Positions 1-49,072 of a stretch of 49,072 bases of DNA are shown here, piece after piece. The stretch spans positions 1 to 49,072 of the forward strand of contig JBFLZX010000002.1 in assembly GCA_040756075.1 (NCBI GenBank), read 5' to 3'. The translations under genes were made by a program, and so were the position numbers. Numbering within the stretch: position 1 is the stretch's first letter; each line of letters begins with the position of its first letter. A model generated the notes under the pieces. That model saw nothing but the letters and a program-made list of their open reading frames with translations. It was not told the DNA's origin and searched no databases. The stretch is from Patescibacteria group bacterium (GTDB taxonomy: Bacteria > Patescibacteriota > JABMPQ01 > JBFLZX01).

Positions 1-165
1 AAAAAGAAATCTCAAAAGACGTTTCAATTGCATGACAATTTGCTAAAAAACAAAAACTCACGAATAGTGAGTCTTATTTGATTTGGTTTAAAAAAATGAC
101 AAAAAACAATTTCGTAATTCAAAGCTTTTAAGCTTGTGGATAAACACTTCATTTTTTGGCAAAAA

Positions 166-176
166 TGTGATATAAT
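166..176 (+). promoter_or_regulatory. candidate extended -10 promoter element
   Basis: TG at 168-169, one base, then a perfect TATAAT at 171-176. No convincing -35. Confidence 0.3.
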
Positions 177-416
177 AATAAAGACCAAAAACCAAATACC
201 AAAAATCAAAAACAAAAATCAAAAACTGACTCCGGTGCATCGGAGTCATCCCGAGCGAGGTCGCCGCGGTAACAGAATCGAGGAATCTCTCGCGAATGCG
301 AGTTCACAAACAAGTTGTGAGGTTCCTCACTTCGGCCAGCTGGGCTGGCTTTTGCTCAGAGCGACTTATTTTTTGTTTTTAGTCTGTAGTTTTGGTCTTT
401 GATTTTTAATTTTTTA
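177..416. repeat. composite palindromic intergenic element
   Basis: Left arm of CCAAAAA/ATCAAAAA-type units (about 181-228) mirrors a right arm of TTTTTG/TTTGGT units (about 369-416). The core holds small GC-rich hairpins (gactccg/cggagtc, ctcgc/gcgag, gtgagg/cctcac, gccagc/gctggc) and a GTCATCCCGAGCGA motif shared with other elements in the window. Confidence 0.6.
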
Positions 417-419
417 TTT

Positions 420-935
420 ATGGCTGCCGCATTTTCACAAATCAATTGGTCTGTTCCATCTTGGGATCTTTTTATTTATCTTTTTTTTGTCGTAGCGGTT
501 ATTTTGTACGGCATGGCGCTGGGAAGAGAACGAGTTTTATCTATTTTAATTAGTATTTATATTGGTTTGGCAATTTCGTCTAATTTGCCTTTTTTAAATG
601 AAAAAACAGCGGCAAAAATTGGTGTTTCTTCGGTATTTACTTTAAAACTTTTGGTTTTTGCCGCCGCGCTAGTGGTTGGTTTTTATGTTTTTTCTCGCGC
701 CGGGGCGCTCGCTTCTCTATCTTCAAGTTCAAAAATTATTCATATTTTTATTTTTTCTGTTTGTCAAGTTGGACTTTTGGTCAGCGTAATTTTATCTTTT
801 TTGCCGCAAACAGTGATAGATTCCTTTTTGCCTCTAACACGTCAATTATTTACTACAGAATTGGCAAGGTTTTTATGGATTTTGGCTCCGCTTGCGGCAA
901 TGTTTTTTGCTAAAAGAACAGGCGAAACAGCTTAA
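420..935 (+). CDS. hypothetical multi-pass membrane protein
   Basis: Long ORF with several hydrophobic helices (e.g. LFIYLFFVVAVILYGMALG, LLVFAAALVVGFYVF). The ATG at 420 is preferred over the TTG at 399, which lies inside the repeat arm. Confidence 0.6.
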   Translation: MAAAFSQINWSVPSWDLFIYLFFVVAVILYGMALGRERVLSILISIYIGLAISSNLPFLNEKTAAKIGVSSVFTLKLLVFAAALVVGFYVFSRAGALASLSSSSKIIHIFIFSVCQVGLLVSVILSFLPQTVIDSFLPLTRQLFTTELARFLWILAPLAAMFFAKRTGETA

Positions 936-1081
936 AAAGGGACAGTACCTTTGATTTGGGCATGAAATTTTGGCTTTTGTTGGTTAAAAATCTTACGGAT
1001 TTTAAAAATGGGATATTTTTGTCCAATTTTGTGCGGCTTAAATTTTTTTCTTGAAGGACTAATTTTTATGTGTTATATTAG

Positions 1082-1112
1082 GAAATAAGCAAGTAAAGCT
1101 TATTTCTTTTTG
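1082..1112 (+). terminator. rho-independent terminator-like hairpin
   Basis: Stem GAAATAAGC (1082-1090) pairs with GCTTATTTC (1098-1106), followed by TTTTTG. Confidence 0.55.
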
Positions 1113-1216
1113 TTGTTTGTCGAAAAAATCGAGATCGTCACGGCGACGCATAAATTTTTGTTAGAATTTTTGAATTTATCTGAAAATTGACAATTAATAG
1201 TTGAAAATTAAATCTC

Positions 1217-1336
1217 GGGGCGTTAGCTCAGTTGGGTCGATTGCGACCGATTAGGGAGCAATCGACGGGCAACAACATTAATGTAATTTAATAAGAAAGG
1301 TTGCCCAGGTAGAGCATCTGCCTTTTATGGCAAATG
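1217..1336 (+). pseudogene. tRNA-Lys-like 5' fragment with a ~73-nt insert in the D-loop and no T-arm
   Basis: GGGGCGTTAGCTCAGTTGG is identical to the intact tRNA-Lys 5' end. The insert (1236-1308) has two helices (GTCGATTGC/GCAATCGAC and GGGCAAC/GTTGCCC). The gene then resumes with GTAGAGCA plus a hairpin with a TTTTAT loop. No T-arm or 3' acceptor follows. Confidence 0.5.
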
Positions 1337-1363
1337 TGTTTTAAGATAGTATAAAAAATTTTT

Positions 1364-1436
1364 GGGGCGTTAGCTCAGTTGGTAGAGCACCTGCCTTTTA
1401 AGCAGGGTGTCACAGGTTCGAATCCTGTACGCCTCA
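1364..1436 (+). tRNA. tRNA-Lys (anticodon UUU)
   Basis: 73-nt cloverleaf read by eye: acceptor GGGGCGT/ACGCCTC, D-arm GCTC-AGTTGGTA-GAGC, anticodon arm CCTGC-CTTTTAA-GCAGG, T-arm ACAGG-TTCGAAT-CCTGT, discriminator A. Confidence 0.93.
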
Positions 1437-1451
1437 TTTTAGTAATATTGT

Positions 1452-1623
1452 GAGCGCAGCTCAGTTGGGTTTTTGCTGTAAATTGCGAAGCAATTTAGCG
1501 GCACAACTGCTTGTGCAGTGATAGCAAAAACGGGTTTGCCGATGCGCCGCAGGCGCAGGCAAACCTAGGAAGAGCACCTGCCTTTTAAGCTGAGGGTTTC
1601 GAGTTCGATCCTCGGGCGGCTCA
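1452..1623 (+). tRNA. tRNA-Lys(UUU)-like gene interrupted by a ~100-nt structured insert in the D-loop; possibly a pseudogene
   Basis: GAGCGCAGCTCAGTTGG is followed by an insert at 1469-1568 (helices GTTTTTGCT/AGCAAAAAC and GGGTTTGCC/GGCAAACC, with inner hairpins). The gene resumes with GAAGAGCACCTGCCTTTTAAGC, T-arm TCGAG-TTCGATC-CTCGG, and 3' end GCGGCTCA. The anticodon stem (CCTGC/GCTGA) and acceptor (one base short) pair imperfectly. Confidence 0.5.
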
Positions 1624-1669
1624 TTTTAAAAATCTTAAATCCCAAATCTTAAAACTCAAAATTTAGGAG

Positions 1670-1691
1670 TTGCCTTGCGGCAGCTTTTTTA
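1670..1691 (+). terminator. rho-independent terminator-like hairpin after the tRNA cluster
   Basis: GTTGCC-ttgc-GGCAGC followed by TTTTTT. Confidence 0.55.
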
Positions 1692-1742
1692 GTTGTTTTA
1701 TTTCAGAAAATCTTTTAGAATTTAAAGAGAACCAGAATTTTT

Positions 1743-2798
1743 ATGTCCCAGCGCATAATTTTCCACATTGATTTAGACGCTTTTTTCGCTTCCTGCGAAG
1801 TTTTGAAAAATTCAAAGCTAGCCGGAAAAGCTGTTGTTGTTGGCGCTGATCCAAAAGAAGGAAGGGGGAGAGGCGTTGTTTCAACTGCTTCTTATGAGGC
1901 GCGGAAATTTGGCGTTCATTCCGCTCAGCCGATATCAATAGCCTGGCGGCTTGCAGGCGGTCGGGTAATTTTTTTGTTGCCTGATTTTGCGTTTTATGAA
2001 AAAATGAGCGCTAAAGTGATGAAAATTCTGCAAAAATATGTTGATGCTTTTGAAAGTTGGGGAATCGACGAAGCCTATTTAGATGTTTCAGAAAAAATTC
2101 ACAATTTTAGAGAAGCAAAAGAATTCGCTCAAAAAATAAAAGAAGAAATTAAAGAAAAAACTAAATTAACCTGTTCGATTGGTATCGGACCAAATAAACT
2201 TTTAGCGAAAATTGCTTCAGGATATAAAAAGCCAGATGGACTGGTCTGTATTTTGCCGGATAAAGTTTTGGAATTTTTAAAACCTTTATCCTGTCGTGAG
2301 CTTATTGGCGTGGGTCCAAAAAGTGAGGAAAAATTGGCAAGGCTTGGTGTAAAAACAATCAGTGATTTGCAAAAAATATCACGAGAGAAACTAGTTGATA
2401 TTTTTGGCAAATTCGGCAGCAGCTTATATGATTATTCGCGGGGAATTGATGAAAGTGAAGTCAAGGAAAGCAAAGAGCGAAAGTCTATATCTTGCGAACA
2501 CACCTTTGAAAAAGACACTCAAAACCCTTATTTGATTTTTGCTACTTTAAACAAATTGGCTCAAGAAGTTTTTAAATTAATAAGAAAAGAAAAATATCAT
2601 TTTGGGCAAGTGGCGATTAAAGTGCGCTATGAAAATTTTGAAACTCATACTAGGCAATCGGTTTTATCAGAATCATCATCTAAATTTTATGATATAAAAA
2701 CAAAAGTGCGAGAGCTTATTTTGCCATTTTTAAAGAAAGGAAGAAGTATCAGACTAGTTGGTGTAAAAGTGGGGCGGCTGAGAGAATCTAAAAACTGA
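1743..2798 (+). CDS. dinB: DNA polymerase IV (Y-family translesion polymerase)
   Basis: The N-terminus IIFHIDLDAFFASCE, then GIDEAYLDV, IGIGPNKLLAKIAS and KPDG are typical DinB/UmuC-family motifs. 351 aa. Confidence 0.92.
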   Translation: MSQRIIFHIDLDAFFASCEVLKNSKLAGKAVVVGADPKEGRGRGVVSTASYEARKFGVHSAQPISIAWRLAGGRVIFLLPDFAFYEKMSAKVMKILQKYVDAFESWGIDEAYLDVSEKIHNFREAKEFAQKIKEEIKEKTKLTCSIGIGPNKLLAKIASGYKKPDGLVCILPDKVLEFLKPLSCRELIGVGPKSEEKLARLGVKTISDLQKISREKLVDIFGKFGSSLYDYSRGIDESEVKESKERKSISCEHTFEKDTQNPYLIFATLNKLAQEVFKLIRKEKYHFGQVAIKVRYENFETHTRQSVLSESSSKFYDIKTKVRELILPFLKKGRSIRLVGVKVGRLRESKN

Positions 2799-2841
2799 AA
2801 AGCAAATCTTCCTATTAGTAGAGTTTTTTTTAAACTTTTAT

Positions 2842-2879
2842 TATCGTCTATTTAGCGTGTACGCGCTAAATAGACGATA
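2842..2879. repeat. near-perfect 38-nt inverted repeat downstream of dinB
   Basis: tatcgtctatttagcg-tgtacg-cgctaaatagacgata. No U-tract follows. Confidence 0.6.
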
Positions 2880-2956
2880 TCAGAACTTGTAAGTAAGTCC
2901 GACAGAATCGGAATGAAAACTATAATCCATACTTTATAATTCACAATTCAAATACA

Positions 2957-4279
2957 ATGAAAGTTGCAATTAAAACATTGGGTTGCCGGCTAAATCAGGC
3001 AGAGTCACAGAATTTAATGGAAGAAATTGAATCTTGCGGCATTAATTTGGTTGATTTCAAGAATCAAGCCGATTTATATATTATAAATTCTTGTTCAGTG
3101 ACAAATTTAGCAGATTTTAAATCTCGGCAAGCAGTGCATTTCATTCGAAACAAACATCTAAAAGCAAAAATTTGGGCAACTGGATGTGCGAAAAGTTTAG
3201 TGCGCGAAGCAGATTTATTTTTTGAAGACAAAGAAGAGATTCCAAAAAAAATTCTTGAAGAAATTAATAATCAATTAAATTTTCAAACTAGAAGAGTGTT
3301 GTCATCTAAACACGATCGTAGTAAAATGACAACATTAAAAAGTGAATTAAAATGGGAAAATGAAAGTCTTTTTCGGACAAGGGCTTTTGTGAAAATTCAA
3401 GAAGGATGTGATAATTTCTGTGCTTATTGTATTGTGCCTTATTTGCGTGGGGAACCGAAGAGTATGCCAGCCTGCGAAATAATTAAGAAAATTAATCAGA
3501 AAGTTAATAAAGGATATAAAGAGGTGGTGTTAACAGGAGTGAATATCGGCAAGTACACTTCAAAAATTCCAAATTCCAAAATCCAAATTCCAAATAAATT
3601 CCAAATTCCAAATTCCAAAATCCAAAATATCAATTTATTTGGGTTGCTAAAATTAATACTTAAAAATACAAAAATTCCAAGAATTAGGCTGGGGTCGATA
3701 AATCCAGAAGATATTAATGGCGAATTTATAAATTTATTTCAAAATCTGCGGATGTGCCGGCATCTGCATTTGTCATTGCAGAGCGGGAGTAATAATGTTT
3801 TAGCAAGAATGGATAGAAAATATAATACAAAACGATATGAGAAAATTGTCCGGGAATTTTACCAAAAATACCCAGATTTCAATTTTACGACCGATGTCAT
3901 TGTTGGTTTTCCAGGCGAAACAGAAAAAGAATTTTTGCAAACTTATAATTTTATCAAAAAAATCGGCCTTTCTAAAGTTCATATTTTTCGTTATTCAAAA
4001 AGAAACAACACATACGCTGCAAGAATGAAAAATCAAATTGCAGAGAAGATAAAGTTAGGACGAGCAAAAAAACTAGAAATACTAAATAAAGTTTTAAAGA
4101 AAAATTTTATCAAAAAAATGCAAGGAAAATACGAAAGAGTTTTATTTGAGAATAAAAAACGCGGTTTTTGGCTGGGATTTACAAAGAATTATTTGAGAGT
4201 TAGAATGGAAAGTAGTAAAGACCTAAAAAATAAAATAATATCTATTAGGTTATCAAAGAATAATTTACTAGTCATATAG
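2957..4279 (+). CDS. mtaB: radical-SAM tRNA methylthiotransferase, MtaB-like
   Basis: N-terminal MKVAIKTLGCRLNQAES (UPF0004 domain), radical-SAM CDNFCAYCIVP, and a C-terminal TRAM-like segment. Carries an in-frame repeat insert (see 3561-3630). Confidence 0.85.
   Translation: MKVAIKTLGCRLNQAESQNLMEEIESCGINLVDFKNQADLYIINSCSVTNLADFKSRQAVHFIRNKHLKAKIWATGCAKSLVREADLFFEDKEEIPKKILEEINNQLNFQTRRVLSSKHDRSKMTTLKSELKWENESLFRTRAFVKIQEGCDNFCAYCIVPYLRGEPKSMPACEIIKKINQKVNKGYKEVVLTGVNIGKYTSKIPNSKIQIPNKFQIPNSKIQNINLFGLLKLILKNTKIPRIRLGSINPEDINGEFINLFQNLRMCRHLHLSLQSGSNNVLARMDRKYNTKRYEKIVREFYQKYPDFNFTTDVIVGFPGETEKEFLQTYNFIKKIGLSKVHIFRYSKRNNTYAARMKNQIAEKIKLGRAKKLEILNKVLKKNFIKKMQGKYERVLFENKKRGFWLGFTKNYLRVRMESSKDLKNKIISIRLSKNNLLVI
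3561..3630 (+). repeat. in-frame TTCCAAA/ATCCAAA tandem-repeat insert inside mtaB
   Basis: caaaaattccaaattccaaaatccaaattccaaataaattccaaattccaaattccaaaatccaaaat translates as SKIPNSKIQIPNKFQIPNSKIQN. It has the same unit as the intergenic AAATCCAAA elements. Confidence 0.85.
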
Positions 4280-4441
4280 CTTTTAAATCCAAATGCCAAA
4301 ATCCAAATTTCAAATCAGATCCAAAATCTAAATGACAAATTAACCCTCTTATATAAGTATAAGGGAGGAGGTGGAGGAGTTGTGTTTTAGATTTTAAACT
4401 TTGACATTCATTTGAAATTTGAGCTTTGGATTTTAGATTTT
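4280..4441. repeat. AAATCCAAA-family palindromic intergenic element
   Basis: The left arm (aaatccaaatgccaaaatccaaatttcaaatc...) mirrors the right arm (...gaaatttgagctttggattttagattt). The GC-rich centre is ccctcttatataagtataagggaggaggtggagg. Confidence 0.8.
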
Positions 4442-4442
4442 T

Positions 4443-4769
4443 ATGAGACTTCTTCCTCGTCGTCCGCGCTGTTCGTTTTGCAGTTGTCTTGCAATTTTGA
4501 TTTTAGCGGTTGTAATTTTCGGTAGTTATTTTTTTGCAAAAAAAGCAGATATAAAATGGCAGAAGATAATTAATTTATTAGGGCAAAAGGTTAAAATTAA
4601 AATTGAACAGAAAATGAAAGAAGAAATAAAAAAAGAAGGGAAAAAGTTGGAAGGAGAGGTTTATCGAGAGGCGACAGAACATAATCCAGAAGGGGATTTG
4701 TTGCCAGATCAGTTAGATAATAAAATAAAGCAGGATATAAAAGATGAGGTAAAAAAGAGAGTACAATAA
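4443..4769 (+). CDS. hypothetical membrane-anchored Lys/Glu-rich protein
   Basis: ORF with one N-terminal TM helix (LAILILAVVIFGSYFF) and a charged tail. No recognisable domain. Confidence 0.45.
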   Translation: MRLLPRRPRCSFCSCLAILILAVVIFGSYFFAKKADIKWQKIINLLGQKVKIKIEQKMKEEIKKEGKKLEGEVYREATEHNPEGDLLPDQLDNKIKQDIKDEVKKRVQ

Positions 4770-4772
4770 AAA

Positions 4773-4917
4773 ATGTATCTTGTATCTAGTATCTGGAATC
4801 TAGAATTGAATTTTGAATTATGAATTCCGAATTATATCCGTTTTTAGCGGATAAATATTCATAATTCTTCATTCACGATTCGATTCGAGATACGAGATAC
4901 CAGATTCGAAATTCAAC
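4773..4917. repeat. palindromic intergenic element (GTATCT/GAATT-unit family)
   Basis: gtatcttgtatctagtatctggaatctagaattgaatt... mirrors ...cgattcgagatacgagataccagattcgaaattc, with a central atccg-ttttta-gcggat hairpin. Related element at 43535-43738. Confidence 0.75.
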
Positions 4918-4918
4918 A

Positions 4919-5224
4919 ATGTTAATCCATTTTGCAAAAAAATTTTCCCAGACGCCGCAGGTGCTTTTGCGTCGTTGCGGCTATATTCCCTGGCGGGACA
5001 GGTTTTCAGGAGAAATAAAATTCATCCGCCGTTTAACATTAGCTTTTTATCCGCGGTTTCATATTATTTACAGTTTTTCTGCAGTCGGCAATTTAATTTT
5101 AGATCTTCATTTAGATTCCCGTCGGCCGATGCATAAAATTGGCATTAGGACTTCAGAAAGTGGAGAAAGTGCAGTGGTACAAAAAGAAGCAGAAAGAATA
5201 AAAAAAATTTTAATTAATTTGTAA
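4919..5224 (+). CDS. hypothetical protein
   Basis: 101-aa ORF that exactly fills the space between two repeat elements. No recognisable domain. Confidence 0.4.
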   Translation: MLIHFAKKFSQTPQVLLRRCGYIPWRDRFSGEIKFIRRLTLAFYPRFHIIYSFSAVGNLILDLHLDSRRPMHKIGIRTSESGESAVVQKEAERIKKILINL

Positions 5225-5357
5225 AAGTGCGAAATAAATCCTACACTTTTCAGCGGGGTATTAGACCCCGCCGAAAGGCTCTAATTTTTTGTCCCCAAAG
5301 CAAGAACGGTGGGGTATTTTAAAAGGTGCGGGATAAAAATAACAAAATAAAAAATTC

Positions 5358-5386
5358 TTGACAAGCATAGAAATATAATATATTAT
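5358..5386 (+). promoter_or_regulatory. sigma-70-like promoter candidate
   Basis: TTGACA (5358-5363), 17-nt spacer, TATTAT (5381-5386). A second TTGACA lies at 5399-5404, with TAAACT 17 nt downstream. Confidence 0.5.
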
Positions 5387-5499
5387 AACTAGTAATATTT
5401 GACAAAATATTATTTTTATGCTAAACTATAATTGTTAAAATTGTTTTAACTAATAAATTTCATTTGTTAATAATTTTTTAGCTGAAATAAGCCAAAAAT

Positions 5500-6594
5500 A
5501 TGGCAGAATTATCAAATAAAAATTTTGCAGTACAACAAAAAGAGGGCAATGTTTTTCCTTCTGACTTAGTATTGAAATTATTAGAGGGGTTAAATTCACG
5601 AACTAAAAATATTATTATCAAACGTTTTGGCTTAGATGGCCAAGAAAAACAAACTTTAGAGCAAATTGGGCGCCAGTATGGCATTACTCGCGAGAGGGTA
5701 AGACAAATTCAGAGCGCGGCCTTGCGGGAATTTAAAAAATCGCAAAAGATTAAATATTTAGAGCCGCTCGAAGAACAATTAAAATCTTTATTACAAAAAA
5801 ATGGCCATGCAATGGAATATCAAAATTTAGTTAAATCTTTTAAAGAAAAAATTAATGATCCAAAGCTCCACGGAAATCATTTAGAATTTGCCTTGACTTT
5901 ATCTCCGCATTTTGAAAATGTATCTGAAAATGAAACAAACAGGCGCGGCTGGAAAACAAAAAATGTGTCAAAAGATATACCAGAGAAAGTAATTCAAATT
6001 TTTTGTGATATTTTACAAAAAGAAAAAAAACCTTTGCCTGAAGATCACGCAGTAACTGTTGTTCTTAACCATAATCAAGTCAAAAATTTATCCGAAGAAG
6101 CAAAGACTCGTGAAGCTATTTTATCATATTTTAATCTGTCAAAAAAAGTTCTAAAAAATCCTTTTGGCGAGTGGGGGCTGACGCTGTGGTCAGAAATTTT
6201 ACCACGCGGCGTGAAAGATAAGGCATATTTAGTTTTAAAAAAGGCGGGAAAGCCTTTGCATTTTCGCGAAATTACAAATTTAATCAATGAAAAAGGTTTT
6301 TCAAAAAGACCAGCCAATGCTCAAACCGTGCATAATGAATTAATTAAAGATAAACGATTTGTTTTAGTTGGTCGGGGAATGTATGCTTTAGTTGAGTGGG
6401 GTTATCGGCCAGGAACAGTGATTGATGTGGTTAGCGCGGTTTTAAAAGAAGCAAAAACAGCTTTGGGCCGCGAGGAAATCGTAAAGAAAGTTTTGAAACA
6501 GCGAAAAGTAAAAAAGAACACAATTATTTTGGCTTTGCAAAATAAAGAAAAGTTTGAAAGAGTCGGGGAAGGAATGTACAAACTCGCGGAGTAA
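5500..6594 (+). CDS. sigma-70 region-4-like HTH protein with C-terminal HARE-HTH-like domain
   Basis: The N-terminal segment RFGLDGQEKQTLEQIGRQYGITRERVRQIQSAALREFKK matches the sigma-70 region 4 pattern. The C-terminal segment AYLVLKKAGKPLHFREI...FVLVGRGMYALVEW resembles HARE-HTH. Confidence 0.7.
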   Translation: MAELSNKNFAVQQKEGNVFPSDLVLKLLEGLNSRTKNIIIKRFGLDGQEKQTLEQIGRQYGITRERVRQIQSAALREFKKSQKIKYLEPLEEQLKSLLQKNGHAMEYQNLVKSFKEKINDPKLHGNHLEFALTLSPHFENVSENETNRRGWKTKNVSKDIPEKVIQIFCDILQKEKKPLPEDHAVTVVLNHNQVKNLSEEAKTREAILSYFNLSKKVLKNPFGEWGLTLWSEILPRGVKDKAYLVLKKAGKPLHFREITNLINEKGFSKRPANAQTVHNELIKDKRFVLVGRGMYALVEWGYRPGTVIDVVSAVLKEAKTALGREEIVKKVLKQRKVKKNTIILALQNKEKFERVGEGMYKLAE

Positions 6595-6760
6595 ATTCCA
6601 AATTACAAGCACCAAATTCTGTCCCTGCGGGACATCTTCCGAAGGGAGGCAAATAAACTCAAAATTCAAATATCAAATGACCAAAACATCAATATTTTGA
6701 ATTTGTAATTTTGGTCATTGGGATTTATTTGTGATTTGGAATTTGAGATTTGGAATTTTT
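6595..6760. repeat. AAATTCCAAA-family palindromic intergenic element
   Basis: aaattccaaattacaagcaccaaatt... mirrors ...gtgatttggaatttgagatttggaattt. An inner pair is caaatgaccaaaa/ttttggtcattg. Confidence 0.75.
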
Positions 6761-6842
6761 TATAATTGATATCCAAACAAAAACTATAAGATAGCTACCA
6801 GCTACCCGTTGCTAGCTGCCAGTTTTAGCTCTCAACTAATTT

Positions 6843-8135
6843 ATGATGGATTTTTTGCAGAATCTTCCGCCATTAGCTTTGAAGGAAACATTTTCTGAAT
6901 TTTGGTATATTTGGAAAGTATATTTTTTAAAAACATGGTGGGTTTTGCCGCCAATTTTTTTATTTATCATTTATTATATTTGGCTTTTTTTTAAACGCGA
7001 AGCCTATCTGAAATCTATAAAGTGGGTTTTTTTAGCTATTTCAGTGCCTCAAGAAAGCGAGATTAATCCTAAATCAATGGAGCAAGTAATTGCTGGTTTT
7101 TACGGCATTAAGGGTGATCCAAATTTTGTCGAGAAATATTGGGAGGGGCAAGTTCAGTTGCATATGAGTTTAGAATTAGTGGGGATTGACGGCCATATTC
7201 GTTTTGTTGTTGGCACACCAGAGAAATACCGTGATTTAGTGGAAGCAGGTATTTATGCTTATTATCCAGAAGCAGAAATTTTAGAAATTGAAGATTATGC
7301 TAAATATATGCCGAAGATGTTTCCTAATGATAAATATGAAATGTTTGGCACGGAATTTGTTTTGACAAAACCAGATGCCTATCCGATTCGGACATATCAA
7401 GAATTTTCTAATGAATTATCAGAAGAAAGATTTATTGATCCTGTTGCGGCTATTACCGAAGTGATGTCAAAATTAAAAGAAGGAGAACAAATTTGGCTGC
7501 AATGGTTAATCGGACCAACTGGTGATAAATGGAAAGAGGCGGGAGAGAAATTAATAGCTAAACTTATTCATTTAAAACTGGAAAAAAAAGAGGATTTTGT
7601 CCAAAAAAATATTCTATCCCTTTTGCATGGGGCGCAAAAAGGAATTGAAAGCGCTGCCGGAGTGCCGGAAGCTGGAGCAAAAGAAGAATACGAGCCGATT
7701 TCTTGGATGCAGCATTTGCCGCCTTCTGAAAAAGATGTTGTTGAGGCAATTGGAAGGAATATTGCAAAAATCGGCTTTAAAACAAAGTTTCGTTTTATTT
7801 ATATTGCCAGAAAAGAAATTTTTGATAAAACAAGAAGAAATGCCGTTTTGGGAGCAGTCTCTTTATTTAATACTCTCAATTTAAATGGATTTAAAGTGCA
7901 TAAAAAAATGAAAACAAAAGTAGACTATTTTAAATTTCGAATTCCTTATCGTCAGCGGAGGATTACGCGGTATTTTAAAGAAAGGACAATAAAAAAAGGC
8001 ATTAATCCTTTTGTTTTTAATATTGAGGAATTAGCCACTGTTTTTCATTTTCCTTATGTAACAGTCAAGTCGCCAACTATAGCTCGTACAGCGGCAAAAA
8101 AAGCTGAACCACCTGTTGATTTACCCATTTCTTGA
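6843..8135 (+). CDS. hypothetical membrane protein, putative partner of the downstream TraD/VirD4-like ATPase
   Basis: 430-aa ORF with N-terminal TM helices (WWVLPPIFLFIIYYIWLFF) followed by a large soluble domain. It ends 70 nt upstream of the ATPase gene. No domain recognised. Confidence 0.65.
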   Translation: MMDFLQNLPPLALKETFSEFWYIWKVYFLKTWWVLPPIFLFIIYYIWLFFKREAYLKSIKWVFLAISVPQESEINPKSMEQVIAGFYGIKGDPNFVEKYWEGQVQLHMSLELVGIDGHIRFVVGTPEKYRDLVEAGIYAYYPEAEILEIEDYAKYMPKMFPNDKYEMFGTEFVLTKPDAYPIRTYQEFSNELSEERFIDPVAAITEVMSKLKEGEQIWLQWLIGPTGDKWKEAGEKLIAKLIHLKLEKKEDFVQKNILSLLHGAQKGIESAAGVPEAGAKEEYEPISWMQHLPPSEKDVVEAIGRNIAKIGFKTKFRFIYIARKEIFDKTRRNAVLGAVSLFNTLNLNGFKVHKKMKTKVDYFKFRIPYRQRRITRYFKERTIKKGINPFVFNIEELATVFHFPYVTVKSPTIARTAAKKAEPPVDLPIS

Positions 8136-8185
8136 ATAACAACTAATAACCACTAACAACTAATAACTTATAACTAATAACTATT
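8136..8185. repeat. tandem AACTAATA-type half element
   Basis: ataacaactaataaccactaacaactaataacttataactaataacta matches the right arm of the element at 30393-30488. No partner arm lies nearby. Confidence 0.6.
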
Positions 8186-8205
8186 GCCCCATATCTGTTA
8201 CCTTT

Positions 8206-16371: not shown

Positions 16372-17142
16372 ATGAAAAAACTCATTTTAGCCGCAGTTGG
16401 ATTACTTTTAATCTTTCCAACTTTAACATTCGCAAGTGGTTACAATTCTTGGACAAGGCAGCGTCTTGGGCCAAGTACAGGTTATGGTGAGCCAAAAATG
16501 TCGGCTAACGGAAAATATATGGTTGTTCAAAAGATGGCAGGGCCGATTCATACCGGCACTTTTTGGTTTTTTAAGGTAAAGGGCGCAAAACCTCTTTGGC
16601 GCTATAAAGGAAGCAAAATTTTTGATTTAGCAATTTCCAAAAAAGGGGATTATGTTGCCGCGGTTGGCAGTAAGATTCAGCTTTTTTCAAAAAAATCAAA
16701 AAGGCCGCTTTGGTCAAATAACTTGGGAGTGAGTGTTATGGACAGCGTAGCGATTACCCCTGATGGGAATTATATTGTCACCGGTGATCGTTTTGGCACG
16801 GTTTTTCTTTTTGAAAAAGGAAATAGAAATTCTATTAAGACCTGGCGCGTTTTTCCTGGTGAATTTGTTAACAAAGCGGTTATTTCCTCTGACGGCAAGT
16901 ATCTTGTAGTAGGTTCGGATCTAGGCGTTGCATTATTAGATCGAAATAAAAACAATCCGGTTTGGAAATATAAAACAAAGGAAGCAGATGGAAGCGCGGA
17001 TAGCATTTTACATTTGTCGATGTCTTCCTCTGGCAAATATTTTGTTGCTACGACAAGTCAAGGAGATAATTTGTATTTATTTAACAAAAATAAAAGAAAG
17101 CCAAAATGGACATATCATCAGGATAGTTTTCATCCTATTTAA
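16372..17142 (+). CDS. secreted PD40/WD40-like beta-propeller protein, 5' part (frameshift-split)
   Basis: Signal peptide MKKLILAAVGLLLIFPTLTFA. There are periodic blades of the type [ST]..G.Y[IV].. then ..P.W.. (SANGKYMVV, SKKGDYVAAVG, TPDGNYIVTGD, SSDGKYLVVGS, SSSGKYFVATT). Confidence 0.7.
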   Translation: MKKLILAAVGLLLIFPTLTFASGYNSWTRQRLGPSTGYGEPKMSANGKYMVVQKMAGPIHTGTFWFFKVKGAKPLWRYKGSKIFDLAISKKGDYVAAVGSKIQLFSKKSKRPLWSNNLGVSVMDSVAITPDGNYIVTGDRFGTVFLFEKGNRNSIKTWRVFPGEFVNKAVISSDGKYLVVGSDLGVALLDRNKNNPVWKYKTKEADGSADSILHLSMSSSGKYFVATTSQGDNLYLFNKNKRKPKWTYHQDSFHPI

Positions 17143-18049
17143 TGCTTCAATTTCTTCTGACGGCAAGTATATAACATTAGCAAGCAATGATAAGTATTTA
17201 GGCTTTTTGACTAATAGCAACGTGCCAAAATGGACTTTTGAATTAGACGGCAGACAGCCAGACGTTAGCCAATCTGCTAACGGCAAATACATTGCTATTG
17301 CTGATAATCTGGATTATCTTTATCTTTTTGATCGGACATATGGAAGTTCACAGCGGCCATTTAGAATTTATGAGGGTGCTTTTCCTGATGCTTTAACTTT
17401 AAGCAGTAAAGGAGATAAATTAGTTTATGATGAACGAGATTTGCATTATCAGGAAATTATCCCAGGTGTATTATCCGATTTGCAGGATAGAGCGGCAATT
17501 TATGTTAAGGGTCAAGATATGAATATACGGATTTTTGCGACAAATCCAGGCAAAGCAAGAAGAATGAATGTCCAGGTGCGGCTGTCATTGCCTACTATCG
17601 CTTGGTGGGAAAATATCGGCGATCAAGTAAAAAATGAAAATGATAATTTAGTTTCAAAAGCAATAAGTTTATTAATGGAAGGGTATGGCGGGGATACAAT
17701 TTATGACAAAACTTTTACTTTTGAAGCGCAGAAAAGCAGGACAATCAGCGAAACATTTGAAGTGCCGGCCTTAAACCAGCCAGACTGGTATAATTCTTGG
17801 TATATGTCTTTTTTGAGCGGAGGAAGTATTTTAATTGGCCGATTAATTGATAAATTAGGCGATGCTTTGGAATATGTTTTGCCGGATGTAATTGCTAATA
17901 CTATTACTGCTGGATTGCGAACAATGAGCGAAGGCGGAAACCCAACTTTTTATCCAACTATTGGTTTGGGTAAAGTCATTTTGTCTGATCCAGACACCGG
18001 CGAAGTTATAGATTCCGATACCTTTACTTTTGCCTTTATACTTTCGTAA
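16988..18049 (+). CDS. same beta-propeller protein, 3' part (meaningful coding only from about 17140)
   Basis: The blade pattern continues in the +1 frame (NASISSDGKYITLAS, VPKWTFEL, SANGKYIAIAD). The first ~50 codons of the called ORF overlap the 5' part in another frame. Confidence 0.65.
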   Translation: MEARIAFYICRCLPLANILLLRQVKEIICIYLTKIKESQNGHIIRIVFILFNASISSDGKYITLASNDKYLGFLTNSNVPKWTFELDGRQPDVSQSANGKYIAIADNLDYLYLFDRTYGSSQRPFRIYEGAFPDALTLSSKGDKLVYDERDLHYQEIIPGVLSDLQDRAAIYVKGQDMNIRIFATNPGKARRMNVQVRLSLPTIAWWENIGDQVKNENDNLVSKAISLLMEGYGGDTIYDKTFTFEAQKSRTISETFEVPALNQPDWYNSWYMSFLSGGSILIGRLIDKLGDALEYVLPDVIANTITAGLRTMSEGGNPTFYPTIGLGKVILSDPDTGEVIDSDTFTFAFILS

Positions 18050-18056
18050 AATTATT

Positions 18057-18092
18057 GGTGACAGTCACTAATCGGTAACTGTCACCTTTTTT
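18057..18092 (+). terminator. rho-independent terminator
   Basis: GGTGACAGT (18057-18065) pairs with ACTGTCACC (18078-18086), followed by TTTTTT. Confidence 0.7.
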
Positions 18093-18101
18093 GTAATTGT
18101 G

Positions 18102-18129
18102 TTGAAAAAAATAAAATTGATAGTAAAAT
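18102..18129 (+). promoter_or_regulatory. sigma-70-like promoter candidate upstream of mnmA
   Basis: TTGAAA (18102-18107), 16-nt spacer, TAAAAT (18124-18129). Confidence 0.4.
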
Positions 18130-18132
18130 CTA

Positions 18133-18170
18133 TAGTGACTGTTACAGAATGTGACAGTCACTATGTTTTT
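18133..18170 (+). promoter_or_regulatory. leader hairpin plus U-run (attenuator-like) sharing GTGACAGTCAC with the upstream terminator
   Basis: TAGTGACTGT (18133-18142) pairs with ACAGTCACTA (18154-18163), followed by tgttttt. Confidence 0.4.
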
Positions 18171-18201
18171 ATTCTGATGCCAGGCTAAATAGTAAATCGA
18201 T

Positions 18202-19536
18202 ATGGTTATAAAAAACTCAAAATTTGAATATAACAATTTTGATGCTATAGCATCAAAATTGTTAGCAGTAAAAAAAGTTGATTTTGGCCAAAAAATTAAA
18301 ATTTTCTCTGGGCGAGGTCGAAAAGTCATTGTCGCGATGTCTGGCGGAGTAGATAGTTCAGTAGCCGCAGTGGTTTTGAAAAGCCAAGGTTATGATGTCC
18401 GCGGTGTCTTTATGCATTTTTGGACGGAAAAGTCAAATGACGAGCTAGAATACCATGTTCAAAATCGTTGTTGCTCCATTGAGGCGCAAGAAATGGCGCG
18501 GAGAGTGGCCCAGAAACTTAATATTCCCTTTTACACTTTGAATTTTGAAAAAGAATTTAAAAAATATGTTGTGGATTATTTTATTTCTGAATATGAGGCG
18601 GACAGGACGCCAAATCCATGTGTGATGTGCAATAAGTGGATAAAGTTTGATTTTCTGTTGAGTAAAGTTAAGGCGCTCGGAGCTGATTATTTAGCAACCG
18701 GTCACTATGTTATAAAATCCGAAATTCGAAATCCGAAATCCGAAACAAATTCAAAATTACAAATTCGAAATTCAAAACAAAATGTCATCCCAAGCTCTTC
18801 GACTTCGCTCAGGACAGGCTTCGTCGAGGGATCTCATAGCCAAGAAATTATTTATAAATTATTTAAAGCAAAAGATAAAAACAAAGATCAATCATATTTT
18901 TTATATAATTTGACACAAAGACAACTTGAGCACATTTTATTTCCTATCGGCGATTATACAAAAATTCAGGTACGAGCAATGGCAAAAAAATGGGGTATTC
19001 CTTCTGCAGAAAGAAGAGAGTCACAGGAAATTTGTTTTATTTTAGAAAAAGATTACGGCGCTTTTTTGAAAAGATATATCAGAAATGTTAAACAAGGTAA
19101 AATTATAGATCAAAGCGGAAAGATTATCGGCCAGCACCAAGGTCTGCCTTTTTATACTATTGGTCAGCGGAAAAAAATTGGAGCATCTTTTGGACCTTAT
19201 TATGTTTTCGCCAAAGATATAAAGAAAAATATTTTATATGTAACCAACGACCCAAAAGATAAAAGATTGTTTTCTGGTAGTTTAATTGTTGAAAAAGTTA
19301 ATTGGATTTCCGGCGTTGCTCCAAAATTGCCATTTAATTGTGAAGTGAAAATTCGTTATAGGACCACATCTGAGCCAGCACAAATTGTTAAAAAAATAAA
19401 AAATAATTTTTTAATTAAACTTAAAAATCCTGTCCGTGCCGCAACACCGGGTCAGGCAGCGGTAATTTATAAAAAAGAAGAATTAGTGGGCGGAGGAATA
19501 ATTTTATCCACTTTTTACCCTCTTGATATTAAGTAA
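18202..19536 (+). CDS. mnmA: tRNA-specific 2-thiouridylase MnmA
   Basis: PP-loop VIVAMSGGVDSSVAA, then NPCVMCN, DYLATGHY, KDQSYFLY and a C-terminal beta-barrel region. The start is uncertain: ATG 18202 or in-frame TTG 18259, both near or inside the palindrome. Carries a ~130-nt in-frame repeat insert. Confidence 0.88.
   Translation: MVIKNSKFEYNNFDAIASKLLAVKKVDFGQKIKIFSGRGRKVIVAMSGGVDSSVAAVVLKSQGYDVRGVFMHFWTEKSNDELEYHVQNRCCSIEAQEMARRVAQKLNIPFYTLNFEKEFKKYVVDYFISEYEADRTPNPCVMCNKWIKFDFLLSKVKALGADYLATGHYVIKSEIRNPKSETNSKLQIRNSKQNVIPSSSTSLRTGFVEGSHSQEIIYKLFKAKDKNKDQSYFLYNLTQRQLEHILFPIGDYTKIQVRAMAKKWGIPSAERRESQEICFILEKDYGAFLKRYIRNVKQGKIIDQSGKIIGQHQGLPFYTIGQRKKIGASFGPYYVFAKDIKKNILYVTNDPKDKRLFSGSLIVEKVNWISGVAPKLPFNCEVKIRYRTTSEPAQIVKKIKNNFLIKLKNPVRAATPGQAAVIYKKEELVGGGIILSTFYPLDIK
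18231..18264. repeat. perfect 34-bp palindrome
   Basis: taacaattttgatgcta|tagcatcaaaattgtta, checked base by base. Both strands therefore encode NNFDAIASKLL. Confidence 0.9.
18714..18843 (+). repeat. in-frame composite repeat insert inside mnmA
   Basis: aaatccgaaattcgaaatccgaaatccgaaacaaattcaaaattacaaattcgaaattcaaaac is followed by gtcatcccaagctcttcgacttcgctcagg..cgtcgagggatctcatagc, a half copy of the GTCATTCCGAGCGA element. It translates as SEIRNPKSETNSKLQIRNSKQNVIPSSSTSLRTGFVEGSHSQ. Confidence 0.85.
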
Positions 19537-19616
19537 GTTTTATGCTATAATTAAAGTAAAGAATCGTTTTAGCGCTTATTTTTAATACAATTTAATACAA
19601 AAATACAAATAAAAAT

Positions 19617-20693
19617 ATGCAAAATCTTTTTCAGGAAAAGACTATTTTTCGGCTTAGTTTAGGTTTTATTATTTTAAGCCTGTTTTTTTTGCTTATTTTT
19701 GGCTTTTCTTTGATCTTAAATAAAGTTCAAGCGGCGGAGATCGGCGCCCCTCGTGTGGATTCGGATAAGGATGGGATTTTAGATTTTTATGAGGTAAATG
19801 TTTATGGCACAGATCCAAATAAAGCTGACACTGATGGCGATGGCTATCATGATGATATGGAATTAATGTGGGGCCATGATCCTTTAAATCCTAATCCAGA
19901 AGCAAAATATCTTCTTTCAACTTTTTCGCCTTTTTTGCGCACTTCAGACGCTTATGTTTCAAGACATTTGACAGTTAAAGGAAATTTAGTTGCCGACGAC
20001 ATTGTAAAAATCGCCAAAGATTTGAAAGTTTATGGGCCGGCAAGATTTGAGCAAAATGTAGTAATACAGGGGTCAGCTAATTTTCAGGGTTCGCTTTTTG
20101 CCAAGGGTAAGAAACCGCTGGCCATTAAAGATAATTTAAAAGTATCAAAAAATTTAATAGTTAAAAAAACTATTACGACAAAAAATCTTGTTGTTACTTC
20201 GCGAATGACAGTAGAAGATTTGACTTTAGCGCGAGGCGGCAAAAACCGGCCAGCAGTCGGCGGGGCGATAAATAAACCCTTAATTATTAGCGGAAAAAAT
20301 GAAGCCACCGGAGATTGGATAACAACAGGAAGTATATTTTTGCGGCAAGTGCCTGACGGAGGAATGATTTATTTTCCTTCGGAAGTGAAATTAAATTCCG
20401 ATGCCGTAATAAATTTCACTATAAATGCGGAAGGAGTAAAACTTAGATATAATAATCAGGAATTTACTTGGTCAGAATATACAAATCTTAAAATTCAGGA
20501 AATAAGTAATTTGCCGGAAGGCGACCGTTATCCGCTTCATTCATTCTTTTCTTTTATAGAAGAAAAGATTTTATCTTCGGATAATAAGATTATCGGATTT
20601 AAATATAAAATTTATACGTCAACGAGCGACGGTGGTTTGGATTTAACCAATTTTGCGCCGATTTCTTGGATTGCCTACGGCGTCGAGGATTAG
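19617..20693 (+). CDS. secreted protein with thrombospondin-type-3-like Ca-binding repeats and a repetitive beta-rich region
   Basis: Signal/TM segment, then DSDKDGILD...TDPNKADTDGDGYHDD (D-x-D-x-D-G pattern). Repeated [KD]L.V.G/K.L.V units follow. Confidence 0.65.
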   Translation: MQNLFQEKTIFRLSLGFIILSLFFLLIFGFSLILNKVQAAEIGAPRVDSDKDGILDFYEVNVYGTDPNKADTDGDGYHDDMELMWGHDPLNPNPEAKYLLSTFSPFLRTSDAYVSRHLTVKGNLVADDIVKIAKDLKVYGPARFEQNVVIQGSANFQGSLFAKGKKPLAIKDNLKVSKNLIVKKTITTKNLVVTSRMTVEDLTLARGGKNRPAVGGAINKPLIISGKNEATGDWITTGSIFLRQVPDGGMIYFPSEVKLNSDAVINFTINAEGVKLRYNNQEFTWSEYTNLKIQEISNLPEGDRYPLHSFFSFIEEKILSSDNKIIGFKYKIYTSTSDGGLDLTNFAPISWIAYGVED

Positions 20694-20747
20694 AATCGAT
20701 AAAGTAAATTTACAAAAAATTTAATTAAAGAAAGGGGGTGAGAAATT

Positions 20748-21305
20748 ATGAAAAAAACATTAATTATAGTTTTAGCAGTTATTTTAACTTTGGCAGCAAC
20801 AACTGCCGTTTTTGCTAAGAGTAAAAAAGCAAAAATCTGGTCAGGAAAGAAATTAACAAAAGTAGTCAAATCAATCAGAAAATCAGTCACGACTTTACAG
20901 ACGAAAGTCGCGGCATTAGAAGCGTCAGATGCAGAAGCAGTGCTTACAAAAACTTATGAAGGAACAATTGATTTGACAGGTAATGGCGATAAAACAACAT
21001 CTTGCGAAAATAGTGGTGTAACCGTGACTTGTCATTGGAAAGAAATTTCAGTTCCGGAATTAGATTTAACGAAATCGCCAAATGTTCAAGTGTTGTTTAA
21101 GGGAGCGATAGAACAAGATTCAGCAAGAGAAGATTTAGGTGTGATAGATTTGCCAACAGGAGCATGGAGTAGTGGCGCAATGACAAATGCGGGAAGGGAC
21201 TCATTTGCTTTGGATAACGGCAAAGTTTATATTTTATACAAGGCAAGCGATGGCACTTCTCTGACTGACGGTGCTTATAAAGTAATTTTGACTTATAAGA
21301 AATAA
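20748..21305 (+). CDS. hypothetical secreted protein
   Basis: Strong SD (aaagggggtgag) 6 nt upstream of the ATG. Signal peptide MKKTLIIVLAVILTLAATTAVFA. Confidence 0.65.
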   Translation: MKKTLIIVLAVILTLAATTAVFAKSKKAKIWSGKKLTKVVKSIRKSVTTLQTKVAALEASDAEAVLTKTYEGTIDLTGNGDKTTSCENSGVTVTCHWKEISVPELDLTKSPNVQVLFKGAIEQDSAREDLGVIDLPTGAWSSGAMTNAGRDSFALDNGKVYILYKASDGTSLTDGAYKVILTYKK

Positions 21306-21380
21306 ATGAACCCGACCCGGTCTCGATGCACATCGGGACCGGGTATTACGAACGTCATAATAAAAAATAAATAGAATTTC

Positions 21381-21419
21381 AAAAGCGCCTTATAAACTTA
21401 CGGGGCGCTTTTGGTTTTC
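21381..21419 (+). terminator. rho-independent terminator
   Basis: AAAAGCGCC (21381-21389) pairs with GGCGCTTTT (21404-21412), then GGTTTTC. Confidence 0.65.
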
Positions 21420-21477
21420 TTTACTATTTTGTTATTTTAGGTTATTATAATTAAGAAGAATAATAATTATTAAAAAT

Positions 21478-21693
21478 ATGGGCGATTTTACTGATCCAAA
21501 ATTAAGGCTTCAAGAAGAACTTGATGATTTATATGAAGAAATTGCTCGCCGCGAGAAGCGGCAGCAAGAATTAGAAGAAGAGATGGCAAAAATTTCTCGA
21601 GAAAAAGAACTCTTAGAAGACGAGTTGGAGGAGTTGTATAAAGAAGAAGAAAGATTGAAAAGGGAGATTGAAAAAATTGAAGTTGAGGGATAA
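21478..21693 (+). CDS. small Glu/Lys-rich coiled-coil protein
   Basis: 71-aa ORF with heptad-like EELEEEMAKISREKELLEDELEELYKEEERLKREIEKIE. Low-complexity composition lowers confidence. Confidence 0.45.
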   Translation: MGDFTDPKLRLQEELDDLYEEIARREKRQQELEEEMAKISREKELLEDELEELYKEEERLKREIEKIEVEG

Positions 21694-21823
21694 TTTTAAA
21701 ATCCAAAATCCAAAGTTCAAATGTCAAATCAAATCTAAAACCCAAATGACAAATATTTTATTTTTTGGATTTTGAGCTTTGAGCTTGATTTGGAATTTAG
21801 ATTTTGACATTTGGGTTTTAATT
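21694..21823. repeat. AAATCCAAA-family palindromic intergenic element
   Basis: aaaatccaaaatccaaagttcaaatgtcaaatcaaatctaaaacccaaatgacaaat mirrors tttggattttgagctttgagcttgatttggaatttagattttgacatttgggtttt. Confidence 0.8.
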
Positions 21824-23593
21824 ATGTTTTCTTACGAACTTCGCACTAAATTTTTAAATTTTTTTAAACAAAAAGACCACAAAATTCTGCCTTCTTTTTC
21901 TTTAATTCCTCGCGATGATCCATCGGTTCTTTTGACTACCGCGGGAATGCAGCAATTTAAAGGATGGTTTTCGGGTATAGAAACTCCAAAATATTTAAGG
22001 GTTGCGACCTGCCAAAAATGTGTAAGAACATCAGACATTGAAGAAGTTGGAGATAAGACTCATTTGACATTTTTTGAAATGTTGGGGAATTTTTCTTTTG
22101 GAAATTACTGGAAAAAAGAAGCAATTACCTGGAGTCTGGAGTTTTTAACAAAAGAATTAAAGATTAATCGTAAAAGAATTTCGGCGACAATTTTTAGAGG
22201 CGATAAAGGTGTTTCGCGCGACAATGAATCATATAAGATTTTAAAAAATTTAAATTTTGACGATGATGAAATTAAAGAGAGAAATCGGCAGGACAATTTT
22301 TGGGGGCCGACGGGAAGCGAGGGTCCTTGCGGCCCGACAGTGGAATTTTATGTTGATGAGGTGGAGGTTTGGAATTTGGTTTTTAATGAATACTACAAGA
22401 CAAATCCCAAATCCCAAATCCTAAATTCTAAACAAATTCAAAATTCAAAATTCAAAATTCAAAAATTAAGAAATAAATCTTTAATTCCGTTAAAACAAAA
22501 AGGAGTAGATACGGGGATGGGGCTGGAGCGGGTTTTAGCGATTTTAAATAATAAAAAAAGTGTCTATGAAACTGATTTATTTGAATCTTTAATCTTTAAT
22601 CTTAAATCTAAAATCTTAAATCTAAAATCTATTAGAATAATTTGTGATCATGTTAAAGCGGCGGTGTTTTTAATTTCTGATGGTGTTGTGCCGTTAAATA
22701 TTGAACAGGGATACGTTTTACGGAGATTAATAAGGCGAGCAATTCGGCATCTATATTTACTTGATATTAAAAAAGAAAACATATTATTAGAGTTAGCAAA
22801 AAACGTTATTGAAATTTATCAAAAAATTTATTCGGAACTTTCACAAAATAAGAACAAAATTTTTAAGGAATTAAATAAAGAACAGGAGAAATTCGGCAAA
22901 ACATTAGGACGCGGTTTGCGTGAATTTGAAAAAATATATAAATCATTGATCATCAATCATCAATCATTAATCAATGGAGTCGCTGTTTTTCATTTATATG
23001 ATACTTATGGTTTTCCATTAGAACTGACTCGCGAATTGGCAAATGAAAAAAATATGAAAATTGATGAAGCAGGTTTTTGGCAGGAATTCAAAAGACATCA
23101 ACAAATTTCTCGCGCCGGCATGACCAAAAAATTCAAGGGCGGATTGGCAGAACAAAATCTAAAAACAACAAAATTACACACCGCGACGCATCTTTTACAT
23201 CAAGCTCTGCGCCAGATTTTAGGCAATCATATTAAACAGATGGGATCTAATATAACAAGCGAGCGGTTGCGCTTTGATTTTTCCCATCCCAAAAAATTAA
23301 CTTTTGATGAAATTAAAAAAGTTGAGAATTTGGTTAATCAGAAAATAAAGGAAAAATTAAAAGTAGATTTTTCCGAAATGCCTTATCAAAAAGCAATAAA
23401 AGAAGGCGCTTTTGCATTTTTTAAAGAGAAATACCCGGAAGTAGTTAGAGTTTATAACATCGGAAACTTCAGTAAAGAAATTTGCCGCGGACCGCATGTA
23501 AAAACGACTTCTGAACTCGGACATTTTAAAATTACAAAAGAAGAGTCTTCTTCGGCTGGAGTAAGGAGAATAAAAGCGGTTATTGAACAATGA
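21824..23593 (+). CDS. alaS: alanine--tRNA ligase, short form ending after the editing domain
   Basis: FSYELRTKFLNFFKQKDHKILPSFSLIP, TTAGMQQFK, WNLVFNEY, GVDTGMGLERV, editing-domain HTATHLLHQALR, and CRGPHV...GVRRIKAV at the C-terminus. ATG 21824 is preferred over the upstream start, which lies in the repeat. Confidence 0.88.
   Translation: MFSYELRTKFLNFFKQKDHKILPSFSLIPRDDPSVLLTTAGMQQFKGWFSGIETPKYLRVATCQKCVRTSDIEEVGDKTHLTFFEMLGNFSFGNYWKKEAITWSLEFLTKELKINRKRISATIFRGDKGVSRDNESYKILKNLNFDDDEIKERNRQDNFWGPTGSEGPCGPTVEFYVDEVEVWNLVFNEYYKTNPKSQILNSKQIQNSKFKIQKLRNKSLIPLKQKGVDTGMGLERVLAILNNKKSVYETDLFESLIFNLKSKILNLKSIRIICDHVKAAVFLISDGVVPLNIEQGYVLRRLIRRAIRHLYLLDIKKENILLELAKNVIEIYQKIYSELSQNKNKIFKELNKEQEKFGKTLGRGLREFEKIYKSLIINHQSLINGVAVFHLYDTYGFPLELTRELANEKNMKIDEAGFWQEFKRHQQISRAGMTKKFKGGLAEQNLKTTKLHTATHLLHQALRQILGNHIKQMGSNITSERLRFDFSHPKKLTFDEIKKVENLVNQKIKEKLKVDFSEMPYQKAIKEGAFAFFKEKYPEVVRVYNIGNFSKEICRGPHVKTTSELGHFKITKEESSSAGVRRIKAVIEQ
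22401..22467 (+). repeat. in-frame AAATCCCAAA/AAATTCAAA repeat insert in alaS (site 1)
   Basis: caaatcccaaatcccaaatcctaaattctaaacaaattcaaaattcaaaattcaaaattcaaaaa translates as NPKSQILNSKQIQNSKFKIQK. It lies between WNLVFNEY and GVDTGMGLER. Confidence 0.85.
22586..22631 (+). repeat. in-frame AATCTTAAATCTAAA repeat in alaS (site 2)
   Basis: ctttaatctttaatcttaaatctaaaatcttaaatctaaaatct translates as LIFNLKSKILNLKS. Confidence 0.75.
22941..22975 (+). repeat. in-frame CATTGATCATCAATCAT repeat in alaS (site 3)
   Basis: aatcattgatcatcaatcatcaatcattaatcaat translates as SLIINHQSLIN. It has the same unit as the element at the alaS stop codon (23590-23632). Confidence 0.75.
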
Positions 23594-23632
23594 TCATTAA
23601 ACATTAAACATTGATCATTAATCATTAAATTT
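23590..23632. repeat. CATTGA/CATTAA-unit element overlapping the alaS stop codon
   Basis: caatgatcattaaacattaaacattgatcattaatcattaa. The alaS TGA is part of the first unit. Confidence 0.75.
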
Positions 23633-23636
23633 TATA

Positions 23637-24746
23637 ATGAGGAAAAAAATCACATCGATTATCTTTTTTTCAATATTTATTTTCTTATTATTTAATTTTG
23701 TTTTTGCACAGGAGCAGGAAGCAGAAATTAGCCTAGCAAGCGAACCGTCGTTGCCGGAAGAAGGTATTTTTAATCAAGGGATATCGCAAGCTTGCCGTGA
23801 AAGCGGACAGTGCACTCAATGCGACGGATTGCAGGTTGCGATAAATATTGTTCACTTTCTTTTTAATATTGCTGGACCGCTAGCGGTGTTGATGATAATT
23901 TTAGGCGGATTTTTGTATGTTACATCAGGCGGAAGCGAAGAGCGGGCAAAAACGGCCAAAGGGGCAGTAACCGCGGGAATTGTCGGCTTTGTCATTGTTT
24001 TAATTGCTTGGATTGGAGTTGATTTTATTATTAAAATTTTAGGTTATGAAAAAGCTGGCTCCTGGTTTAGGCCGGATTTAGCTTGTCAAAAATTAGAATA
24101 TGAGGCAGCAGTGAAAACTCCTGGAATTCCTGGCGCCGTCGCGACGGGCGAAATTAAACCAGGAATAAAACAAGGCTGCAACGCTTCATTTCAAGCCGAG
24201 GGAGAATATGATCAGTATTTTTTAGATTCAGCAAGAAAATATAATCTTGATCCTTATTATCTTATGGCGATTGCGATGACCGAGACCGGGATAGGCAAAA
24301 ATATTGGTCCTTCGCCTACCGGCGCTTATGGTATAACACAGTTTCAACCTTCTACTTTTTCTCATTATGCTCCTTCGTCTGCCCCTTTTTCTTGTCAGAA
24401 AAAAATCAGCGGCAAAGAATATGAAAGTGGAGCAGGGTTTTGTGTAAGTACAAAAAAGAATCCTGATCCAGATTGCTGCGAGATTAAAGGGAAATATTCA
24501 AGATGCGAAAGATATGCAAGAACTTGCGCTGATTGGATTAGAAATAATCCTGATGAACTAATTGATCTTTCGGCAAAATATCTTTCCCAATTGAAAGATA
24601 AATATGGCAGTTATGATGTGGCTTCAGCAAAATACAATGGCTGCGGTCAGAACAGCGCTCCTTGTGATTCCAGTCATCTATATGCCCAAAAAGTTCGCCG
24701 TCATTGGAGTAATTTTTGTCAAAATGCCGGCGGCGTTCTTAATTAA
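23637..24746 (+). CDS. T4SS-pilin-like (TrbC/VirB2-like) membrane domain fused to a lytic transglycosylase (SLT) domain
   Basis: Signal peptide, a Cys-rich stretch, then two TM helices separated by SGGSEERAKTAKG (pilin-like hairpin). The C-terminal half has AMTETG...GAYGITQF, typical of the SLT catalytic region. Confidence 0.7.
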   Translation: MRKKITSIIFFSIFIFLLFNFVFAQEQEAEISLASEPSLPEEGIFNQGISQACRESGQCTQCDGLQVAINIVHFLFNIAGPLAVLMIILGGFLYVTSGGSEERAKTAKGAVTAGIVGFVIVLIAWIGVDFIIKILGYEKAGSWFRPDLACQKLEYEAAVKTPGIPGAVATGEIKPGIKQGCNASFQAEGEYDQYFLDSARKYNLDPYYLMAIAMTETGIGKNIGPSPTGAYGITQFQPSTFSHYAPSSAPFSCQKKISGKEYESGAGFCVSTKKNPDPDCCEIKGKYSRCERYARTCADWIRNNPDELIDLSAKYLSQLKDKYGSYDVASAKYNGCGQNSAPCDSSHLYAQKVRRHWSNFCQNAGGVLN

Positions 24747-24757
24747 TTTTAAAATAT

Positions 24758-25966
24758 ATGTCCAAAAACAAATTAATTTTATCAGTAATAATTGTAATAT
24801 TTATTTTATTGTGGGGATTTTGGATTTTTATTTATATTAAAGAAGCAAAAAAACCACAAAAAGAAATAGAGACTAAAACCCCAGTAATTGATAAATCAGA
24901 GTTAATTTCTTTATTGACAGTCGGTTCAACCGACAAAATCGCCAAAGAGAAGGCAAATAATATTTCTTCCCCTTTTTTATTTTTCGAAAAAGAGATTATT
25001 TATTTTTCCGATGTTGAAAATAAGTTTTTTTCTTACAATCTTGATAATAATTTGGTAAAAGATCTTACGGCAATAAATTTAGAAAACAAAGAAGTTTTAG
25101 ATGTCAAATATTATCCGCAATTAGAAAAAATATTAATATTTATAAAAAAAGAAGAAAGAACAAAAGACGAAGAAAATTTAGCTTTTCTTATTAATAATCC
25201 TTTGACGGAAAAAATAGTATATGACACAAGAACAAAAGAAGTCTTTTTTATAAAGAATCCGCGATATCTCCAGGTTGAATTATTGCCTAATGATAATTTT
25301 GTATATTATTATTATGATGAAAAAGAAGGAATAAATGAAATAAATGAAGAAAATCTAAAAAAAGGCGGCCTCGAAAGAAAAGAGTTATATGATTTAAGGA
25401 TATTTAAAGATTTCGCAAATGTTGAATTCTACGGCATTTATAGCGATAAGTTATATTATTCTTTAAAAGAAAATGATGCCAAATCGTTATTTGCTCTTGA
25501 TTTAAATTCAAGCGAGAAACTTTCGGCAAAGTCCGAGATGAACAAAAAGATTATTTCTAATTTTAACGCTATTTCTTTCTCGCCGCAGGGCGGTAAGATT
25601 TTTTATAGTTCATCTGACGATAAATATTTTTTTATTTATGATTTAGCTAACAATAATTTTAAAGAAATTGAATTCGAAAAAGGTCTTTTGGATAATATTT
25701 TGTGGACAAAAGACGAAAAATATTTCTATTATCTTGAAGGAGAGCAAGAAGAAGTAAATGATAAAGGCGACTATTATAATTTAGCAAGAGAAATATGGAA
25801 GTTTGATATTGAAAATAATACAAAGGGAATAATTGAAGATTTATCGCTTGAAGGGAAAGTAGGAATAAAAGACGCATTTTTATCTTTTAATGAAAGGGAT
25901 TTATATTTTGTTAATTTTGCGGACAATAATTTGTATCGTTTATCATTTGAAAATAAAGGGTCTTAA
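24758..25966 (+). CDS. membrane-anchored hypothetical protein, probable PD40-like beta-propeller
   Basis: N-terminal TM helix (LILSVIIVIFILLWGFWIFIY), then repetitive segments such as ISFSPQGGKIFYSSSDDKYFFIYDL. Confidence 0.55.
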   Translation: MSKNKLILSVIIVIFILLWGFWIFIYIKEAKKPQKEIETKTPVIDKSELISLLTVGSTDKIAKEKANNISSPFLFFEKEIIYFSDVENKFFSYNLDNNLVKDLTAINLENKEVLDVKYYPQLEKILIFIKKEERTKDEENLAFLINNPLTEKIVYDTRTKEVFFIKNPRYLQVELLPNDNFVYYYYDEKEGINEINEENLKKGGLERKELYDLRIFKDFANVEFYGIYSDKLYYSLKENDAKSLFALDLNSSEKLSAKSEMNKKIISNFNAISFSPQGGKIFYSSSDDKYFFIYDLANNNFKEIEFEKGLLDNILWTKDEKYFYYLEGEQEEVNDKGDYYNLAREIWKFDIENNTKGIIEDLSLEGKVGIKDAFLSFNERDLYFVNFADNNLYRLSFENKGS

Positions 25967-26017
25967 ACCTTAAAGCAAGGCTCAGATTCTCAAAATAGGT
26001 ATACCCAACCGCAGCAA

Positions 26018-26147
26018 GAGGCTGTCTAAAAACTCGATTTTTTACTTTTCGAGCGAGTGAAGCGAGTCGAGAAATAGCCCATTTAAGCCAAAATTTATTT
26101 TCTCGACTCCGCTCGAAAGGTAAATTTTGGCATTCTTAGACAGCCTC
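26018..26147. mobile_element. MITE-like element with 11-12-bp terminal inverted repeats and a flanking direct repeat
   Basis: The termini (G)AGGCTGTCTAA ... TTAGACAGCCT(C) are flanked on both sides by CAGCAAG. The interior contains ttttcgagcgagtgaagcgagtcgagaaa / tttctcgactccgctcgaaa. Confidence 0.65.
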
Positions 26148-26187
26148 AGCAAGCGGCGGGGTTTTAAACAGTAACCCTGTATTTTCT

Positions 26188-26236
26188 GCGCTCGCTCGTC
26201 CCAATAAAAATGAATTTTTATCGGGATCTCACTCGC
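26188..26236. repeat. imperfect palindrome upstream of the ftsA-like gene
   Basis: gcgctcgctcgtcccaataaaaa-tga-atttttatcgggatctcactcgc. Confidence 0.55.
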
Positions 26237-26246
26237 TTGAAAATAA

Positions 26247-27509
26247 ATGAATATTTTTTCTAAATTATTTTCGAAAAAACTAAAAGAAAATTATGTTTTA
26301 GCTCTTGATATTGGGACAGAATTGGTAAAAGCTTTAATTTTGAAAATAGATAAAAATAAAGAAAAAGGAATTATTGTTGGCGTAGGAAGAGCGCCGCAAA
26401 AAGTTAGTAATATGGAAGGAGGGGCAGTAACCGATATCGAGGGAACAGTTGCTGTTTGCCGTCAGGCAATCAACATCGCAAAAAAAGAGGGAAAGTTTAT
26501 TTGTGATCAAGTAATTTTAGGAATTGCCGGCGAACTTGTAAAAGGACAGACAAAAACTATCCATTATAAACGACTTGCTCCGCAGACAAAAATTGATTCA
26601 AAAGAACTCAAAGAAATTTTACAAAAAGTTCAATGGCAGTCTTTTGATAGAATGCGTCGATTGCTTTCTTTTGAAACAGGGATTGAAGAATTAGATGTAA
26701 AATTAATTAATTCAGCAATTATTGATGTTAGAATTGATGGTTATAAGATAACAAATCCTTTAGGGTTTTGCGGCCGTGATGTCGCAATTTCTATTTTTAA
26801 TGCTTATGCGCCTTTGATTCATTTTGATGCTTTGCAGACAATTGCCTCGGAGTTAAATTTAGATTTGCTTTCAATCGCGGTTGAACCTTATGCGGTTGCC
26901 AAAGCCGTTGTCGAAGATCGATCGGAAGATTTTTCAGCGGTATTTTGCGATGTTGGCGGCGGAACAACTGATTTAGCCTTGGTTAGATCAGGTGGAATTG
27001 AAGGAACAAAAATGTTTGCTTTGGGCGGCCGAGCTTTTACTAAAAGAATTGCTCAAGAATTAAATTTAAATTTCAAAAAAGCGGAAGAAATCAAGATAAA
27101 TTATTCTCTTGGCAAGTTGGACAATAATTTACAGAAAAAAGTAAAAGAAATATTACGCGCTGATTGTAATGTCTGGCAAGCGGGGGTTGAACTGGCATTA
27201 TCGGAATTTCCAAAAACCGAACACTTGCCTTCAAAAATTTTTTTGTGCGGCGGCGGATCAAGGCTTCCGGAAATAAAACAATTTTTAGAGGATAAAAAAT
27301 TGCATAAATCATTGCCTTTTGCTAAATCGCCAAGCGTCCAATTTATTCAACCAAAAGACATTGTAAGTCTTAAAGATAAAACTAACAAGTTGACTGATCA
27401 ACAGGACATTACGCCGATGGGATTGGCAAATTTAGCTTTGGAATTTACAGGCGAAGAGGATTCAGTGCATCATTTTTTTAATAAGACGTTAGAAGTAATT
27501 AGAACATAA
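26247..27509 (+). CDS. ftsA: FtsA-like actin-family ATPase
   Basis: ALDIGTELVKALI (phosphate 1), FCDVGGGTTDLALV (phosphate 2) and LCGGGSRLP (adenosine motif). The layout with an inserted domain is as in FtsA/PilM. No ftsZ lies adjacent. Confidence 0.7.
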   Translation: MNIFSKLFSKKLKENYVLALDIGTELVKALILKIDKNKEKGIIVGVGRAPQKVSNMEGGAVTDIEGTVAVCRQAINIAKKEGKFICDQVILGIAGELVKGQTKTIHYKRLAPQTKIDSKELKEILQKVQWQSFDRMRRLLSFETGIEELDVKLINSAIIDVRIDGYKITNPLGFCGRDVAISIFNAYAPLIHFDALQTIASELNLDLLSIAVEPYAVAKAVVEDRSEDFSAVFCDVGGGTTDLALVRSGGIEGTKMFALGGRAFTKRIAQELNLNFKKAEEIKINYSLGKLDNNLQKKVKEILRADCNVWQAGVELALSEFPKTEHLPSKIFLCGGGSRLPEIKQFLEDKKLHKSLPFAKSPSVQFIQPKDIVSLKDKTNKLTDQQDITPMGLANLALEFTGEEDSVHHFFNKTLEVIRT

Positions 27510-27513
27510 AGAT

Positions 27514-29073
27514 ATGCAGAAAATTTACTTAGAAGCTGATGAAGAAATTACATCTGTTATTGACAAAATTCGTCGAGCAGAAAAAACAGAGGTTGTTTTA
27601 ATTTTTCCAAAAAAAGCGACAATTATTCGCAGTCTTGTAAGTTTAAAATTATTAAAAAAACAGGCAGAAATATTTAATAGACATCTAATTCTTGTAATTT
27701 ATGATGAGATTGGTCGCCATTTAGCAAAATCAGCGAATTTTTTGCTCGGAAAGATAACTGATTCCGGAGAGGTAATATTCGAGGAGTCGGCGACAAAAAA
27801 AACAGAAAAAAAAGCTAAAGAAATGATCATTGAAGAAAAAGAAAAGATAGAAAAAGAGCCTTATAGTAAATTTTTGAAAGCTTATAGCGAGACAACAAAG
27901 AAAGTTTTTTTACTGCCAAAACTCTCGTTAAAGAAATTTTTGCCGATAATTATTATTTTAGCAGCAGTTTTTTGGTATCTTTGTTTTTTTATTTTGCCAA
28001 AAGCAGAAATTAAAATTGTTCCAAAAACCGAATCCTATACTAACGAAGAAGAATTAGTGGTTGATAGCAATGTTGATAATATTAATCAGGATAAAAATAT
28101 AATTCCGGGCAAATTAGAAGCAAAGGAGATATGGGTGACTAAAAAGAAATTTGATGTGAGAGGTGAAAAAGAAATTGGCGATCGAGCTTCAGGAGAAATT
28201 ATTGTTTATAATAAATTTTCTTCTGAAAACATTACTTTGCCAAAAGAAACTAAATTTCAAGCCGAAGGAAAAACTTTTTTGAGTCTTTCTGATTTTGAAA
28301 TACCTGGAGCGAAAGTCAAGGGAGGAAAAACTGTTCCTGGCCAGGTAATTGTAAAAGTAATAGCAGAAAAAGGAGGCGATCAATATAACATCAAACCTTC
28401 AGTATTTATTTTGTCTTCTTTGCCGCCAATACAACAAAAGGATATTTGGGGAGAAAGTAAAAGTGGATTTTCCGGCGGCACCTCAAAAAAAATAAAAGCA
28501 ATATCCGAAGAGGATTTAAAACGAGCAAAAAACGAATTGGTAAAAGAGGGGGAAACCCAAGCTAAAGAACAGCTAAAAAATAATCCTGGGCAAGATAAAA
28601 TGTTTATTGAAAATGCAATATCAGCGGATGTTTTAGAAACAAAAACAGAGGCAAAAGTTGATCAAGAAGCAGTTTCATTTGAAATGGAGGGAAAAATAAG
28701 AATCAAGACAATCATTTTTGCTAAAGAAGATTTAAAAAATATTATATTTCGCGAGCTTAATAAAAAATTAGGGGGTAAAAAAATGGTTGTGGATAATAAT
28801 TTAGATGAGGGTGTTTTGTATGAGGTAAAAAATTTTGACGCAAATCTTGGGAAATTAATTTTTATCGCTAAAATAAATAAGTTAGTTGCCGCCGCCTTTG
28901 ATACTAAAAAATTAAAAACAGAACTTTTTGGCTTAAATAAGCAACAAATTCAGAAAAAACTTTACGAAAATAAAGAAATTCAAGAGGTTAAAATCAATTT
29001 TTGGCCGTTTTGGGTAACAAAAGCGCCAACAAATGAGGCAAAAATAAAAATTATTCTTGACATAAAAAAATAG
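27514..29073 (+). CDS. hypothetical single-pass membrane protein
   Basis: 519-aa ORF starting 4 nt after the ftsA-like stop. It has a cytoplasmic N-domain, a TM helix (LPIIIILAAVFWYLCFFIL) and a large extracytoplasmic region. No domain recognised. Confidence 0.6.
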   Translation: MQKIYLEADEEITSVIDKIRRAEKTEVVLIFPKKATIIRSLVSLKLLKKQAEIFNRHLILVIYDEIGRHLAKSANFLLGKITDSGEVIFEESATKKTEKKAKEMIIEEKEKIEKEPYSKFLKAYSETTKKVFLLPKLSLKKFLPIIIILAAVFWYLCFFILPKAEIKIVPKTESYTNEEELVVDSNVDNINQDKNIIPGKLEAKEIWVTKKKFDVRGEKEIGDRASGEIIVYNKFSSENITLPKETKFQAEGKTFLSLSDFEIPGAKVKGGKTVPGQVIVKVIAEKGGDQYNIKPSVFILSSLPPIQQKDIWGESKSGFSGGTSKKIKAISEEDLKRAKNELVKEGETQAKEQLKNNPGQDKMFIENAISADVLETKTEAKVDQEAVSFEMEGKIRIKTIIFAKEDLKNIIFRELNKKLGGKKMVVDNNLDEGVLYEVKNFDANLGKLIFIAKINKLVAAAFDTKKLKTELFGLNKQQIQKKLYENKEIQEVKINFWPFWVTKAPTNEAKIKIILDIKK

Positions 29074-29185
29074 ATTGGTAAAATTATAAATACGAATTGC
29101 AAGTAAATTGTTATCTTGCTAATTGCTATCTTGTTATATTGTTAATAAGCTAACAAGATATCAAGATAACAAGCTAACAGTCGTT
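29074..29185. repeat. palindromic intergenic element (CAAGATA/TATCTTG units)
   Basis: ..attgttatcttgctaattgctatcttgttatattgtt-aataagc-taacaagatatcaagataacaagctaacag. Confidence 0.75.
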
Positions 29186-29190
29186 GTTTA

Positions 29191-29409
29191 ATGGTTAAAC
29201 AAAAAAATATTATTGAAATGAGGGGTAAAGTAGAAGAAACTCTGCCTGACGCAAGGTTTAAAGTAAGATTAGCAAATGGTCATATAGTTTTTGGCACTCT
29301 TTCGGGAAAAATGAAAATGAATAAAATTAGCGTCTTGGCTGGCGATGAAGTAACAATTGAACTTACGCCATACGATCTTTCAAAGGGAAGAATTACCCGC
29401 CGGCATTGA
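29191..29409 (+). CDS. infA: translation initiation factor IF-1
   Basis: 72-aa S1-like OB fold. [22 protein letters not shown]...[35 protein letters not shown] matches the IF-1 pattern. Confidence 0.95.
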
Positions 29410-29579
29410 ACATTGAACATTAAACATTGATCATTGATCAATGAACTACCTCGCAGCAAGCTGCGAGGTATCAAATGTCATTTCGAGCGAAGCGAGAAAT
29501 CTCATAGCCGTGAGATTCCTCGACTCCCCCTCGACTTCGCTCGGGGTCGCTCGGAATGACCCCGAAGTAAGCTTCGGGG
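29405..29579. repeat. composite element: CATTGA units, a CAGCAAG-loop hairpin, the GTCATTTCGAGCGA element and a CCCGAAG hairpin
   Basis: cattgaacattgaacattaaacattgatcattgatcaatgaac; then tacctcgcagcaagctgcgaggta; then 29477-29560, bounded by gtcatttcgagcga/tcgctcggaatgac; then ccccgaagtaagcttcgggg. Confidence 0.8.
29477..29560. mobile_element. 84-nt MITE-like element with GTCATTTCGAGCGA / TCGCTCGGAATGAC termini
   Basis: ~14-bp inverted termini with one mismatch. A reverse-complement copy with a nested insert lies at 41599-41781. Confidence 0.6.
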
Positions 29580-29726
29580 AATTAACTCTATTAAAGATTA
29601 AAAAAAATTTATAGTGTATTTAATATTAACAATCTAAATTTTTGGCAGCAAATGCAAAATGGTCCTAACGGTTGGTAAAATGTAAGATGATACGTTTTTC
29701 AAACGGTATTATTTTTTTATTAAAAA

Positions 29727-29803
29727 ATCGCAAAACGTGTAACGTATAACTTATAACTCAAGAATCGAAACTTGCGTTACAAGTTACAAGTTACAAGTTA
29801 CAA
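29727..29803 (+). repeat. TTACAAG-family hairpin element, copy 1 (upstream of rpmJ)
   Basis: atcgcaaaacgtgtaacgtataacttataac-tcaagaatcgaaac-ttgcgttacaagttacaagttacaagttaca. Identical over ~75 nt to copy 2. Confidence 0.85.
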
Positions 29804-29808
29804 ATTAT

Positions 29809-29922
29809 ACGAAGGTTCGCGCATCAGTAAAAAAAATTTGTGATAAATGTAAAGTAGTCCGGCGCAAAAGGCGGGTTTATATTATTTGCCAAAACCCAAA
29901 GCATAAACAAAGACAAGGCTAA
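29809..29922 (+). CDS. rpmJ: ribosomal protein L36 (no canonical start codon; ACG at the expected position)
   Basis: Hand translation from 29812 gives [36 protein letters not shown], the L36 pattern with a CxxC...C...H zinc motif. The codon before K is ACG. The in-frame upstream stretch back to the TAA at 29740 holds no ATG/GTG/TTG. Confidence 0.75.
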
Positions 29923-29998
29923 TCGCAAAACGTGTAACGTATAACTTATAACTCAAGAATCGAAACTTGCGTTACAAGTTACAAGTTACAAGTTACAC
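29922..29998 (+). repeat. TTACAAG-family hairpin element, copy 2 (upstream of rpsM)
   Basis: Same sequence as copy 1. It ends ..gttacaagttacacgagg immediately before ATG 30003. Confidence 0.85.
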
Positions 29999-30002
29999 GA
30001 GG

Positions 30003-30392
30003 ATGGTTCGCATCGCTGGCATTATGTTGCCGCAAGACAAACGAATAGAAATTGCTTTAACCTATATTTATGGCATAGGCCGGTCTTTGAGTAATAGGAT
30101 TTTAAAGCAAACCCAGATTGACACAAATAAAAGAACTAAAAATCTTTCAGAAGAAGAAGTCGCAAAATTGCGGGAAATTATTGAAAAAAGTTATAAAGTT
30201 GAGGGCGAGTTGCGCCGGGAAAAAATGTTAAATATAAAACGATTAAAAGAAATTGCCTGTCATCGCGGTATTCGGCATATAAAAGGTTTGCCGACAAGGG
30301 GACAGCGGACAAGGACTAATTCTAGAACAGTGCGCGGAAATGTTAGAAAAACAGCCGGCAGCGGCAGAAAACCATCGGCGGAAAAAACCTAA
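30003..30392 (+). CDS. rpsM: ribosomal protein S13
   Basis: [26 protein letters not shown]...[15 protein letters not shown] matches the S13 pattern. The upstream extension in the ORF track is translated repeat. Confidence 0.95.
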
Positions 30393-30488
30393 TTGGTTCA
30401 TGGTTCATAGTTGGTAGTTCATAGTTCATAGTTGGTGGTTTGTAGTTATTGAACTATGAACTAATAACCAATAACTAATAACTAAACA
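30393..30488. repeat. palindromic intergenic element (GTTCATA/TATGAAC and AACTAATA units)
   Basis: ggttcatggttcatagttggtagttcatagttcatagttgg... mirrors ...ttgaactatgaactaataaccaataactaataacta. Confidence 0.75.
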
Positions 30489-30489
30489 A

Positions 30490-30927
30490 ATGGGTGTCAT
30501 TCGCGTTAAAACAAAAACGGAAACAGAGGTTTCCGATGCAAAAAAAGTTGCGGCGGCACGGGGCAAAAAAATCAAATATCGATTGTCGCGCGGTAAAGCA
30601 TATATTCAATCTAGCTACAATAATACAATTGTCACTGTTTGTGATTTGAAAGGCAATGTAATCACTTGGGGCTCGGCTGGAGTTTTAGGCTTTCACGGAC
30701 CAAAACGAGCCACACCATACGCGGCAACAGAAATTGTAAAATATATTTTAGAAAAGCTAAAAAATACTGGTTTAAAAGAACTTTATCTTTTTGTTAAAGG
30801 AATTGGCGCTGGAAAAGAAGCAGCAATTCGAGCTTTTGCGACGGGTGGAATGACTATTTTATCAATTCGCGATATCACTCCGATTCCGCACAATGGTCCC
30901 CGGCCGCCAAAAGTGAGAAGAGTCTAG
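30490..30927 (+). CDS. rpsK: ribosomal protein S11
   Basis: GKAYIQSSYNNTIVTVCDLKGNVITWGSAG..GF.G.KRATPYAA...ITPIPHNGPRPPKVRRV matches the S11 pattern. Confidence 0.95.
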   Translation: MGVIRVKTKTETEVSDAKKVAAARGKKIKYRLSRGKAYIQSSYNNTIVTVCDLKGNVITWGSAGVLGFHGPKRATPYAATEIVKYILEKLKNTGLKELYLFVKGIGAGKEAAIRAFATGGMTILSIRDITPIPHNGPRPPKVRRV

Positions 30928-31015
30928 TTTAGTGTTTAGCTTTTAGCGGTTTAGCGTTTAGTGAAAATTTATTAATCACTAATTCATTAATCTCTATACG
31001 CTAAACGCTAATAAA
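30928..31015. repeat. palindromic intergenic element (TTTAGCG/CGCTAAA units)
   Basis: tttagtgtttagcttttagcggtttagcgtttagtg... mirrors ...ctatacgctaaacgctaataa. Confidence 0.7.
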
Positions 31016-31016
31016 T

Positions 31017-31646
31017 ATGGCAAGATTACTTGGTCCGAAATGTAAACGGTGTCGCCGAGAAAAAGAAAAACTCTTTTTAAAAGGGGAGCGTTGTTATACG
31101 CCGAAATGCGCTATGGTGAAAAGAAATTACCTGCCAGGCACTCATGGACAAAAAGGTAAGGGTATGCTGACAGAATATAATTTACATTTAAGAGAAAAAC
31201 AAAAAGCAAAAAAGATTTACGGCATTTTAGAAAAGCAATTTAAAAAATATTTTCAAATCGCCGCGAAAAAAATTGGTGAAACAGGAGAAGTTTTGGTTAA
31301 ACTTTTAGAATCAAGATTAGATAATGTTATTTTTCGTCTTGGTTTTGCTTCCTCAAGATCCCAGGCTAGACTTTTAGTTTCCCATAATCATATTAAAGTT
31401 AATGGAAAGCAAGTAAATATACCGTCTTATCAGGTAAAAGTCGGAGATATAATTGAAATAAAAGAGTCCTCCAAAAAAAATAAATATTTTCAAGGAATAA
31501 AAGCAAAAGGCAAAGCTGAGGATGTGCCAAAATGGCTTAAACTTAATACAAAGACTTTAAAAGGAGAAGTGGTATCTTTGCCAACATCCGCAGATTTAGA
31601 TAAAAAAATAAATACTCAATTAATTGTGGAGTATTATTCGAGATAA
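31017..31646 (+). CDS. rpsD: ribosomal protein S4
   Basis: MARLLGPKCKRCRREKEKLFLKGERCYTPKC (zinc-finger-type N-terminus), the S4 domain LESRLDNVIFRLGFASSRSQARLLVSHNHIKVNG, and a C-terminal ...VEYYSR. Confidence 0.95.
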   Translation: MARLLGPKCKRCRREKEKLFLKGERCYTPKCAMVKRNYLPGTHGQKGKGMLTEYNLHLREKQKAKKIYGILEKQFKKYFQIAAKKIGETGEVLVKLLESRLDNVIFRLGFASSRSQARLLVSHNHIKVNGKQVNIPSYQVKVGDIIEIKESSKKNKYFQGIKAKGKAEDVPKWLKLNTKTLKGEVVSLPTSADLDKKINTQLIVEYYSR

Positions 31647-31720
31647 TCGCAAAACGTATAACATATAACGTATAACGTAAGTTGAAAAAACGTTACATGT
31701 TACAAGTTACACGTTACACG
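31646..31720 (+). repeat. TTACAAG-family hairpin element, copy 3 (upstream of rpoA)
   Basis: atcgcaaaacgtataacatataacgtataacgtaagttgaaaaaacgttacatgttacaagttacacgttacacg. It starts at the last base of the rpsD stop codon and ends 5 nt before ATG 31726. Confidence 0.8.
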
Positions 31721-31725
31721 AAAAT

Positions 31726-32682
31726 ATGGAAGACATTATCCAACCATCAAAAATTTTTACTAAAGATGAAAAAGGAAATGAAGCAACAATTATTATTGAA
31801 CCTTGTTATCCTGGTTATGGATCAACGCTGGGGAATGCTTTGCGCCGTGTTTTGCTTTCTTCACTTCCGGGTTGCGCAGTTTCTCAAATTAAAATCAAGG
31901 GAGTGGACCATGAATTTTCTACAGTTTCTTTTATTAAAGAAGATGTGATAGAAATAATTTTGAACTTAAAAAGATTGCGTTTAAAAATATTTCACGATGA
32001 GCCAGTAAGACTGAAGCTGCAAAGCGAGGGCGAGAAAATAATTCGCGCCTCGGATATTAAAAAAGATGCCGCAGTATCCATTATTAATCCCGAACTTGTA
32101 ATTGCTCATGCAACCGACAAAAAAGCAAAGTTGGAAATAGAAATTATTGTTGAGAAAGGACGAGGTTATGTGCCAGTTGAACAAAAAAATTCTAAAGATT
32201 TAGAAATTGGGATGATAAATGTTGATTCTATTTTTACCTCAGTAGTTTCAGTTGGCTACGAAGTAGAAAATATGCGCGTAGGGAAACGAATAGATTTTGA
32301 TCGCCTGATAATGAAAATAAAGACCGACGGGTCAATTACGCCTCTTGAAGCATTTATTCAGGCAGCAAAGATTTTACAAAAACAATTTATAGTTTTGTCA
32401 GAGCCAGAAAAATTAAAAGAAAAAGCAAAAGAGATAGAAGAAATTAAAAAAGAAGAAAAGACGGAAGTAAAGTTGCCCGTCGGAATTGGAGAGGTTTCGC
32501 TTGGTGAATTAAACTTTTCAACAAGAACATTCAATGCCTTAGCGAGAGCAAAAATTCAAACCCTAGTTGATGTGGCGTCAAAATCAGAAAAGGAACTTCT
32601 CAAGCTGACTGGATTTGGTCAGACCGCACTTTCCGAAGTAAAGCGCGCTTTAAAAAAATATAATGTTGAGCTAAAACCATAA
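31726..32682 (+). CDS. rpoA: DNA-directed RNA polymerase alpha subunit
   Basis: IEPCYPGYGSTLGNALRRVLLSSLPG in the N-terminal domain, and the C-terminal domain L.ELNFSTRTFNALARAKIQTLVDV. 318 aa. Confidence 0.95.
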   Translation: MEDIIQPSKIFTKDEKGNEATIIIEPCYPGYGSTLGNALRRVLLSSLPGCAVSQIKIKGVDHEFSTVSFIKEDVIEIILNLKRLRLKIFHDEPVRLKLQSEGEKIIRASDIKKDAAVSIINPELVIAHATDKKAKLEIEIIVEKGRGYVPVEQKNSKDLEIGMINVDSIFTSVVSVGYEVENMRVGKRIDFDRLIMKIKTDGSITPLEAFIQAAKILQKQFIVLSEPEKLKEKAKEIEEIKKEEKTEVKLPVGIGEVSLGELNFSTRTFNALARAKIQTLVDVASKSEKELLKLTGFGQTALSEVKRALKKYNVELKP

Positions 32683-32754
32683 ATTGCAAAACATGTAACG
32701 CGTAATTTATAACTCAAGAATTGAAACTTGCGTTACAAGTTACAAGTTACACAA
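32683..32754 (+). repeat. TTACAAG-family hairpin element, copy 4 (upstream of rplQ)
   Basis: attgcaaaacatgtaacgcgtaatttataactcaagaattgaaacttgcgttacaagttacaagttacaca. Confidence 0.8.
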
Positions 32755-32757
32755 TTA

Positions 32758-33108
32758 ATGCGGCATCGAAAAAAAGGAAAAAAATTAGGAAGAAAAAAAG
32801 ATCAAAGGCGATTGCTTTGTAAAAACTTAGCCGCAGATTTGATATTGAAAGAGAAAATTAAAACAACTGAAGCAAAAGCAAAATTTGCTCGTCCGTATCT
32901 TGAGAAACTGATTACTATTGCAAAAAAAAAGAATTTATTTGTAAAACAACGTTTGCATAGCTTATTGTCTAATAAAAAAGCAGAAAAAAAGCTGTTAACT
33001 GTCATTGCGCCGAAATATAAAGAAAGGAAAGGGGGTTATACGAGAATTTTAAAATTAAAAGAAAGGAAAGGAGATGGAGCGCAGATTGCGCTATTGGAAC
33101 TTGTGTAA
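32758..33108 (+). CDS. rplQ: ribosomal protein L17
   Basis: MRHRKKGKKLGRKKDQRRLL...GGYTRILKL..RKGDGA matches the L17 pattern. ATG 32758 is preferred over the upstream start in the repeat. Confidence 0.92.
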   Translation: MRHRKKGKKLGRKKDQRRLLCKNLAADLILKEKIKTTEAKAKFARPYLEKLITIAKKKNLFVKQRLHSLLSNKKAEKKLLTVIAPKYKERKGGYTRILKLKERKGDGAQIALLELV

Positions 33109-33260
33109 ATCGCTAATTTACACGAATTTTCTTGGCAACTTTTATTTTTGAAATAGATTCGTAGTAGATGCCTTAAACACTCCTATTCGTCGTGTTTAAC
33201 TTTAATTTCTGCGAATATTATTCGTGAATATTCGAGGTAAATTAGCGTAGATTAGCGATT
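33109..33260. repeat. palindromic intergenic element (GCTAAT/CGAATA units)
   Basis: atcgctaatttacacgaatttt... mirrors ...attcgaggtaaattagcgtagattagcgat. Confidence 0.65.
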
Positions 33261-33728
33261 ATGAAATTACATATCCCAAAAACCCACTTACCAAAGGCAA
33301 AAGAAATCAAACGCGCCTGGCATCTGCTGGATGCAAAAGACATTTCGTTGGGCAGGCTGGCAAGCAAGGCGGCCTTTTTGCTTATTGGAAAGCATAGGCG
33401 CGACTACACCTCACATCTTGATTTAGGTGATTTTGTTGTTGTTATAAATGCAAAAAAAATAAAAATTACGGGCAATAAATTAGAAGGCAAAATTTATCAT
33501 CGTTATACCGGATATCTTGGTCATCTTAAGAATATTAAATTACAGGAAAAATTTGAAAAAGATCCCCAATGGGTTATTAAGAAAGCAGTAAAAGGAATGA
33601 TTCCGGCAAATCGTCTGCGGCCGCAGCGACTTTGCAGATTAAAAGTATTCGTTGATGAAAAGCACCCCTATATTAATAAATTCCAAATTTCAAATCATAA
33701 ATCCCAAATAAATTCAAAATTCAAATGA
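33261..33728 (+). CDS. rplM: ribosomal protein L13 with a repeat-derived C-terminal tail
   Basis: WHLLDAKDISLGRLASKAAFLLIGKHR..YT...D.GD.VVVINA.KI..TG.K...K.YY.H.TGY.G matches the L13 pattern. The last ~17 aa (NKFQISNHKSQINSKFK) are translated repeat. Confidence 0.92.
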   Translation: MKLHIPKTHLPKAKEIKRAWHLLDAKDISLGRLASKAAFLLIGKHRRDYTSHLDLGDFVVVINAKKIKITGNKLEGKIYHRYTGYLGHLKNIKLQEKFEKDPQWVIKKAVKGMIPANRLRPQRLCRLKVFVDEKHPYINKFQISNHKSQINSKFK

Positions 33729-33815
33729 CTTAAATTCAAAACAGTTTTGAATTTTGAATTTTGAGCATTTAATATTGTTTAGTATTTCGTGCTTAGAATT
33801 TAGAATTTATTTAGT
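33675..33815. repeat. AAATTCAAA-family palindromic element overlapping the rplM 3' end
   Basis: aataaattccaaatttcaaatcataaatcccaaataaattcaaaattcaaatgac mirrors gttttgaattttgaattttgagcattt...cttagaatttagaatttattt. Confidence 0.75.
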
Positions 33816-33816
33816 T

Positions 33817-34398
33817 ATGCCTAAAACTAGCAGAAAAAATACATCAAAAAAAATAACCAGCAAGAAAAAGGCCGACACAGCGCCTAAAAAGCGGATTTTG
33901 CGAAAGGCGAAAGCTTTTGGTTTGAAAAAAGAGGTAAAAATAGAAAAAAAATTGGAAGCAAAAAAACCAGAATTTAAAAAGAAAATTTCTGCGCCAAGGC
34001 CGCAATTTATCCGGAAGTTTGTTTCGGCTTTGGGCAGACGCAAGGAAGCAACGGCAAGGGCGAAACTTTCAACTGGTAGCGGAAAAATTATTATAAATAA
34101 TAAAGAATTAAAAGAATATTTTCCAATTTTTGAACATCAACAGATTGTTGAAAGTCCACTTGCAGTAGTTGGACAGCGGGATAAATGTGATCTTCAGATA
34201 AAAATTGAAGGCGGGGGAAAAGGGGGGCAGGCGGAAGCGGCGCGGTTGGCAATTTCCCGCTGCTTAAAAATACGCAATATTATGTTTCGCGTCCCTTTAA
34301 AAAAAGCAGGATTTTTAACTCGTGACGCCCGGGAAAAAGAAAGAAAAAAATATGGACTCAAAGGAGCCAGGCGCGCTCCGCAGTGGGCAAAGAGGTAG
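33817..34398 (+). CDS. rpsI: ribosomal protein S9 with a ~65-aa Lys-rich N-terminal extension
   Basis: The C-terminal ~130 aa (GRRKEATARAKL..GSGKIIINNK...GGG..GQAEAARLAISR.L....LK.AGFLTRDAREKERKKYG...ARRAPQWAKR) match the S9 pattern. ATG 33817 is preferred over the repeat-derived upstream start. Confidence 0.9.
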   Translation: MPKTSRKNTSKKITSKKKADTAPKKRILRKAKAFGLKKEVKIEKKLEAKKPEFKKKISAPRPQFIRKFVSALGRRKEATARAKLSTGSGKIIINNKELKEYFPIFEHQQIVESPLAVVGQRDKCDLQIKIEGGGKGGQAEAARLAISRCLKIRNIMFRVPLKKAGFLTRDAREKERKKYGLKGARRAPQWAKR

Positions 34399-34437
34399 GG
34401 TTATGTATAGATAAAACATTATGAATTCACATTATTT

Positions 34438-34575
34438 GTCATTCTGAGGCCGAAAGCCTTTTGAGGCCGAAGAATCTCTCACGCCTGCCTGCCGGCAGAC
34501 AGGAATGCGAGATTTCCATATTTATGGGAGATTCTTCATTTTGTTTCGAAAAATCAGGACTTTGTTCAGAATGAC
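34438..34575. mobile_element. 138-nt MITE-like element with GTCATTCTGA / TCAGAATGAC termini
   Basis: Perfect 10-bp inverted termini (34438-34447 and 34566-34575). The interior holds hairpins (ggccgaaagcc, ctgcctgccggcagacag, gagaatctc-type). It lies between the convergent rpsI and the minus-strand gene. Confidence 0.6.
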
Positions 34576-34628
34576 GGCTATTAAAAGTTTAGTGCGATTT
34601 CATAGTGCGATGTCTATATTTGAACTTT

Positions 34629-36047
34629 TCACTTTTCTCTAATTTCCACTGCTTTTAAATTTCTTGAGTCTTCATCAATATAGTAAATTTGTGTTTTGTT
34701 TTTATTGAAGAAAATTTTATCCTGATATGGATTTGCTTTTATTTCATAGGTATTTTGTTTATCGCGCCCATCAAGCTCAATGATTTTTATTGCCTTATTT
34801 TCTTGGATAAAAGCAATATGCTCTTCGTCGAAAAAAAGAGCATTTTTTATTTCTAAAGACAGGCGGGTAATTAAATTTGGCACATTTGATTTATATCCCA
34901 GTCTAAAAATTTCTTCTTTTTGGATATTATAAAACCAAATTTCGTGATCGCCAAAATATAAAAGTTTGTTTCCTCGCTGCGACCAGAGAAAATCTTTAAT
35001 GCTATTTTGAGCAATAATTTTCTGTTTCCCGCCATTATAAAGATAAAGTCGGCCGCGATCACGATCTAGATAAGCAAGATATCCTTGAGAACTTATTTTC
35101 AAAATCATATTGTCAGCCTTTTGGATTTTGTTTAGAATTTTTGTTTTGGGATGATTTTTTCGATTTCCTCTCCCGAGTTCATTTAAGAGAACATTATTTT
35201 TTTTGCTATTTTTTGCTAAATAAAAAATTTTCGAAGATGATGTTTCATAATCTAAAATATCAGCCGCAACAATAATTGGCGAAGTATTTTTTGCCCTTAA
35301 ATCTATTTGAAAAAGACCAGCCTCGTTTGTAAAATATACTTTTTCACTGTTGTCATAATCCCATTTTACATTTTCGATTTTTGATGAAGTAAAATCCGAC
35401 AAATAAGTTGTTTTATTATCAGTTAAATTTAAAATAAAATAACCGTAAGGCAAAAGATGGAGAAGATTTTTTTGATTATTGGGCGAGAGACTAAAAGCAT
35501 CTAATTTAGAATTTGCAAAATTGCTTAGTCTTTTTAAATCTTCGGCTTGAGGAAAGATTTTTATATTTTTATTTTTTTCATTTAGCGTTAACTGCCAAAT
35601 TCCTTTATCATCGCCTGTTTCAACAAAATAGAATAATTTATCCGAGTTTGAAGTTAAAATAAAATCAGATAATGTATGGGTTGTAAGGTTTTCTGTTTTC
35701 GGTATTTCATAAAATAAAGTAATATAACTTGCCCAGGTTGTTTGGCGGGAGATAATTGGCAGTTTTTTTTCCCAAAAAATGTAATTGTCTTTTGCGATCT
35801 TTATTTTATAATCGCCAGGGAGAAGATTTTTAATTTTTGCCGGTGTTTTTTGGGAAATTTGTTTGTCGTTTAAAAATATTTCTGCATTTTTCGGTGTTGA
35901 TTCTAAAATTAGCACGCCAGTTTGTTTAATTGATTTTGTGGCTAAATCTAAACGATATCCTATTGCATAAAGAGAAATAGCTGGAGCAATAACAAGAAAA
36001 CAAAAAATGGCGGCAGAAAGCAAAATTTTACGAGAAAAAGGTTTCAT
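34629..36047 (-). CDS. membrane-anchored PEGA-domain protein with PD40-like beta-propeller region
   Basis: N-terminal TM helix, then GVLILESTPKNAEIFLNDKQISQKTPAKIKNLLPGDYKIKIAKDNY (PEGA pattern), then propeller-like repeats. This is the only confident minus-strand gene in the window. Confidence 0.8.
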   Translation of the reverse strand: MKPFSRKILLSAAIFCFLVIAPAISLYAIGYRLDLATKSIKQTGVLILESTPKNAEIFLNDKQISQKTPAKIKNLLPGDYKIKIAKDNYIFWEKKLPIISRQTTWASYITLFYEIPKTENLTTHTLSDFILTSNSDKLFYFVETGDDKGIWQLTLNEKNKNIKIFPQAEDLKRLSNFANSKLDAFSLSPNNQKNLLHLLPYGYFILNLTDNKTTYLSDFTSSKIENVKWDYDNSEKVYFTNEAGLFQIDLRAKNTSPIIVAADILDYETSSSKIFYLAKNSKKNNVLLNELGRGNRKNHPKTKILNKIQKADNMILKISSQGYLAYLDRDRGRLYLYNGGKQKIIAQNSIKDFLWSQRGNKLLYFGDHEIWFYNIQKEEIFRLGYKSNVPNLITRLSLEIKNALFFDEEHIAFIQENKAIKIIELDGRDKQNTYEIKANPYQDKIFFNKNKTQIYYIDEDSRNLKAVEIREK

Positions 36048-36100
36048 AGTATTTTATGATTTTACAACCTTACTGATAAATTTACCATTTTAATTGAGTA

Positions 36101-36128
36101 TTGACAAGTTTAAAAAATAGAGTAAAAT
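36101..36128 (+). promoter_or_regulatory. sigma-70-like promoter
   Basis: TTGACA (36101-36106), 16-nt spacer, TAAAAT (36123-36128). A strong SD (aaaggagg) precedes ATG 36162. Confidence 0.55.
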
Positions 36129-36161
36129 TACAATAGAAGTATTTTTTAAAAGGAGGAAAAA

Positions 36162-36542
36162 ATGAAAATTAAGGTATACCAAAAAATCGCAACGTTTTTT
36201 TGTATAACTCTTATCCTGTCAATTTTAATTATTTTTATCATTGGTATGGTTGCCCTATTTTTAGAAGTGATAGGAGTTAATTATCATAAATCATATTTAT
36301 TTTGGAGTATTGTTTTTTGCCTTTTCGGTATATTTTTGTTTTCCTTATGTGGCGCGGGCTTATTACTTGAGATTACGGCAAGGAAATTTAAAAAAATGAG
36401 CATTTGTCCGCGGTGTGAGGGTAAAAATGTTGCTAGATGTCCGGCTTGCAGTGGAACAGGAAAATATATGCCAGAAGTTTATAATAGATGGAAAGAAGAG
36501 CAGTCAGCAAGAGAAGAGATACTGGGGCATTATGATTATTGA
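36162..36542 (+). CDS. small membrane protein with a C-terminal DnaJ-type CxxCxGxG zinc-finger-like motif
   Basis: Two or three TM helices, then CPRCEGKNVARCPACSGTGKY. A strong SD is present. Confidence 0.6.
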   Translation: MKIKVYQKIATFFCITLILSILIIFIIGMVALFLEVIGVNYHKSYLFWSIVFCLFGIFLFSLCGAGLLLEITARKFKKMSICPRCEGKNVARCPACSGTGKYMPEVYNRWKEEQSAREEILGHYDY

Positions 36543-36633
36543 TTATTATAGGGAGTTGTTGTCAATTTACAACGGTCGTGTAAAAATGACAACGGATTAT
36601 TTTTTAATTTACTGTTAAGTCATTTTCAAATTT

Positions 36634-36658
36634 AATTCCGAATCTTCGGGATTTTTTT
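36634..36658 (+). terminator. rho-independent terminator
   Basis: AATTCCGA-atct-TCGGGATT (one G-U pair), followed by TTTTT. Confidence 0.7.
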
Positions 36659-36684
36659 GTCATTTTTTCGCTATCTGTAGCCAT

Positions 36685-36712
36685 TTGCAATCTTTTAAAA
36701 ATAGAGTATAAT
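36685..36712 (+). promoter_or_regulatory. sigma-70-like promoter upstream of murA
   Basis: TTGCAA (36685-36690), 16-nt spacer, TATAAT (36707-36712). The spacer plus -10 (ttttaaaaatagagTATAAT) nearly repeats the promoter at 36101. Confidence 0.55.
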
Positions 36713-36773
36713 AAAAACCATAAGTAAAATTGATTCTAACCTCCAAACTCCAATTTCTCTAACTTCTAATTTT

Positions 36774-38033
36774 ATGGACAAATTCATCATTCAAGGTCAA
36801 AATACGCTTTCCGGAGAAATAAAAGTCGCGGGCGCGAAAAATGCCGCCCTTAAAATTTTGGCGGCAACTTTACTTTCAGATCAGGAATGGCATTTTAAAA
36901 ATGTGCCGGATATTACTGATATTTGGATTATGATAGAACTGTTGAAAGATTTAGGCGTAAAGATAGAGAAGATAAATAAAAATGAATATAAAATTCAGGC
37001 AAAAAATATTTGCAAAAATGAATTAGATCCTAAATTGGTTCACAAACTGAGGTCATCTGTGGTTTTACTTGGTCCGCTTTTGTCGCGCTGCGGAGAAGTT
37101 AAATTTCCTCATCCAGGCGGATGTGTAATTGGCAGAAGACCAATTGATATTTTTTTGGATAATTTTAAAAATGCCGGCGCCGAGATTGAAGTAAAAAACA
37201 GATATTATCATATTAAAGCCAAAAGACTGCGCGGGGCAAAATTTGTTTTTCCTTGGATTTCTCACACCGCGACAGAAAGCGCGATTTCGCAAGCAGTTTT
37301 AGCAAAAGGAAAAACAATATTAATTAATGCCGCTTGCGAACCAGAGGTTGAATTTTTAGCAAAATCATTGATAAAATGCGGAGCAAAAATAAAAGGCGCA
37401 GGCACGCCATATATTGAAATTGAAGGAGTAGATAAAATTTCTGGCGGAGAATTTGACATTATTCCAGATAGAATTGAAACTGGCACTTTCGCAATTTTAG
37501 GGGCGCTGACAGGAGATCCAATTAAAATTACAAACTGTGATACTTCGCATTTGGATGTTTTTTGGAAAATGCTTATAAAAGCGGGCGCAAAATTTGACAT
37601 TGGCAAAAATTTTGTTAATATTAAAAAATCAAAAAATTTATTTGCTTGTGAAATTCGAACTCATGAATATCCGGGATTTGCTACTGATTTACAGCCGCCA
37701 TTTACCGTTTTGATGACACAATGCTACGGGATGAGTTTGATGCATGAAACAATTTATGAAGGGAGATTGCTTTACACTGATATTTTAAATAGAATGGGAG
37801 CAAAAATTATAATGTGCGATCCGCATCGTGTTGTAGTTTCTGGTTCAACCAAATTATACGGCGCAAAAATTGAAAGCCCGGATTTGCGCGCCGGAATTGC
37901 TTTGTTGATTGCGGCGTTAATTGCTGAAGGAAAAAGTGAAATTGAAAATATTTATCAGATTGACCGGGGCTACGAGGATATTGAGGGAAGATTGAAACAG
38001 CTTGGAGCGAAGATTGAACGGGTTAAGGAATAA
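36774..38033 (+). CDS. murA: UDP-N-acetylglucosamine 1-carboxyvinyltransferase
   Basis: MDKFIIQGQNTLSGEIKVAGAKNAALKILAA, GGCVIGRRPID (active-site Cys loop) and ...IYQIDRGYEDIEGRLKQLGAKIERV. 419 aa. Confidence 0.95.
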   Translation: MDKFIIQGQNTLSGEIKVAGAKNAALKILAATLLSDQEWHFKNVPDITDIWIMIELLKDLGVKIEKINKNEYKIQAKNICKNELDPKLVHKLRSSVVLLGPLLSRCGEVKFPHPGGCVIGRRPIDIFLDNFKNAGAEIEVKNRYYHIKAKRLRGAKFVFPWISHTATESAISQAVLAKGKTILINAACEPEVEFLAKSLIKCGAKIKGAGTPYIEIEGVDKISGGEFDIIPDRIETGTFAILGALTGDPIKITNCDTSHLDVFWKMLIKAGAKFDIGKNFVNIKKSKNLFACEIRTHEYPGFATDLQPPFTVLMTQCYGMSLMHETIYEGRLLYTDILNRMGAKIIMCDPHRVVVSGSTKLYGAKIESPDLRAGIALLIAALIAEGKSEIENIYQIDRGYEDIEGRLKQLGAKIERVKE

Positions 38034-38125
38034 ATTAAAATTTTAAATTTTAAACGAAATTCAAAATTCAAATGTTTAAAAATTTAGTCATTTAAAATTG
38101 ATTAAAAATTTAAAATTAAAAATTC
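38034..38125. repeat. low-complexity AAATTTTAAA/AAATTCAAA intergenic element
   Basis: attaaaattttaaattttaaacgaaattcaaaattcaaatgtttaaaaatttagtcatttaaaattgattaaaaatttaaaattaaaaatt. Confidence 0.6.
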
Positions 38126-38131
38126 TTGATC

Positions 38132-39139
38132 ATGTTTATCAATAAAGTCGGCATAGACTTAGGAACAGCAAATACTTTAGTCTATGTCCCTAAAAAAGGA
38201 ATAGTTATTAATGAACCTTCAGTAGTGGCTATTTCTTTAGATGACCAGTCAATTTTAGCAGTGGGCAATGAAGCAAAAGAAATGCTGGGCCGCACTCCAG
38301 ATACAATTGTTGCTTCTCGTCCAATGCGCGACGGGGTAATTGCTGATTATCGCATTACCGAAGCAATGCTGCGCTATTTTATTACTAAAGCAATTGGCAA
38401 TATCAGATTTTTTCGACCAGAAGTAATGGTTTCCGTGCCAGCGGGCATAACTTCAACAGAACGACGGGCAGTTATTGACGCAACAATGCAAGCCGGAGCA
38501 AAAGCCGCTTATATTATCAAAGAGCCAGTGGCGGCGGCAATTGGCGCCGGTATTCCGATTGCCCAATCTTCCGGCAATATGGTAATTGATATTGGCGGCG
38601 GGACAACAGAAGTTGCGGTTATATCTCTTGGCGGAATTGTTTCTTGTCATTCTGTTCGCGTGGCGGGCAATAAACTTGATGTTGCAATTTCAGAATACAT
38701 TCGTAAAAGGCATGGATTGGCAATTGGCGAGCGGACAGCAGAAGAAATTAAAATCCGAATTGGAACAGCAATGCCAGTGGAAAGAGAAGAAGAAATGGAA
38801 ATCCGAGGCAGAGATATTTTGCGCGGTTTGCCAAAGACAATTAAAATTGCCTCTAATGAAATATGCGAAGCAATTCAGGAAGAATTACGGGAAATAATTC
38901 AGACTGTAAAATTAGTTTTGCAGGATACTCCGCCGGAACTTTCCGCTGATGTAATTGATAAAGGGATGGTAATGACTGGCGGCGGCGCTCTTTTGCGCCG
39001 TTTAGATAAGTTATTAACTCAAGCAATCGGCGTGCCTTGCTATGTTGCGGAAGATCCTTTGTTTTGTGTTGTAAGAGGAACAGGGATTGCTTTGGAAAAT
39101 TTGGATTCGTATAAACGGAGCATTCTTTCGACAAAATAA
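38132..39139 (+). CDS. mreB: rod-shape protein MreB (paralog 1)
   Basis: VGIDLGTANTLVYVPKKGIVINEPSVVA, MVIDIGGGTTEVAVISLGG and GMVMTGGGALLRRLDKLL are actin-fold motifs of MreB. Confidence 0.92.
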   Translation: MFINKVGIDLGTANTLVYVPKKGIVINEPSVVAISLDDQSILAVGNEAKEMLGRTPDTIVASRPMRDGVIADYRITEAMLRYFITKAIGNIRFFRPEVMVSVPAGITSTERRAVIDATMQAGAKAAYIIKEPVAAAIGAGIPIAQSSGNMVIDIGGGTTEVAVISLGGIVSCHSVRVAGNKLDVAISEYIRKRHGLAIGERTAEEIKIRIGTAMPVEREEEMEIRGRDILRGLPKTIKIASNEICEAIQEELREIIQTVKLVLQDTPPELSADVIDKGMVMTGGGALLRRLDKLLTQAIGVPCYVAEDPLFCVVRGTGIALENLDSYKRSILSTK

Positions 39140-39240
39140 ATTATTTATTAATCAATTAACGAATTAACGTATTAACGAATTACAGTCAAGTTTCGTTTGA
39201 CTTTAATGCGTTAATTCGCAATTCGTTAATTGAATAATAG
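39140..39240. repeat. TTAACGAATT-family palindromic intergenic element
   Basis: caattaacgaattaacgtattaacgaatt-acagtcaagtttcgtttgacttt-aatgcgttaattcgcaattcgttaattg. Confidence 0.8.
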
Positions 39241-39248
39241 TTTAATTA

Positions 39249-40370
39249 ATGTTAATTGGCATCGATGCCTCGCGGGCAAATAGAGCCCTGAAGTCAGGAA
39301 CAGAGTGGTATTCTTATTATTTAATTTTAGAACTTGCAAAAATTGATCGGAAAAACCGATATTTTTTGTATACGCCGGAAAAACTTCGTGGTGAATTAAC
39401 AAATTTGCCAAAAAATTTTGAAGAAAAAATTTTATCCTGGCCGCCGAAGAAACTTTGGACAATGGCGCGGCTTTCTTTTGAAATGTTGATAGCCCCGCTG
39501 GATTTGCTTTTTGTTCCTGCTCATATTATTCCAATTATTTCGCCAAAAAATACCCTGACAGCAATTCATGATCTTGGTTTTTTGCGCTATCCTCAGTTTT
39601 ATTCAAAAAAAGAATTAAAATACCATCGCTTTGGACTGCGGCAGGCAATAAAAAAAGCGATAAAAATTATCACTATCTCGGAATTTTCAAAAAAAGAATT
39701 AATCGAATTATGCTGTATGCCTTCGGAAAAAATTGAAGTAATTTATTTAGGTTTTTCGCCAAAATATAAACAGATTCTTGATCGACAAAAGACCGAGACT
39801 ATTTTAGAAAAATATCATATTCCTAAAAATATTCCTTATATCTTATATATCGGCAGGCTGGAATACAAAAAAAATACGCCGCGTTTGATTTCTGCTTTTG
39901 CTAAATTTAAAAAATTAAATCCAGAGCTACGGCATAAATTAGTTTTGGTTGGAAGTTTTGGCGTGGGCAAAGAAGAAGTTTTTAAAAACATTAAAAAATA
40001 CAATCTTGAAAAAGAAGTTATAATGCCAGGCTGGATTATTGAGGATGATCTTTCTTATATTCTATCAGGCGCTTCTCTATTTGTTTTTCCATCTTTATAT
40101 GAAGGATTTGGCATTCCGATTTTAGAAGCAATGGCCGCTTGTGTTCCGGTTTGCGCGGCGGCGCGGGCTTCGATTCCAGAAGTAGCAGGTAGAGCCGCTT
40201 TATTTTTTGATCCGGAAAATGAAGAAGAAATGGCTAAATCTATTGAAAAAATATTAAAAAACCTAAATCTGCAAAAGGAATTGAAAGAGAAAGGCAAAAA
40301 AAGAGCTTCGGCCTTTTCGTGGGAAAAATGCGCGAGAAGGACACTGAAGGTTTTGGAAAGTTGCAGATGA
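39249..40370 (+). CDS. GT-B fold glycosyltransferase (family 4/GT1-type)
   Basis: C-terminal Glycos_transf_1 signature: ASLFVFPSLYEGFGIPILEAMAACVPV....ASIPEVAG.AALFFDP. Confidence 0.85.
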   Translation: MLIGIDASRANRALKSGTEWYSYYLILELAKIDRKNRYFLYTPEKLRGELTNLPKNFEEKILSWPPKKLWTMARLSFEMLIAPLDLLFVPAHIIPIISPKNTLTAIHDLGFLRYPQFYSKKELKYHRFGLRQAIKKAIKIITISEFSKKELIELCCMPSEKIEVIYLGFSPKYKQILDRQKTETILEKYHIPKNIPYILYIGRLEYKKNTPRLISAFAKFKKLNPELRHKLVLVGSFGVGKEEVFKNIKKYNLEKEVIMPGWIIEDDLSYILSGASLFVFPSLYEGFGIPILEAMAACVPVCAAARASIPEVAGRAALFFDPENEEEMAKSIEKILKNLNLQKELKEKGKKRASAFSWEKCARRTLKVLESCR

Positions 40371-40374
40371 GTCT

Positions 40375-40530
40375 AATTTTTGATATAGTAATAAGAGAAT
40401 TTACAATTTAATAAATCCAAAATCCAAAGCTCAAATGCCAAATGAATATCAAATGATAAAAATCTAAATAATTTTTTGTCATTTTGATTTTGGATTTAAT
40501 TTGAAATTTGGATTTTGACATTTGGATTTA
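40375..40530. repeat. AAATCCAAA-family palindromic intergenic element
   Basis: aaatccaaaatccaaagctcaaatgccaaatgaatatcaaatga... mirrors ...tcattttgattttggatttaatttgaaatttggattttgacatttggattt. Confidence 0.8.
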
Positions 40531-41541
40531 ATGTTGAATAATTGCTCTATCTGTGGCCATCGCAGAATTATTTCCGCCTTACAAAAAAATATTCGCCAGG
40601 ATCGACTTGCCCATGCTTATTTATTTTCCGGGCCAGAGGCGGTTGGCAAGAAGACCGTTGCTTTAAATTTTGTTAAAACTTTGCAATGTGAGGGGCGGGA
40701 AAAGCCTTGCGGAATGTGCCAAACTTGTTTTCAGATTGAAAAAAATATTCATCCGGATACGATTATTTTTCAAAAAGACATAACGGGCGATTCAAAAGGA
40801 GGACAAGAAATCAAGATTTTTGAAATGCGGGATATCCAAAAGAAAATGAGTTTGAAACAATATAGCGCGCCGTATAAAATTTTACTGCTAGATCGAGCAG
40901 AAAATCTAAATGACGAAGCGGCAAATTCGCTTTTAAAATTTTTAGAAGAGCCAAAAGGCAAAACTTTAATTATATTAATTACTAATAATATTAATATGGT
41001 TTTGCCGACAATTATTTCCCGCTGTGTTACGATAAATTTTTTATTAGTGCCAAAAAACGAGATGCTAAAATATTTTGAAAGGAAGGTTGAAGCTTTACAA
41101 TCCAAAACATACGGAGCGCAAAACCTAAATTTAGAAGAAATAATAAATTATTCTTTAGGTCGGCCGGGAAATGTTATTAGATGGTTAGAAAACCCAAAAG
41201 ATTTTATAGAAAGCAAAGAAATTGTCAAAAATTTTGCAAAAGTTGTTTTAGCAGATAATATAACAGAAAAATTCAAATTTATTTCGCAGTTTTATAATAA
41301 AAAAGAAGAAAGTATTAAATTATTGATGCATCTTCTTATGTTTTATCAGCATCTGTTATCATGGCAGATTGGTCGGGAGGATTTAGAAGATGATAAGGAA
41401 ATAAGACAATTTGCTAGGCGATATGAGATTAATAAAATTAGAAATGCTTTATTTCAAATTATTTCTGCTAAAAAATTTATTTTACAGAACGCCAATTTAA
41501 AACTTGTTTTAGAAAATATGATGCTGAACATTGGCCATTAG
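40531..41541 (+). CDS. holB: DNA polymerase III delta' subunit
   Basis: RLAHAYLFSGPEAVGKKTVALNFVKTLQC, the zinc module CGMCQTCFQIEKNIHPD, and SRC-like IISRC. 336 aa from ATG 40531. Confidence 0.82.
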   Translation: MLNNCSICGHRRIISALQKNIRQDRLAHAYLFSGPEAVGKKTVALNFVKTLQCEGREKPCGMCQTCFQIEKNIHPDTIIFQKDITGDSKGGQEIKIFEMRDIQKKMSLKQYSAPYKILLLDRAENLNDEAANSLLKFLEEPKGKTLIILITNNINMVLPTIISRCVTINFLLVPKNEMLKYFERKVEALQSKTYGAQNLNLEEIINYSLGRPGNVIRWLENPKDFIESKEIVKNFAKVVLADNITEKFKFISQFYNKKEESIKLLMHLLMFYQHLLSWQIGREDLEDDKEIRQFARRYEINKIRNALFQIISAKKFILQNANLKLVLENMMLNIGH

Positions 41542-41598
41542 CCATTGATCAATGTTCGATGTTTAATGATTTAAATTCCCCGAAGCTTGTCTTATATC

Positions 41599-41781
41599 GT
41601 CATTCCGAGCGACCCTGAGCGAACAAAGTGAGTCGAAGGGGAGTCGAGGAATCTCATAAGCTGTGAGATTTCTCTCCCCCACCATTTTCTCAACAAATAT
41701 TCACTGACTATTTCTCGTTTCTTTTAAATCTTAGAAAGATTATTTCAAGGGTTGTAATACATGGTGGGGGATCGAAATGAC
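41599..41781. mobile_element. GTCATTCCGAGCGA-type MITE-like element (reverse orientation relative to 29477-29560) carrying a nested insert
   Basis: gtcattccgagcgaccctgagcgaa..gagtcgaggaatctcataagctgtgagatttctc[insert]tcgaaatgac aligns with the reverse complement of 29477-29560. Confidence 0.65.
41675..41771. mobile_element. 97-nt nested element with 11-bp TCCCCCACCAT / ATGGTGGGGGA termini
   Basis: Perfect 11-bp inverted termini interrupt the host element. Confidence 0.55.
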
Positions 41782-41834
41782 AGCTGAATACCTCGCAGTA
41801 AGCTAGCGAGGTAGTTCATTGATTAATAAAAACA

Positions 41835-42890
41835 ATGCATAAAAAGTTTATTTTCATTGCCGTTTTAGCAGTTTTGGTCTTTGCCGGCGAGGCTTGTTCG
41901 CGCCGAAATTATGATTTAGGAATCTATAAATCTAGCGATGGCGGCAATAGCTGGGAACAGAAAATAAAAATTGGCAAAAAGAAAGCGCTGGCTACTTTTG
42001 AAATTTTGAGTTTGGCTTTGGATCCTCAAAATTCGCAAGTAATTTATGCCGGCACCAAGGATAAAGGACTTTATAAAAGTGTTGATGGCGCCGAATCTTG
42101 GCAGAATACATCGTTAAAGCAAGGAGATATTACTTCTATTGCTATTGATTTTAAAGATCCGAATATTATTTATCTGACTTCTTATGTTGGTGATTTTGGC
42201 AAGATTTATAAATCCGAGGATGGAGGGAATAAATTTGAGGAAATTTATTCCGAGACGCATCAACAGATCCCGGTTTATTCTTTAGCTTTAGATTGGTATG
42301 ATTCGCGAATAATTTGGGCAGGGACAAAAAAAGGGGCAGTAGTAAAAAGCGAAGATTCTGGCCGAAATTGGATTGTTAAGAAATGGCTTGAAAGCGAGAT
42401 TGTCCAGATTGCAATAAGTTCGAAAGATTCTCGTCATATAATTATTGGGACAGGAACCGACGGTCTTATAAAAACTGAAGATGGCGGTAAAACCTGGCAG
42501 CAAATTAATGAAGCTTTTTTAGCTAAAGATGATAAAGTAAGATCAAAAGAGAAATTGCAGGTTTATTCTTTGATTTTTGCTTGGTCATCGCCGGGCTCAG
42601 TTTATTTTGCTTCCAAATATCAACTTTTAAAATCGTCGGATGAAGGAAAAAGCTGGCAGGAAATAAAACTTTTAACAAAGCCGCAGGAAGCTTCGTTAAT
42701 GCGGATAGCTTTAGATTCATTTGATTCGGAAAAAATTTATCTCGGTTTAGATTCAAATATTTATAAATCTGAAGATGGAGGAAAAAATTGGAAAGTAAAA
42801 AAATTTACTTCCGGCAGAATTTCCGCTCTTGTTGTCGACCCGCAGGAAACCTCAAAAATTTATGCGGGAATAAGAAAGCCGAAAGAATAA
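41835..42890 (+). CDS. lipoprotein-like Asp-box (BNR)/Ycf48-like beta-propeller protein
   Basis: Signal peptide with a Cys (FAGEAC). Repeats are YKSSDGGNSWEQ, YKSVDGAESWQN, YKSEDGGNKFEE, VKSEDSGRNWIV, IKTEDGGKTWQQ, LKSSDEGKSWQE and YKSEDGGKNWKV. Confidence 0.8.
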   Translation: MHKKFIFIAVLAVLVFAGEACSRRNYDLGIYKSSDGGNSWEQKIKIGKKKALATFEILSLALDPQNSQVIYAGTKDKGLYKSVDGAESWQNTSLKQGDITSIAIDFKDPNIIYLTSYVGDFGKIYKSEDGGNKFEEIYSETHQQIPVYSLALDWYDSRIIWAGTKKGAVVKSEDSGRNWIVKKWLESEIVQIAISSKDSRHIIIGTGTDGLIKTEDGGKTWQQINEAFLAKDDKVRSKEKLQVYSLIFAWSSPGSVYFASKYQLLKSSDEGKSWQEIKLLTKPQEASLMRIALDSFDSEKIYLGLDSNIYKSEDGGKNWKVKKFTSGRISALVVDPQETSKIYAGIRKPKE

Positions 42891-42968
42891 TTGCGAAACT
42901 TGTAACGTATAACATATAACTCAAGAAGTAAAACTTGCGTTACAAGTTATATGTTACAAGTTACACGA
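42891..42968 (+). repeat. TTACAAG-family hairpin element, copy 5 (upstream of frr)
   Basis: ttgcgaaacttgtaacgtataacatataactcaagaagtaaaacttgcgttacaagttatatgttacaagttacacga. Confidence 0.8.
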
Positions 42969-42975
42969 AGTGTTT

Positions 42976-43533
42976 ATGTATCAAAAAATTATTGGTTTGA
43001 CAAAACAATCAATGGAAAAAAGTTTTCAATTCTTTAAAAATGAACTTTTGAAAATTCGGGCGGGAAGAGCCCAGGCTTCTTTGGTAGCAGATTTATTAGT
43101 TGATTATTATGGAACAAAGACTTTGCTAAAACAGCTTGCAACAATATCCTGTCCAGAGCTGCGGCTGATTTTGATTTCCCCGTTTGACAAAAATTCAATA
43201 AAGGAGATTGAAAAAGCTGTTTTGATGTCGGCGCAAAAATTGACGGCGCAAAACGATGGCAGGGTTATTCGTGTGCCAATTCCGCCGCTGACAGAAGAGC
43301 GTCGGCAGGAAGTAGCGCAGATTGTTTCTCAAAAACTTGAAGAAACAAAGCAGACTTTACGCAATGTTCGCGAAGAGGCCTGGAAGCAGATAAAAGAAAT
43401 GGAAGAAGCAAAACAAATTAGCGAAGATGACAAATTTCGCGCCAAAGATAAACTAGATAAGTTAATTGATGAGTATAATAAAAAAGCCCAAGATTTGGCA
43501 GAAAAGAAAAAAGAAGAAGTGATGAAAATTTAA
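42976..43533 (+). CDS. frr: ribosome recycling factor
   Basis: M.KS...FK.EL.KIRAGRAQASLVADLLVDYYG..T.L.QLA.IS.PE.R...I.PFDK and IRVPIPPLTEERR match the RRF pattern. Confidence 0.93.
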   Translation: MYQKIIGLTKQSMEKSFQFFKNELLKIRAGRAQASLVADLLVDYYGTKTLLKQLATISCPELRLILISPFDKNSIKEIEKAVLMSAQKLTAQNDGRVIRVPIPPLTEERRQEVAQIVSQKLEETKQTLRNVREEAWKQIKEMEEAKQISEDDKFRAKDKLDKLIDEYNKKAQDLAEKKKEEVMKI

Positions 43534-43534
43534 A

Positions 43535-43738
43535 TTAAAAATGAATCTCGTATCTAGCAACTGGGATCTAGAATAGAATTATGAAATTAGAAATTGGTTG
43601 TTAGAAATTGGAAATTTGTAATAGAAAATGGAAATTAGAAATTAGTTACCATTTTCTATCTTCCAAAAACTAATTTCAATTTTCTTAAATTCTATATTCG
43701 ATTCAAGATACGAGATACTAGATTCTAGATTCAAATAT
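43535..43738. repeat. palindromic intergenic element (GTATCT/GAATT/GAAATT units)
   Basis: atctcgtatctagcaactgggatctagaatagaatt... mirrors ...attcgattcaagatacgagatactagattctagattc. An inner pair is tagaaaatggaaattagaaattagt/accattttcta. Confidence 0.75.
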
Positions 43739-43740
43739 TT

Positions 43741-44844
43741 ATGATACTTACTATTATTGTTTTTCTTATAATTTTAGGTTTATTAATTTTTGTCCACGAA
43801 TTCGGGCATTTTATTTCTGCAAAAAAAGCAGGGATAAAAGTCGAAGAATTTGGTTTTGGTTTTCCGCCGCGCCTTTTTGGTATAAAACGCGGCGAAACAA
43901 TTTATTCAATAAATTGGATTCCTCTTGGCGGTTTTGTTAAAATTTATGGTGAAGATGGAAAAGGAAAAGAGGATAAAAAGAGTTTTGCCTCGCGCCATAT
44001 TTGGCAGAGGGCGATAATTTTAACTGCCGGAGTAGCAATGAATTTTGTTTTAGCGGCTTTATTATTATCAATCGGTTTTAAACTTGGTTTGCCGCAGGTT
44101 TTAGAAGGAGATGAAAAAAATATTAAAGAAGTAAAAATTCAACTTACTCAAATAGTAAAAAATTCGCCAGCCGACCGCGCCGGACTAAAAGTCGGCGATG
44201 AAATTATCGCTCTTAATGGAAAACAAATTGAAAATATCGAAGAATTTCAGAAATTGACAAAGAAAAAAGCAGGTAAAGAAATAATTTTACAGATTAAACG
44301 TTTAGACGAGAGAAATGAAATTAAAATTACTCCTCGTCGTCATCCGCCTGAAAACGAAGGAGCGCTTGGCGTAGCCTTAGCAAAAACTGCGATTATTTCT
44401 TATCCTTGGTATGAGGCGTTGTGGCGGGGAATCACGATGACCTTTTCAATTACAATTTTGATCATTGTTACTTTTTATGAGATTATTAAAAACTTAATTT
44501 TAGGCCAGCCTTTAGCAGCAGAATTAGCCGGACCAGTTGGTATTGCTGTTTTGACGCATCAAGCGACAAAAATGGGATTTGTTTATGTTTTGCAGTTCAC
44601 TGCTCTTTTGAGTATTAATCTTGCAATCATCAATATTTTGCCGTTTCCAGCGTTAGATGGCGGCAGACTTTTATTTTTAGCAATTGAAAAAATTCGCAAA
44701 AAGCCCGTTGACCAAAAAATTGAAAATTTAATTCATACTATTGGTTTTGCCTTGTTGATTTTGTTAATGGTTTTTGTTACTTTCCGCGATGTAACAAAAT
44801 TTAAAGACTTGTTTATAAATTTGTGGAATAAAATTGCGGGATAA
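43741..44844 (+). CDS. rseP: site-2 protease RseP (M50 family) with PDZ domain
   Basis: HEFGHF zinc motif in TM1, a PDZ-like segment SPADRAGLKVGDEIIALNG, and NLAIINILPFPALDGG near the C-terminus. Confidence 0.88.
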   Translation: MILTIIVFLIILGLLIFVHEFGHFISAKKAGIKVEEFGFGFPPRLFGIKRGETIYSINWIPLGGFVKIYGEDGKGKEDKKSFASRHIWQRAIILTAGVAMNFVLAALLLSIGFKLGLPQVLEGDEKNIKEVKIQLTQIVKNSPADRAGLKVGDEIIALNGKQIENIEEFQKLTKKKAGKEIILQIKRLDERNEIKITPRRHPPENEGALGVALAKTAIISYPWYEALWRGITMTFSITILIIVTFYEIIKNLILGQPLAAELAGPVGIAVLTHQATKMGFVYVLQFTALLSINLAIINILPFPALDGGRLLFLAIEKIRKKPVDQKIENLIHTIGFALLILLMVFVTFRDVTKFKDLFINLWNKIAG

Positions 44845-44845
44845 A

Positions 44846-44930
44846 ATTATCAATTGTTCAATTAACATATTGCGGATTAACGGATTAAGTCAAGCGAAGT
44901 TTGACTAAAATTCGTTAATAAATAATTTAC
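44846..44930. repeat. TTAACGAATT-family palindromic intergenic element
   Basis: caattaacatattgcggattaacggatt-aagtcaagcgaagtttgact-aaaattcgttaataaat. Confidence 0.75.
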
Positions 44931-44932
44931 AA

Positions 44933-46231
44933 ATGTTACAGTCAAAACTATTTACTCGCACAAAAAAACAACTTCCGAAAGAAGCGGAATTTATTTCTCA
45001 TAAATTATTGCTGAAAGGTGATTTTATTGACCAATTAACTAGCGGCGTTTTTAGTTTTTTGACTTTGGGGTTTTTGGTTTTAAAGAGAATCGAAAATATA
45101 ATTCGCCAAGAAATTAAGGCTTTAGGCGCCCAAGAGATCCTGTTGCCGGCTTTACAACCAAAGTCTTTATGGGAAGAAACTGGTCGATGGAAAACAATTG
45201 ATCCGCCGCTTTTTAAATTTTGCGATCGACATCAAAAAGAATTGGCGCTTGGTTCAACTCACGAGGAAGTGATTTTTGATTTAGTGCGACGTCGTGTTTT
45301 TTCTTATCGCGATTTGCCTTTTGCCTTGTTTCAAATTCAAGATAAATTTAGAAACGAGATGCGGTCTTCGGGCGGACTTTTGCGTACGCGGGAATTTGTG
45401 ATGAAAGATTTATATAGTTTTCATAAAGATGAAAATGATTTAAATAAATATTATAATCGAGTTTTTGAGGCATATAAAAAAATTTATAAACGATGCGGTA
45501 TTGAGGCTTTGCCGGTTGAGGCGTCTGGCGGGACAATTGGTGGAAAAATAACCCATGAGTTTATGGTAATAGCTTCATGCGGAGAGGACAGAATTTTAGT
45601 GTGCGAGAAATGTCATGCTTCGCGCGATCATAACATTTTTGCCGCGAACTTGGAAATTGGTAAAAAATATAAAGAATGTCCAAAATGCGGCGGCAAATTG
45701 CTTGTAAAAAACGGAATTGAAGTCGGCCATATTTTTCAGCTTGGAACAGAATATAGCAAGAAAATGAAAGCAGAATTTATTGATCAAAATGGAAAAAAGA
45801 AATTAATTTGGGCAGGATGTTACGGAATTGGGCTGGGCAGATTAATGGCGACTGTTGTTGAAGTTAACCATGACGATTTAGGCATAATTTGGCCGCGCGA
45901 TGCGGCGCCTTTTGATTTACATTTAGTCTCTCTGCAGCCTCAGAATAAAAAAGTTAAATTCGCAGCAGAAAATTTATATCAGACTTTATCCTCACATCAA
46001 AAGGTAAATTTTAGGTGGGGGGATTTACAAAAAGAAAATATAGATGTATTATATGATGACCGTGATTTAAGCCCGGGTGAAAAATTAAAAGACACGGATC
46101 TGATCGGGGTTCCAAAGAGAATAGTTGTTTCGGAAAGGACGGTAGAAAAGAACGCAGTGGAATATAAAGAACGTGCTAAAAAAGAAAGTCAGTTAATCAA
46201 GATTAAAGATGTTTTCCATTTATTAAAATAA
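44933..46231 (+). CDS. proS: proline--tRNA ligase (short form; small Cys4 insert instead of an INS editing domain)
   Basis: Class II motifs: ...LLPALQPKSLWEETGRW..., FRNEMRSSGGLLRTREFVMKD (motif 2) and GCYGIGLGRLMATVVE (motif 3). An anticodon-binding domain lies at the C-terminus. Confidence 0.9.
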   Translation: MLQSKLFTRTKKQLPKEAEFISHKLLLKGDFIDQLTSGVFSFLTLGFLVLKRIENIIRQEIKALGAQEILLPALQPKSLWEETGRWKTIDPPLFKFCDRHQKELALGSTHEEVIFDLVRRRVFSYRDLPFALFQIQDKFRNEMRSSGGLLRTREFVMKDLYSFHKDENDLNKYYNRVFEAYKKIYKRCGIEALPVEASGGTIGGKITHEFMVIASCGEDRILVCEKCHASRDHNIFAANLEIGKKYKECPKCGGKLLVKNGIEVGHIFQLGTEYSKKMKAEFIDQNGKKKLIWAGCYGIGLGRLMATVVEVNHDDLGIIWPRDAAPFDLHLVSLQPQNKKVKFAAENLYQTLSSHQKVNFRWGDLQKENIDVLYDDRDLSPGEKLKDTDLIGVPKRIVVSERTVEKNAVEYKERAKKESQLIKIKDVFHLLK

Positions 46232-46423
46232 ATTATTAGGCTAAAAATTCTAAATCCAAAATTATCCCGATTTTATCGAGGATTCTCGACAAAGTCGGAA
46301 CAAATTGCAAATAAATTTCAATAATCAAAATTCTAAATTACAAAATGTTTTAGTTATTAGATATTAGAATTTAGATATTATTTGGAATTTGGTGCTTGGT
46401 GTTTGGAATTTAATTTATTTATT
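46232..46423. repeat. AAATCCAAA-family palindromic intergenic element
   Basis: aaaaattctaaatccaaaatt... mirrors ...atttggaatttggtgcttggtgtttggaattt. The centre contains cccgattttatcgaggattctcgac. Confidence 0.7.
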
Positions 46424-47497
46424 GTGTCTTTTTTAAATAAATTTTCAAATTTATTTGGTTCAGTCTCAAAAGATTTAGGTATTGACCTTGGAACGGCCAA
46501 TACTTTAGTTTATGTCAAGGGCAAAGGAATTGTTATAAACGAACCATCGGTTGTTGCGATTAATAAAAAAACCAGCCAAATATTGGCAATTGGCGGGGAA
46601 GCACAAAAAATGGTTGGCAAAACACCTGGCCATATCGCGGCGATTAAACCGCTTTCTGACGGCGTTGTTTCAGATTTCGAAGTAACCGAACAGATGCTGC
46701 ATTATTTTATTGAAAAAGTTCATCAAGAAGGTTTTACATTGTTTCCTCGGCCGCGGGTTGTAATTGGTATTCCTTCAGGAGTTACAGAAGTAGAAAGAAG
46801 AGCAGTCGAAGATGCGGCGATAAATGCAGGAGCAAGAGAGGCCTTTTTAATTGAGGAGCCAATGGCGGCAGCAATCGGCGCCAGACTGCCGGTGCAAGAA
46901 GCTTCTGGCTGTATGATTTGTGATATTGGTGGAGGAACGACAGAGGTAGCAGTAATTTCGTTAGGTGGAATTGTTATTTCTCATTCTTTGCGCATCGCGG
47001 GAACAGAAATGAATGAAGATATTATTCAATACGCCCGTTCGGAGTTTAATTTACTTTTAGGCGAGCGAACTGCTGAAGAGATAAAAATTAAAATAGGATG
47101 CGCTTATCCGCAGGACGAGATTATAGAAACTTCAATACGCGGCCGCGATCTTATTTCCGGCTTGCCAAAAGAAATAAAAATTACGAATGAGCAGGTGCGC
47201 GAGGCTATTTCTCGTTCAGTGAAAAGCATTGTTAATGAAATAAAAGACGCAGTTGAAGAAACGCCGCCAGAAATTATTTCGGATATTATGGAGCGAGGCA
47301 TTATTTTGGCTGGTGGGGGATCGTTATTATCTGGTCTTGATCAGCTTATTACTGAACAAACCCAGATGCCAGTGCATATAACTGATGATCCATTAACCTG
47401 TGTTGTCCGCGGCTGCGGCATTGTTTTAGAAGATTTAGACGCTTTAAAAGATGTTTTAGTAACCACCCAATATTCAAAGCCGCCGAGGAAAAAGTAA
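46424..47497 (+). CDS. mreB: rod-shape protein MreB (paralog 2, heads mreBCD)
   Basis: LGIDLGTANTLVYVKGKGIVINEPSVVA, MICDIGGGTTEVAVISLGG and GIILAGGGSLLSGLDQLI. GTG 46424 is preferred because the upstream part of the called ORF is repeat. The start is uncertain. Confidence 0.9.
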   Translation: MSFLNKFSNLFGSVSKDLGIDLGTANTLVYVKGKGIVINEPSVVAINKKTSQILAIGGEAQKMVGKTPGHIAAIKPLSDGVVSDFEVTEQMLHYFIEKVHQEGFTLFPRPRVVIGIPSGVTEVERRAVEDAAINAGAREAFLIEEPMAAAIGARLPVQEASGCMICDIGGGTTEVAVISLGGIVISHSLRIAGTEMNEDIIQYARSEFNLLLGERTAEEIKIKIGCAYPQDEIIETSIRGRDLISGLPKEIKITNEQVREAISRSVKSIVNEIKDAVEETPPEIISDIMERGIILAGGGSLLSGLDQLITEQTQMPVHITDDPLTCVVRGCGIVLEDLDALKDVLVTTQYSKPPRKK

Positions 47498-47562
47498 ATT
47501 AGTTAATTAGTTGAATAGGAAATTTTTAACTACTTAACTATTCAACTATTTAATCAACCCAA

Positions 47563-48366
47563 GTGCCTAAATTTTCGCGCCATCCATTTTTTATTTTTAT
47601 TTTGGCAATTGTTTTAGTTATTTTTCTCATTGTTTTTCATTTAACTGGTATATTAAAACCAATAGAAAATTTAACGGTGATGATTGTTTCGCCATTTGAG
47701 CGAGGTATATCTGCAGTTGGCAGTAAAATCGCGAATACTTTTCATTTTTTTGGACAGGTAAAAAATTTATCAAATCAAAATAAGAAACTTGAGGAAGAAA
47801 ATAAAAAACTTCTTTCTGAAAATACAACATTAAAAGAGGTTAAGCGGGAAAATCAACTTTTACGAAGCCAGCTTGATTATGAGAAATATGCCACAAGAAA
47901 ACTTTTACCCGCGTTTATTATTGGTTTTGATCCTTATAATTTACTTCAAACAGTTGTTTTAAATCGAGGAGAAAAAAATGGTGTAAAAAAAGATATGGCA
48001 GTATCCGCCTCCGGCGATATTTTAGTCGGACAAGTACAAGAAACAACTTATACTACTTCTAAAGTTCTTTTAATTATTGATAGCCACGCTGTCGTTCCTG
48101 CTCAGATTCAATCGACAAGAGCAACAGGTCTTGTCCGCGGAGAACATGGTTTAGGTTTAATTATGGAAATGATTCCGCAGGATGAAGTAATTCAGATTGG
48201 AGATTTAGTGATTACTACCGCCCTGGGGTCAAAATTTCCGCCAGGGCTTGTAATTGGAGAAATTGAGGAAATAATCACATCAGAAAATGAGCTTTTCCAA
48301 AAAGCTCGCATAAAATCGCCAGTAGATTTTAAGCGGTTAGAGAGCGTGTATGTGGTGTTGGAGTAG
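47563..48366 (+). CDS. mreC: rod-shape protein MreC
   Basis: N-terminal TM helix, a coiled coil (NKKLEEENKKLLSENTTLKEVKRENQLLRSQL), and a C-terminal beta domain ...VITTALGSKFPPGLVIGEI. Follows mreB. GTG start. Confidence 0.85.
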   Translation: MPKFSRHPFFIFILAIVLVIFLIVFHLTGILKPIENLTVMIVSPFERGISAVGSKIANTFHFFGQVKNLSNQNKKLEEENKKLLSENTTLKEVKRENQLLRSQLDYEKYATRKLLPAFIIGFDPYNLLQTVVLNRGEKNGVKKDMAVSASGDILVGQVQETTYTTSKVLLIIDSHAVVPAQIQSTRATGLVRGEHGLGLIMEMIPQDEVIQIGDLVITTALGSKFPPGLVIGEIEEIITSENELFQKARIKSPVDFKRLESVYVVLE

Positions 48367-48425
48367 TTCATAGTTCATAGGTAGTTAATAACCATGAACC
48401 CTGAACTCTGAACTATGAACTAAAT
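48367..48425. repeat. GTTCATA/TATGAAC-unit palindromic element
   Basis: gttcatagttcataggtagttaataaccatgaaccctgaactctgaactatgaac. Same unit as 30393-30488. Confidence 0.7.
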
Positions 48426-48426
48426 T

Positions 48427-48951
48427 ATGAAGTATTTCCTTTCTTTTCTTATTATTTTATTTGCTGTCATTCTTCAGGTTTCCTTTTTGCCCCATTTTAA
48501 AATTTATAATGTCATTCCGAATTTATTTTTGCTGATTCTTGCTTCTTGGGCGATTTTACGCCAGCATCGAGAGGCATATATTTGGGGTTTTTTTGGGGGT
48601 TTGTTTTTGGATTTAAATTCCCAAATTTTATTTGGCGTAAACACTTTAAGTTTTCTTGTTAGTGCGCTTGCAATTTTTTTTATCATCAAAAATTTTGTTA
48701 ATGTAAATAATTTAGTTTCGAAAATAATTTTGATTTTTTTAGCTTCAATATTTTATAAATTTGTTTCTCTTGCCTTTCTTATTTTAGCCGGATTTTTTAG
48801 ACTTTATTCCTGGTTCCAATTATCAAAAAATTTTATTTATTTAATTATTATTGAAATTATTTTGAATATTATTTTAATATTTTTAGTTTATCCTTTTATT
48901 CGCGGCTTCCACCATTTCATTTTGCGCTACGAAGAAAGAAGAAAGGTTTAA
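48427..48951 (+). CDS. mreD: rod-shape protein MreD (polytopic membrane protein)
   Basis: 174-aa protein with ~5 TM helices directly after mreC. The assignment rests mainly on position and topology. Confidence 0.7.
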   Translation: MKYFLSFLIILFAVILQVSFLPHFKIYNVIPNLFLLILASWAILRQHREAYIWGFFGGLFLDLNSQILFGVNTLSFLVSALAIFFIIKNFVNVNNLVSKIILIFLASIFYKFVSLAFLILAGFFRLYSWFQLSKNFIYLIIIEIILNIILIFLVYPFIRGFHHFILRYEERRKV

Positions 48952-48979
48952 GGGCTGGCTTTGGAATAAAACTTACCAC

Positions 48980-49072
48980 TTATATAGTCAGCCTAAATTT
49001 AACTTGATGAATTAAAGAAATTTTCTTTTTGTATTCTGAATAGACTAATAATTGTTCTTTTTCAATATCCCA
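48980..49072 (-). CDS. possible 3' end of a minus-strand gene running off the window
   Basis: The reverse strand reads WDIEKEQLLVYSEYKKKISLIHQVKFRLTI* in frame with the window edge. Only 31 codons are visible and nothing is recognisable. Confidence 0.25.
   Translation of the reverse strand, partial: WDIEKEQLLVYSEYKKKISLIHQVKFRLTI

Follow-up and report, generated by a model that had tools for sequence, protein, structure and literature searches.

The 49,072-nt stretch analyzed here (the window, designated W in genome comparisons) comes from a tiny-celled bacterium of the Parcubacteria (CPR). It raises the question of why intergenic spacers should fold into hairpins built from more than ten unrelated unit sequences that share one architecture within 49 kb. 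The elements look like selfish palindromic repeats rather than a conserved regulatory device.

Folding and Tandem Periodicity of the Spacers

The presence of intergenic hairpins with short tandem-unit arms in several families, described in an initial annotation, was confirmed by folding and period statistics, and the units were found at every coordinate cited there. When 20 spacers were each compared with 200 dinucleotide shuffles, z values ranged from -1.4 to -8.3, and in 12 of them none of the shuffles folded as well as the native sequence. With mononucleotide shuffles of all spacers of at least 30 nt, z was -3 or lower in 31 out of 40 (median -4.5). This value was reached by none of 60 coding windows of 100 nt (mean z -0.45; Mann-Whitney p = 1e-9 for spacers versus coding windows).

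A strong hairpin and a significant short period occurred together in 25 of the 40 spacers. The original statement that nearly every spacer has this design was too broad: a hairpin was found in about three quarters, and a hairpin with tandem arms in about five eighths. A significant period was found in 27 spacers, of which 21 repeat every 7 nt and 4 every 8 nt, and 55 of 148 TRF rows had period 7, 39 of these being located in the non-coding ~15% of the window. The unit is essentially a heptamer and sometimes an octamer, rather than covering the range of 6-8 nt first proposed.

The hairpin feet lie 0-5 nt past the stop codon and 1-20 nt ahead of the start codon. The elements had been said to fill the spacers exactly from stop to start; the feet are indeed close to both, but part of the apparent fit arises because ORF calls extend into the arms, where spurious TTG/GTG starts are found (21779, 29967, 32728, 33754, and 40522). 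GC-rich hairpin centres were present as described (4342-4378, 16150-16240, 29446-29580, and 41580-41810). Most hairpins had been reported to lack a U-tract, and in fact no heptamer hairpin in the window has a T tract; for this reason none was scored as terminator-like. Two direct heptamer arrays have no inverted partner, a TAACTAA-type array at 8136-8205, which remains unfolded (MFE 0; period 7, p 0.01), and a CATTAAA array at 23594-23636 (period 7; dispersed homologous copies). The best promoter-like matches sit in the few spacers without a hairpin.

Element Families and Their Locations

The unit families are true dispersed repeats, whose copies also align across the non-repetitive loop. Copies of any one family have a uniform orientation relative to the genes, GC-rich modules are nested in the loops of other elements, and a TAACG core is common to heptamer and octamer families. 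Unless indicated, elements are given on the plus strand.

The AAATCCA family comprises a hairpin filling the miaB-like/hyp108 junction at 4280-4442, with its GC-rich centre at 4342-4378 (z -2.4 with dinucleotide and -4.0 with mononucleotide shuffles; period 7; dispersed homologous copies); the element at 16094-16260, with a large nested GC-rich centre, which was the reference copy in the repeat comparison; a hairpin at 21694-21823 without a GC centre, which extends to the corrected alaS ATG at 21824 (z -3.09; 86% in comparison with the reference copy); and a hairpin at 40400-40530 reaching the holB ATG at 40531 (z -3.49). An AAATTCC/AAATTCA-family hairpin with a GC-rich insert close to its 5′ foot is located at 6595-6760 (z -5.4; period 7; dispersed homologous copies), an AAATTCT-type element with a GC-rich insert at 46232-46381 (z -3.2; period 7), and a weak AAATTTT/AAATTCA-type hairpin of 10% GC at the murA-mreB junction (38034-38131; z -1.37). 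The 5′ arm of the AAATTCA-family element at 33672-33816 (repeat comparison) codes for a C-terminal extension of L13, and its 3′ arm lies ahead of the rpsI ATG at 33817.

Two hairpins of the TTAACGAA octamer family, both with period 8 and dispersed homologous copies, were found at 9682-9782 (centre GTCGAGC/GCTCGAC; z -8.26) and 39140-39248 (GTCAAG/CTTGAC-type centre; z -7.02; period match 0.90). Octamer arms are also carried by the TTAGTTRA hairpin at 47498-47562 (z -4.77; period 8) and by the TTGTTATC / CAAGATAA hairpin ahead of infA (29074-29190; z -2.97; period 8). A degenerate hairpin of the TTAACGNA family at 44845-44932 (z -4.07) gave 64% in the repeat comparison.

In the heptamer hairpin at 4770-4918, the units drift gradually from GTATCTN to GAATTNN along 49-nt arms around a small GC centre (z -6.05; period 7, match 0.86); a related composite at 43534-43740 has GTATCTN outer and GAAATTR inner arms (z -5.7; period 7). 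Further hairpins have AGATAWW / ATCTAAT heptamer arms (10244-10332; z -5.78), GTTCATA / AACTATG heptamers at the rpsM-rpsK junction (30393-30489; z -4.26), GTTCATA-family units at mreC-mreD (48367-48426; z -2.88), and TTTAGCG / CGCTAAA heptamers at rpsK-rpsD (30928-31016; z -6.21). At rplQ-rplM, the short period of a long imperfect hairpin was not significant (33109-33260; ATCGCTAATTTAC.../...GTAAATTAGCGAT; z -4.51). CATTGA-type arms surround ~200 nt of nested GC-rich palindromic modules at 41525-41834 (z -4.9; repeat comparison), a CATTGAA heptamer array is followed by ~150 nt of such modules at 29404-29585 (alignment and repeat comparison), and a GC-rich palindromic module without assigned strand occupies the convergent rpsI/PEGA spacer (34399-34628).

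The GTAACGT (GTAAC) family adjoins rpmJ, rpsM, rpoA, rplQ, and frr, and the stop codon falls within its first unit. Its copies, 100, 88, and 86% identical over 77 nt at separate junctions, are located upstream of rpmJ (29726-29806, GTAACGT/GTTACAA; z -4.13), between the rpmJ stop and the rpsM ATG at 30003 (29921-30002; z -4.43; the copy with 100% identity to the preceding one), at rpsD-rpoA (31645-31725; 87% in the repeat comparison), between the rpoA stop and the rplQ ATG at 32758 (32682-32757; z -4.14; 86%), and upstream of frr (42889-42975; z -6.89; 88%).

Similar arrays are found within genes. An AAATTCC heptamer array is in frame and translated in the miaB-like gene (3558-3641; repeat comparison), an AAATYCG array plus a GC-rich module forms a 41-aa in-frame insertion in mnmA that is not in homologues (18708-18830; alignment), and two arrays (CAAATCC/AAATTCA; AATCTTA) lie in frame in alaS (22389-22630; alignment). 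Rickettsia RPEs are likewise inserted in frame within genes (PMC10969869).

Turnover of the Elements among Related Genomes

Syntenic spacers of close relatives showed both presence/absence differences and arm-length variation. Genome L006, whose divergence from W at third codon positions is 0.114, has a different family at 3-4 out of 10 syntenic junctions, the differing elements being those at rpmJ-rpsM, rpsM-rpsK (GTAACGT family in L006), rpsD-rpoA (AATCTCA family in L006, TTTAGCG family in L007), and rplQ-rplM. A third family is present in L007 at several junctions where W and L006 already differ. The TTTAGCG family occupies rpsK-rpsD in W and L061, and rpsD-rpoA in L007. The element at rpoA-rplQ is orthologous in L006 and L013 and replaced by a different family in L007. 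The 150-nt GC module at 29404-29585 is missing from L006 and L007, and both the octamer hairpin ahead of infA and the convergent rpsI/PEGA module are present in L006 and absent from L007, which has spacers of 28 and 6 nt (the latter at rpsI/PEGA) where W has 117 and 230 nt.

The divergence of orthologous elements (0.086-0.216) equals or exceeds the third-position rate, and the L006 ortholog of the element upstream of rpmJ is shorter by exactly one 7-nt unit. Relatives with 60-72% RpoA identity mostly have spacers of 1-36 nt at the element-bearing junctions of W; period-7 hairpins were not found in them, and their non-coding DNA amounts to 3-7% (versus 12-13.5%). As judged from these alignments, elements were shown to be gained, lost, and replaced at junctions within ~0.1 substitutions per synonymous-like site. 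The comparisons of W with L006 and L007 resolved no target-site duplication and no clean pair of empty and filled sites; whole-spacer replacement could reflect homologous recombination between strains rather than excision and insertion.

The pattern is not confined to the window, since the same architecture appears in L006 and in distant Parcubacteria contigs. In the latter, the GTAAC family itself is found at junctions, again with turnover, even in lineages where RpoA identity is down to ~42%; in L115, three adjacent junctions carry nearly identical copies. This family is enriched upstream of ribosomal/translation genes in four lineages (outside W, next to the genes for L13, L14, L5, L2, and S9), in part because of local spread within operons, and further copies adjoin unrelated genes. 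Across lineages, its 5′ arm is better conserved than the 3′ arm: GT(A/G)TAAC-GCAAAAC-GTGTAAC-GTATAAC is near-invariant in distant lineages, and the 3′ arm varies without compensation. This conservation is partly ascertainment, because the copies were retrieved with a pattern from that arm.

Origin and Possible Function of the Elements

On balance, and with modest confidence, the spacers are regarded as occupied by non-autonomous foldback palindromic repeats, which would correspond in CPR bacteria to REP/BIME, Rickettsia RPE, and bacterial MITEs. Two processes suggested in the initial annotation were supported: REP/MITE-like spread, by dispersed homologous copies, presence/absence differences and family replacement among close relatives, the recurrence of one family in distant lineages, and copies lying in frame in genes; and slippage-driven hairpin growth, by the 7-nt periodicity and the 7-nt unit indel between orthologous elements. 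Spread would proceed by copy-and-paste without target duplication, and structure rather than sequence may be recognized. Replication slippage would lengthen and shorten the arms, and hairpin-templated (quasi-palindrome) correction would maintain their complementarity. Elements would be tolerated at stop-start junctions, where their persistence may be due to three properties: self-folding, with the folded insert leaving the stop and the next start only a few nucleotides apart in space; a 5′ arm that would place a stop codon in every reading frame; and the near-disuse of Shine-Dalgarno sites by the host. RNA-level effects (processing, stability, coupling) are likely to be secondary. Neither a transposase nor a RAYT or integrase was found among the proteins of the window or in annotated relatives. 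The GTAAC enrichment at translation genes and the conservation of its 5′ arm are not predicted by a purely selfish model.

Alternatively, the elements could be intercistronic RNA hairpins beneficial to the host, which bring the stop to the next start so that terminating ribosomes can re-initiate (coupling or shunt-like), or act as RNase III/3′-exonuclease barriers setting cistron stability. Any complementary arms would suffice, and this would account for a single design realized in many sequences. Given the position of the feet, the folded distance is similar to the 1-36-nt spacers of relatives without the elements, and an SD-like motif was seen for only 2 of 39 genes. In 14 of 25 elements (4.8 expected), each of the three frames meets a stop no more than 35 nt from the upstream stop codon; 5′ arms are enriched in this way and 3′ arms are not. 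The co-orientation of every copy with the genes, together with the stop-rich 5′ arm and the stop/start abutment, indicates that some orientation-dependent selection is at work, and this could reflect host function. The lack of hairpins in promoter-bearing spacers, the ribosomal-protein junctions favored by the GTAAC family, in parallel to the Beggiatoa TAACTGA heptamers, and the copy at 42889, where a unit altered on both arms still pairs (ACATATAAC / GTTATATGT), also agree with this proposal. Nevertheless, covariation is almost nil, the elements are absent from relatives at 60-72% RpoA identity and swapped for unrelated families within 11% third-position divergence, and their sequences diverge at least as fast as third positions. 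A sense-strand G.U advantage was not found (of 27 elements, the sense strand was the more stable one in 12); in the ribosomal-operon GTAAC family the antisense strand folds 10-20 kcal/mol better, with periodic A.C mismatches on the mRNA. Identical units also lie in frame inside genes, where such a role is impossible. A host role of this kind is unlikely. End protection or processing and pausing, proposed initially alongside spread and slippage, gain no support from the sequence, given no G.U advantage, no conservation beyond the third-position rate, and absence from moderately related genomes.

A purely local mutational by-product is improbable. Heptamer slippage in each spacer, seeded for example by a stop-codon heptamer, and template switching to the complementary strand would then produce the arms without transposition. 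The period of 7 shared by all families, the whole-unit indel between orthologues, the stop codon within the first GTAAC unit, the gradual unit drift at 4770-4918, and the partnerless arrays at 8136 and 23594 fit such a process, and a heptamer slippage bias of bacterial SSRs has been published (PMC4692102, citing Mrazek 2007). However, junctions that are not homologous have non-repetitive loops and termini in common, as in the 77-nt GTAAC copies and those of L115, one family occupies different junctions in different genomes, including those at ~42% RpoA identity, and entire elements are replaced between genomes as close as W and L006.

Even less probable is a regulon in which the heptamers (e.g., TAACG, recurring every 7-8 nt) serve as repeated operators, to be bound by a regulator of translation genes that recognizes DNA or RNA or by a family-specific transposase, the inversion reflecting dimeric binding. 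The TAACG core, the near-invariant 5′ arm with its uncompensated 3′ partner, and the enrichment beside ribosomal-protein genes are in line with it, but a single regulator cannot read more than ten unrelated units, copies also flank unrelated genes, close relatives exchange families at the same junction, and the arm conservation is partly ascertainment.

A known element under another name is hardly credible, even though intrinsic terminators, integron attC sites (which conserve structure rather than sequence), and TIGR guide-RNA arrays all form hairpins between genes: no Rfam family matched the elements, and in the window terminators are excluded by the missing T tract and the location within conserved operons, attC sites by syntenic core genes, not cassettes, as flanks and by the lack of an integrase, and TIGR arrays, known from Patescibacteria (PMC12045711), by a period of 7 and not 36 nt, the lack of a Nop-domain Tas gene, and dispersal over every junction instead of one array.

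Comparison with Known Systems

The initial annotation knew of no described system of this kind. This holds for the combination of heptamer arms and hairpin and for its occurrence in CPR bacteria, of which no published description was found in the literature; the parts, however, are known. Intergenic heptamer arrays occur as cyanobacterial STRR, Beggiatoa TAACTGA, and Xanthomonas GGGAATC repeats, the Beggiatoa heptamers lying just upstream of translation genes without ribosome-binding sites (PMC4679880). The palindrome is shared with REP, RPE, and MITE sequences, and part of the design with eukaryotic foldback elements. Among all phyla surveyed, inverted repeats are densest in the CPR phyla (PMC13155455), and the elements of the window look like a hitherto undescribed type related to the selfish palindromic repeats found in E. 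coli and Rickettsia.

Hairpins with Heptamer Arms at the Gene Junctions

The initial annotation had described nearly every intergenic spacer of the window as an imperfect palindrome with arms of degenerate tandem 6–8-mers, and the repeat unit it assigned to each position was present at every one. When 20 of these spacers were compared with 200 dinucleotide-preserving shuffles each, z values between -1.4 and -8.3 were obtained, and for 12 of the 20 no shuffle was equally stable. A second comparison, with mononucleotide shuffles, took in all 40 spacers that were 30 nt or longer and gave a median z of -4.5, with z ≤ -3 in 31 of them, a level reached by none of sixty 100-nt coding windows used as a control (mean z -0.45). 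Arm periodicity was significant in 27 spacers, with a period of 8 nt in 4 and of 7 nt in 21. Furthermore, period 7 accounted for 55 of the 148 rows of Tandem Repeats Finder, 39 of these 55 lying in the non-coding part, about 15% of the window. The fold z values, the coding control and the arm periodicity indicated that the spacer pattern was real and far beyond chance. Nevertheless, only about three in four of the spacers held a hairpin, and the arms, periodic as described, shared a design with a fixed unit of 7 nt (21/27 periodic spacers) rather than a range of 6–8 nt.

A strong hairpin and periodic arms were found together in 25 spacers, covering 4.9 kb. The feet of the hairpins, as taken from RNAfold, were located 0–5 nt past the stop codon and 1–20 nt ahead of the start codon. 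The lack of a U-tract was borne out, as the terminator-like calls included none of the hairpins, whose AT-rich stems lie within a conserved ribosomal operon; intrinsic (Rho-independent) terminators were therefore ruled out. The GC-rich palindromic centres, also described previously, corresponded to modules in the loops of some copies (4280, 16094; 29446–29580; 41580–41810) and were not present at 21694. The best promoter-like matches (5358, 19523, 36101) fell in hairpin-free spacers. The only Rfam match at gathering score in the whole window was tRNA-Lys, and a relaxed Rfam scan of 900–1800 returned tRNA fragments only. Among public sequencing runs, the best one covered 6% of the window words, and the only RNA runs for the window or for the distant contig L061 were three tiny SOLiD runs with a share of 0.00.

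Host, Gene Content and Start Codons

The window has a GC content of 35% and a GC skew that is positive throughout, and its + strand holds all genes but one. It carries the core genes dinB, a miaB-like gene, VirD4/TrwB, mnmA, alaS, ftsA, murA, mreBCD, holB, frr, rseP and proS, and the ribosomal cluster infA-rpmJ-rpsM-rpsK-rpsD-rpoA-rplQ-rplM-rpsI. The RpoA homologues retrieved by protein search were named Parcubacteria or Patescibacteria, and RpoA identity to the nearest species-representative genomes was only about 42%; contigs of closer relatives were obtained through RpoA protein searches and contig look-ups. A Shine-Dalgarno-like motif was found at most 25 nt from the start in only 2 of the 39 window genes (20748, 36162), and translation initiation in this host appears to proceed largely without Shine-Dalgarno pairing.

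Several gene calls started with TTG or GTG within 3' arms (21779, 29967, 32728, 33754, 40522), which produced spurious N-termini such as LRYKLQVT. Homology placed the starts at 21824, 30003, 32758, 33817 and 40531 instead. At the other side of a hairpin, L13 (33261–33728) exceeds the L13 of the relatives by 14 residues because its reading frame enters the 5' arm. In rpmJ (29809–29922), the window and the relative's contig L006 have ACG at the codon aligned with the L36 ATG start of another relative, L007; no canonical in-frame start was present upstream, and the ORF was otherwise conserved. Translation might thus begin at a non-canonical codon, or depend on coupling, immediately beside the 3' foot of a hairpin.

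Other observations concern further parts of the window. The tRNA-Lys gene (1363–1437) is flanked by two tRNA-Lys(UUU)-like genes (1218–1362 and 1449–1623), both with a D-loop split by a GC-rich hairpin module of about 70–95 nt. The 3' part of the second one (1550–1623) scored only 18.6 bits as a tRNA, its 5' acceptor/D-arm half lying about 95 nt upstream. The two are either pseudo-tRNAs that have been disrupted or tRNAs whose D-loop carries an unusual insert. The gene calls also left an 894-nt "spacer" followed by the overlapping ORFs 16222–17142 and 16988–18049, and no family was matched by the latter; the two may be a single repeat-protein gene (16222–18049) with a frameshift or an assembly error. 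An AAAAACC heptamer array (180–226) and its inverted partner (381–423), with 153 nt between them, overlap the ORFs 136–402 and 399–935, and the 88-aa ORF in this region may be spurious. The coding repeats of about 180 nt at 10442–11681, in an FG-GAP repeat protein, are ordinary protein-domain repeats with no relation to the spacer elements.

Repeat Families and GC-Rich Modules

Copies within a family aligned across their non-repetitive loops and termini, and judged by these alignments the families are dispersed repeats rather than look-alikes. Elements measured 60–210 nt, occurred in 2–9 copies per family in 49 kb, and were inverted repeats over their whole length. In the GTAACGT/GTTACAA (GTAAC) family, the 77-nt copies at 29726 and 29921 were 100% identical, and further copies were located at 42889 (88%), 32682 (86%) and 31645. 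The AAATCCA family had six clear spacer copies, the CATTGA family three, and the TTAACGAA family three with a common GTCAAG-type centre. By inspection, family termini were TCGCAAAAC...ACACGA, TTTAGYG... and TTGGTTCAT.... The GUUACAAG units may resemble the complement of 16S rRNA positions 1497–1510, a likeness that carries no weight in the argument.

The conserved 5' arm of the GTAAC family reads GTATAAC GCAAAAC GTGTAAC GTATAAC. The first unit of the element contains the TAA/TAG stop of the upstream gene, and the ATG lies after or within the last one. Its sense strand has one A.C mismatch per unit, so that the opposite strand folds 10–20 kcal/mol better.

GC-rich palindromic modules formed a family, starting with GTCATTYCGAGCGA... 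and ending in ...TCGGAATGAC, at 29478–29570, 41598–41790, 34440–34590, 18780–18830 and 26040–26130, and also in the contigs L021 and L062. They were nested in AT-rich hairpins, placed between convergent genes and, once, inserted in frame in mnmA, and in unrelated metagenome contigs GTAAC arms were followed by similar modules. These modules appear to be mobile in their own right.

Copies inside Genes

A-rich heptamer arrays were also found in frame in the miaB-like gene (3558–3641), in alaS (22389–22630 and 22937–22978) and, together with a GC-rich module, in mnmA (18708–18830). They translate as low-complexity inserts, that of MnmA comprising 41 residues in a protein whose homologues are without it. 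The in-gene copies consisted of stop-free arms only, without the inverted partner. The AlaS of the window was also found to lack, at 22200–22400 (about columns 230–260 of the alignment), the segment with the CHPNCxCGRF motif present in the homologues of the relatives' contigs L008 and L010, a heptamer-encoded insert being close by.

Turnover among Close Relatives

At third codon positions, the divergence between the contig L006 and the window is 0.114. Both have elements in common at glxA-infA, rpsK-rpsD and rpoA-rplQ and upstream of rpmJ. L006 carries another family at rpmJ-rpsM, rpsM-rpsK and rpsD-rpoA and another sequence at rplQ-rplM, and it does not have the 150-nt GC module that follows infA in the window. 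The element upstream of rpmJ differs between the two by exactly one 7-nt unit. Divergence of the orthologous elements was 0.086–0.216, no less than that of third positions.

In L007 (84% RpoA identity) yet other families were found, the TTTAGCG family lay one junction further along than in the window, and spacers of 28 nt and 6 nt corresponded to window spacers of 117 and 230 nt. The GTAACGT element at rpoA-rplQ was kept in L013 (76%). The contigs L011, L012, L008 and L010 (72–60%) had mostly 1–36-nt spacers and no period-7 hairpins, and their non-coding DNA amounted to 3–7% versus 12–13.5% in the window clade. Hence, the comparison of syntenic spacers that the initial annotation had proposed revealed both presence/absence differences (L006, L007) and a 7-nt change in arm length (L006). 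Family swaps, short spacers and missing elements across these graded relatives indicated that the elements were added in particular lineages and are gained, lost and replaced very rapidly.

Distribution in Distant Parcubacteria

A metagenome scan with the GTAACGT 5' arm retrieved about 27 family members on many unrelated contigs of 33–48% GC. The longer contigs carried syntenic Parcubacteria ribosomal operons with about 42% RpoA identity to the window, and one of them was Parcubacteria GW2011_GWA2_47_64, of a Taylorbacteria-related clade. In these distant contigs, heptamer-armed hairpins of many unit families again filled most junctions, so the architecture is wider than the window, to which it might have been confined. 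A TTTAGCG-like element occupied rpsK-rpsD, the same junction as in the window. Turnover was seen in this second clade as well: at rplQ-rplM, its contigs carried the GTAAC family (L061, L080), a CTAGGC family (L115) or an A-rich one (L116), and a 74%-identical relative had 5 nt there. Three near-identical CTAGGC hairpins were found at the adjacent junctions rpoA-rplQ, rplQ-rplM and rplM-rpsI of L115 (6967–7917; GCA_030649775.1, Taylorbacteria clade), which points to recent local spread. The feature is real and widespread.

GTAAC copies preceded rpmJ, rpsM, rpoA, rplQ and frr in the window and the L13, L14, L5, L2 and S9 genes elsewhere. The family was not exclusive to ribosomal genes, as it was also found beside pth, galU-like, CCA-adding enzyme, ftsX, DUF763, pilin and hydrogenase genes. 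The GTAAC-family pattern had 0 matches in viral contigs and thus gave no sign of phage carriage. The same search pattern also matched another dispersed repeat, CACGCAAAATTTATAACATATAACGGTTTTTATGGCACGCAGATGACGCAGATTT..., with GCAGATN heptamers and from another organism (L036, L043, L045, L057, L064, L073, L087–L089, L091, L095, L096, L112 and L114, mostly Ga0209737). A tree-of-life survey ranked Candidatus Campbellbacteria and Kaiserbacteria, both CPR phyla, above all other phyla in inverted-repeat density and left the cause unexplained (PMC13155455).

Nature of the Elements

Selfish, non-autonomous foldback palindromes fit these observations best. This reading rests on the dispersed homologous copies, the rapid presence/absence change and replacement, the nesting, the in-frame copies, the neutral-rate sequence change and a patchy distribution in which distant lineages carry the same families. 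Slippage, previously suggested as a way for the hairpins to grow, was seen at work in the whole 7-nt unit indel between the window and L006, and the 7-nt unit matches the bacterial excess of heptamer repeats that has been ascribed to polymerase slippage (PMC4692102). The complementarity of the arms would be kept by hairpin-templated correction. Three points would account for their accumulation exactly between stop and start: ancestral spacers of only a few nucleotides, a self-folding insert that holds stop and start near in space, and stop-rich 5' arms that terminate the upstream ORF in any frame. No mobilising gene and no transposase were found among the window proteins with Pfam and NCBIfam, in 49 kb of genome, and the flanks of the GTAAC metagenome copies were ordinary genes.

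The main rival is a function of the hairpins in the host RNA, in coupling or processing, which the elements may have acquired secondarily or by co-option. Stops in all frames within the first 35 nt past the upstream stop were found in 14 of 25 elements (4.8 expected), and no such excess was seen in the last 35 nt (6, with 4.4 expected), so orientation matters at the level of translation. This bias in orientation, like the association with ribosomal operons, favors an RNA function. In a G.U test of 27 elements the mRNA strand was the more stable in 12, without overall asymmetry. In the GTAACGT family, the only alignable one, 2 of 19 predicted pairs showed double changes and the covariation term was about 0; a two-sided change in the copy at 42889 perfects one unit.

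A more elaborate reading, which we regard as improbable, is that the elements are new, CPR-specific, structure-directed mobile hairpins, pasted by an enzyme at stop–start junctions and co-opted by the host for re-initiation, with family arms tuning gene classes. Such an enzyme would read extruded hairpins or iterated heptamers, not terminal sequence. The folded stem would let terminating ribosomes cross to the next start and re-initiate there, Shine-Dalgarno sites being nearly absent from the genome, and arms such as GTAAC in ribosomal-protein operons would tune the expression of that gene class.

Implications

With about 4.9 kb of hairpin-plus-period spacers in 49 kb, the elements account for some 10% of this genome. 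Several Parcubacteria lineages that carry them were already public in 2015, and full-text searches nevertheless turned up no account of palindromes with heptamer arms in CPR bacteria. Annotation is distorted by ORFs that extend into arms, by false TTG/GTG starts and by repeat-encoded extensions and in-frame inserts in proteins, and assemblies and bins will probably be broken at the elements. As strain markers they are fast. Additionally, they offer a natural system for the survival of long palindromes in a minimal genome where repair is limited, for the preference of bacterial slippage for 7-nt units, and for the expression of tightly coupled genes despite 60–160 nt of self-folding RNA between stop and start, without Shine-Dalgarno pairing.

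Comparison with Known Systems

The REP/BIME/REPIN elements of Enterobacteria and Pseudomonas, mobilised by RAYT Y1-transposases (PMC3333891, PMC3733652), are likewise extragenic imperfect palindromes in high copy, with several families per genome and no coding capacity, located between co-transcribed genes just past stop codons and without target duplication. However, REPs measure 20–40 nt and are not tandem-built, whereas the elements described here have 60–160 nt with heptamer arrays. The inspected family termini had no common tag such as the REP GTAG/CGTC at one foot (PMC3733652), and no RAYT (Y1 HUH transposase) was found among the window proteins, in 49 kb of genome.

Rickettsia palindromic elements (RPE) comprise several palindromic families in the reduced genome of a host-dependent bacterium (PMC10969869), with copies between genes and in frame in essential genes, where they add peptide segments. 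They differ in their size of about 100–150 bp, their conserved encoded peptide and their lack of tandem heptamers, and the in-gene copies here are not a whole palindrome but one A-rich arm free of stops, to which a GC module is added in some cases. The comparison was one of description, and the host phylum is a different one.

Operon-inserting MITEs (Correia, ERIC, Chunjie; PMC10969869) are also small, non-autonomous and mostly intergenic, with inverted termini, and leave operons unbroken. An inverted-repeat structure, multiple copies and a size within the MITE range of 50–500 bp were found here as well. MITEs, however, have defined terminal inverted repeats, target-site duplications and related IS, none of which was seen here, and these elements are palindromes of tandem units from end to end. 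No target-site duplication was detected at the GTAACGT borders (5' flank TAA; 3' flanks GGATG, AAATATG, TTAATG and GTGTTT) or resolved in alignments of filled versus short sites. No autonomous IS with the same termini was found in the 101 metagenome stretches carrying the GTAACGT 5' arm, the one family searched.

The heptamer arrays of cyanobacteria (STRR), those with the unit TAACTGA in Beggiatoa, cyanobacteria and Bacteroidetes, and GGGAATC in Xanthomonas share the 7-nt unit, the intergenic position and a length that varies among relatives (PMC4679880, PMC4692102). They are often directly upstream of starts of translation genes without ribosome-binding sites, contain forward-orientation stops in all frames, and show a patchy phylogenetic distribution that suggests transfer (PMC4679880, PMC4692102). 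Direct 7-nt tandem units in intergenic excess are common to both. Those arrays are nevertheless direct, of one or few unit sequences and only occasionally inverted, whereas here many unit families nearly always form two complementary arrays as a hairpin, in dispersed copies sharing loops.

The closest match in architecture was found in eukaryotic Foldback (FB-type) transposons such as Galileo (PMC4168063), with long inverted arms of short tandem repeats. These are of kilobase scale, with P/MULE-type transposases and target duplications, and a common origin is not implied. In organelles, palindrome invasions (Volvox, sponge RHE and the "palindromic microsatellites" of Fusarium) inflate intergenic DNA with many hairpin-repeat families in small genomes, with nested insertions and a mobility mechanism that is not established (PMC2670323, PMC2800124, PMC7218506). 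The compartment and the sequences are different, and a heptamer period has not been reported as typical of them.

Integron attC sites were ruled out by the core genes in conserved synteny at the flanks, the lack of an integrase among the window proteins and, on inspection, the absence of RYYYAAC/GTTRRRY core sites from the window families. TIGR arrays consist of tandem units of about 36 nt with dual spacers beside a Nop-domain Tas gene (PMC12045711), and were ruled out by the period of 7–8 nt, the dispersal over about 25 junctions and the absence of a Nop-domain protein in the window. The elements lack the tag of REPs and the target duplication of MITEs, their size departs from that of REPs, no parent IS turned up for the one family searched, and they do not qualify as terminators, attC sites or TIGR arrays. 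In behaviour they resemble REP/BIME, RPE and operon-tolerated MITEs; with STRR/TAACTGA-type arrays (PMC4679880) they share the heptamer unit and the proximity to starts, and with eukaryotic foldback elements the architecture.

Follow-up and report, generated by a model that had tools for sequence, protein, structure and literature searches.

A putative structured RNA built on a tRNA-Lys D-arm beside tRNA-Lys(UUU) in Patescibacteria

The tRNA-Lys(UUU) locus and its two interrupted copies

The DNA analysed here (hereafter the window; 49,072 nucleotides, AT-rich with 35% G+C) comes, judged by its sequence, from a member of the Patescibacteria (CPR) near the Microgenomates: Patescibacteria (CPR)/Microgenomates labels are attached to the named neighbours of both its membrane protein and its ribosomal protein L13. 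A Pfam scan of 39 window ORFs returned ordinary chromosome genes (that is, ribosomal proteins, RpoA, AlaRS, a second class II aminoacyl-tRNA synthetase, MreB, MreC, MnmA, a MiaB/MtaB-like enzyme, type IV secretion parts and an AbiEii toxin pair), and among the ORFs scanned there was no match to EndA, RtcB, a reverse transcriptase, a transposase, an integrase or an HUH-type gene, nor any gene near the element described below that would hint at a partner. Intergenic hairpin structures are numerous throughout this genome's DNA, and a GC-rich structured block occupies positions 226-366, in a spacer that is shorter and lacks the block in the related contig L001.

The sole recognisable tRNA of the window (ARAGORN; Rfam) is a tRNA-Lys(UUU) that scores above the family threshold, an ordinary gene as an earlier reading of the letters alone (hereafter the original prediction) had taken it to be. 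Two tRNA-Lys-like pieces flank this gene, both interrupted directly after D-loop G19 (Table 1).

Table 1 Features of the tRNA-Lys locus and of the rplQ-rplM spacer (window coordinates)
Feature	Position	Strand	Description
tRNA-like 5' segment, upstream element	1217-1235	+	GGGGCGT acceptor 5' strand, TA, GCTC D-stem 5' strand, AGTTGG D-loop to G19
H1	1236-1266	+	9-bp stem GTCGATTGC/GCAATCGAC, symmetric GA/GA internal loop, two C-G pairs, apical loop of 3-5 nt
H2	1267-1306	+	7-bp stem GGGCAAC/GTTGCCC, 26-nt A/U-rich loop
Junction AGGTA, D-stem 3' strand GAGC and A26	1307-1316	+	Closes three-way junction; D-stem closure from RNAalifold
Lineage-specific spacer	1317-1363	+	1317-1327 = tRNA positions 27-37, remainder A/T-rich
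Functional tRNA-Lys(UUU)	1364-1436	+	ARAGORN; Rfam RF00005, 75 bits
5' tRNA-like part, downstream copy	1452-1468	+	GAGCGCA, GCTC, AGTTGG
Downstream insert	1469-1569 (101 nt)	+	H1', H2', then TAGG
H1'	1469-1531	+	Outer stem GTTTTTGCT/AGCAAAAAC with inner hairpins
H2'	1532-1565	+	GGGTTTGCC/GGCAAACC around TGCGCC/GGCGCA
3' tRNA-like part, downstream copy	1570-1623	+	D-stem 3' strand, anticodon arm, canonical T-arm, 3' acceptor strand, A73
Terminator-like hairpin and T-run	1665-1688	+	Ends tRNA-Lys transcription unit; conserved in L001 at 3079-3104
Diverged H1-H2 module-like sequence (candidate)	33127-33202	-	rplQ-rplM spacer; covariance model R2, 27.1 bits

The upstream element begins with the first 19 nt of tRNA-Lys (19/19 identical in a BLAST-level comparison within the window) and continues into an insert of 74 nt (1236-1309) that consists of two adjacent hairpins, H1 and H2, after which tRNA homology picks up again at 1308-1327 (tRNA positions 18-37, 19/20 identical). 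The spacer that follows contains an anticodon-like hairpin (TGCC/GGCA with a 6-nt loop), and neither a T-arm nor a 3' acceptor strand for the element is present in the window or in the related contigs L001 and L007. The features that the original prediction had listed for this copy, namely an exact tRNA 5' end, a two-helix insert, an anticodon-like hairpin and a missing T-arm, are therefore all there. The insert folds far more stably than shuffled sequence (z = -8.5; 0/200 shuffles as stable).

The downstream copy (1452-1623) has AGCTCAGTTGG in common with tRNA-Lys and carries an insert that is likewise more stable than its shuffles (z = -5.5; 0/200 as stable). Its tRNA-like 3' part includes a 20-nt match to tRNA-Lys (1571-1590) with the anticodon loop CTTTTAA. 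The earlier description of this copy (interruption after GTTGG, an insert of two helices, a CTTTTAA loop and a good T-arm) was accurate, with an insert length of 101 nt, as was the remark that its anticodon and acceptor stems are imperfect: the anticodon stem CCTGC/GCTGA contains two mismatches, the acceptor 5' strand pairs with 1616-1622 only with mismatches or a bulge, and the 3' region reaches 18.6 bits with the Rfam tRNA model against a gathering score of 29.

Each insert opens with GT directly behind GTTGG, its two helices meet at AC|GGG, and its last nucleotides are CC(C/T)AGG, with (T/A)AGAGCA next. The earlier argument against random decay, drawn from the shared position and architecture, stands. 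Covariance models R1 and R2 (the latter comprising H1 and H2 alone and run without filters; the E-values are rough) did not detect the downstream insert, and neither L001 nor L007 has an orthologue of the downstream copy.

The T-arm of the downstream copy (CGAG/TTCGATC/CTCG) resembles that of the tRNA-Lys of L007 type, unlike that of the middle gene, and whereas its 20-nt tract has the very sequence of the middle gene, the T-arm and acceptor on its flanks do not. It looks as if gene conversion from the middle gene overwrote part of the copy, and a tract of that origin would explain the two anticodon-stem mismatches. Given the imperfect stems and the conversion tract, the downstream copy looks like a decaying pseudo-tRNA-Lys, confined to this lineage, that carries a divergent insert of the same junction plan; it is probably non-functional as a tRNA, and we take it to have been either a second tRNA-Lys gene of long standing or a copy that was acquired.

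Conservation and consensus structure of the upstream element

The locus was recovered in other assemblies through two anchors, the DinB gene (1743-2798) and the gene of a 171-aa membrane protein (420-935). At the orthologous site, defined by the same membrane-protein gene and tRNA-Lys, the upstream element is present in two further Microgenomates lineages. One is the Logan contig L001 (membrane protein 95% and DinB 73-74% identical to those of the window), where the order is membrane gene, element, tRNA-Lys and DinB without a downstream copy; the other is represented by the mutually identical ENA and JGI contigs L007, L008 and L009 (membrane protein approximately 70% identical), where a promoter-like site and then a decayed partial unit lie between the membrane gene and the element, and tRNA-Lys comes 7 nt after the element.

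The element is lacking, or the contig stops before the locus, in the relatives found through DinB (L003, L004 and L020-22) and in those found through the membrane protein (L005, L006, L010 and L011-13). In the more distant L010 and L011-13, the membrane gene is followed simply by a tRNA-Lys. In L006, whose membrane protein is 78% identical and which this protein places closer to the window than L007, the element is missing, so that it must be dispensable or replaceable. In L002 a different cassette (GIY-YIG) invaded the tRNA-Lys locus and also duplicated the 5' part of the tRNA; L002 comes from the same sample as L006 and is presumed to be the same organism. The partial tandem units of L007, this cassette with its duplicated tRNA 5' part and the pseudo-tRNA with a second insert in the window together mark the tRNA-Lys locus of this clade as an apparent rearrangement hotspot.

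Pattern scans yielded no further copy, leaving the element known from three lineages only: the JGI metagenome collection returned the JGI contig already known plus two matches read as chance, the GTDB species representatives three chance matches, and two viral-contig scans 0 matches (the gap range of the second pattern was too short for the downstream copy). The two JGI chance matches were a GC-rich contig and a non-coding stretch without paired flanks. A phage collection searched with both inserts gave no match.

Between the window and L001, identity at fourfold-degenerate sites is 0.54 in the membrane gene and 0.42 in dinB, and between the window and L007 it is 0.33, which is saturation for this base composition. 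The element, in turn, is identical to that of the window at 85/102 positions (83%) in L001 and at 77/105 (73%) in L007, similar to the conservation of the real tRNA-Lys (57/74 identical between the window and L007), and its tRNA-like 5' segment matches at 18/19 positions in L001 and 15/19 in L007. The intergenic DNA upstream of the element aligns poorly between species. On its 3' side, the tRNA homology beyond the D-stem is unconserved, extending to tRNA position 37 in the window, 27 in L007 and 24 in L001, and the spacer shows no conservation in L001 and is represented by just 7 nt in L007. As a pseudogene of such an age would have been randomised, the comparison supports purifying selection on the upstream element in the three related species.

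Unconstrained folding of the three sequences by RNAalifold gave a three-way junction formed by the D-stem (4 bp), H1 (9 + 2 bp) and H2 (7 bp). All 66 of the 66 consensus pair cells are paired; of the 22 pairs, five changed on both sides, three are one-sided changes to G.U and none is broken. H1 contains three compensatory pairs relative to L007, H2 contains two compensatory pairs and one G.U change across L001 and L007, and the D-stem GCTC/GAGC became GTTC/GAGT in L001 (that is, two wobble pairs). In column shuffles, 3/500 reached the observed values for paired cells, double changes and covariation, a control that is not to be read as a probability, and structures slid by 1-3 columns were just 24-45% paired. 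Because L007, L008 and L009 are identical, there are three independent sequences only and the covariation statistics are thin. Conservation is highest in the two junction strands (AGYTGG and AGGWA), at the initial base pairs of H1 and of H2, in the GCGACC...GGGAGC top of H1, which is invariant in all three species, and in parts of the H2 loop (CATTA..TAATTT..GAAA). Read from the minus strand, the G.U pairs of L001 would turn into A.C mismatches, which indicates that the RNA strand is that of the tRNA (+).

On three independent sequences, the element thus has the generic hallmarks of a conserved structured ncRNA or cis-leader (that is, conservation beyond neutral and compensation on one strand). 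The original prediction had proposed aligning the locus across relatives and looking for compensatory substitutions in the helices, and the outcome, an element orthologous in two lineages with five compensated pairs, bears out one of its three alternatives for the upstream copy, a tRNA-derived structured ncRNA, in that orthologous conservation and compensatory change persist while neutral sites are saturated.

A terminator scan found no terminator-like site on the + strand between the element and tRNA-Lys in the window, L001 or L007, and the element is therefore best placed, on this sequence evidence, in the 5' leader of the tRNA-Lys transcript. In L007, where the element stops 7 nt before tRNA +1, a consensus scan placed a promoter-like site 5' of the element (684-712; sigma-70-like 10/12, TTGAAA-17-TAAAAT, extended -10 with TG); the same scan gave no convincing promoter directly upstream of the element in the window or L001.

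Several more specific mechanisms for such a leader were considered and set aside. A terminator/antiterminator switch involving the D-stem 3' strand was rejected as a conserved feature, as weak hairpin-plus-U-run candidates exist in the window and L001 and none in L007, and no candidate passed the terminator scan. Pairing of the acceptor-like 5' strand with the tRNA 3' strand is perfect in the window and L001 and 5/7 in L007, and hence unconserved. Two further ideas, that the H2 loop carries a specifier-like AAA or that it pairs with the anticodon loop of tRNA-Lys, could not be distinguished from mere A/U-richness. The 9-nt acceptor-like 5' tail of the element has no conserved pairing partner, so that gene conversion would have to be invoked to account for its retention.

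Splicing, DNA sites and mobility as alternative readings

A new small intron or processed insert at position 19/20 of the D-loop of a bacterial tRNA-Lys, removed by an endonuclease or ribozyme together with a ligase, or cut out with the ends left unjoined in the manner of fragmented rRNA, would account for the identical position of both inserts, where the variable part of the D-loop begins, and for the junction nucleotides shared by two otherwise dissimilar inserts. Deletion of 1236-1309 also restores AGTTGGTAGAGCA exactly. The upstream 'exons', however, never make a tRNA: with the insert removed, ARAGORN calls none, not even at thresholds of 60%, the upstream copy has no Rfam tRNA match at E <= 10, and at gathering score Rfam recognises the real tRNA only. 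As no species supplies a T-arm or 3' acceptor and the would-be 3' exon is unconserved, an intron in a functional tRNA is ruled out for the upstream copy, and the alternative in the original prediction of a processed insert or intron is not supported there. The downstream copy comes closer, in that removal of 1469-1569 leaves a tRNA-Lys(ttt) that ARAGORN recognises only when its thresholds are lowered to 90%; at default thresholds none of 150 excised boundary combinations gave a tRNA, both stems are defective and the copy has no orthologue. With an intact tRNA-Lys alongside, moreover, nothing selects for splicing.

The inserts also differ from the introns and excised sequences that are known. 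Archaeal and algal tRNA introns occur at non-canonical positions that include the D-arm (reviewed in PMC4090602 and PMC3978253). The likeness to these bulge-helix-bulge introns, whose splice sites sit in two 3-nt bulges on either side of a 4-bp helix made by exon and intron ends, lies in the interruption of the D-loop region by a structured insert of about 70-100 nt; here the host is bacterial, and no splicing endonuclease appears among the 39 ORFs scanned (nor does RtcB). By-eye inspection of the folds places the insert ends in the outer strands of two separate hairpins at the three-way junction, with no bulge-helix-bulge or long terminal stem, and the joined exons would be either short of a T-arm and 3' acceptor (upstream) or a sub-threshold pseudo-tRNA (downstream). 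This location of the ends, in H1 and H2 and not in one stem, likewise excludes an rRNA-type intervening sequence excised by RNase III.

A group I intron is excluded by the size and site of the inserts (74 and 101 nt in the D-loop, compared with a P1-P9 catalytic core of approximately 200 nt or more in the anticodon loop). Group II introns are recognised by six domains, the catalytic hairpin of domain V, a 5' GUGYG and a 3' AY, and the inserts do not fit in size or end sequences. Within positions 1-3000 there was no Rfam match at E <= 10 to intron, ribozyme or riboswitch families, including the known self-cleaving ribozymes (hammerhead, twister, pistol, hatchet and HDV-like), and the junction strands AGYTGG and AGGWA are unlike the hammerhead core; the Rfam matches at E <= 10 in 1-3000 and 33050-33300 were all weak and taken as chance. 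A resemblance to the 5' end of tmRNA was dismissed, as ARAGORN found no tmRNA. In the literature we found no report of D-loop inserts in bacterial or CPR tRNA genes. Taken together, we regard an intron or processed insert as highly improbable.

To the idea that the hairpins act as DNA, serving as inverted-repeat protein-binding or recombination sites beside a tRNA gene, we attach hardly any weight. H1 and H2 are inverted repeats, palindromic operators also gain compensatory changes, and the rplQ-rplM spacer that harbours a module-like sequence (see below) folds about equally well on both strands. But three pairs of L001 are G.T (A.C on the opposite strand), which RNA tolerates but which spoil the symmetry of a palindromic duplex. 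What stays invariant in H1 is its asymmetric apical loop and not its arms, and a typical operator would not have a loop as long as the 26 nt of H2.

More has to be said for a selfish or repeat-like two-hairpin module, either MITE/REP-like or a small element acting through hairpins in single-stranded form, that entered the D-loops of redundant, dead tRNA-Lys copies and whose structure is kept for its own propagation or by concerted evolution, without a host function. Such a module would explain why both inserts occupy the identical D-loop site with the same terminal nucleotides. A search of the window with model R2 gave, in the spacer between rplQ and rplM, a candidate with an H1-like GAC..GGA top and an H2-like stem, at a score well above background, the next best being 17 bits in the rest of the window and the maximum across 50 kb of related loci being 15.5 bits. 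In L023 (L13 73% identical) the orthologous spacer, 94 nt long, lacks the module. This diverged copy, missing from a relative, hints at a mobile or selfish unit; its kinship to the upstream module is uncertain. The wealth of intergenic hairpins in this genome, the absence of block 226-366 from L001, the extra decayed partial unit 5' of the element in L007 and the cassette in L002 that duplicated the tRNA 5' part would all suit an origin of this kind.

Against it, BLAST of both inserts found no other copy in the 49-kb window, and the single module-like match is so diverged that it gives no sign of an active, homogeneous family. The divergence of the element tracks that of the host (L001 closer than L007), as expected if a single locus was inherited vertically. 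Conservation also extends to the flanking D-arm nucleotides, which lie outside the module, and the 39 ORFs scanned contain no transposase, integrase or HUH-type gene. Compared with REP/BIME elements and MITEs, with which it shares the nature of a short structured intergenic insert, a possible diverged second copy and a variable presence among relatives, the module has no homogeneous multi-copy family in 49 kb, no terminal inverted repeats and, in place of a target-site duplication, at most an ambiguous GG, and one locus was retained for long with compensatory evolution. We consider a selfish module without host function the main rival account of the element, though an unlikely one, while keeping alive the view that the module may have begun as, or may remain, an insertable unit. 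The third alternative of the original prediction, dead duplicates hit by hairpin elements, divides in the same way: it does not describe the present state of the upstream copy, and it stands both as the likely origin of that copy and as the best reading of the downstream one, which is decayed and absent from L001 and L007.

A proposed leader RNA on a tRNA scaffold

With moderate confidence, we read the upstream piece as a conserved structured RNA built on the D-arm of tRNA-Lys, most likely a leader or a small RNA derived from a leader (Table 1). Most likely, a partial tandem duplicate of tRNA-Lys gained a two-hairpin module at D-loop position 19/20. Selection would then have retained the three-way junction (that is, the closing D-stem, the junction strands AGYTGG and AGGWA, H1 and H2) while the 3' remainder decayed, and occasional gene conversion with the neighbouring tRNA may have kept the tRNA-like flanks of the element similar. 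The element would be co-transcribed with tRNA-Lys, and cleavage by RNase P at tRNA +1 would free a leader RNA of about 100 nt and define its 3' end. Whether as a leader or as a small RNA, the freed molecule may bind a protein or another RNA, and the likely recognition site would be the invariant top of H1.

Small RNAs can arise from the spacers of tRNA precursors, as exemplified by the sponge RNA 3'ETS-leuZ of E. coli. The proposed RNA would be of the same kind in that a non-tRNA segment is co-transcribed with a tRNA and, here in the model only, would be freed by tRNA-processing enzymes and serve a function of its own; it differs in lying 5' of the tRNA and in being built from an acceptor strand and a complete D-arm into a three-way junction. 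Other ncRNAs, such as tmRNA and the bacterial Y-RNA-like YrlA, contain tRNA-like domains, whose likeness is to the acceptor/T-arm half, to the elbow or to the L-shape as a whole. The upstream element similarly reuses part of the tRNA fold as a scaffold within a larger RNA, but retains only the 5' strand and D-arm, and it was recognised neither by Rfam nor, as a tmRNA, by ARAGORN. Judged from these comparisons, the element is a new variant among tRNA-derived or tRNA-linked non-coding RNAs.

A bolder reading, which we consider improbable, is that the module represents a new class of RNA domain specific to D-loop position 19/20 of tRNA-Lys in Microgenomates, being either a spliced D-loop intron or a permanent expansion domain. 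If so, the intron would leave, for example, through cleavage by a ribozyme or endonuclease and RtcB-type ligation, whereas an expansion domain on a tRNA scaffold would work outside translation, and the upstream element and downstream copy would be two members at different stages.

Stable-RNA genes of the CPR are reportedly interrupted more often than those of other bacteria. The inserts described here come from the same radiation, but they lie in tRNA-like sequences and are far shorter than group I or II introns. A study of insertion sequences in CPR rRNA genes (PMC11270868) deals with rRNA, and a text search counted no 'tRNA' in it. The practical value of the element is modest, as it is found in three lineages only. 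If a conserved structured RNA on the D-arm is the correct reading, this would be a rare bacterial case of a tRNA gene fragment recycled into a different, selectively maintained structured RNA, with the tRNA D-stem closing a three-way junction that is new, and it would add a candidate ncRNA motif for the CPR/Patescibacteria, whose RNA biology is little known and, with its interrupted rRNA genes, already unusual.

Module-like sequences outside the element

Directly 5' of the full element in L007, a related Microgenomates locus, lies a decayed partial unit, which shows that the unit has been duplicated in tandem. Within the window, a diverged sequence resembling the two-hairpin module (H1 and H2) is embedded in an AT-rich palindrome, longer than itself, in the rplQ–rplM spacer. 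In a relative (L023), the orthologous spacer measures 94 nt and is without this sequence. Upstream of mnmA (18202–19536) lies a hairpin that scores 17 bits, close to background; read on the minus strand, its loop (TACCGATTAGTGA) agrees with that of H1 (GACCGATTAGGGA) in 11 of 13 positions. MnmA acts in U34 thiolation of tRNA-Lys(UUU), and the likeness of the two loops may be a coincidence.

Features in the window and at related loci
Feature	Location	Remarks
Decayed partial unit	L007:720–784	H2-like hairpin GGCAG...CTGCC, then AGGAAGAGCAGTGTCAT
Diverged H1–H2 module-like sequence	window 33127–33202, minus strand	27.1 bits with R2, the H1+H2 covariance model
Hairpin GGTGACAGT...ACTGTCACC	window 18054–18089	Upstream of mnmA
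GC-rich structured block	window 226–366	z = -2.7; upstream of membrane-protein gene
Long imperfect inverted repeats (examples)	window 4777–4905, 9664–9779, 30393–30485, 39140–39250, 42897–42965	Intergenic
MiaB/MtaB-like radical-SAM methylthiotransferase	window 2957–4279	Two genes past tRNA-Lys
DUF6922/AbiEii (type IV toxin–antitoxin) pair	window 12751–13718	Farther along than the MiaB/MtaB-like gene
26-nt tRNA 5' fragment, then palindrome	within L002:4150–4550	GGGCCCGTAGCTCAGGCGGTAGAGCA
Small GIY-YIG ORF	L002:4229–4513	Starts ~33 nt past the 26-nt fragment
Promoter-like site TTGAAG-17-TGnTATATT and hairpin with T-run	window 1051–1108; L001:2677–2736; L010:about 2400–2460	Both conserved

Intergenic repeats and neighbouring genes

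The intergenic regions of the window are full of long, imperfect inverted repeats composed of short tandem motifs, and it is these, at many sites, that the original prediction had described as the genome's 'hairpin elements'. The GC-rich block, which has no match in Rfam, is flanked on both sides by long AT-rich arms of short repeats (about 180–225 and 367–419); no such block is present in L001, a Microgenomates locus, where the equivalent spacer spans just about 148 nt. Because the named matches of the window's DinB (1743–2798) beyond a few close CPR relatives are mostly archaeal (Bathyarchaeia, Aenigmarchaeota and Nanoarchaeia; about 50% identity), its sequence suggests interdomain transfer of dinB.

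The tRNA-Lys locus of L002

In L002, a relative's locus reached through the flanking genes (DinB 72% identical), the tRNA-Lys locus carries an insertion unlike that of the window. The GIY-YIG ORF runs into the tRNA, whose 5' end is the second occurrence of the same 26 nt, and its stop codon is the TAA of the anticodon loop. As the 5' strand brought in by the substitution does not pair properly with the 3' acceptor strand of the tRNA (ACGCCCC), this tRNA-Lys may be impaired.

Possible transcription signals before tRNA-Lys

In the window, in L001 and in the more distant L010, the hairpin with its T-run (AGGAAATAAG...CTTATTTCT) directly adjoins the promoter-like site. A transcript begun at this site would be without the 5' arm of the terminator, such that read-through from the membrane-protein gene might be stopped even as tRNA transcripts are begun.

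Follow-up and report, generated by a model that had tools for sequence, protein, structure and literature searches.

The mnmA gene of a Patescibacteria group bacterium carries, in frame within its coding sequence, a composite segment built from two families of repeat DNA that also occur between genes. The analysis covered a stretch of 49,072 nt (contig JBFLZX010000002.1, positions 1 to 49,072 of the forward strand), hereafter the window, in which mnmA is a 444 aa ORF (18202-19536, plus strand) encoding a tRNA 2-thiouridine(34) synthase of the CxxC...C type. The segment spans 129 nt (18715-18843, plus strand; residues 172-214), amounts to 43 codons without a stop in the frame used and encodes KSEIRNPKSETNSKLQIRNSKQNVIPSSSTSLRTGFVEGSHSQ; it remains unaligned with, and is absent from, the MnmA proteins of E. 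coli and B. subtilis. An earlier note on this DNA had proposed both an in-frame, stop-free extra segment and its composition from the window's two intergenic repeat types, and both proposals are borne out, the second by blastn, nhmmer and window-scan matches. The segment is most readily understood as a presumably translated and tolerated loop of repeat origin, analogous to the RPEs of Rickettsia, a reading to which we assign a probability of about 0.7.

An otherwise intact MnmA

The host gene encodes an otherwise intact enzyme. Three of three Pfam domains are present in its product, PF03054 (HUP), PF20259 (PRC-barrel) and PF20258 (C-terminal barrel), and its best PDB matches are 2DER, 2HMA and 9HLN (phmmer, E 1e-77 to 1e-79). 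In an alignment of 120 sequences including the window protein, the PP-loop S47-G-G-V-D-S52 occupies invariant or nearly invariant columns and C143 and C278, the equivalents of the catalytic C102 and C199 of E. coli, occupy invariant ones; C140 is also present, which places the protein in the CxxC...C type. The AF2 model has a mean pLDDT of 86.8 and is superposable by Foldseek on 2DER, 2DET and 2HMA with TM scores of 0.91-0.92. The first ~37 residues form an N-terminal extension of low confidence, and the true start codon of mnmA is therefore uncertain.

In the phmmer comparison with the PDB, residues 37-176 align to residues 15-148 of E. coli MnmA and residues 219-436 to 152-374, leaving ~42 residues between the aligned blocks compared with 3 in E. 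coli, a net excess of ~39. The chance that an insert would combine an in-frame length with the lack of a stop is ~0.01. AF2 predicts the insert to be disordered, with block-mean pLDDT values of 44-55, the majority of the remaining 10-residue blocks in the domains exceeding 90, and flanks it with strands at 170-176 and 216-222; in the model it is thus predicted to sit at the tip of a β-hairpin on the catalytic domain. The surface loop that the earlier note had wished to see mapped is accordingly what the prediction gives, whereas its placement in the 'conserved core' requires correction to a hairpin tip borne by the catalytic domain. The proposal that the enzyme tolerates or uses a translated repeat survives in part, in its tolerated form; to call MnmA in general essential is an overstatement. 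E. coli mnmA mutants are viable. The predicted tryptic peptides from the insert are QNVIPSSSTSLR and TGFVEGSHSQEIIYK.

The ORF directly upstream of mnmA (16222-18049) is broken in two by a frameshift of 1 nt when compared with its 557-aa homologue in L081, indicating that errors or decay are present near mnmA. Repeats common to several loci can, moreover, mislead assemblers, and together these points favour an assembly artefact or a decaying pseudogene. Such an origin is nevertheless exceedingly improbable, given that both flanks of the insert are contiguous mnmA in one frame, with the catalytic residues in invariant columns of the family, and that a chimera would require one junction out of mnmA and a second back into it in the correct phase. 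At this same loop, independent assemblies from JGI, ENA, NCBI and Logan also contain comparable in-frame arrays.

Anatomy of the insert and its relatives in the window

The 5′ part of the insert is a heptamer module of 64 nt forming an A-rich arm (18715-18778, plus strand), delineated by TRF, blastn and gap-free alignment. Its first half reads AAATCCG, AAATTCG, AAATCCG, AAATCCG and AAAC, and its second half AAATTCA, AAATTAC, AAATTCG, AAATTCA and AAAC; TRF accordingly reports, on 18715-18777, a 7-nt period with a super-period of 32 nt. The 10-mer unit described previously gives way to the heptamer AAATCCG, arranged as four units, AAAC, four units and AAAC. Occurrences of AAATCCGAAA with at most one mismatch number 35 in the window, compared with 16.8 expected, and 0 of 100 shuffles reached 35.

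Two further genes of the window carry the module in frame. In alaS (ORF 21824-23593) it lies at 22402-22465 on the plus strand and encodes NPKSQILNSKQIQNSKFKIQK; the mnmA module is 86% identical to 22402-22464 over 63 nt (blastn E 3.7e-10). This copy constitutes a 22-residue insertion that is missing in an AlaRS of 52% identity, and of its six frames only the used one is open. In the gene for a MiaB/MtaB-like radical-SAM methylthiotransferase (ORF 2957-4279), the module lies at 3564-3628 on the plus strand and encodes IPNSKIQIPNKFQIPNSKIQN, the product being ~13 residues longer at this point than the Bacteroides MiaB 7MJV. The three copies align without gaps. They are, however, read in three different frames, giving KSEIRNP, NPKSQIL and IPNSKIQ, from which it follows that the element is one of DNA and not a protein domain. 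All three array-bearing genes (3/3) encode tRNA enzymes, with four such genes among the ~42 ORFs of the window (hypergeometric 3.5e-4).

Between genes, the module is found in pairs of opposite orientation, at least eight of which emerged from the window in an nhmmer search whose profile was built from the three in-gene copies. The pair at 4288-4437, recognized by nhmmer and by reading of the sequence, forms a hairpin in which the module faces its own reverse complement; further pairs are located at 4785-4916, 6588-6757, 16095-16248, 21700-21815, 33678-33807, 40416-40526 and 46295-46410. A composite hairpin at 180-420 is composed of an A-rich heptamer arm, a GC core and a T-rich inverted arm, and its core opens with GTCATCCCGAGC at 245, so that the order of arm and then GTCAT motif is that of mnmA. 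The complete heptamer hairpins matched nothing in Rfam beyond plant miRNA precursors, all below threshold, as generic long hairpins do. Among the window's ORFs of at least 100 aa, all but two of which were scanned, Pfam detected no transposase family or RAYT.

The remaining GC-rich part of the insert (18784-18841, plus strand) was identified through block matches and a window scan as a diverged left half of a second element, the GTCAT palindrome. A complete intergenic copy, GTCATTTCGAGCGA...TCGCTCGGAATGAC, lies at 29477-29560 and is preceded by an array of CATTGAA heptamers (29404-29446), whilst a copy comprising the left half and centre (41599-41680, plus strand) follows degenerate CATTGNN heptamers. 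The element has terminal inverted repeats, GTCATTCCGAGCGA and TCGCTCGGAATGAC, both of which are present in the copy at 29477-29560, and the succession of a heptamer array and a GTCAT motif recurs at 180-260, 29404-29490 and 41530-41612. Resemblance of the mnmA part to these elements is piecewise only, through the blocks GTCATCCCAAGC, TCGACTTCGCTCAGG and GTCGAGGGATCTCATAGCC, the middle block running in the opposite sense to its counterparts at 29477 and 41599. Even so, the top two window-wide scores for this part are the GTCAT elements at 41.6 kb and 29.5 kb, and five of nine short blastn matches fall within the 174 nt of these two elements (binomial 7e-11, the matches not being fully independent). 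The mnmA copy stops at ATCTCATAGCC, the midpoint of the 29477-29560 palindrome, and the description of it as half of an element is therefore a fair one. No inverted repeat was found inside the insert, nor a 3′ inverted partner to its 5′ GTCATCCCAAGC, and neither a target-site duplication nor terminal inverted repeats could be tied to the mnmA copy. TATAAA does occur near both ends of the insert, in an AT-rich background, but taking out what lies between its two occurrences would leave mnmA out of frame.

These relationships suggest how the segment might have arisen. Repeat DNA, comprising one arm of the heptamer element and the left half of the GTCAT palindrome, would have become mnmA coding sequence through a DNA-level event, either insertion or templated copying from the numerous copies elsewhere. 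It would have added ~40 hydrophilic, disordered residues at the hairpin tip, leaving the PP-loop and catalytic cysteines untouched, and would be neutral or nearly so; the copies that survive would be those in frame, without stops and in permissive surface segments. The mnmA copy has neither a T-rich arm nor the palindrome's right half, which is best explained if an unstable palindrome lost one half at its centre, an event that would also take the hairpin out of the mnmA mRNA.

Recurrence at the MnmA loop and in other genes

An MnmA-alignment profile search of genome contigs, in which the listed matches were mostly from outside the candidate phyla radiation (CPR), served as a control for the normal loop. 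Ordinary MnmA proteins possess 18-21 residues between ATGHYV and KDQSYF, rather than the ten or so previously suggested; on the measure used for the control, the non-CPR loops have 20-22 residues, and no 7-nt periodicity was found in them. The loop is longer than the 19-21 residues typical outside CPR in 83 of the 119 homologues from Patescibacteria, the long loops being nested among relatives with short ones. The closest homologues of the window protein are 62-63% identical to it and the nearest with a short loop, P0006, is 55% identical. In P0002 (L082), a loop of similar length shares only TTCAACTTCG-like remnants with the window insert, and homology of the two is possible. At the DNA level, arrays of four heptamers were read at this loop in L081, L083, L085, L007, L139, L196 and L197, in two frames, AAA-TCC (window and L196) and GAA-ATC (L083 and L085). 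The L084 loop contains a complete palindrome, GTCATTGCGAGG...CTCGCAATGAC; a palindrome of this type is also located within a Mur ligase gene of L085. In the mnmA genes of L083, L139 and L197 the module is identical at 39/39 nt, whereas the flanks are merely 59-75% identical.

The earlier note had recognized that a native variable loop of similar length and sequence in distant homologues would count against a repeat origin. The loop is indeed variable and expanded in most Patescibacteria, and distant homologues contain similar peptides, such as EIRNPKSEIRN; yet the loops of the homologues read at the DNA level are the same DNA repeat, nucleotide-identical, and for this reason the MnmA loop is not a native protein loop but a location in which the repeat has settled repeatedly or persisted.

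A related model is that the array grew in place, with a native A-rich loop converted into a heptamer microsatellite by replication slippage and no foreign or repeated element involved. The variable length of the MnmA loop across Patescibacteria is compatible with this, as is the abundance of A-rich Lys and Asn codons in the window genome (35% GC); in alaS, additionally, further heptamer arrays (22581-22631 and 22942-22973) are accompanied by almost no change in net length relative to L083. Slippage is nonetheless very unlikely, as it would have to produce one and the same bipartite 64-nt module, punctuation included, in mnmA, alaS and the miaB/mtaB-like gene, and to hold the copy number constant at four. 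The attached GTCAT half-palindrome could not be produced by slippage, and a 32-nt string of this design, (AAATCCS)4AAAC, is present in identical form in at least 120 unrelated contigs of a metagenome scan.

These contigs span GC contents of 30-70%, with long hairpins in the high-GC ones. In low-GC contigs, 29 of 41 independent perfect copies fall within ORFs of at least 200 aa, counting only those with at least 30 codons of the ORF on either side, although no more than 1/3 would be expected to do so were the frame of no consequence (P ~1e-6). Across contigs of all GC contents, 57 long ORFs span a module copy, and their products include class I aaRS (6), TsaD (4), SecA (3), MnmA (3), Mur ligases (3), GatA (2), DegT (2) and ClpB-type ATPases (2), with both orientations of the module in use. 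The same module is thus written into many housekeeping genes of CPR bacteria. A specificity for tRNA enzymes, suggested by the three of three genes in the window, was weakened as a candidate by these metagenome hosts. In GatA, the module stands in for a native segment of equal length and adds no residues, which is better accommodated by copying or conversion than by simple insertion.

The frame-keeping of these copies also bears on the proposal, raised in the earlier note, that the segment is eliminated at the RNA or protein level. Candidate routes would be an intron or other intervening sequence, translational bypassing (as with mitochondrial 'byps' or with T4 gene 60) or an intein. The insert is a discrete foreign block, as this proposal would have it. 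Some plausibility is lent to it by the rRNA genes of CPR bacteria, which are known to contain insertions excised post-transcriptionally. Removal is, however, highly improbable here. At gathering thresholds, the sole Rfam match in the whole window is a tRNA-Lys, no intron being found, and 129 nt is far below the size of group I or II introns; the insert has no significant RNA structure (folding z +0.35 and -0.24). It cannot be an intein, since its 43 residues begin with K, end with Q and are followed by E, whereas an intein would span at least ~130 residues, with Cys or Ser first, His-Asn last and Cys, Ser or Thr next in the host protein. Were the 64-nt module excised by itself, mnmA would be thrown out of frame. 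The insert and its relatives, including the 29 of 41 low-GC copies, keep frame and avoid stops well above chance, which is unnecessary under removal or bypass and therefore counts against both.

A further alternative to tolerance is that the module is retained by selection or an active process at the level of nucleic acid, with a self-propagating mobile element, biased conversion, a molecular drive akin to uptake signals or a DNA or mRNA site for binding or regulation as candidates, or that the peptide it encodes, rich in Lys, Asn and Ser, has been exapted, perhaps as one more loop for binding tRNA. In support of this model are the 39/39 nt identity between diverged flanks, the presence of one 32-nt string in contigs of such different GC content, hairpin-forming at high GC, the equal-length replacement in GatA and the enrichment of tRNA enzymes in the window. 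The layout of the module points in the same direction: in the window, L081, L083, L085, L139 and L197, the first block always counts four heptamers, neither more nor fewer, before AAAC, and this arrangement is fixed across genomes despite heptamer variants that differ between them (CCG, CCC and TTTCC). In several MnmA genes, a short GC hairpin with covarying stems lies 5′ of the array, and its covariation includes a synonymous swap of Arg codons. Against this, the covariation is drawn from five sequences, and the hairpin was rejected as a general part of the module, as it occurs 5′ of it in just 12 of 121 contexts; the mnmA module of the window is itself imperfect and lacks it. The use of all three frames and both orientations means that no single module peptide is conserved, and the presence of SecA, Mur ligases, ClpB and DegT among the hosts argues against a tRNA-specific role. 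No partner protein or mobility gene was found for the module. We therefore regard selective or active maintenance as unlikely, and retain the tolerated, repeat-derived loop as the preferred explanation of the mnmA segment.

Comparison with known repeats and wider implications

The closest parallel to such a loop is provided by the RPEs (Ogata et al. 2000, 2002), which, to the extent set out in PMC10969869, are hairpin-type repeats found both between genes and in frame within housekeeping genes of a reduced genome, with copies that are translated at positions compatible with the protein fold and with each RPE reported to encode a conserved peptide. In common with RPEs as that account presents them, the module stands in frame in unrelated housekeeping genes (mnmA, alaS and the miaB/mtaB-like gene) and in at least eight intergenic pairs. 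On the same basis, it differs in belonging to another phylum and in its presumably unrelated sequence, in having an arm built of heptamers, and in that genes hold only one arm or a half-palindrome, so that the coding copy is not palindromic. It is also read in three frames and both orientations with no conserved peptide in one frame, and one 32-nt string is common to very different genomes (30-70% GC).

In its distribution only, the module also resembles DNA uptake sequences, as both are conserved as DNA rather than as peptide and form inverted pairs between genes. The Haemophilus USS and Neisseria DUS have a lineage-specific core of 9-12 nt and occur in any frame or orientation in tolerant protein segments of coding regions, as well as in inverted pairs between genes. 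As in GatA, the module can overwrite native sequence at constant length, as uptake sequences do; in contrast to them, it comprises 32-64 nt of tandem heptamers and crosses phyla. Direct repeats of 7 nt are themselves abundant in the cyanobacterial STRR, which are intergenic and of unknown or regulatory function. The TAACTGA repeats of Beggiatoaceae are likewise abundant 7-nt direct repeats, described as intergenic (PMC4679880). By description, the module is distinguished from both by different heptamers and by its four-unit block, its hairpin of inverted arms and its in-frame coding copies. The tandem repeats of Borgs, as far as PMC9879509 goes, add intrinsically disordered segments to ORFs and arise independently, unlike a shared module that recurs across genes and genomes. 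Similar to MITEs and REP/BIME, the GTCAT element is GC-rich and hairpin-forming, with terminal inverted repeats and several dispersed copies; the mnmA copy, unlike a MITE, is only half an element and lacks the other terminal repeat. Finally, an intragenic unit of 7 nt, not a multiple of three, recalls a phase-variable simple-sequence-repeat locus, from which the module differs in its blocks of exactly four units, its AAAC punctuation and its lack of a long uninterrupted tract.

Literature searches with the module DNA strings or the encoded peptides returned primers only, and keyword searches for CPR with in-frame repeats, or for citations of the RPE work, returned nothing relevant. Tolerance of junk DNA leaves several features unaccounted for, including perfect modules between diverged flanks, the fixed count of four heptamers with AAAC, the covarying GC hairpin and the persistence of the inserts in streamlined genomes. 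It is conceivable, and we offer this tentatively, that (AAATCCS)4-AAAC-(AAATTCA)4 represents a distinct kind of protein-coding DNA not described before, selfish or functional, that crosses phyla and is maintained as nucleotide sequence. Such an element might form hairpins between genes and, in CPR bacteria, be kept preferentially in essential genes in any frame; the active process could be mobility, biased conversion or uptake, or binding by a conserved factor, with the MnmA tip as a recurrent target.

These observations raise the question of what maintains an identical 32-nt block across genomes of 30-70% GC when its flanks have diverged by 25-40%, which could be addressed with existing metagenomes and recoding experiments. 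If true, the findings would mean that CPR/Patescibacteria join Rickettsia as a lineage that routinely writes repeat DNA into conserved enzymes. Annotation and phylogeny would gain a defined cause for the loop insertions of marker genes and for spurious regions of 'low complexity' and, for protein evolution, minimal genomes would have a ready supply of disordered surface loops.

The in-frame insert in mnmA

The forward-strand gene at 18202-19536 encodes a complete MnmA in which all three Pfam domains were found, and the top PDB matches of its product are the E. coli, S. pneumoniae and other MnmA/TrmU enzymes (E ~1e-77 to 1e-79). These alignments are split, pairing residues 37-176 with E. coli 15-148 and residues 219-436 with 152-374, so that ~42 residues stand opposite three in the E. 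coli protein. The insert itself occupies 18715-18843 on the same strand, a length of 129 nt or exactly 43 codons, is stop-free in the frame used and encodes the peptide KSEIRNPKSETNSKLQIRNSKQNVIPSSSTSLRTGFVEGSHSQ. In its essentials, the in-frame repeat insertion proposed in the earlier note is thereby borne out. Two details need correction: the unit that repeats is 7 nt long, a heptamer rather than a 10-mer, and ordinary MnmA has 18-21 residues, not about ten, between ATGHYV and KDQSYF.

Two parts make up the insert. Part A (18715-18778, +) consists of two blocks of four heptamers (AAATCCG AAATTCG AAATCCG AAATCCG AAAC, AAATTCA AAATTAC AAATTCG AAATTCA AAAC), and its TRF period is 32 nt because each block closes with AAAC. 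Part B (18784-18841, +) is GC-rich and reads GTCATCCCAAGC TCTTCGACTTCGCTCAGGACAGGCTTC GTCGAGGGATCTCATAGCC. Alignment to 120-nt tiles covering the whole window, in both orientations, gave its two highest scores at the 41.6 kb and 29.5 kb elements, whose 174 nt also contain five of its nine short blastn matches. It resembles the window's GTCATTCCGAGCGA palindromes only in pieces: the first block matches their ends, the middle block matches in inverted orientation and the last block matches a stretch running into their centre. Part B ends in ATCTCATAGCC, where the 29477-29560 palindrome has its centre, and therefore corresponds to the left half of the element. A heptamer array followed by the GTCAT motif recurs at three further window sites (180-260, 29404-29490 and 41530-41612), and the insert is thus laid out as the left half of a composite element. 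A microsatellite grown in place cannot explain this arrangement, as such growth accounts neither for the common bipartite module nor for the attached palindrome half.

In an AlphaFold2 model built with a 120-sequence alignment (mean pLDDT 86.8, with >90 for most of the 10-residue blocks in the three domains), block means drop to 44-55 over residues 177-215, which are bounded by strands 170-176 and 216-222. Superposition of the model on MnmA crystal structures gives a TM of 0.91-0.92, and the PP-loop, C140, C143 and C278 all fall in columns that are invariant in the family alignment. The insert is therefore predicted to be a disordered excursion at the tip of a β-hairpin in an otherwise normal enzyme; taken alone, it would be a benign loop. 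Removal of the segment at the RNA or protein level, raised previously as an alternative, is disfavoured: its size does not suit an intron, bypass or intein, motifs and structure for these are lacking and, above all, frame has been retained and stops avoided.

As listed, the ORF begins with a 37-residue N-terminal extension (18202-18312) of low model confidence that has no counterpart in most homologues, and the true start codon may differ from the listed one. Adjoining mnmA are two overlapping ORFs, 16222-17142 and 16988-18049, whose products match residues 3-258 and 257-557 of a single 557-aa beta-propeller protein of contig L081. The gene is divided by a 1-nt shift in the T run CATCCTATTTAATGC, near 17135-17142; either the sequence contains an error there or this is a pseudogene.

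Further copies of the repeats in the window

The heptamer module is also found in frame in alaS (22402-22465), 86% identical to the mnmA copy over 63 nt (blastn E 3.7e-10), where it accounts for 22 inserted residues that an AlaRS of 52% identity lacks, and in a MiaB/MtaB-like radical-SAM gene (3564-3628), where it adds ~13 residues relative to MiaB 7MJV. The three copies align position for position without gaps, and their reading frames all differ (KSEIRNP, NPKSQIL and IPNSKIQ); what they have in common is therefore DNA and not a peptide.

With a profile made from these three copies, at least eight intergenic plus/minus module pairs were identified, at 4288/4386, 21700/21764, 33678/33743, 40416/40480, 46295/46360, 16095/16234, 6588/6695 and 4785/4891. 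Each is a hairpin with the module and its reverse complement as arms, often around a GC-rich core. No inverted repeat and no unusual RNA folding energy were found for the insert at 18715-18843. Its half-palindrome, which breaks off precisely at the GTCAT element's centre, together with the missing T-rich arm, suggests that a palindromic insert in mnmA lost one half at its centre, an event that would also have taken the hairpin out of the mRNA.

Two more heptamer arrays were observed in alaS, at 22581-22631 (AATCTTA-type) and 22942-22973 (ATCATCA-type), with length changes of only +2 and +4 residues relative to the AlaRS of contig L083, which looks like an overwriting of native sequence. Members of another repeat family, ~75 nt long (AATCGCAAAACGTGTAACGTATAACTTATAAC...CTTGCGTTACAAGTTACAAGTTACAAGTTACA), occupy 29734-29807, 29929-29997, 31653-31720, 32690-32755 and 42895-42965, directly upstream of the start codons of an rpmJ-like ORF, rpsM, rpoA, rplQ and frr; a possible role is that of a leader or processing hairpin particular to genes of translation. 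The L36 (rpmJ)-like ORF, at ~29809-29925, has 36 residues after (M) and seemingly lacks an ATG, GTG or TTG start, with ACG preceding AAG GTT CGC (ATTATACGAAGG).

The MnmA loop in homologues

No close relative was present in the databases searched, the best homologues being 62-63% identical. Among the top 120, mostly from Patescibacteria, the GHY...KDQSYF loop spans 15-74 residues and exceeds the norm outside the candidate phyla radiation (19-21) in 83 of 119. Typical long-loop peptides (REIPNPKSQIP, REFPISNFQFP, EIRNPKSEIRN, KSKVKSQKSKV) look like in-frame heptamer arrays, most being judged on protein alone. In seven homologous mnmA genes the arrays were confirmed in DNA: (AAATCCG)x4+AAAC in L083, L139 and L197, (AAATCCC)x4+AAAC in L085 and L196, and (AATTTCC)x4 in L081 and L007. 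The occurrence of the same phenomenon in independent assemblies, and flanks in the window that are contiguous mnmA in phase on both sides, make an assembly artefact unlikely. Two different frames are used by the arrays at this loop, and long-loop proteins are nested among short-loop ones in a neighbour-joining tree, a pattern that indicates recurrent events at a site that is favoured or permissive, as opposed to a single old insertion.

A different element occupies the loop in the lineages of proteins P0013, P0015, P0016 and P0023, and the DNA of P0016 (L084) contains a complete GC palindrome there. The Mur ligase ORF of L085 (4578-6128) contains, at ~5868-5979, a GTCATTGCGAGG motif (~5868) together with an inverted partner (near ~5969), which suggests a second complete palindrome; taken together, the two cases show that GC elements too get into coding sequence.

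The module is identical over 39 nt among the mnmA genes of L083, L139 and L197, the flanks being merely 59-75% identical, and the first block has four units in every array examined. Directly 5' of the array, several MnmA genes have a short GC hairpin (L083 at 6875-6890, L139, L197, L081 at 4735-4750, and L007) whose stems covary between genomes (CCGCC/GGCGG, CCCGGC/GCCGGG and CGCGGA/TCCGCG). The CCCGGC/GCCGGG change is a synonymous swap of Arg codons (CGC..CGG to CGG..CGC); the stem of L007 is entirely different, CGCGGA/TCCGCG being the variant with altered amino acids. The window's own mnmA has no such hairpin, and next to the module in other settings one is seen only rarely, in 12 of 121 cases.

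The module beyond MnmA and its possible origin

The exact string (AAATCCS)4AAAC occurs in at least 120 metagenome contig stretches, three or four of those listed being within MnmA. Among the matches listed for contigs of <45% GC, 23 of 41 copies are contained in ORFs of at least 200 aa read from the A-rich strand and six in such ORFs on the T-rich strand, all 29 being flanked by at least 30 codons on each side; no more than one third would be expected if frame were irrelevant (P ~1e-6). Pfam searches of 57 long ORFs spanning a copy, from contigs of all GC contents, identified as hosts class I aminoacyl-tRNA synthetases, TsaD, SecA, MnmA, Mur ligases, GatA, DegT aminotransferases, ClpB-type ATPases and radical-SAM enzymes. 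Turned the other way, with the T-rich strand coding (FGFRISDFGF, LFGIWDLGFGI, FRISDFGFRI), the module is in frame in TrmD (L113) and, at seemingly the same site, in four membrane proteins (L097, L127, L184, L188) that are prepilin-peptidase-like by eye; orientation may track the hydrophobicity acceptable at a site. A second in-phase block follows AAAC in about half of the copies listed, as in the window. In contigs of at least 45% GC (to ~70%), 16 of the 81 copies listed have an inverted partner within 200 nt, forming 150-200-nt hairpins. The string is the outer stem of such hairpins in L089, L117, L122, L153, L156, L161, L187, L202 and others; some abut a stop codon, and elsewhere the module stands at the N-terminus of prepilin-like ORFs. 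No Rfam family was found for the heptamer hairpins.

The best-supported reading, with a probability of roughly 70%, is that repeats enter at the DNA level, are filtered by selection and are then translated as a disordered loop. Repeat DNA would get into coding sequence either through insertion or through copying templated by copies elsewhere, and would survive only where frame is kept, no stop arises and the segment is a permissive part of the surface. In GatA of L086, the module (residues 243-255) aligns to an equal-length native segment of Aquifex GatA, hence a replacement and not an insertion, and in TsaD of L111 it nets only six extra residues. This replacement, the identity of the mnmA modules, their fixed four units and the covarying hairpin suggest that the module is maintained or renewed at the nucleotide level; as an explanation through mobility, biased conversion or some function this is improbable, and as a broader, novel reading it is somewhat more likely but still less likely than not. 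'Tolerated junk' is not the whole story.

The closest known system is the Rickettsia palindromic element (RPE), described as in-frame, translated repeat DNA within housekeeping genes of a reduced genome (PMC10969869); the window case appears to work alike, without being a member. Phylum and sequence differ, coding copies here are single arms or half-palindromes rather than palindromes, no one peptide frame is conserved, and the string is common to very different genomes. Some traits are also common to uptake sequences, to the heptamer repeats of cyanobacteria and Beggiatoa (PMC4679880) and to Borg tandem repeats (PMC9879509). Neither the repeats nor their encoded peptides were found printed in the literature searched, and no description of the phenomenon was found there. 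The mnmA insert exposes a phenomenon that is widespread and carries a mechanistic question.
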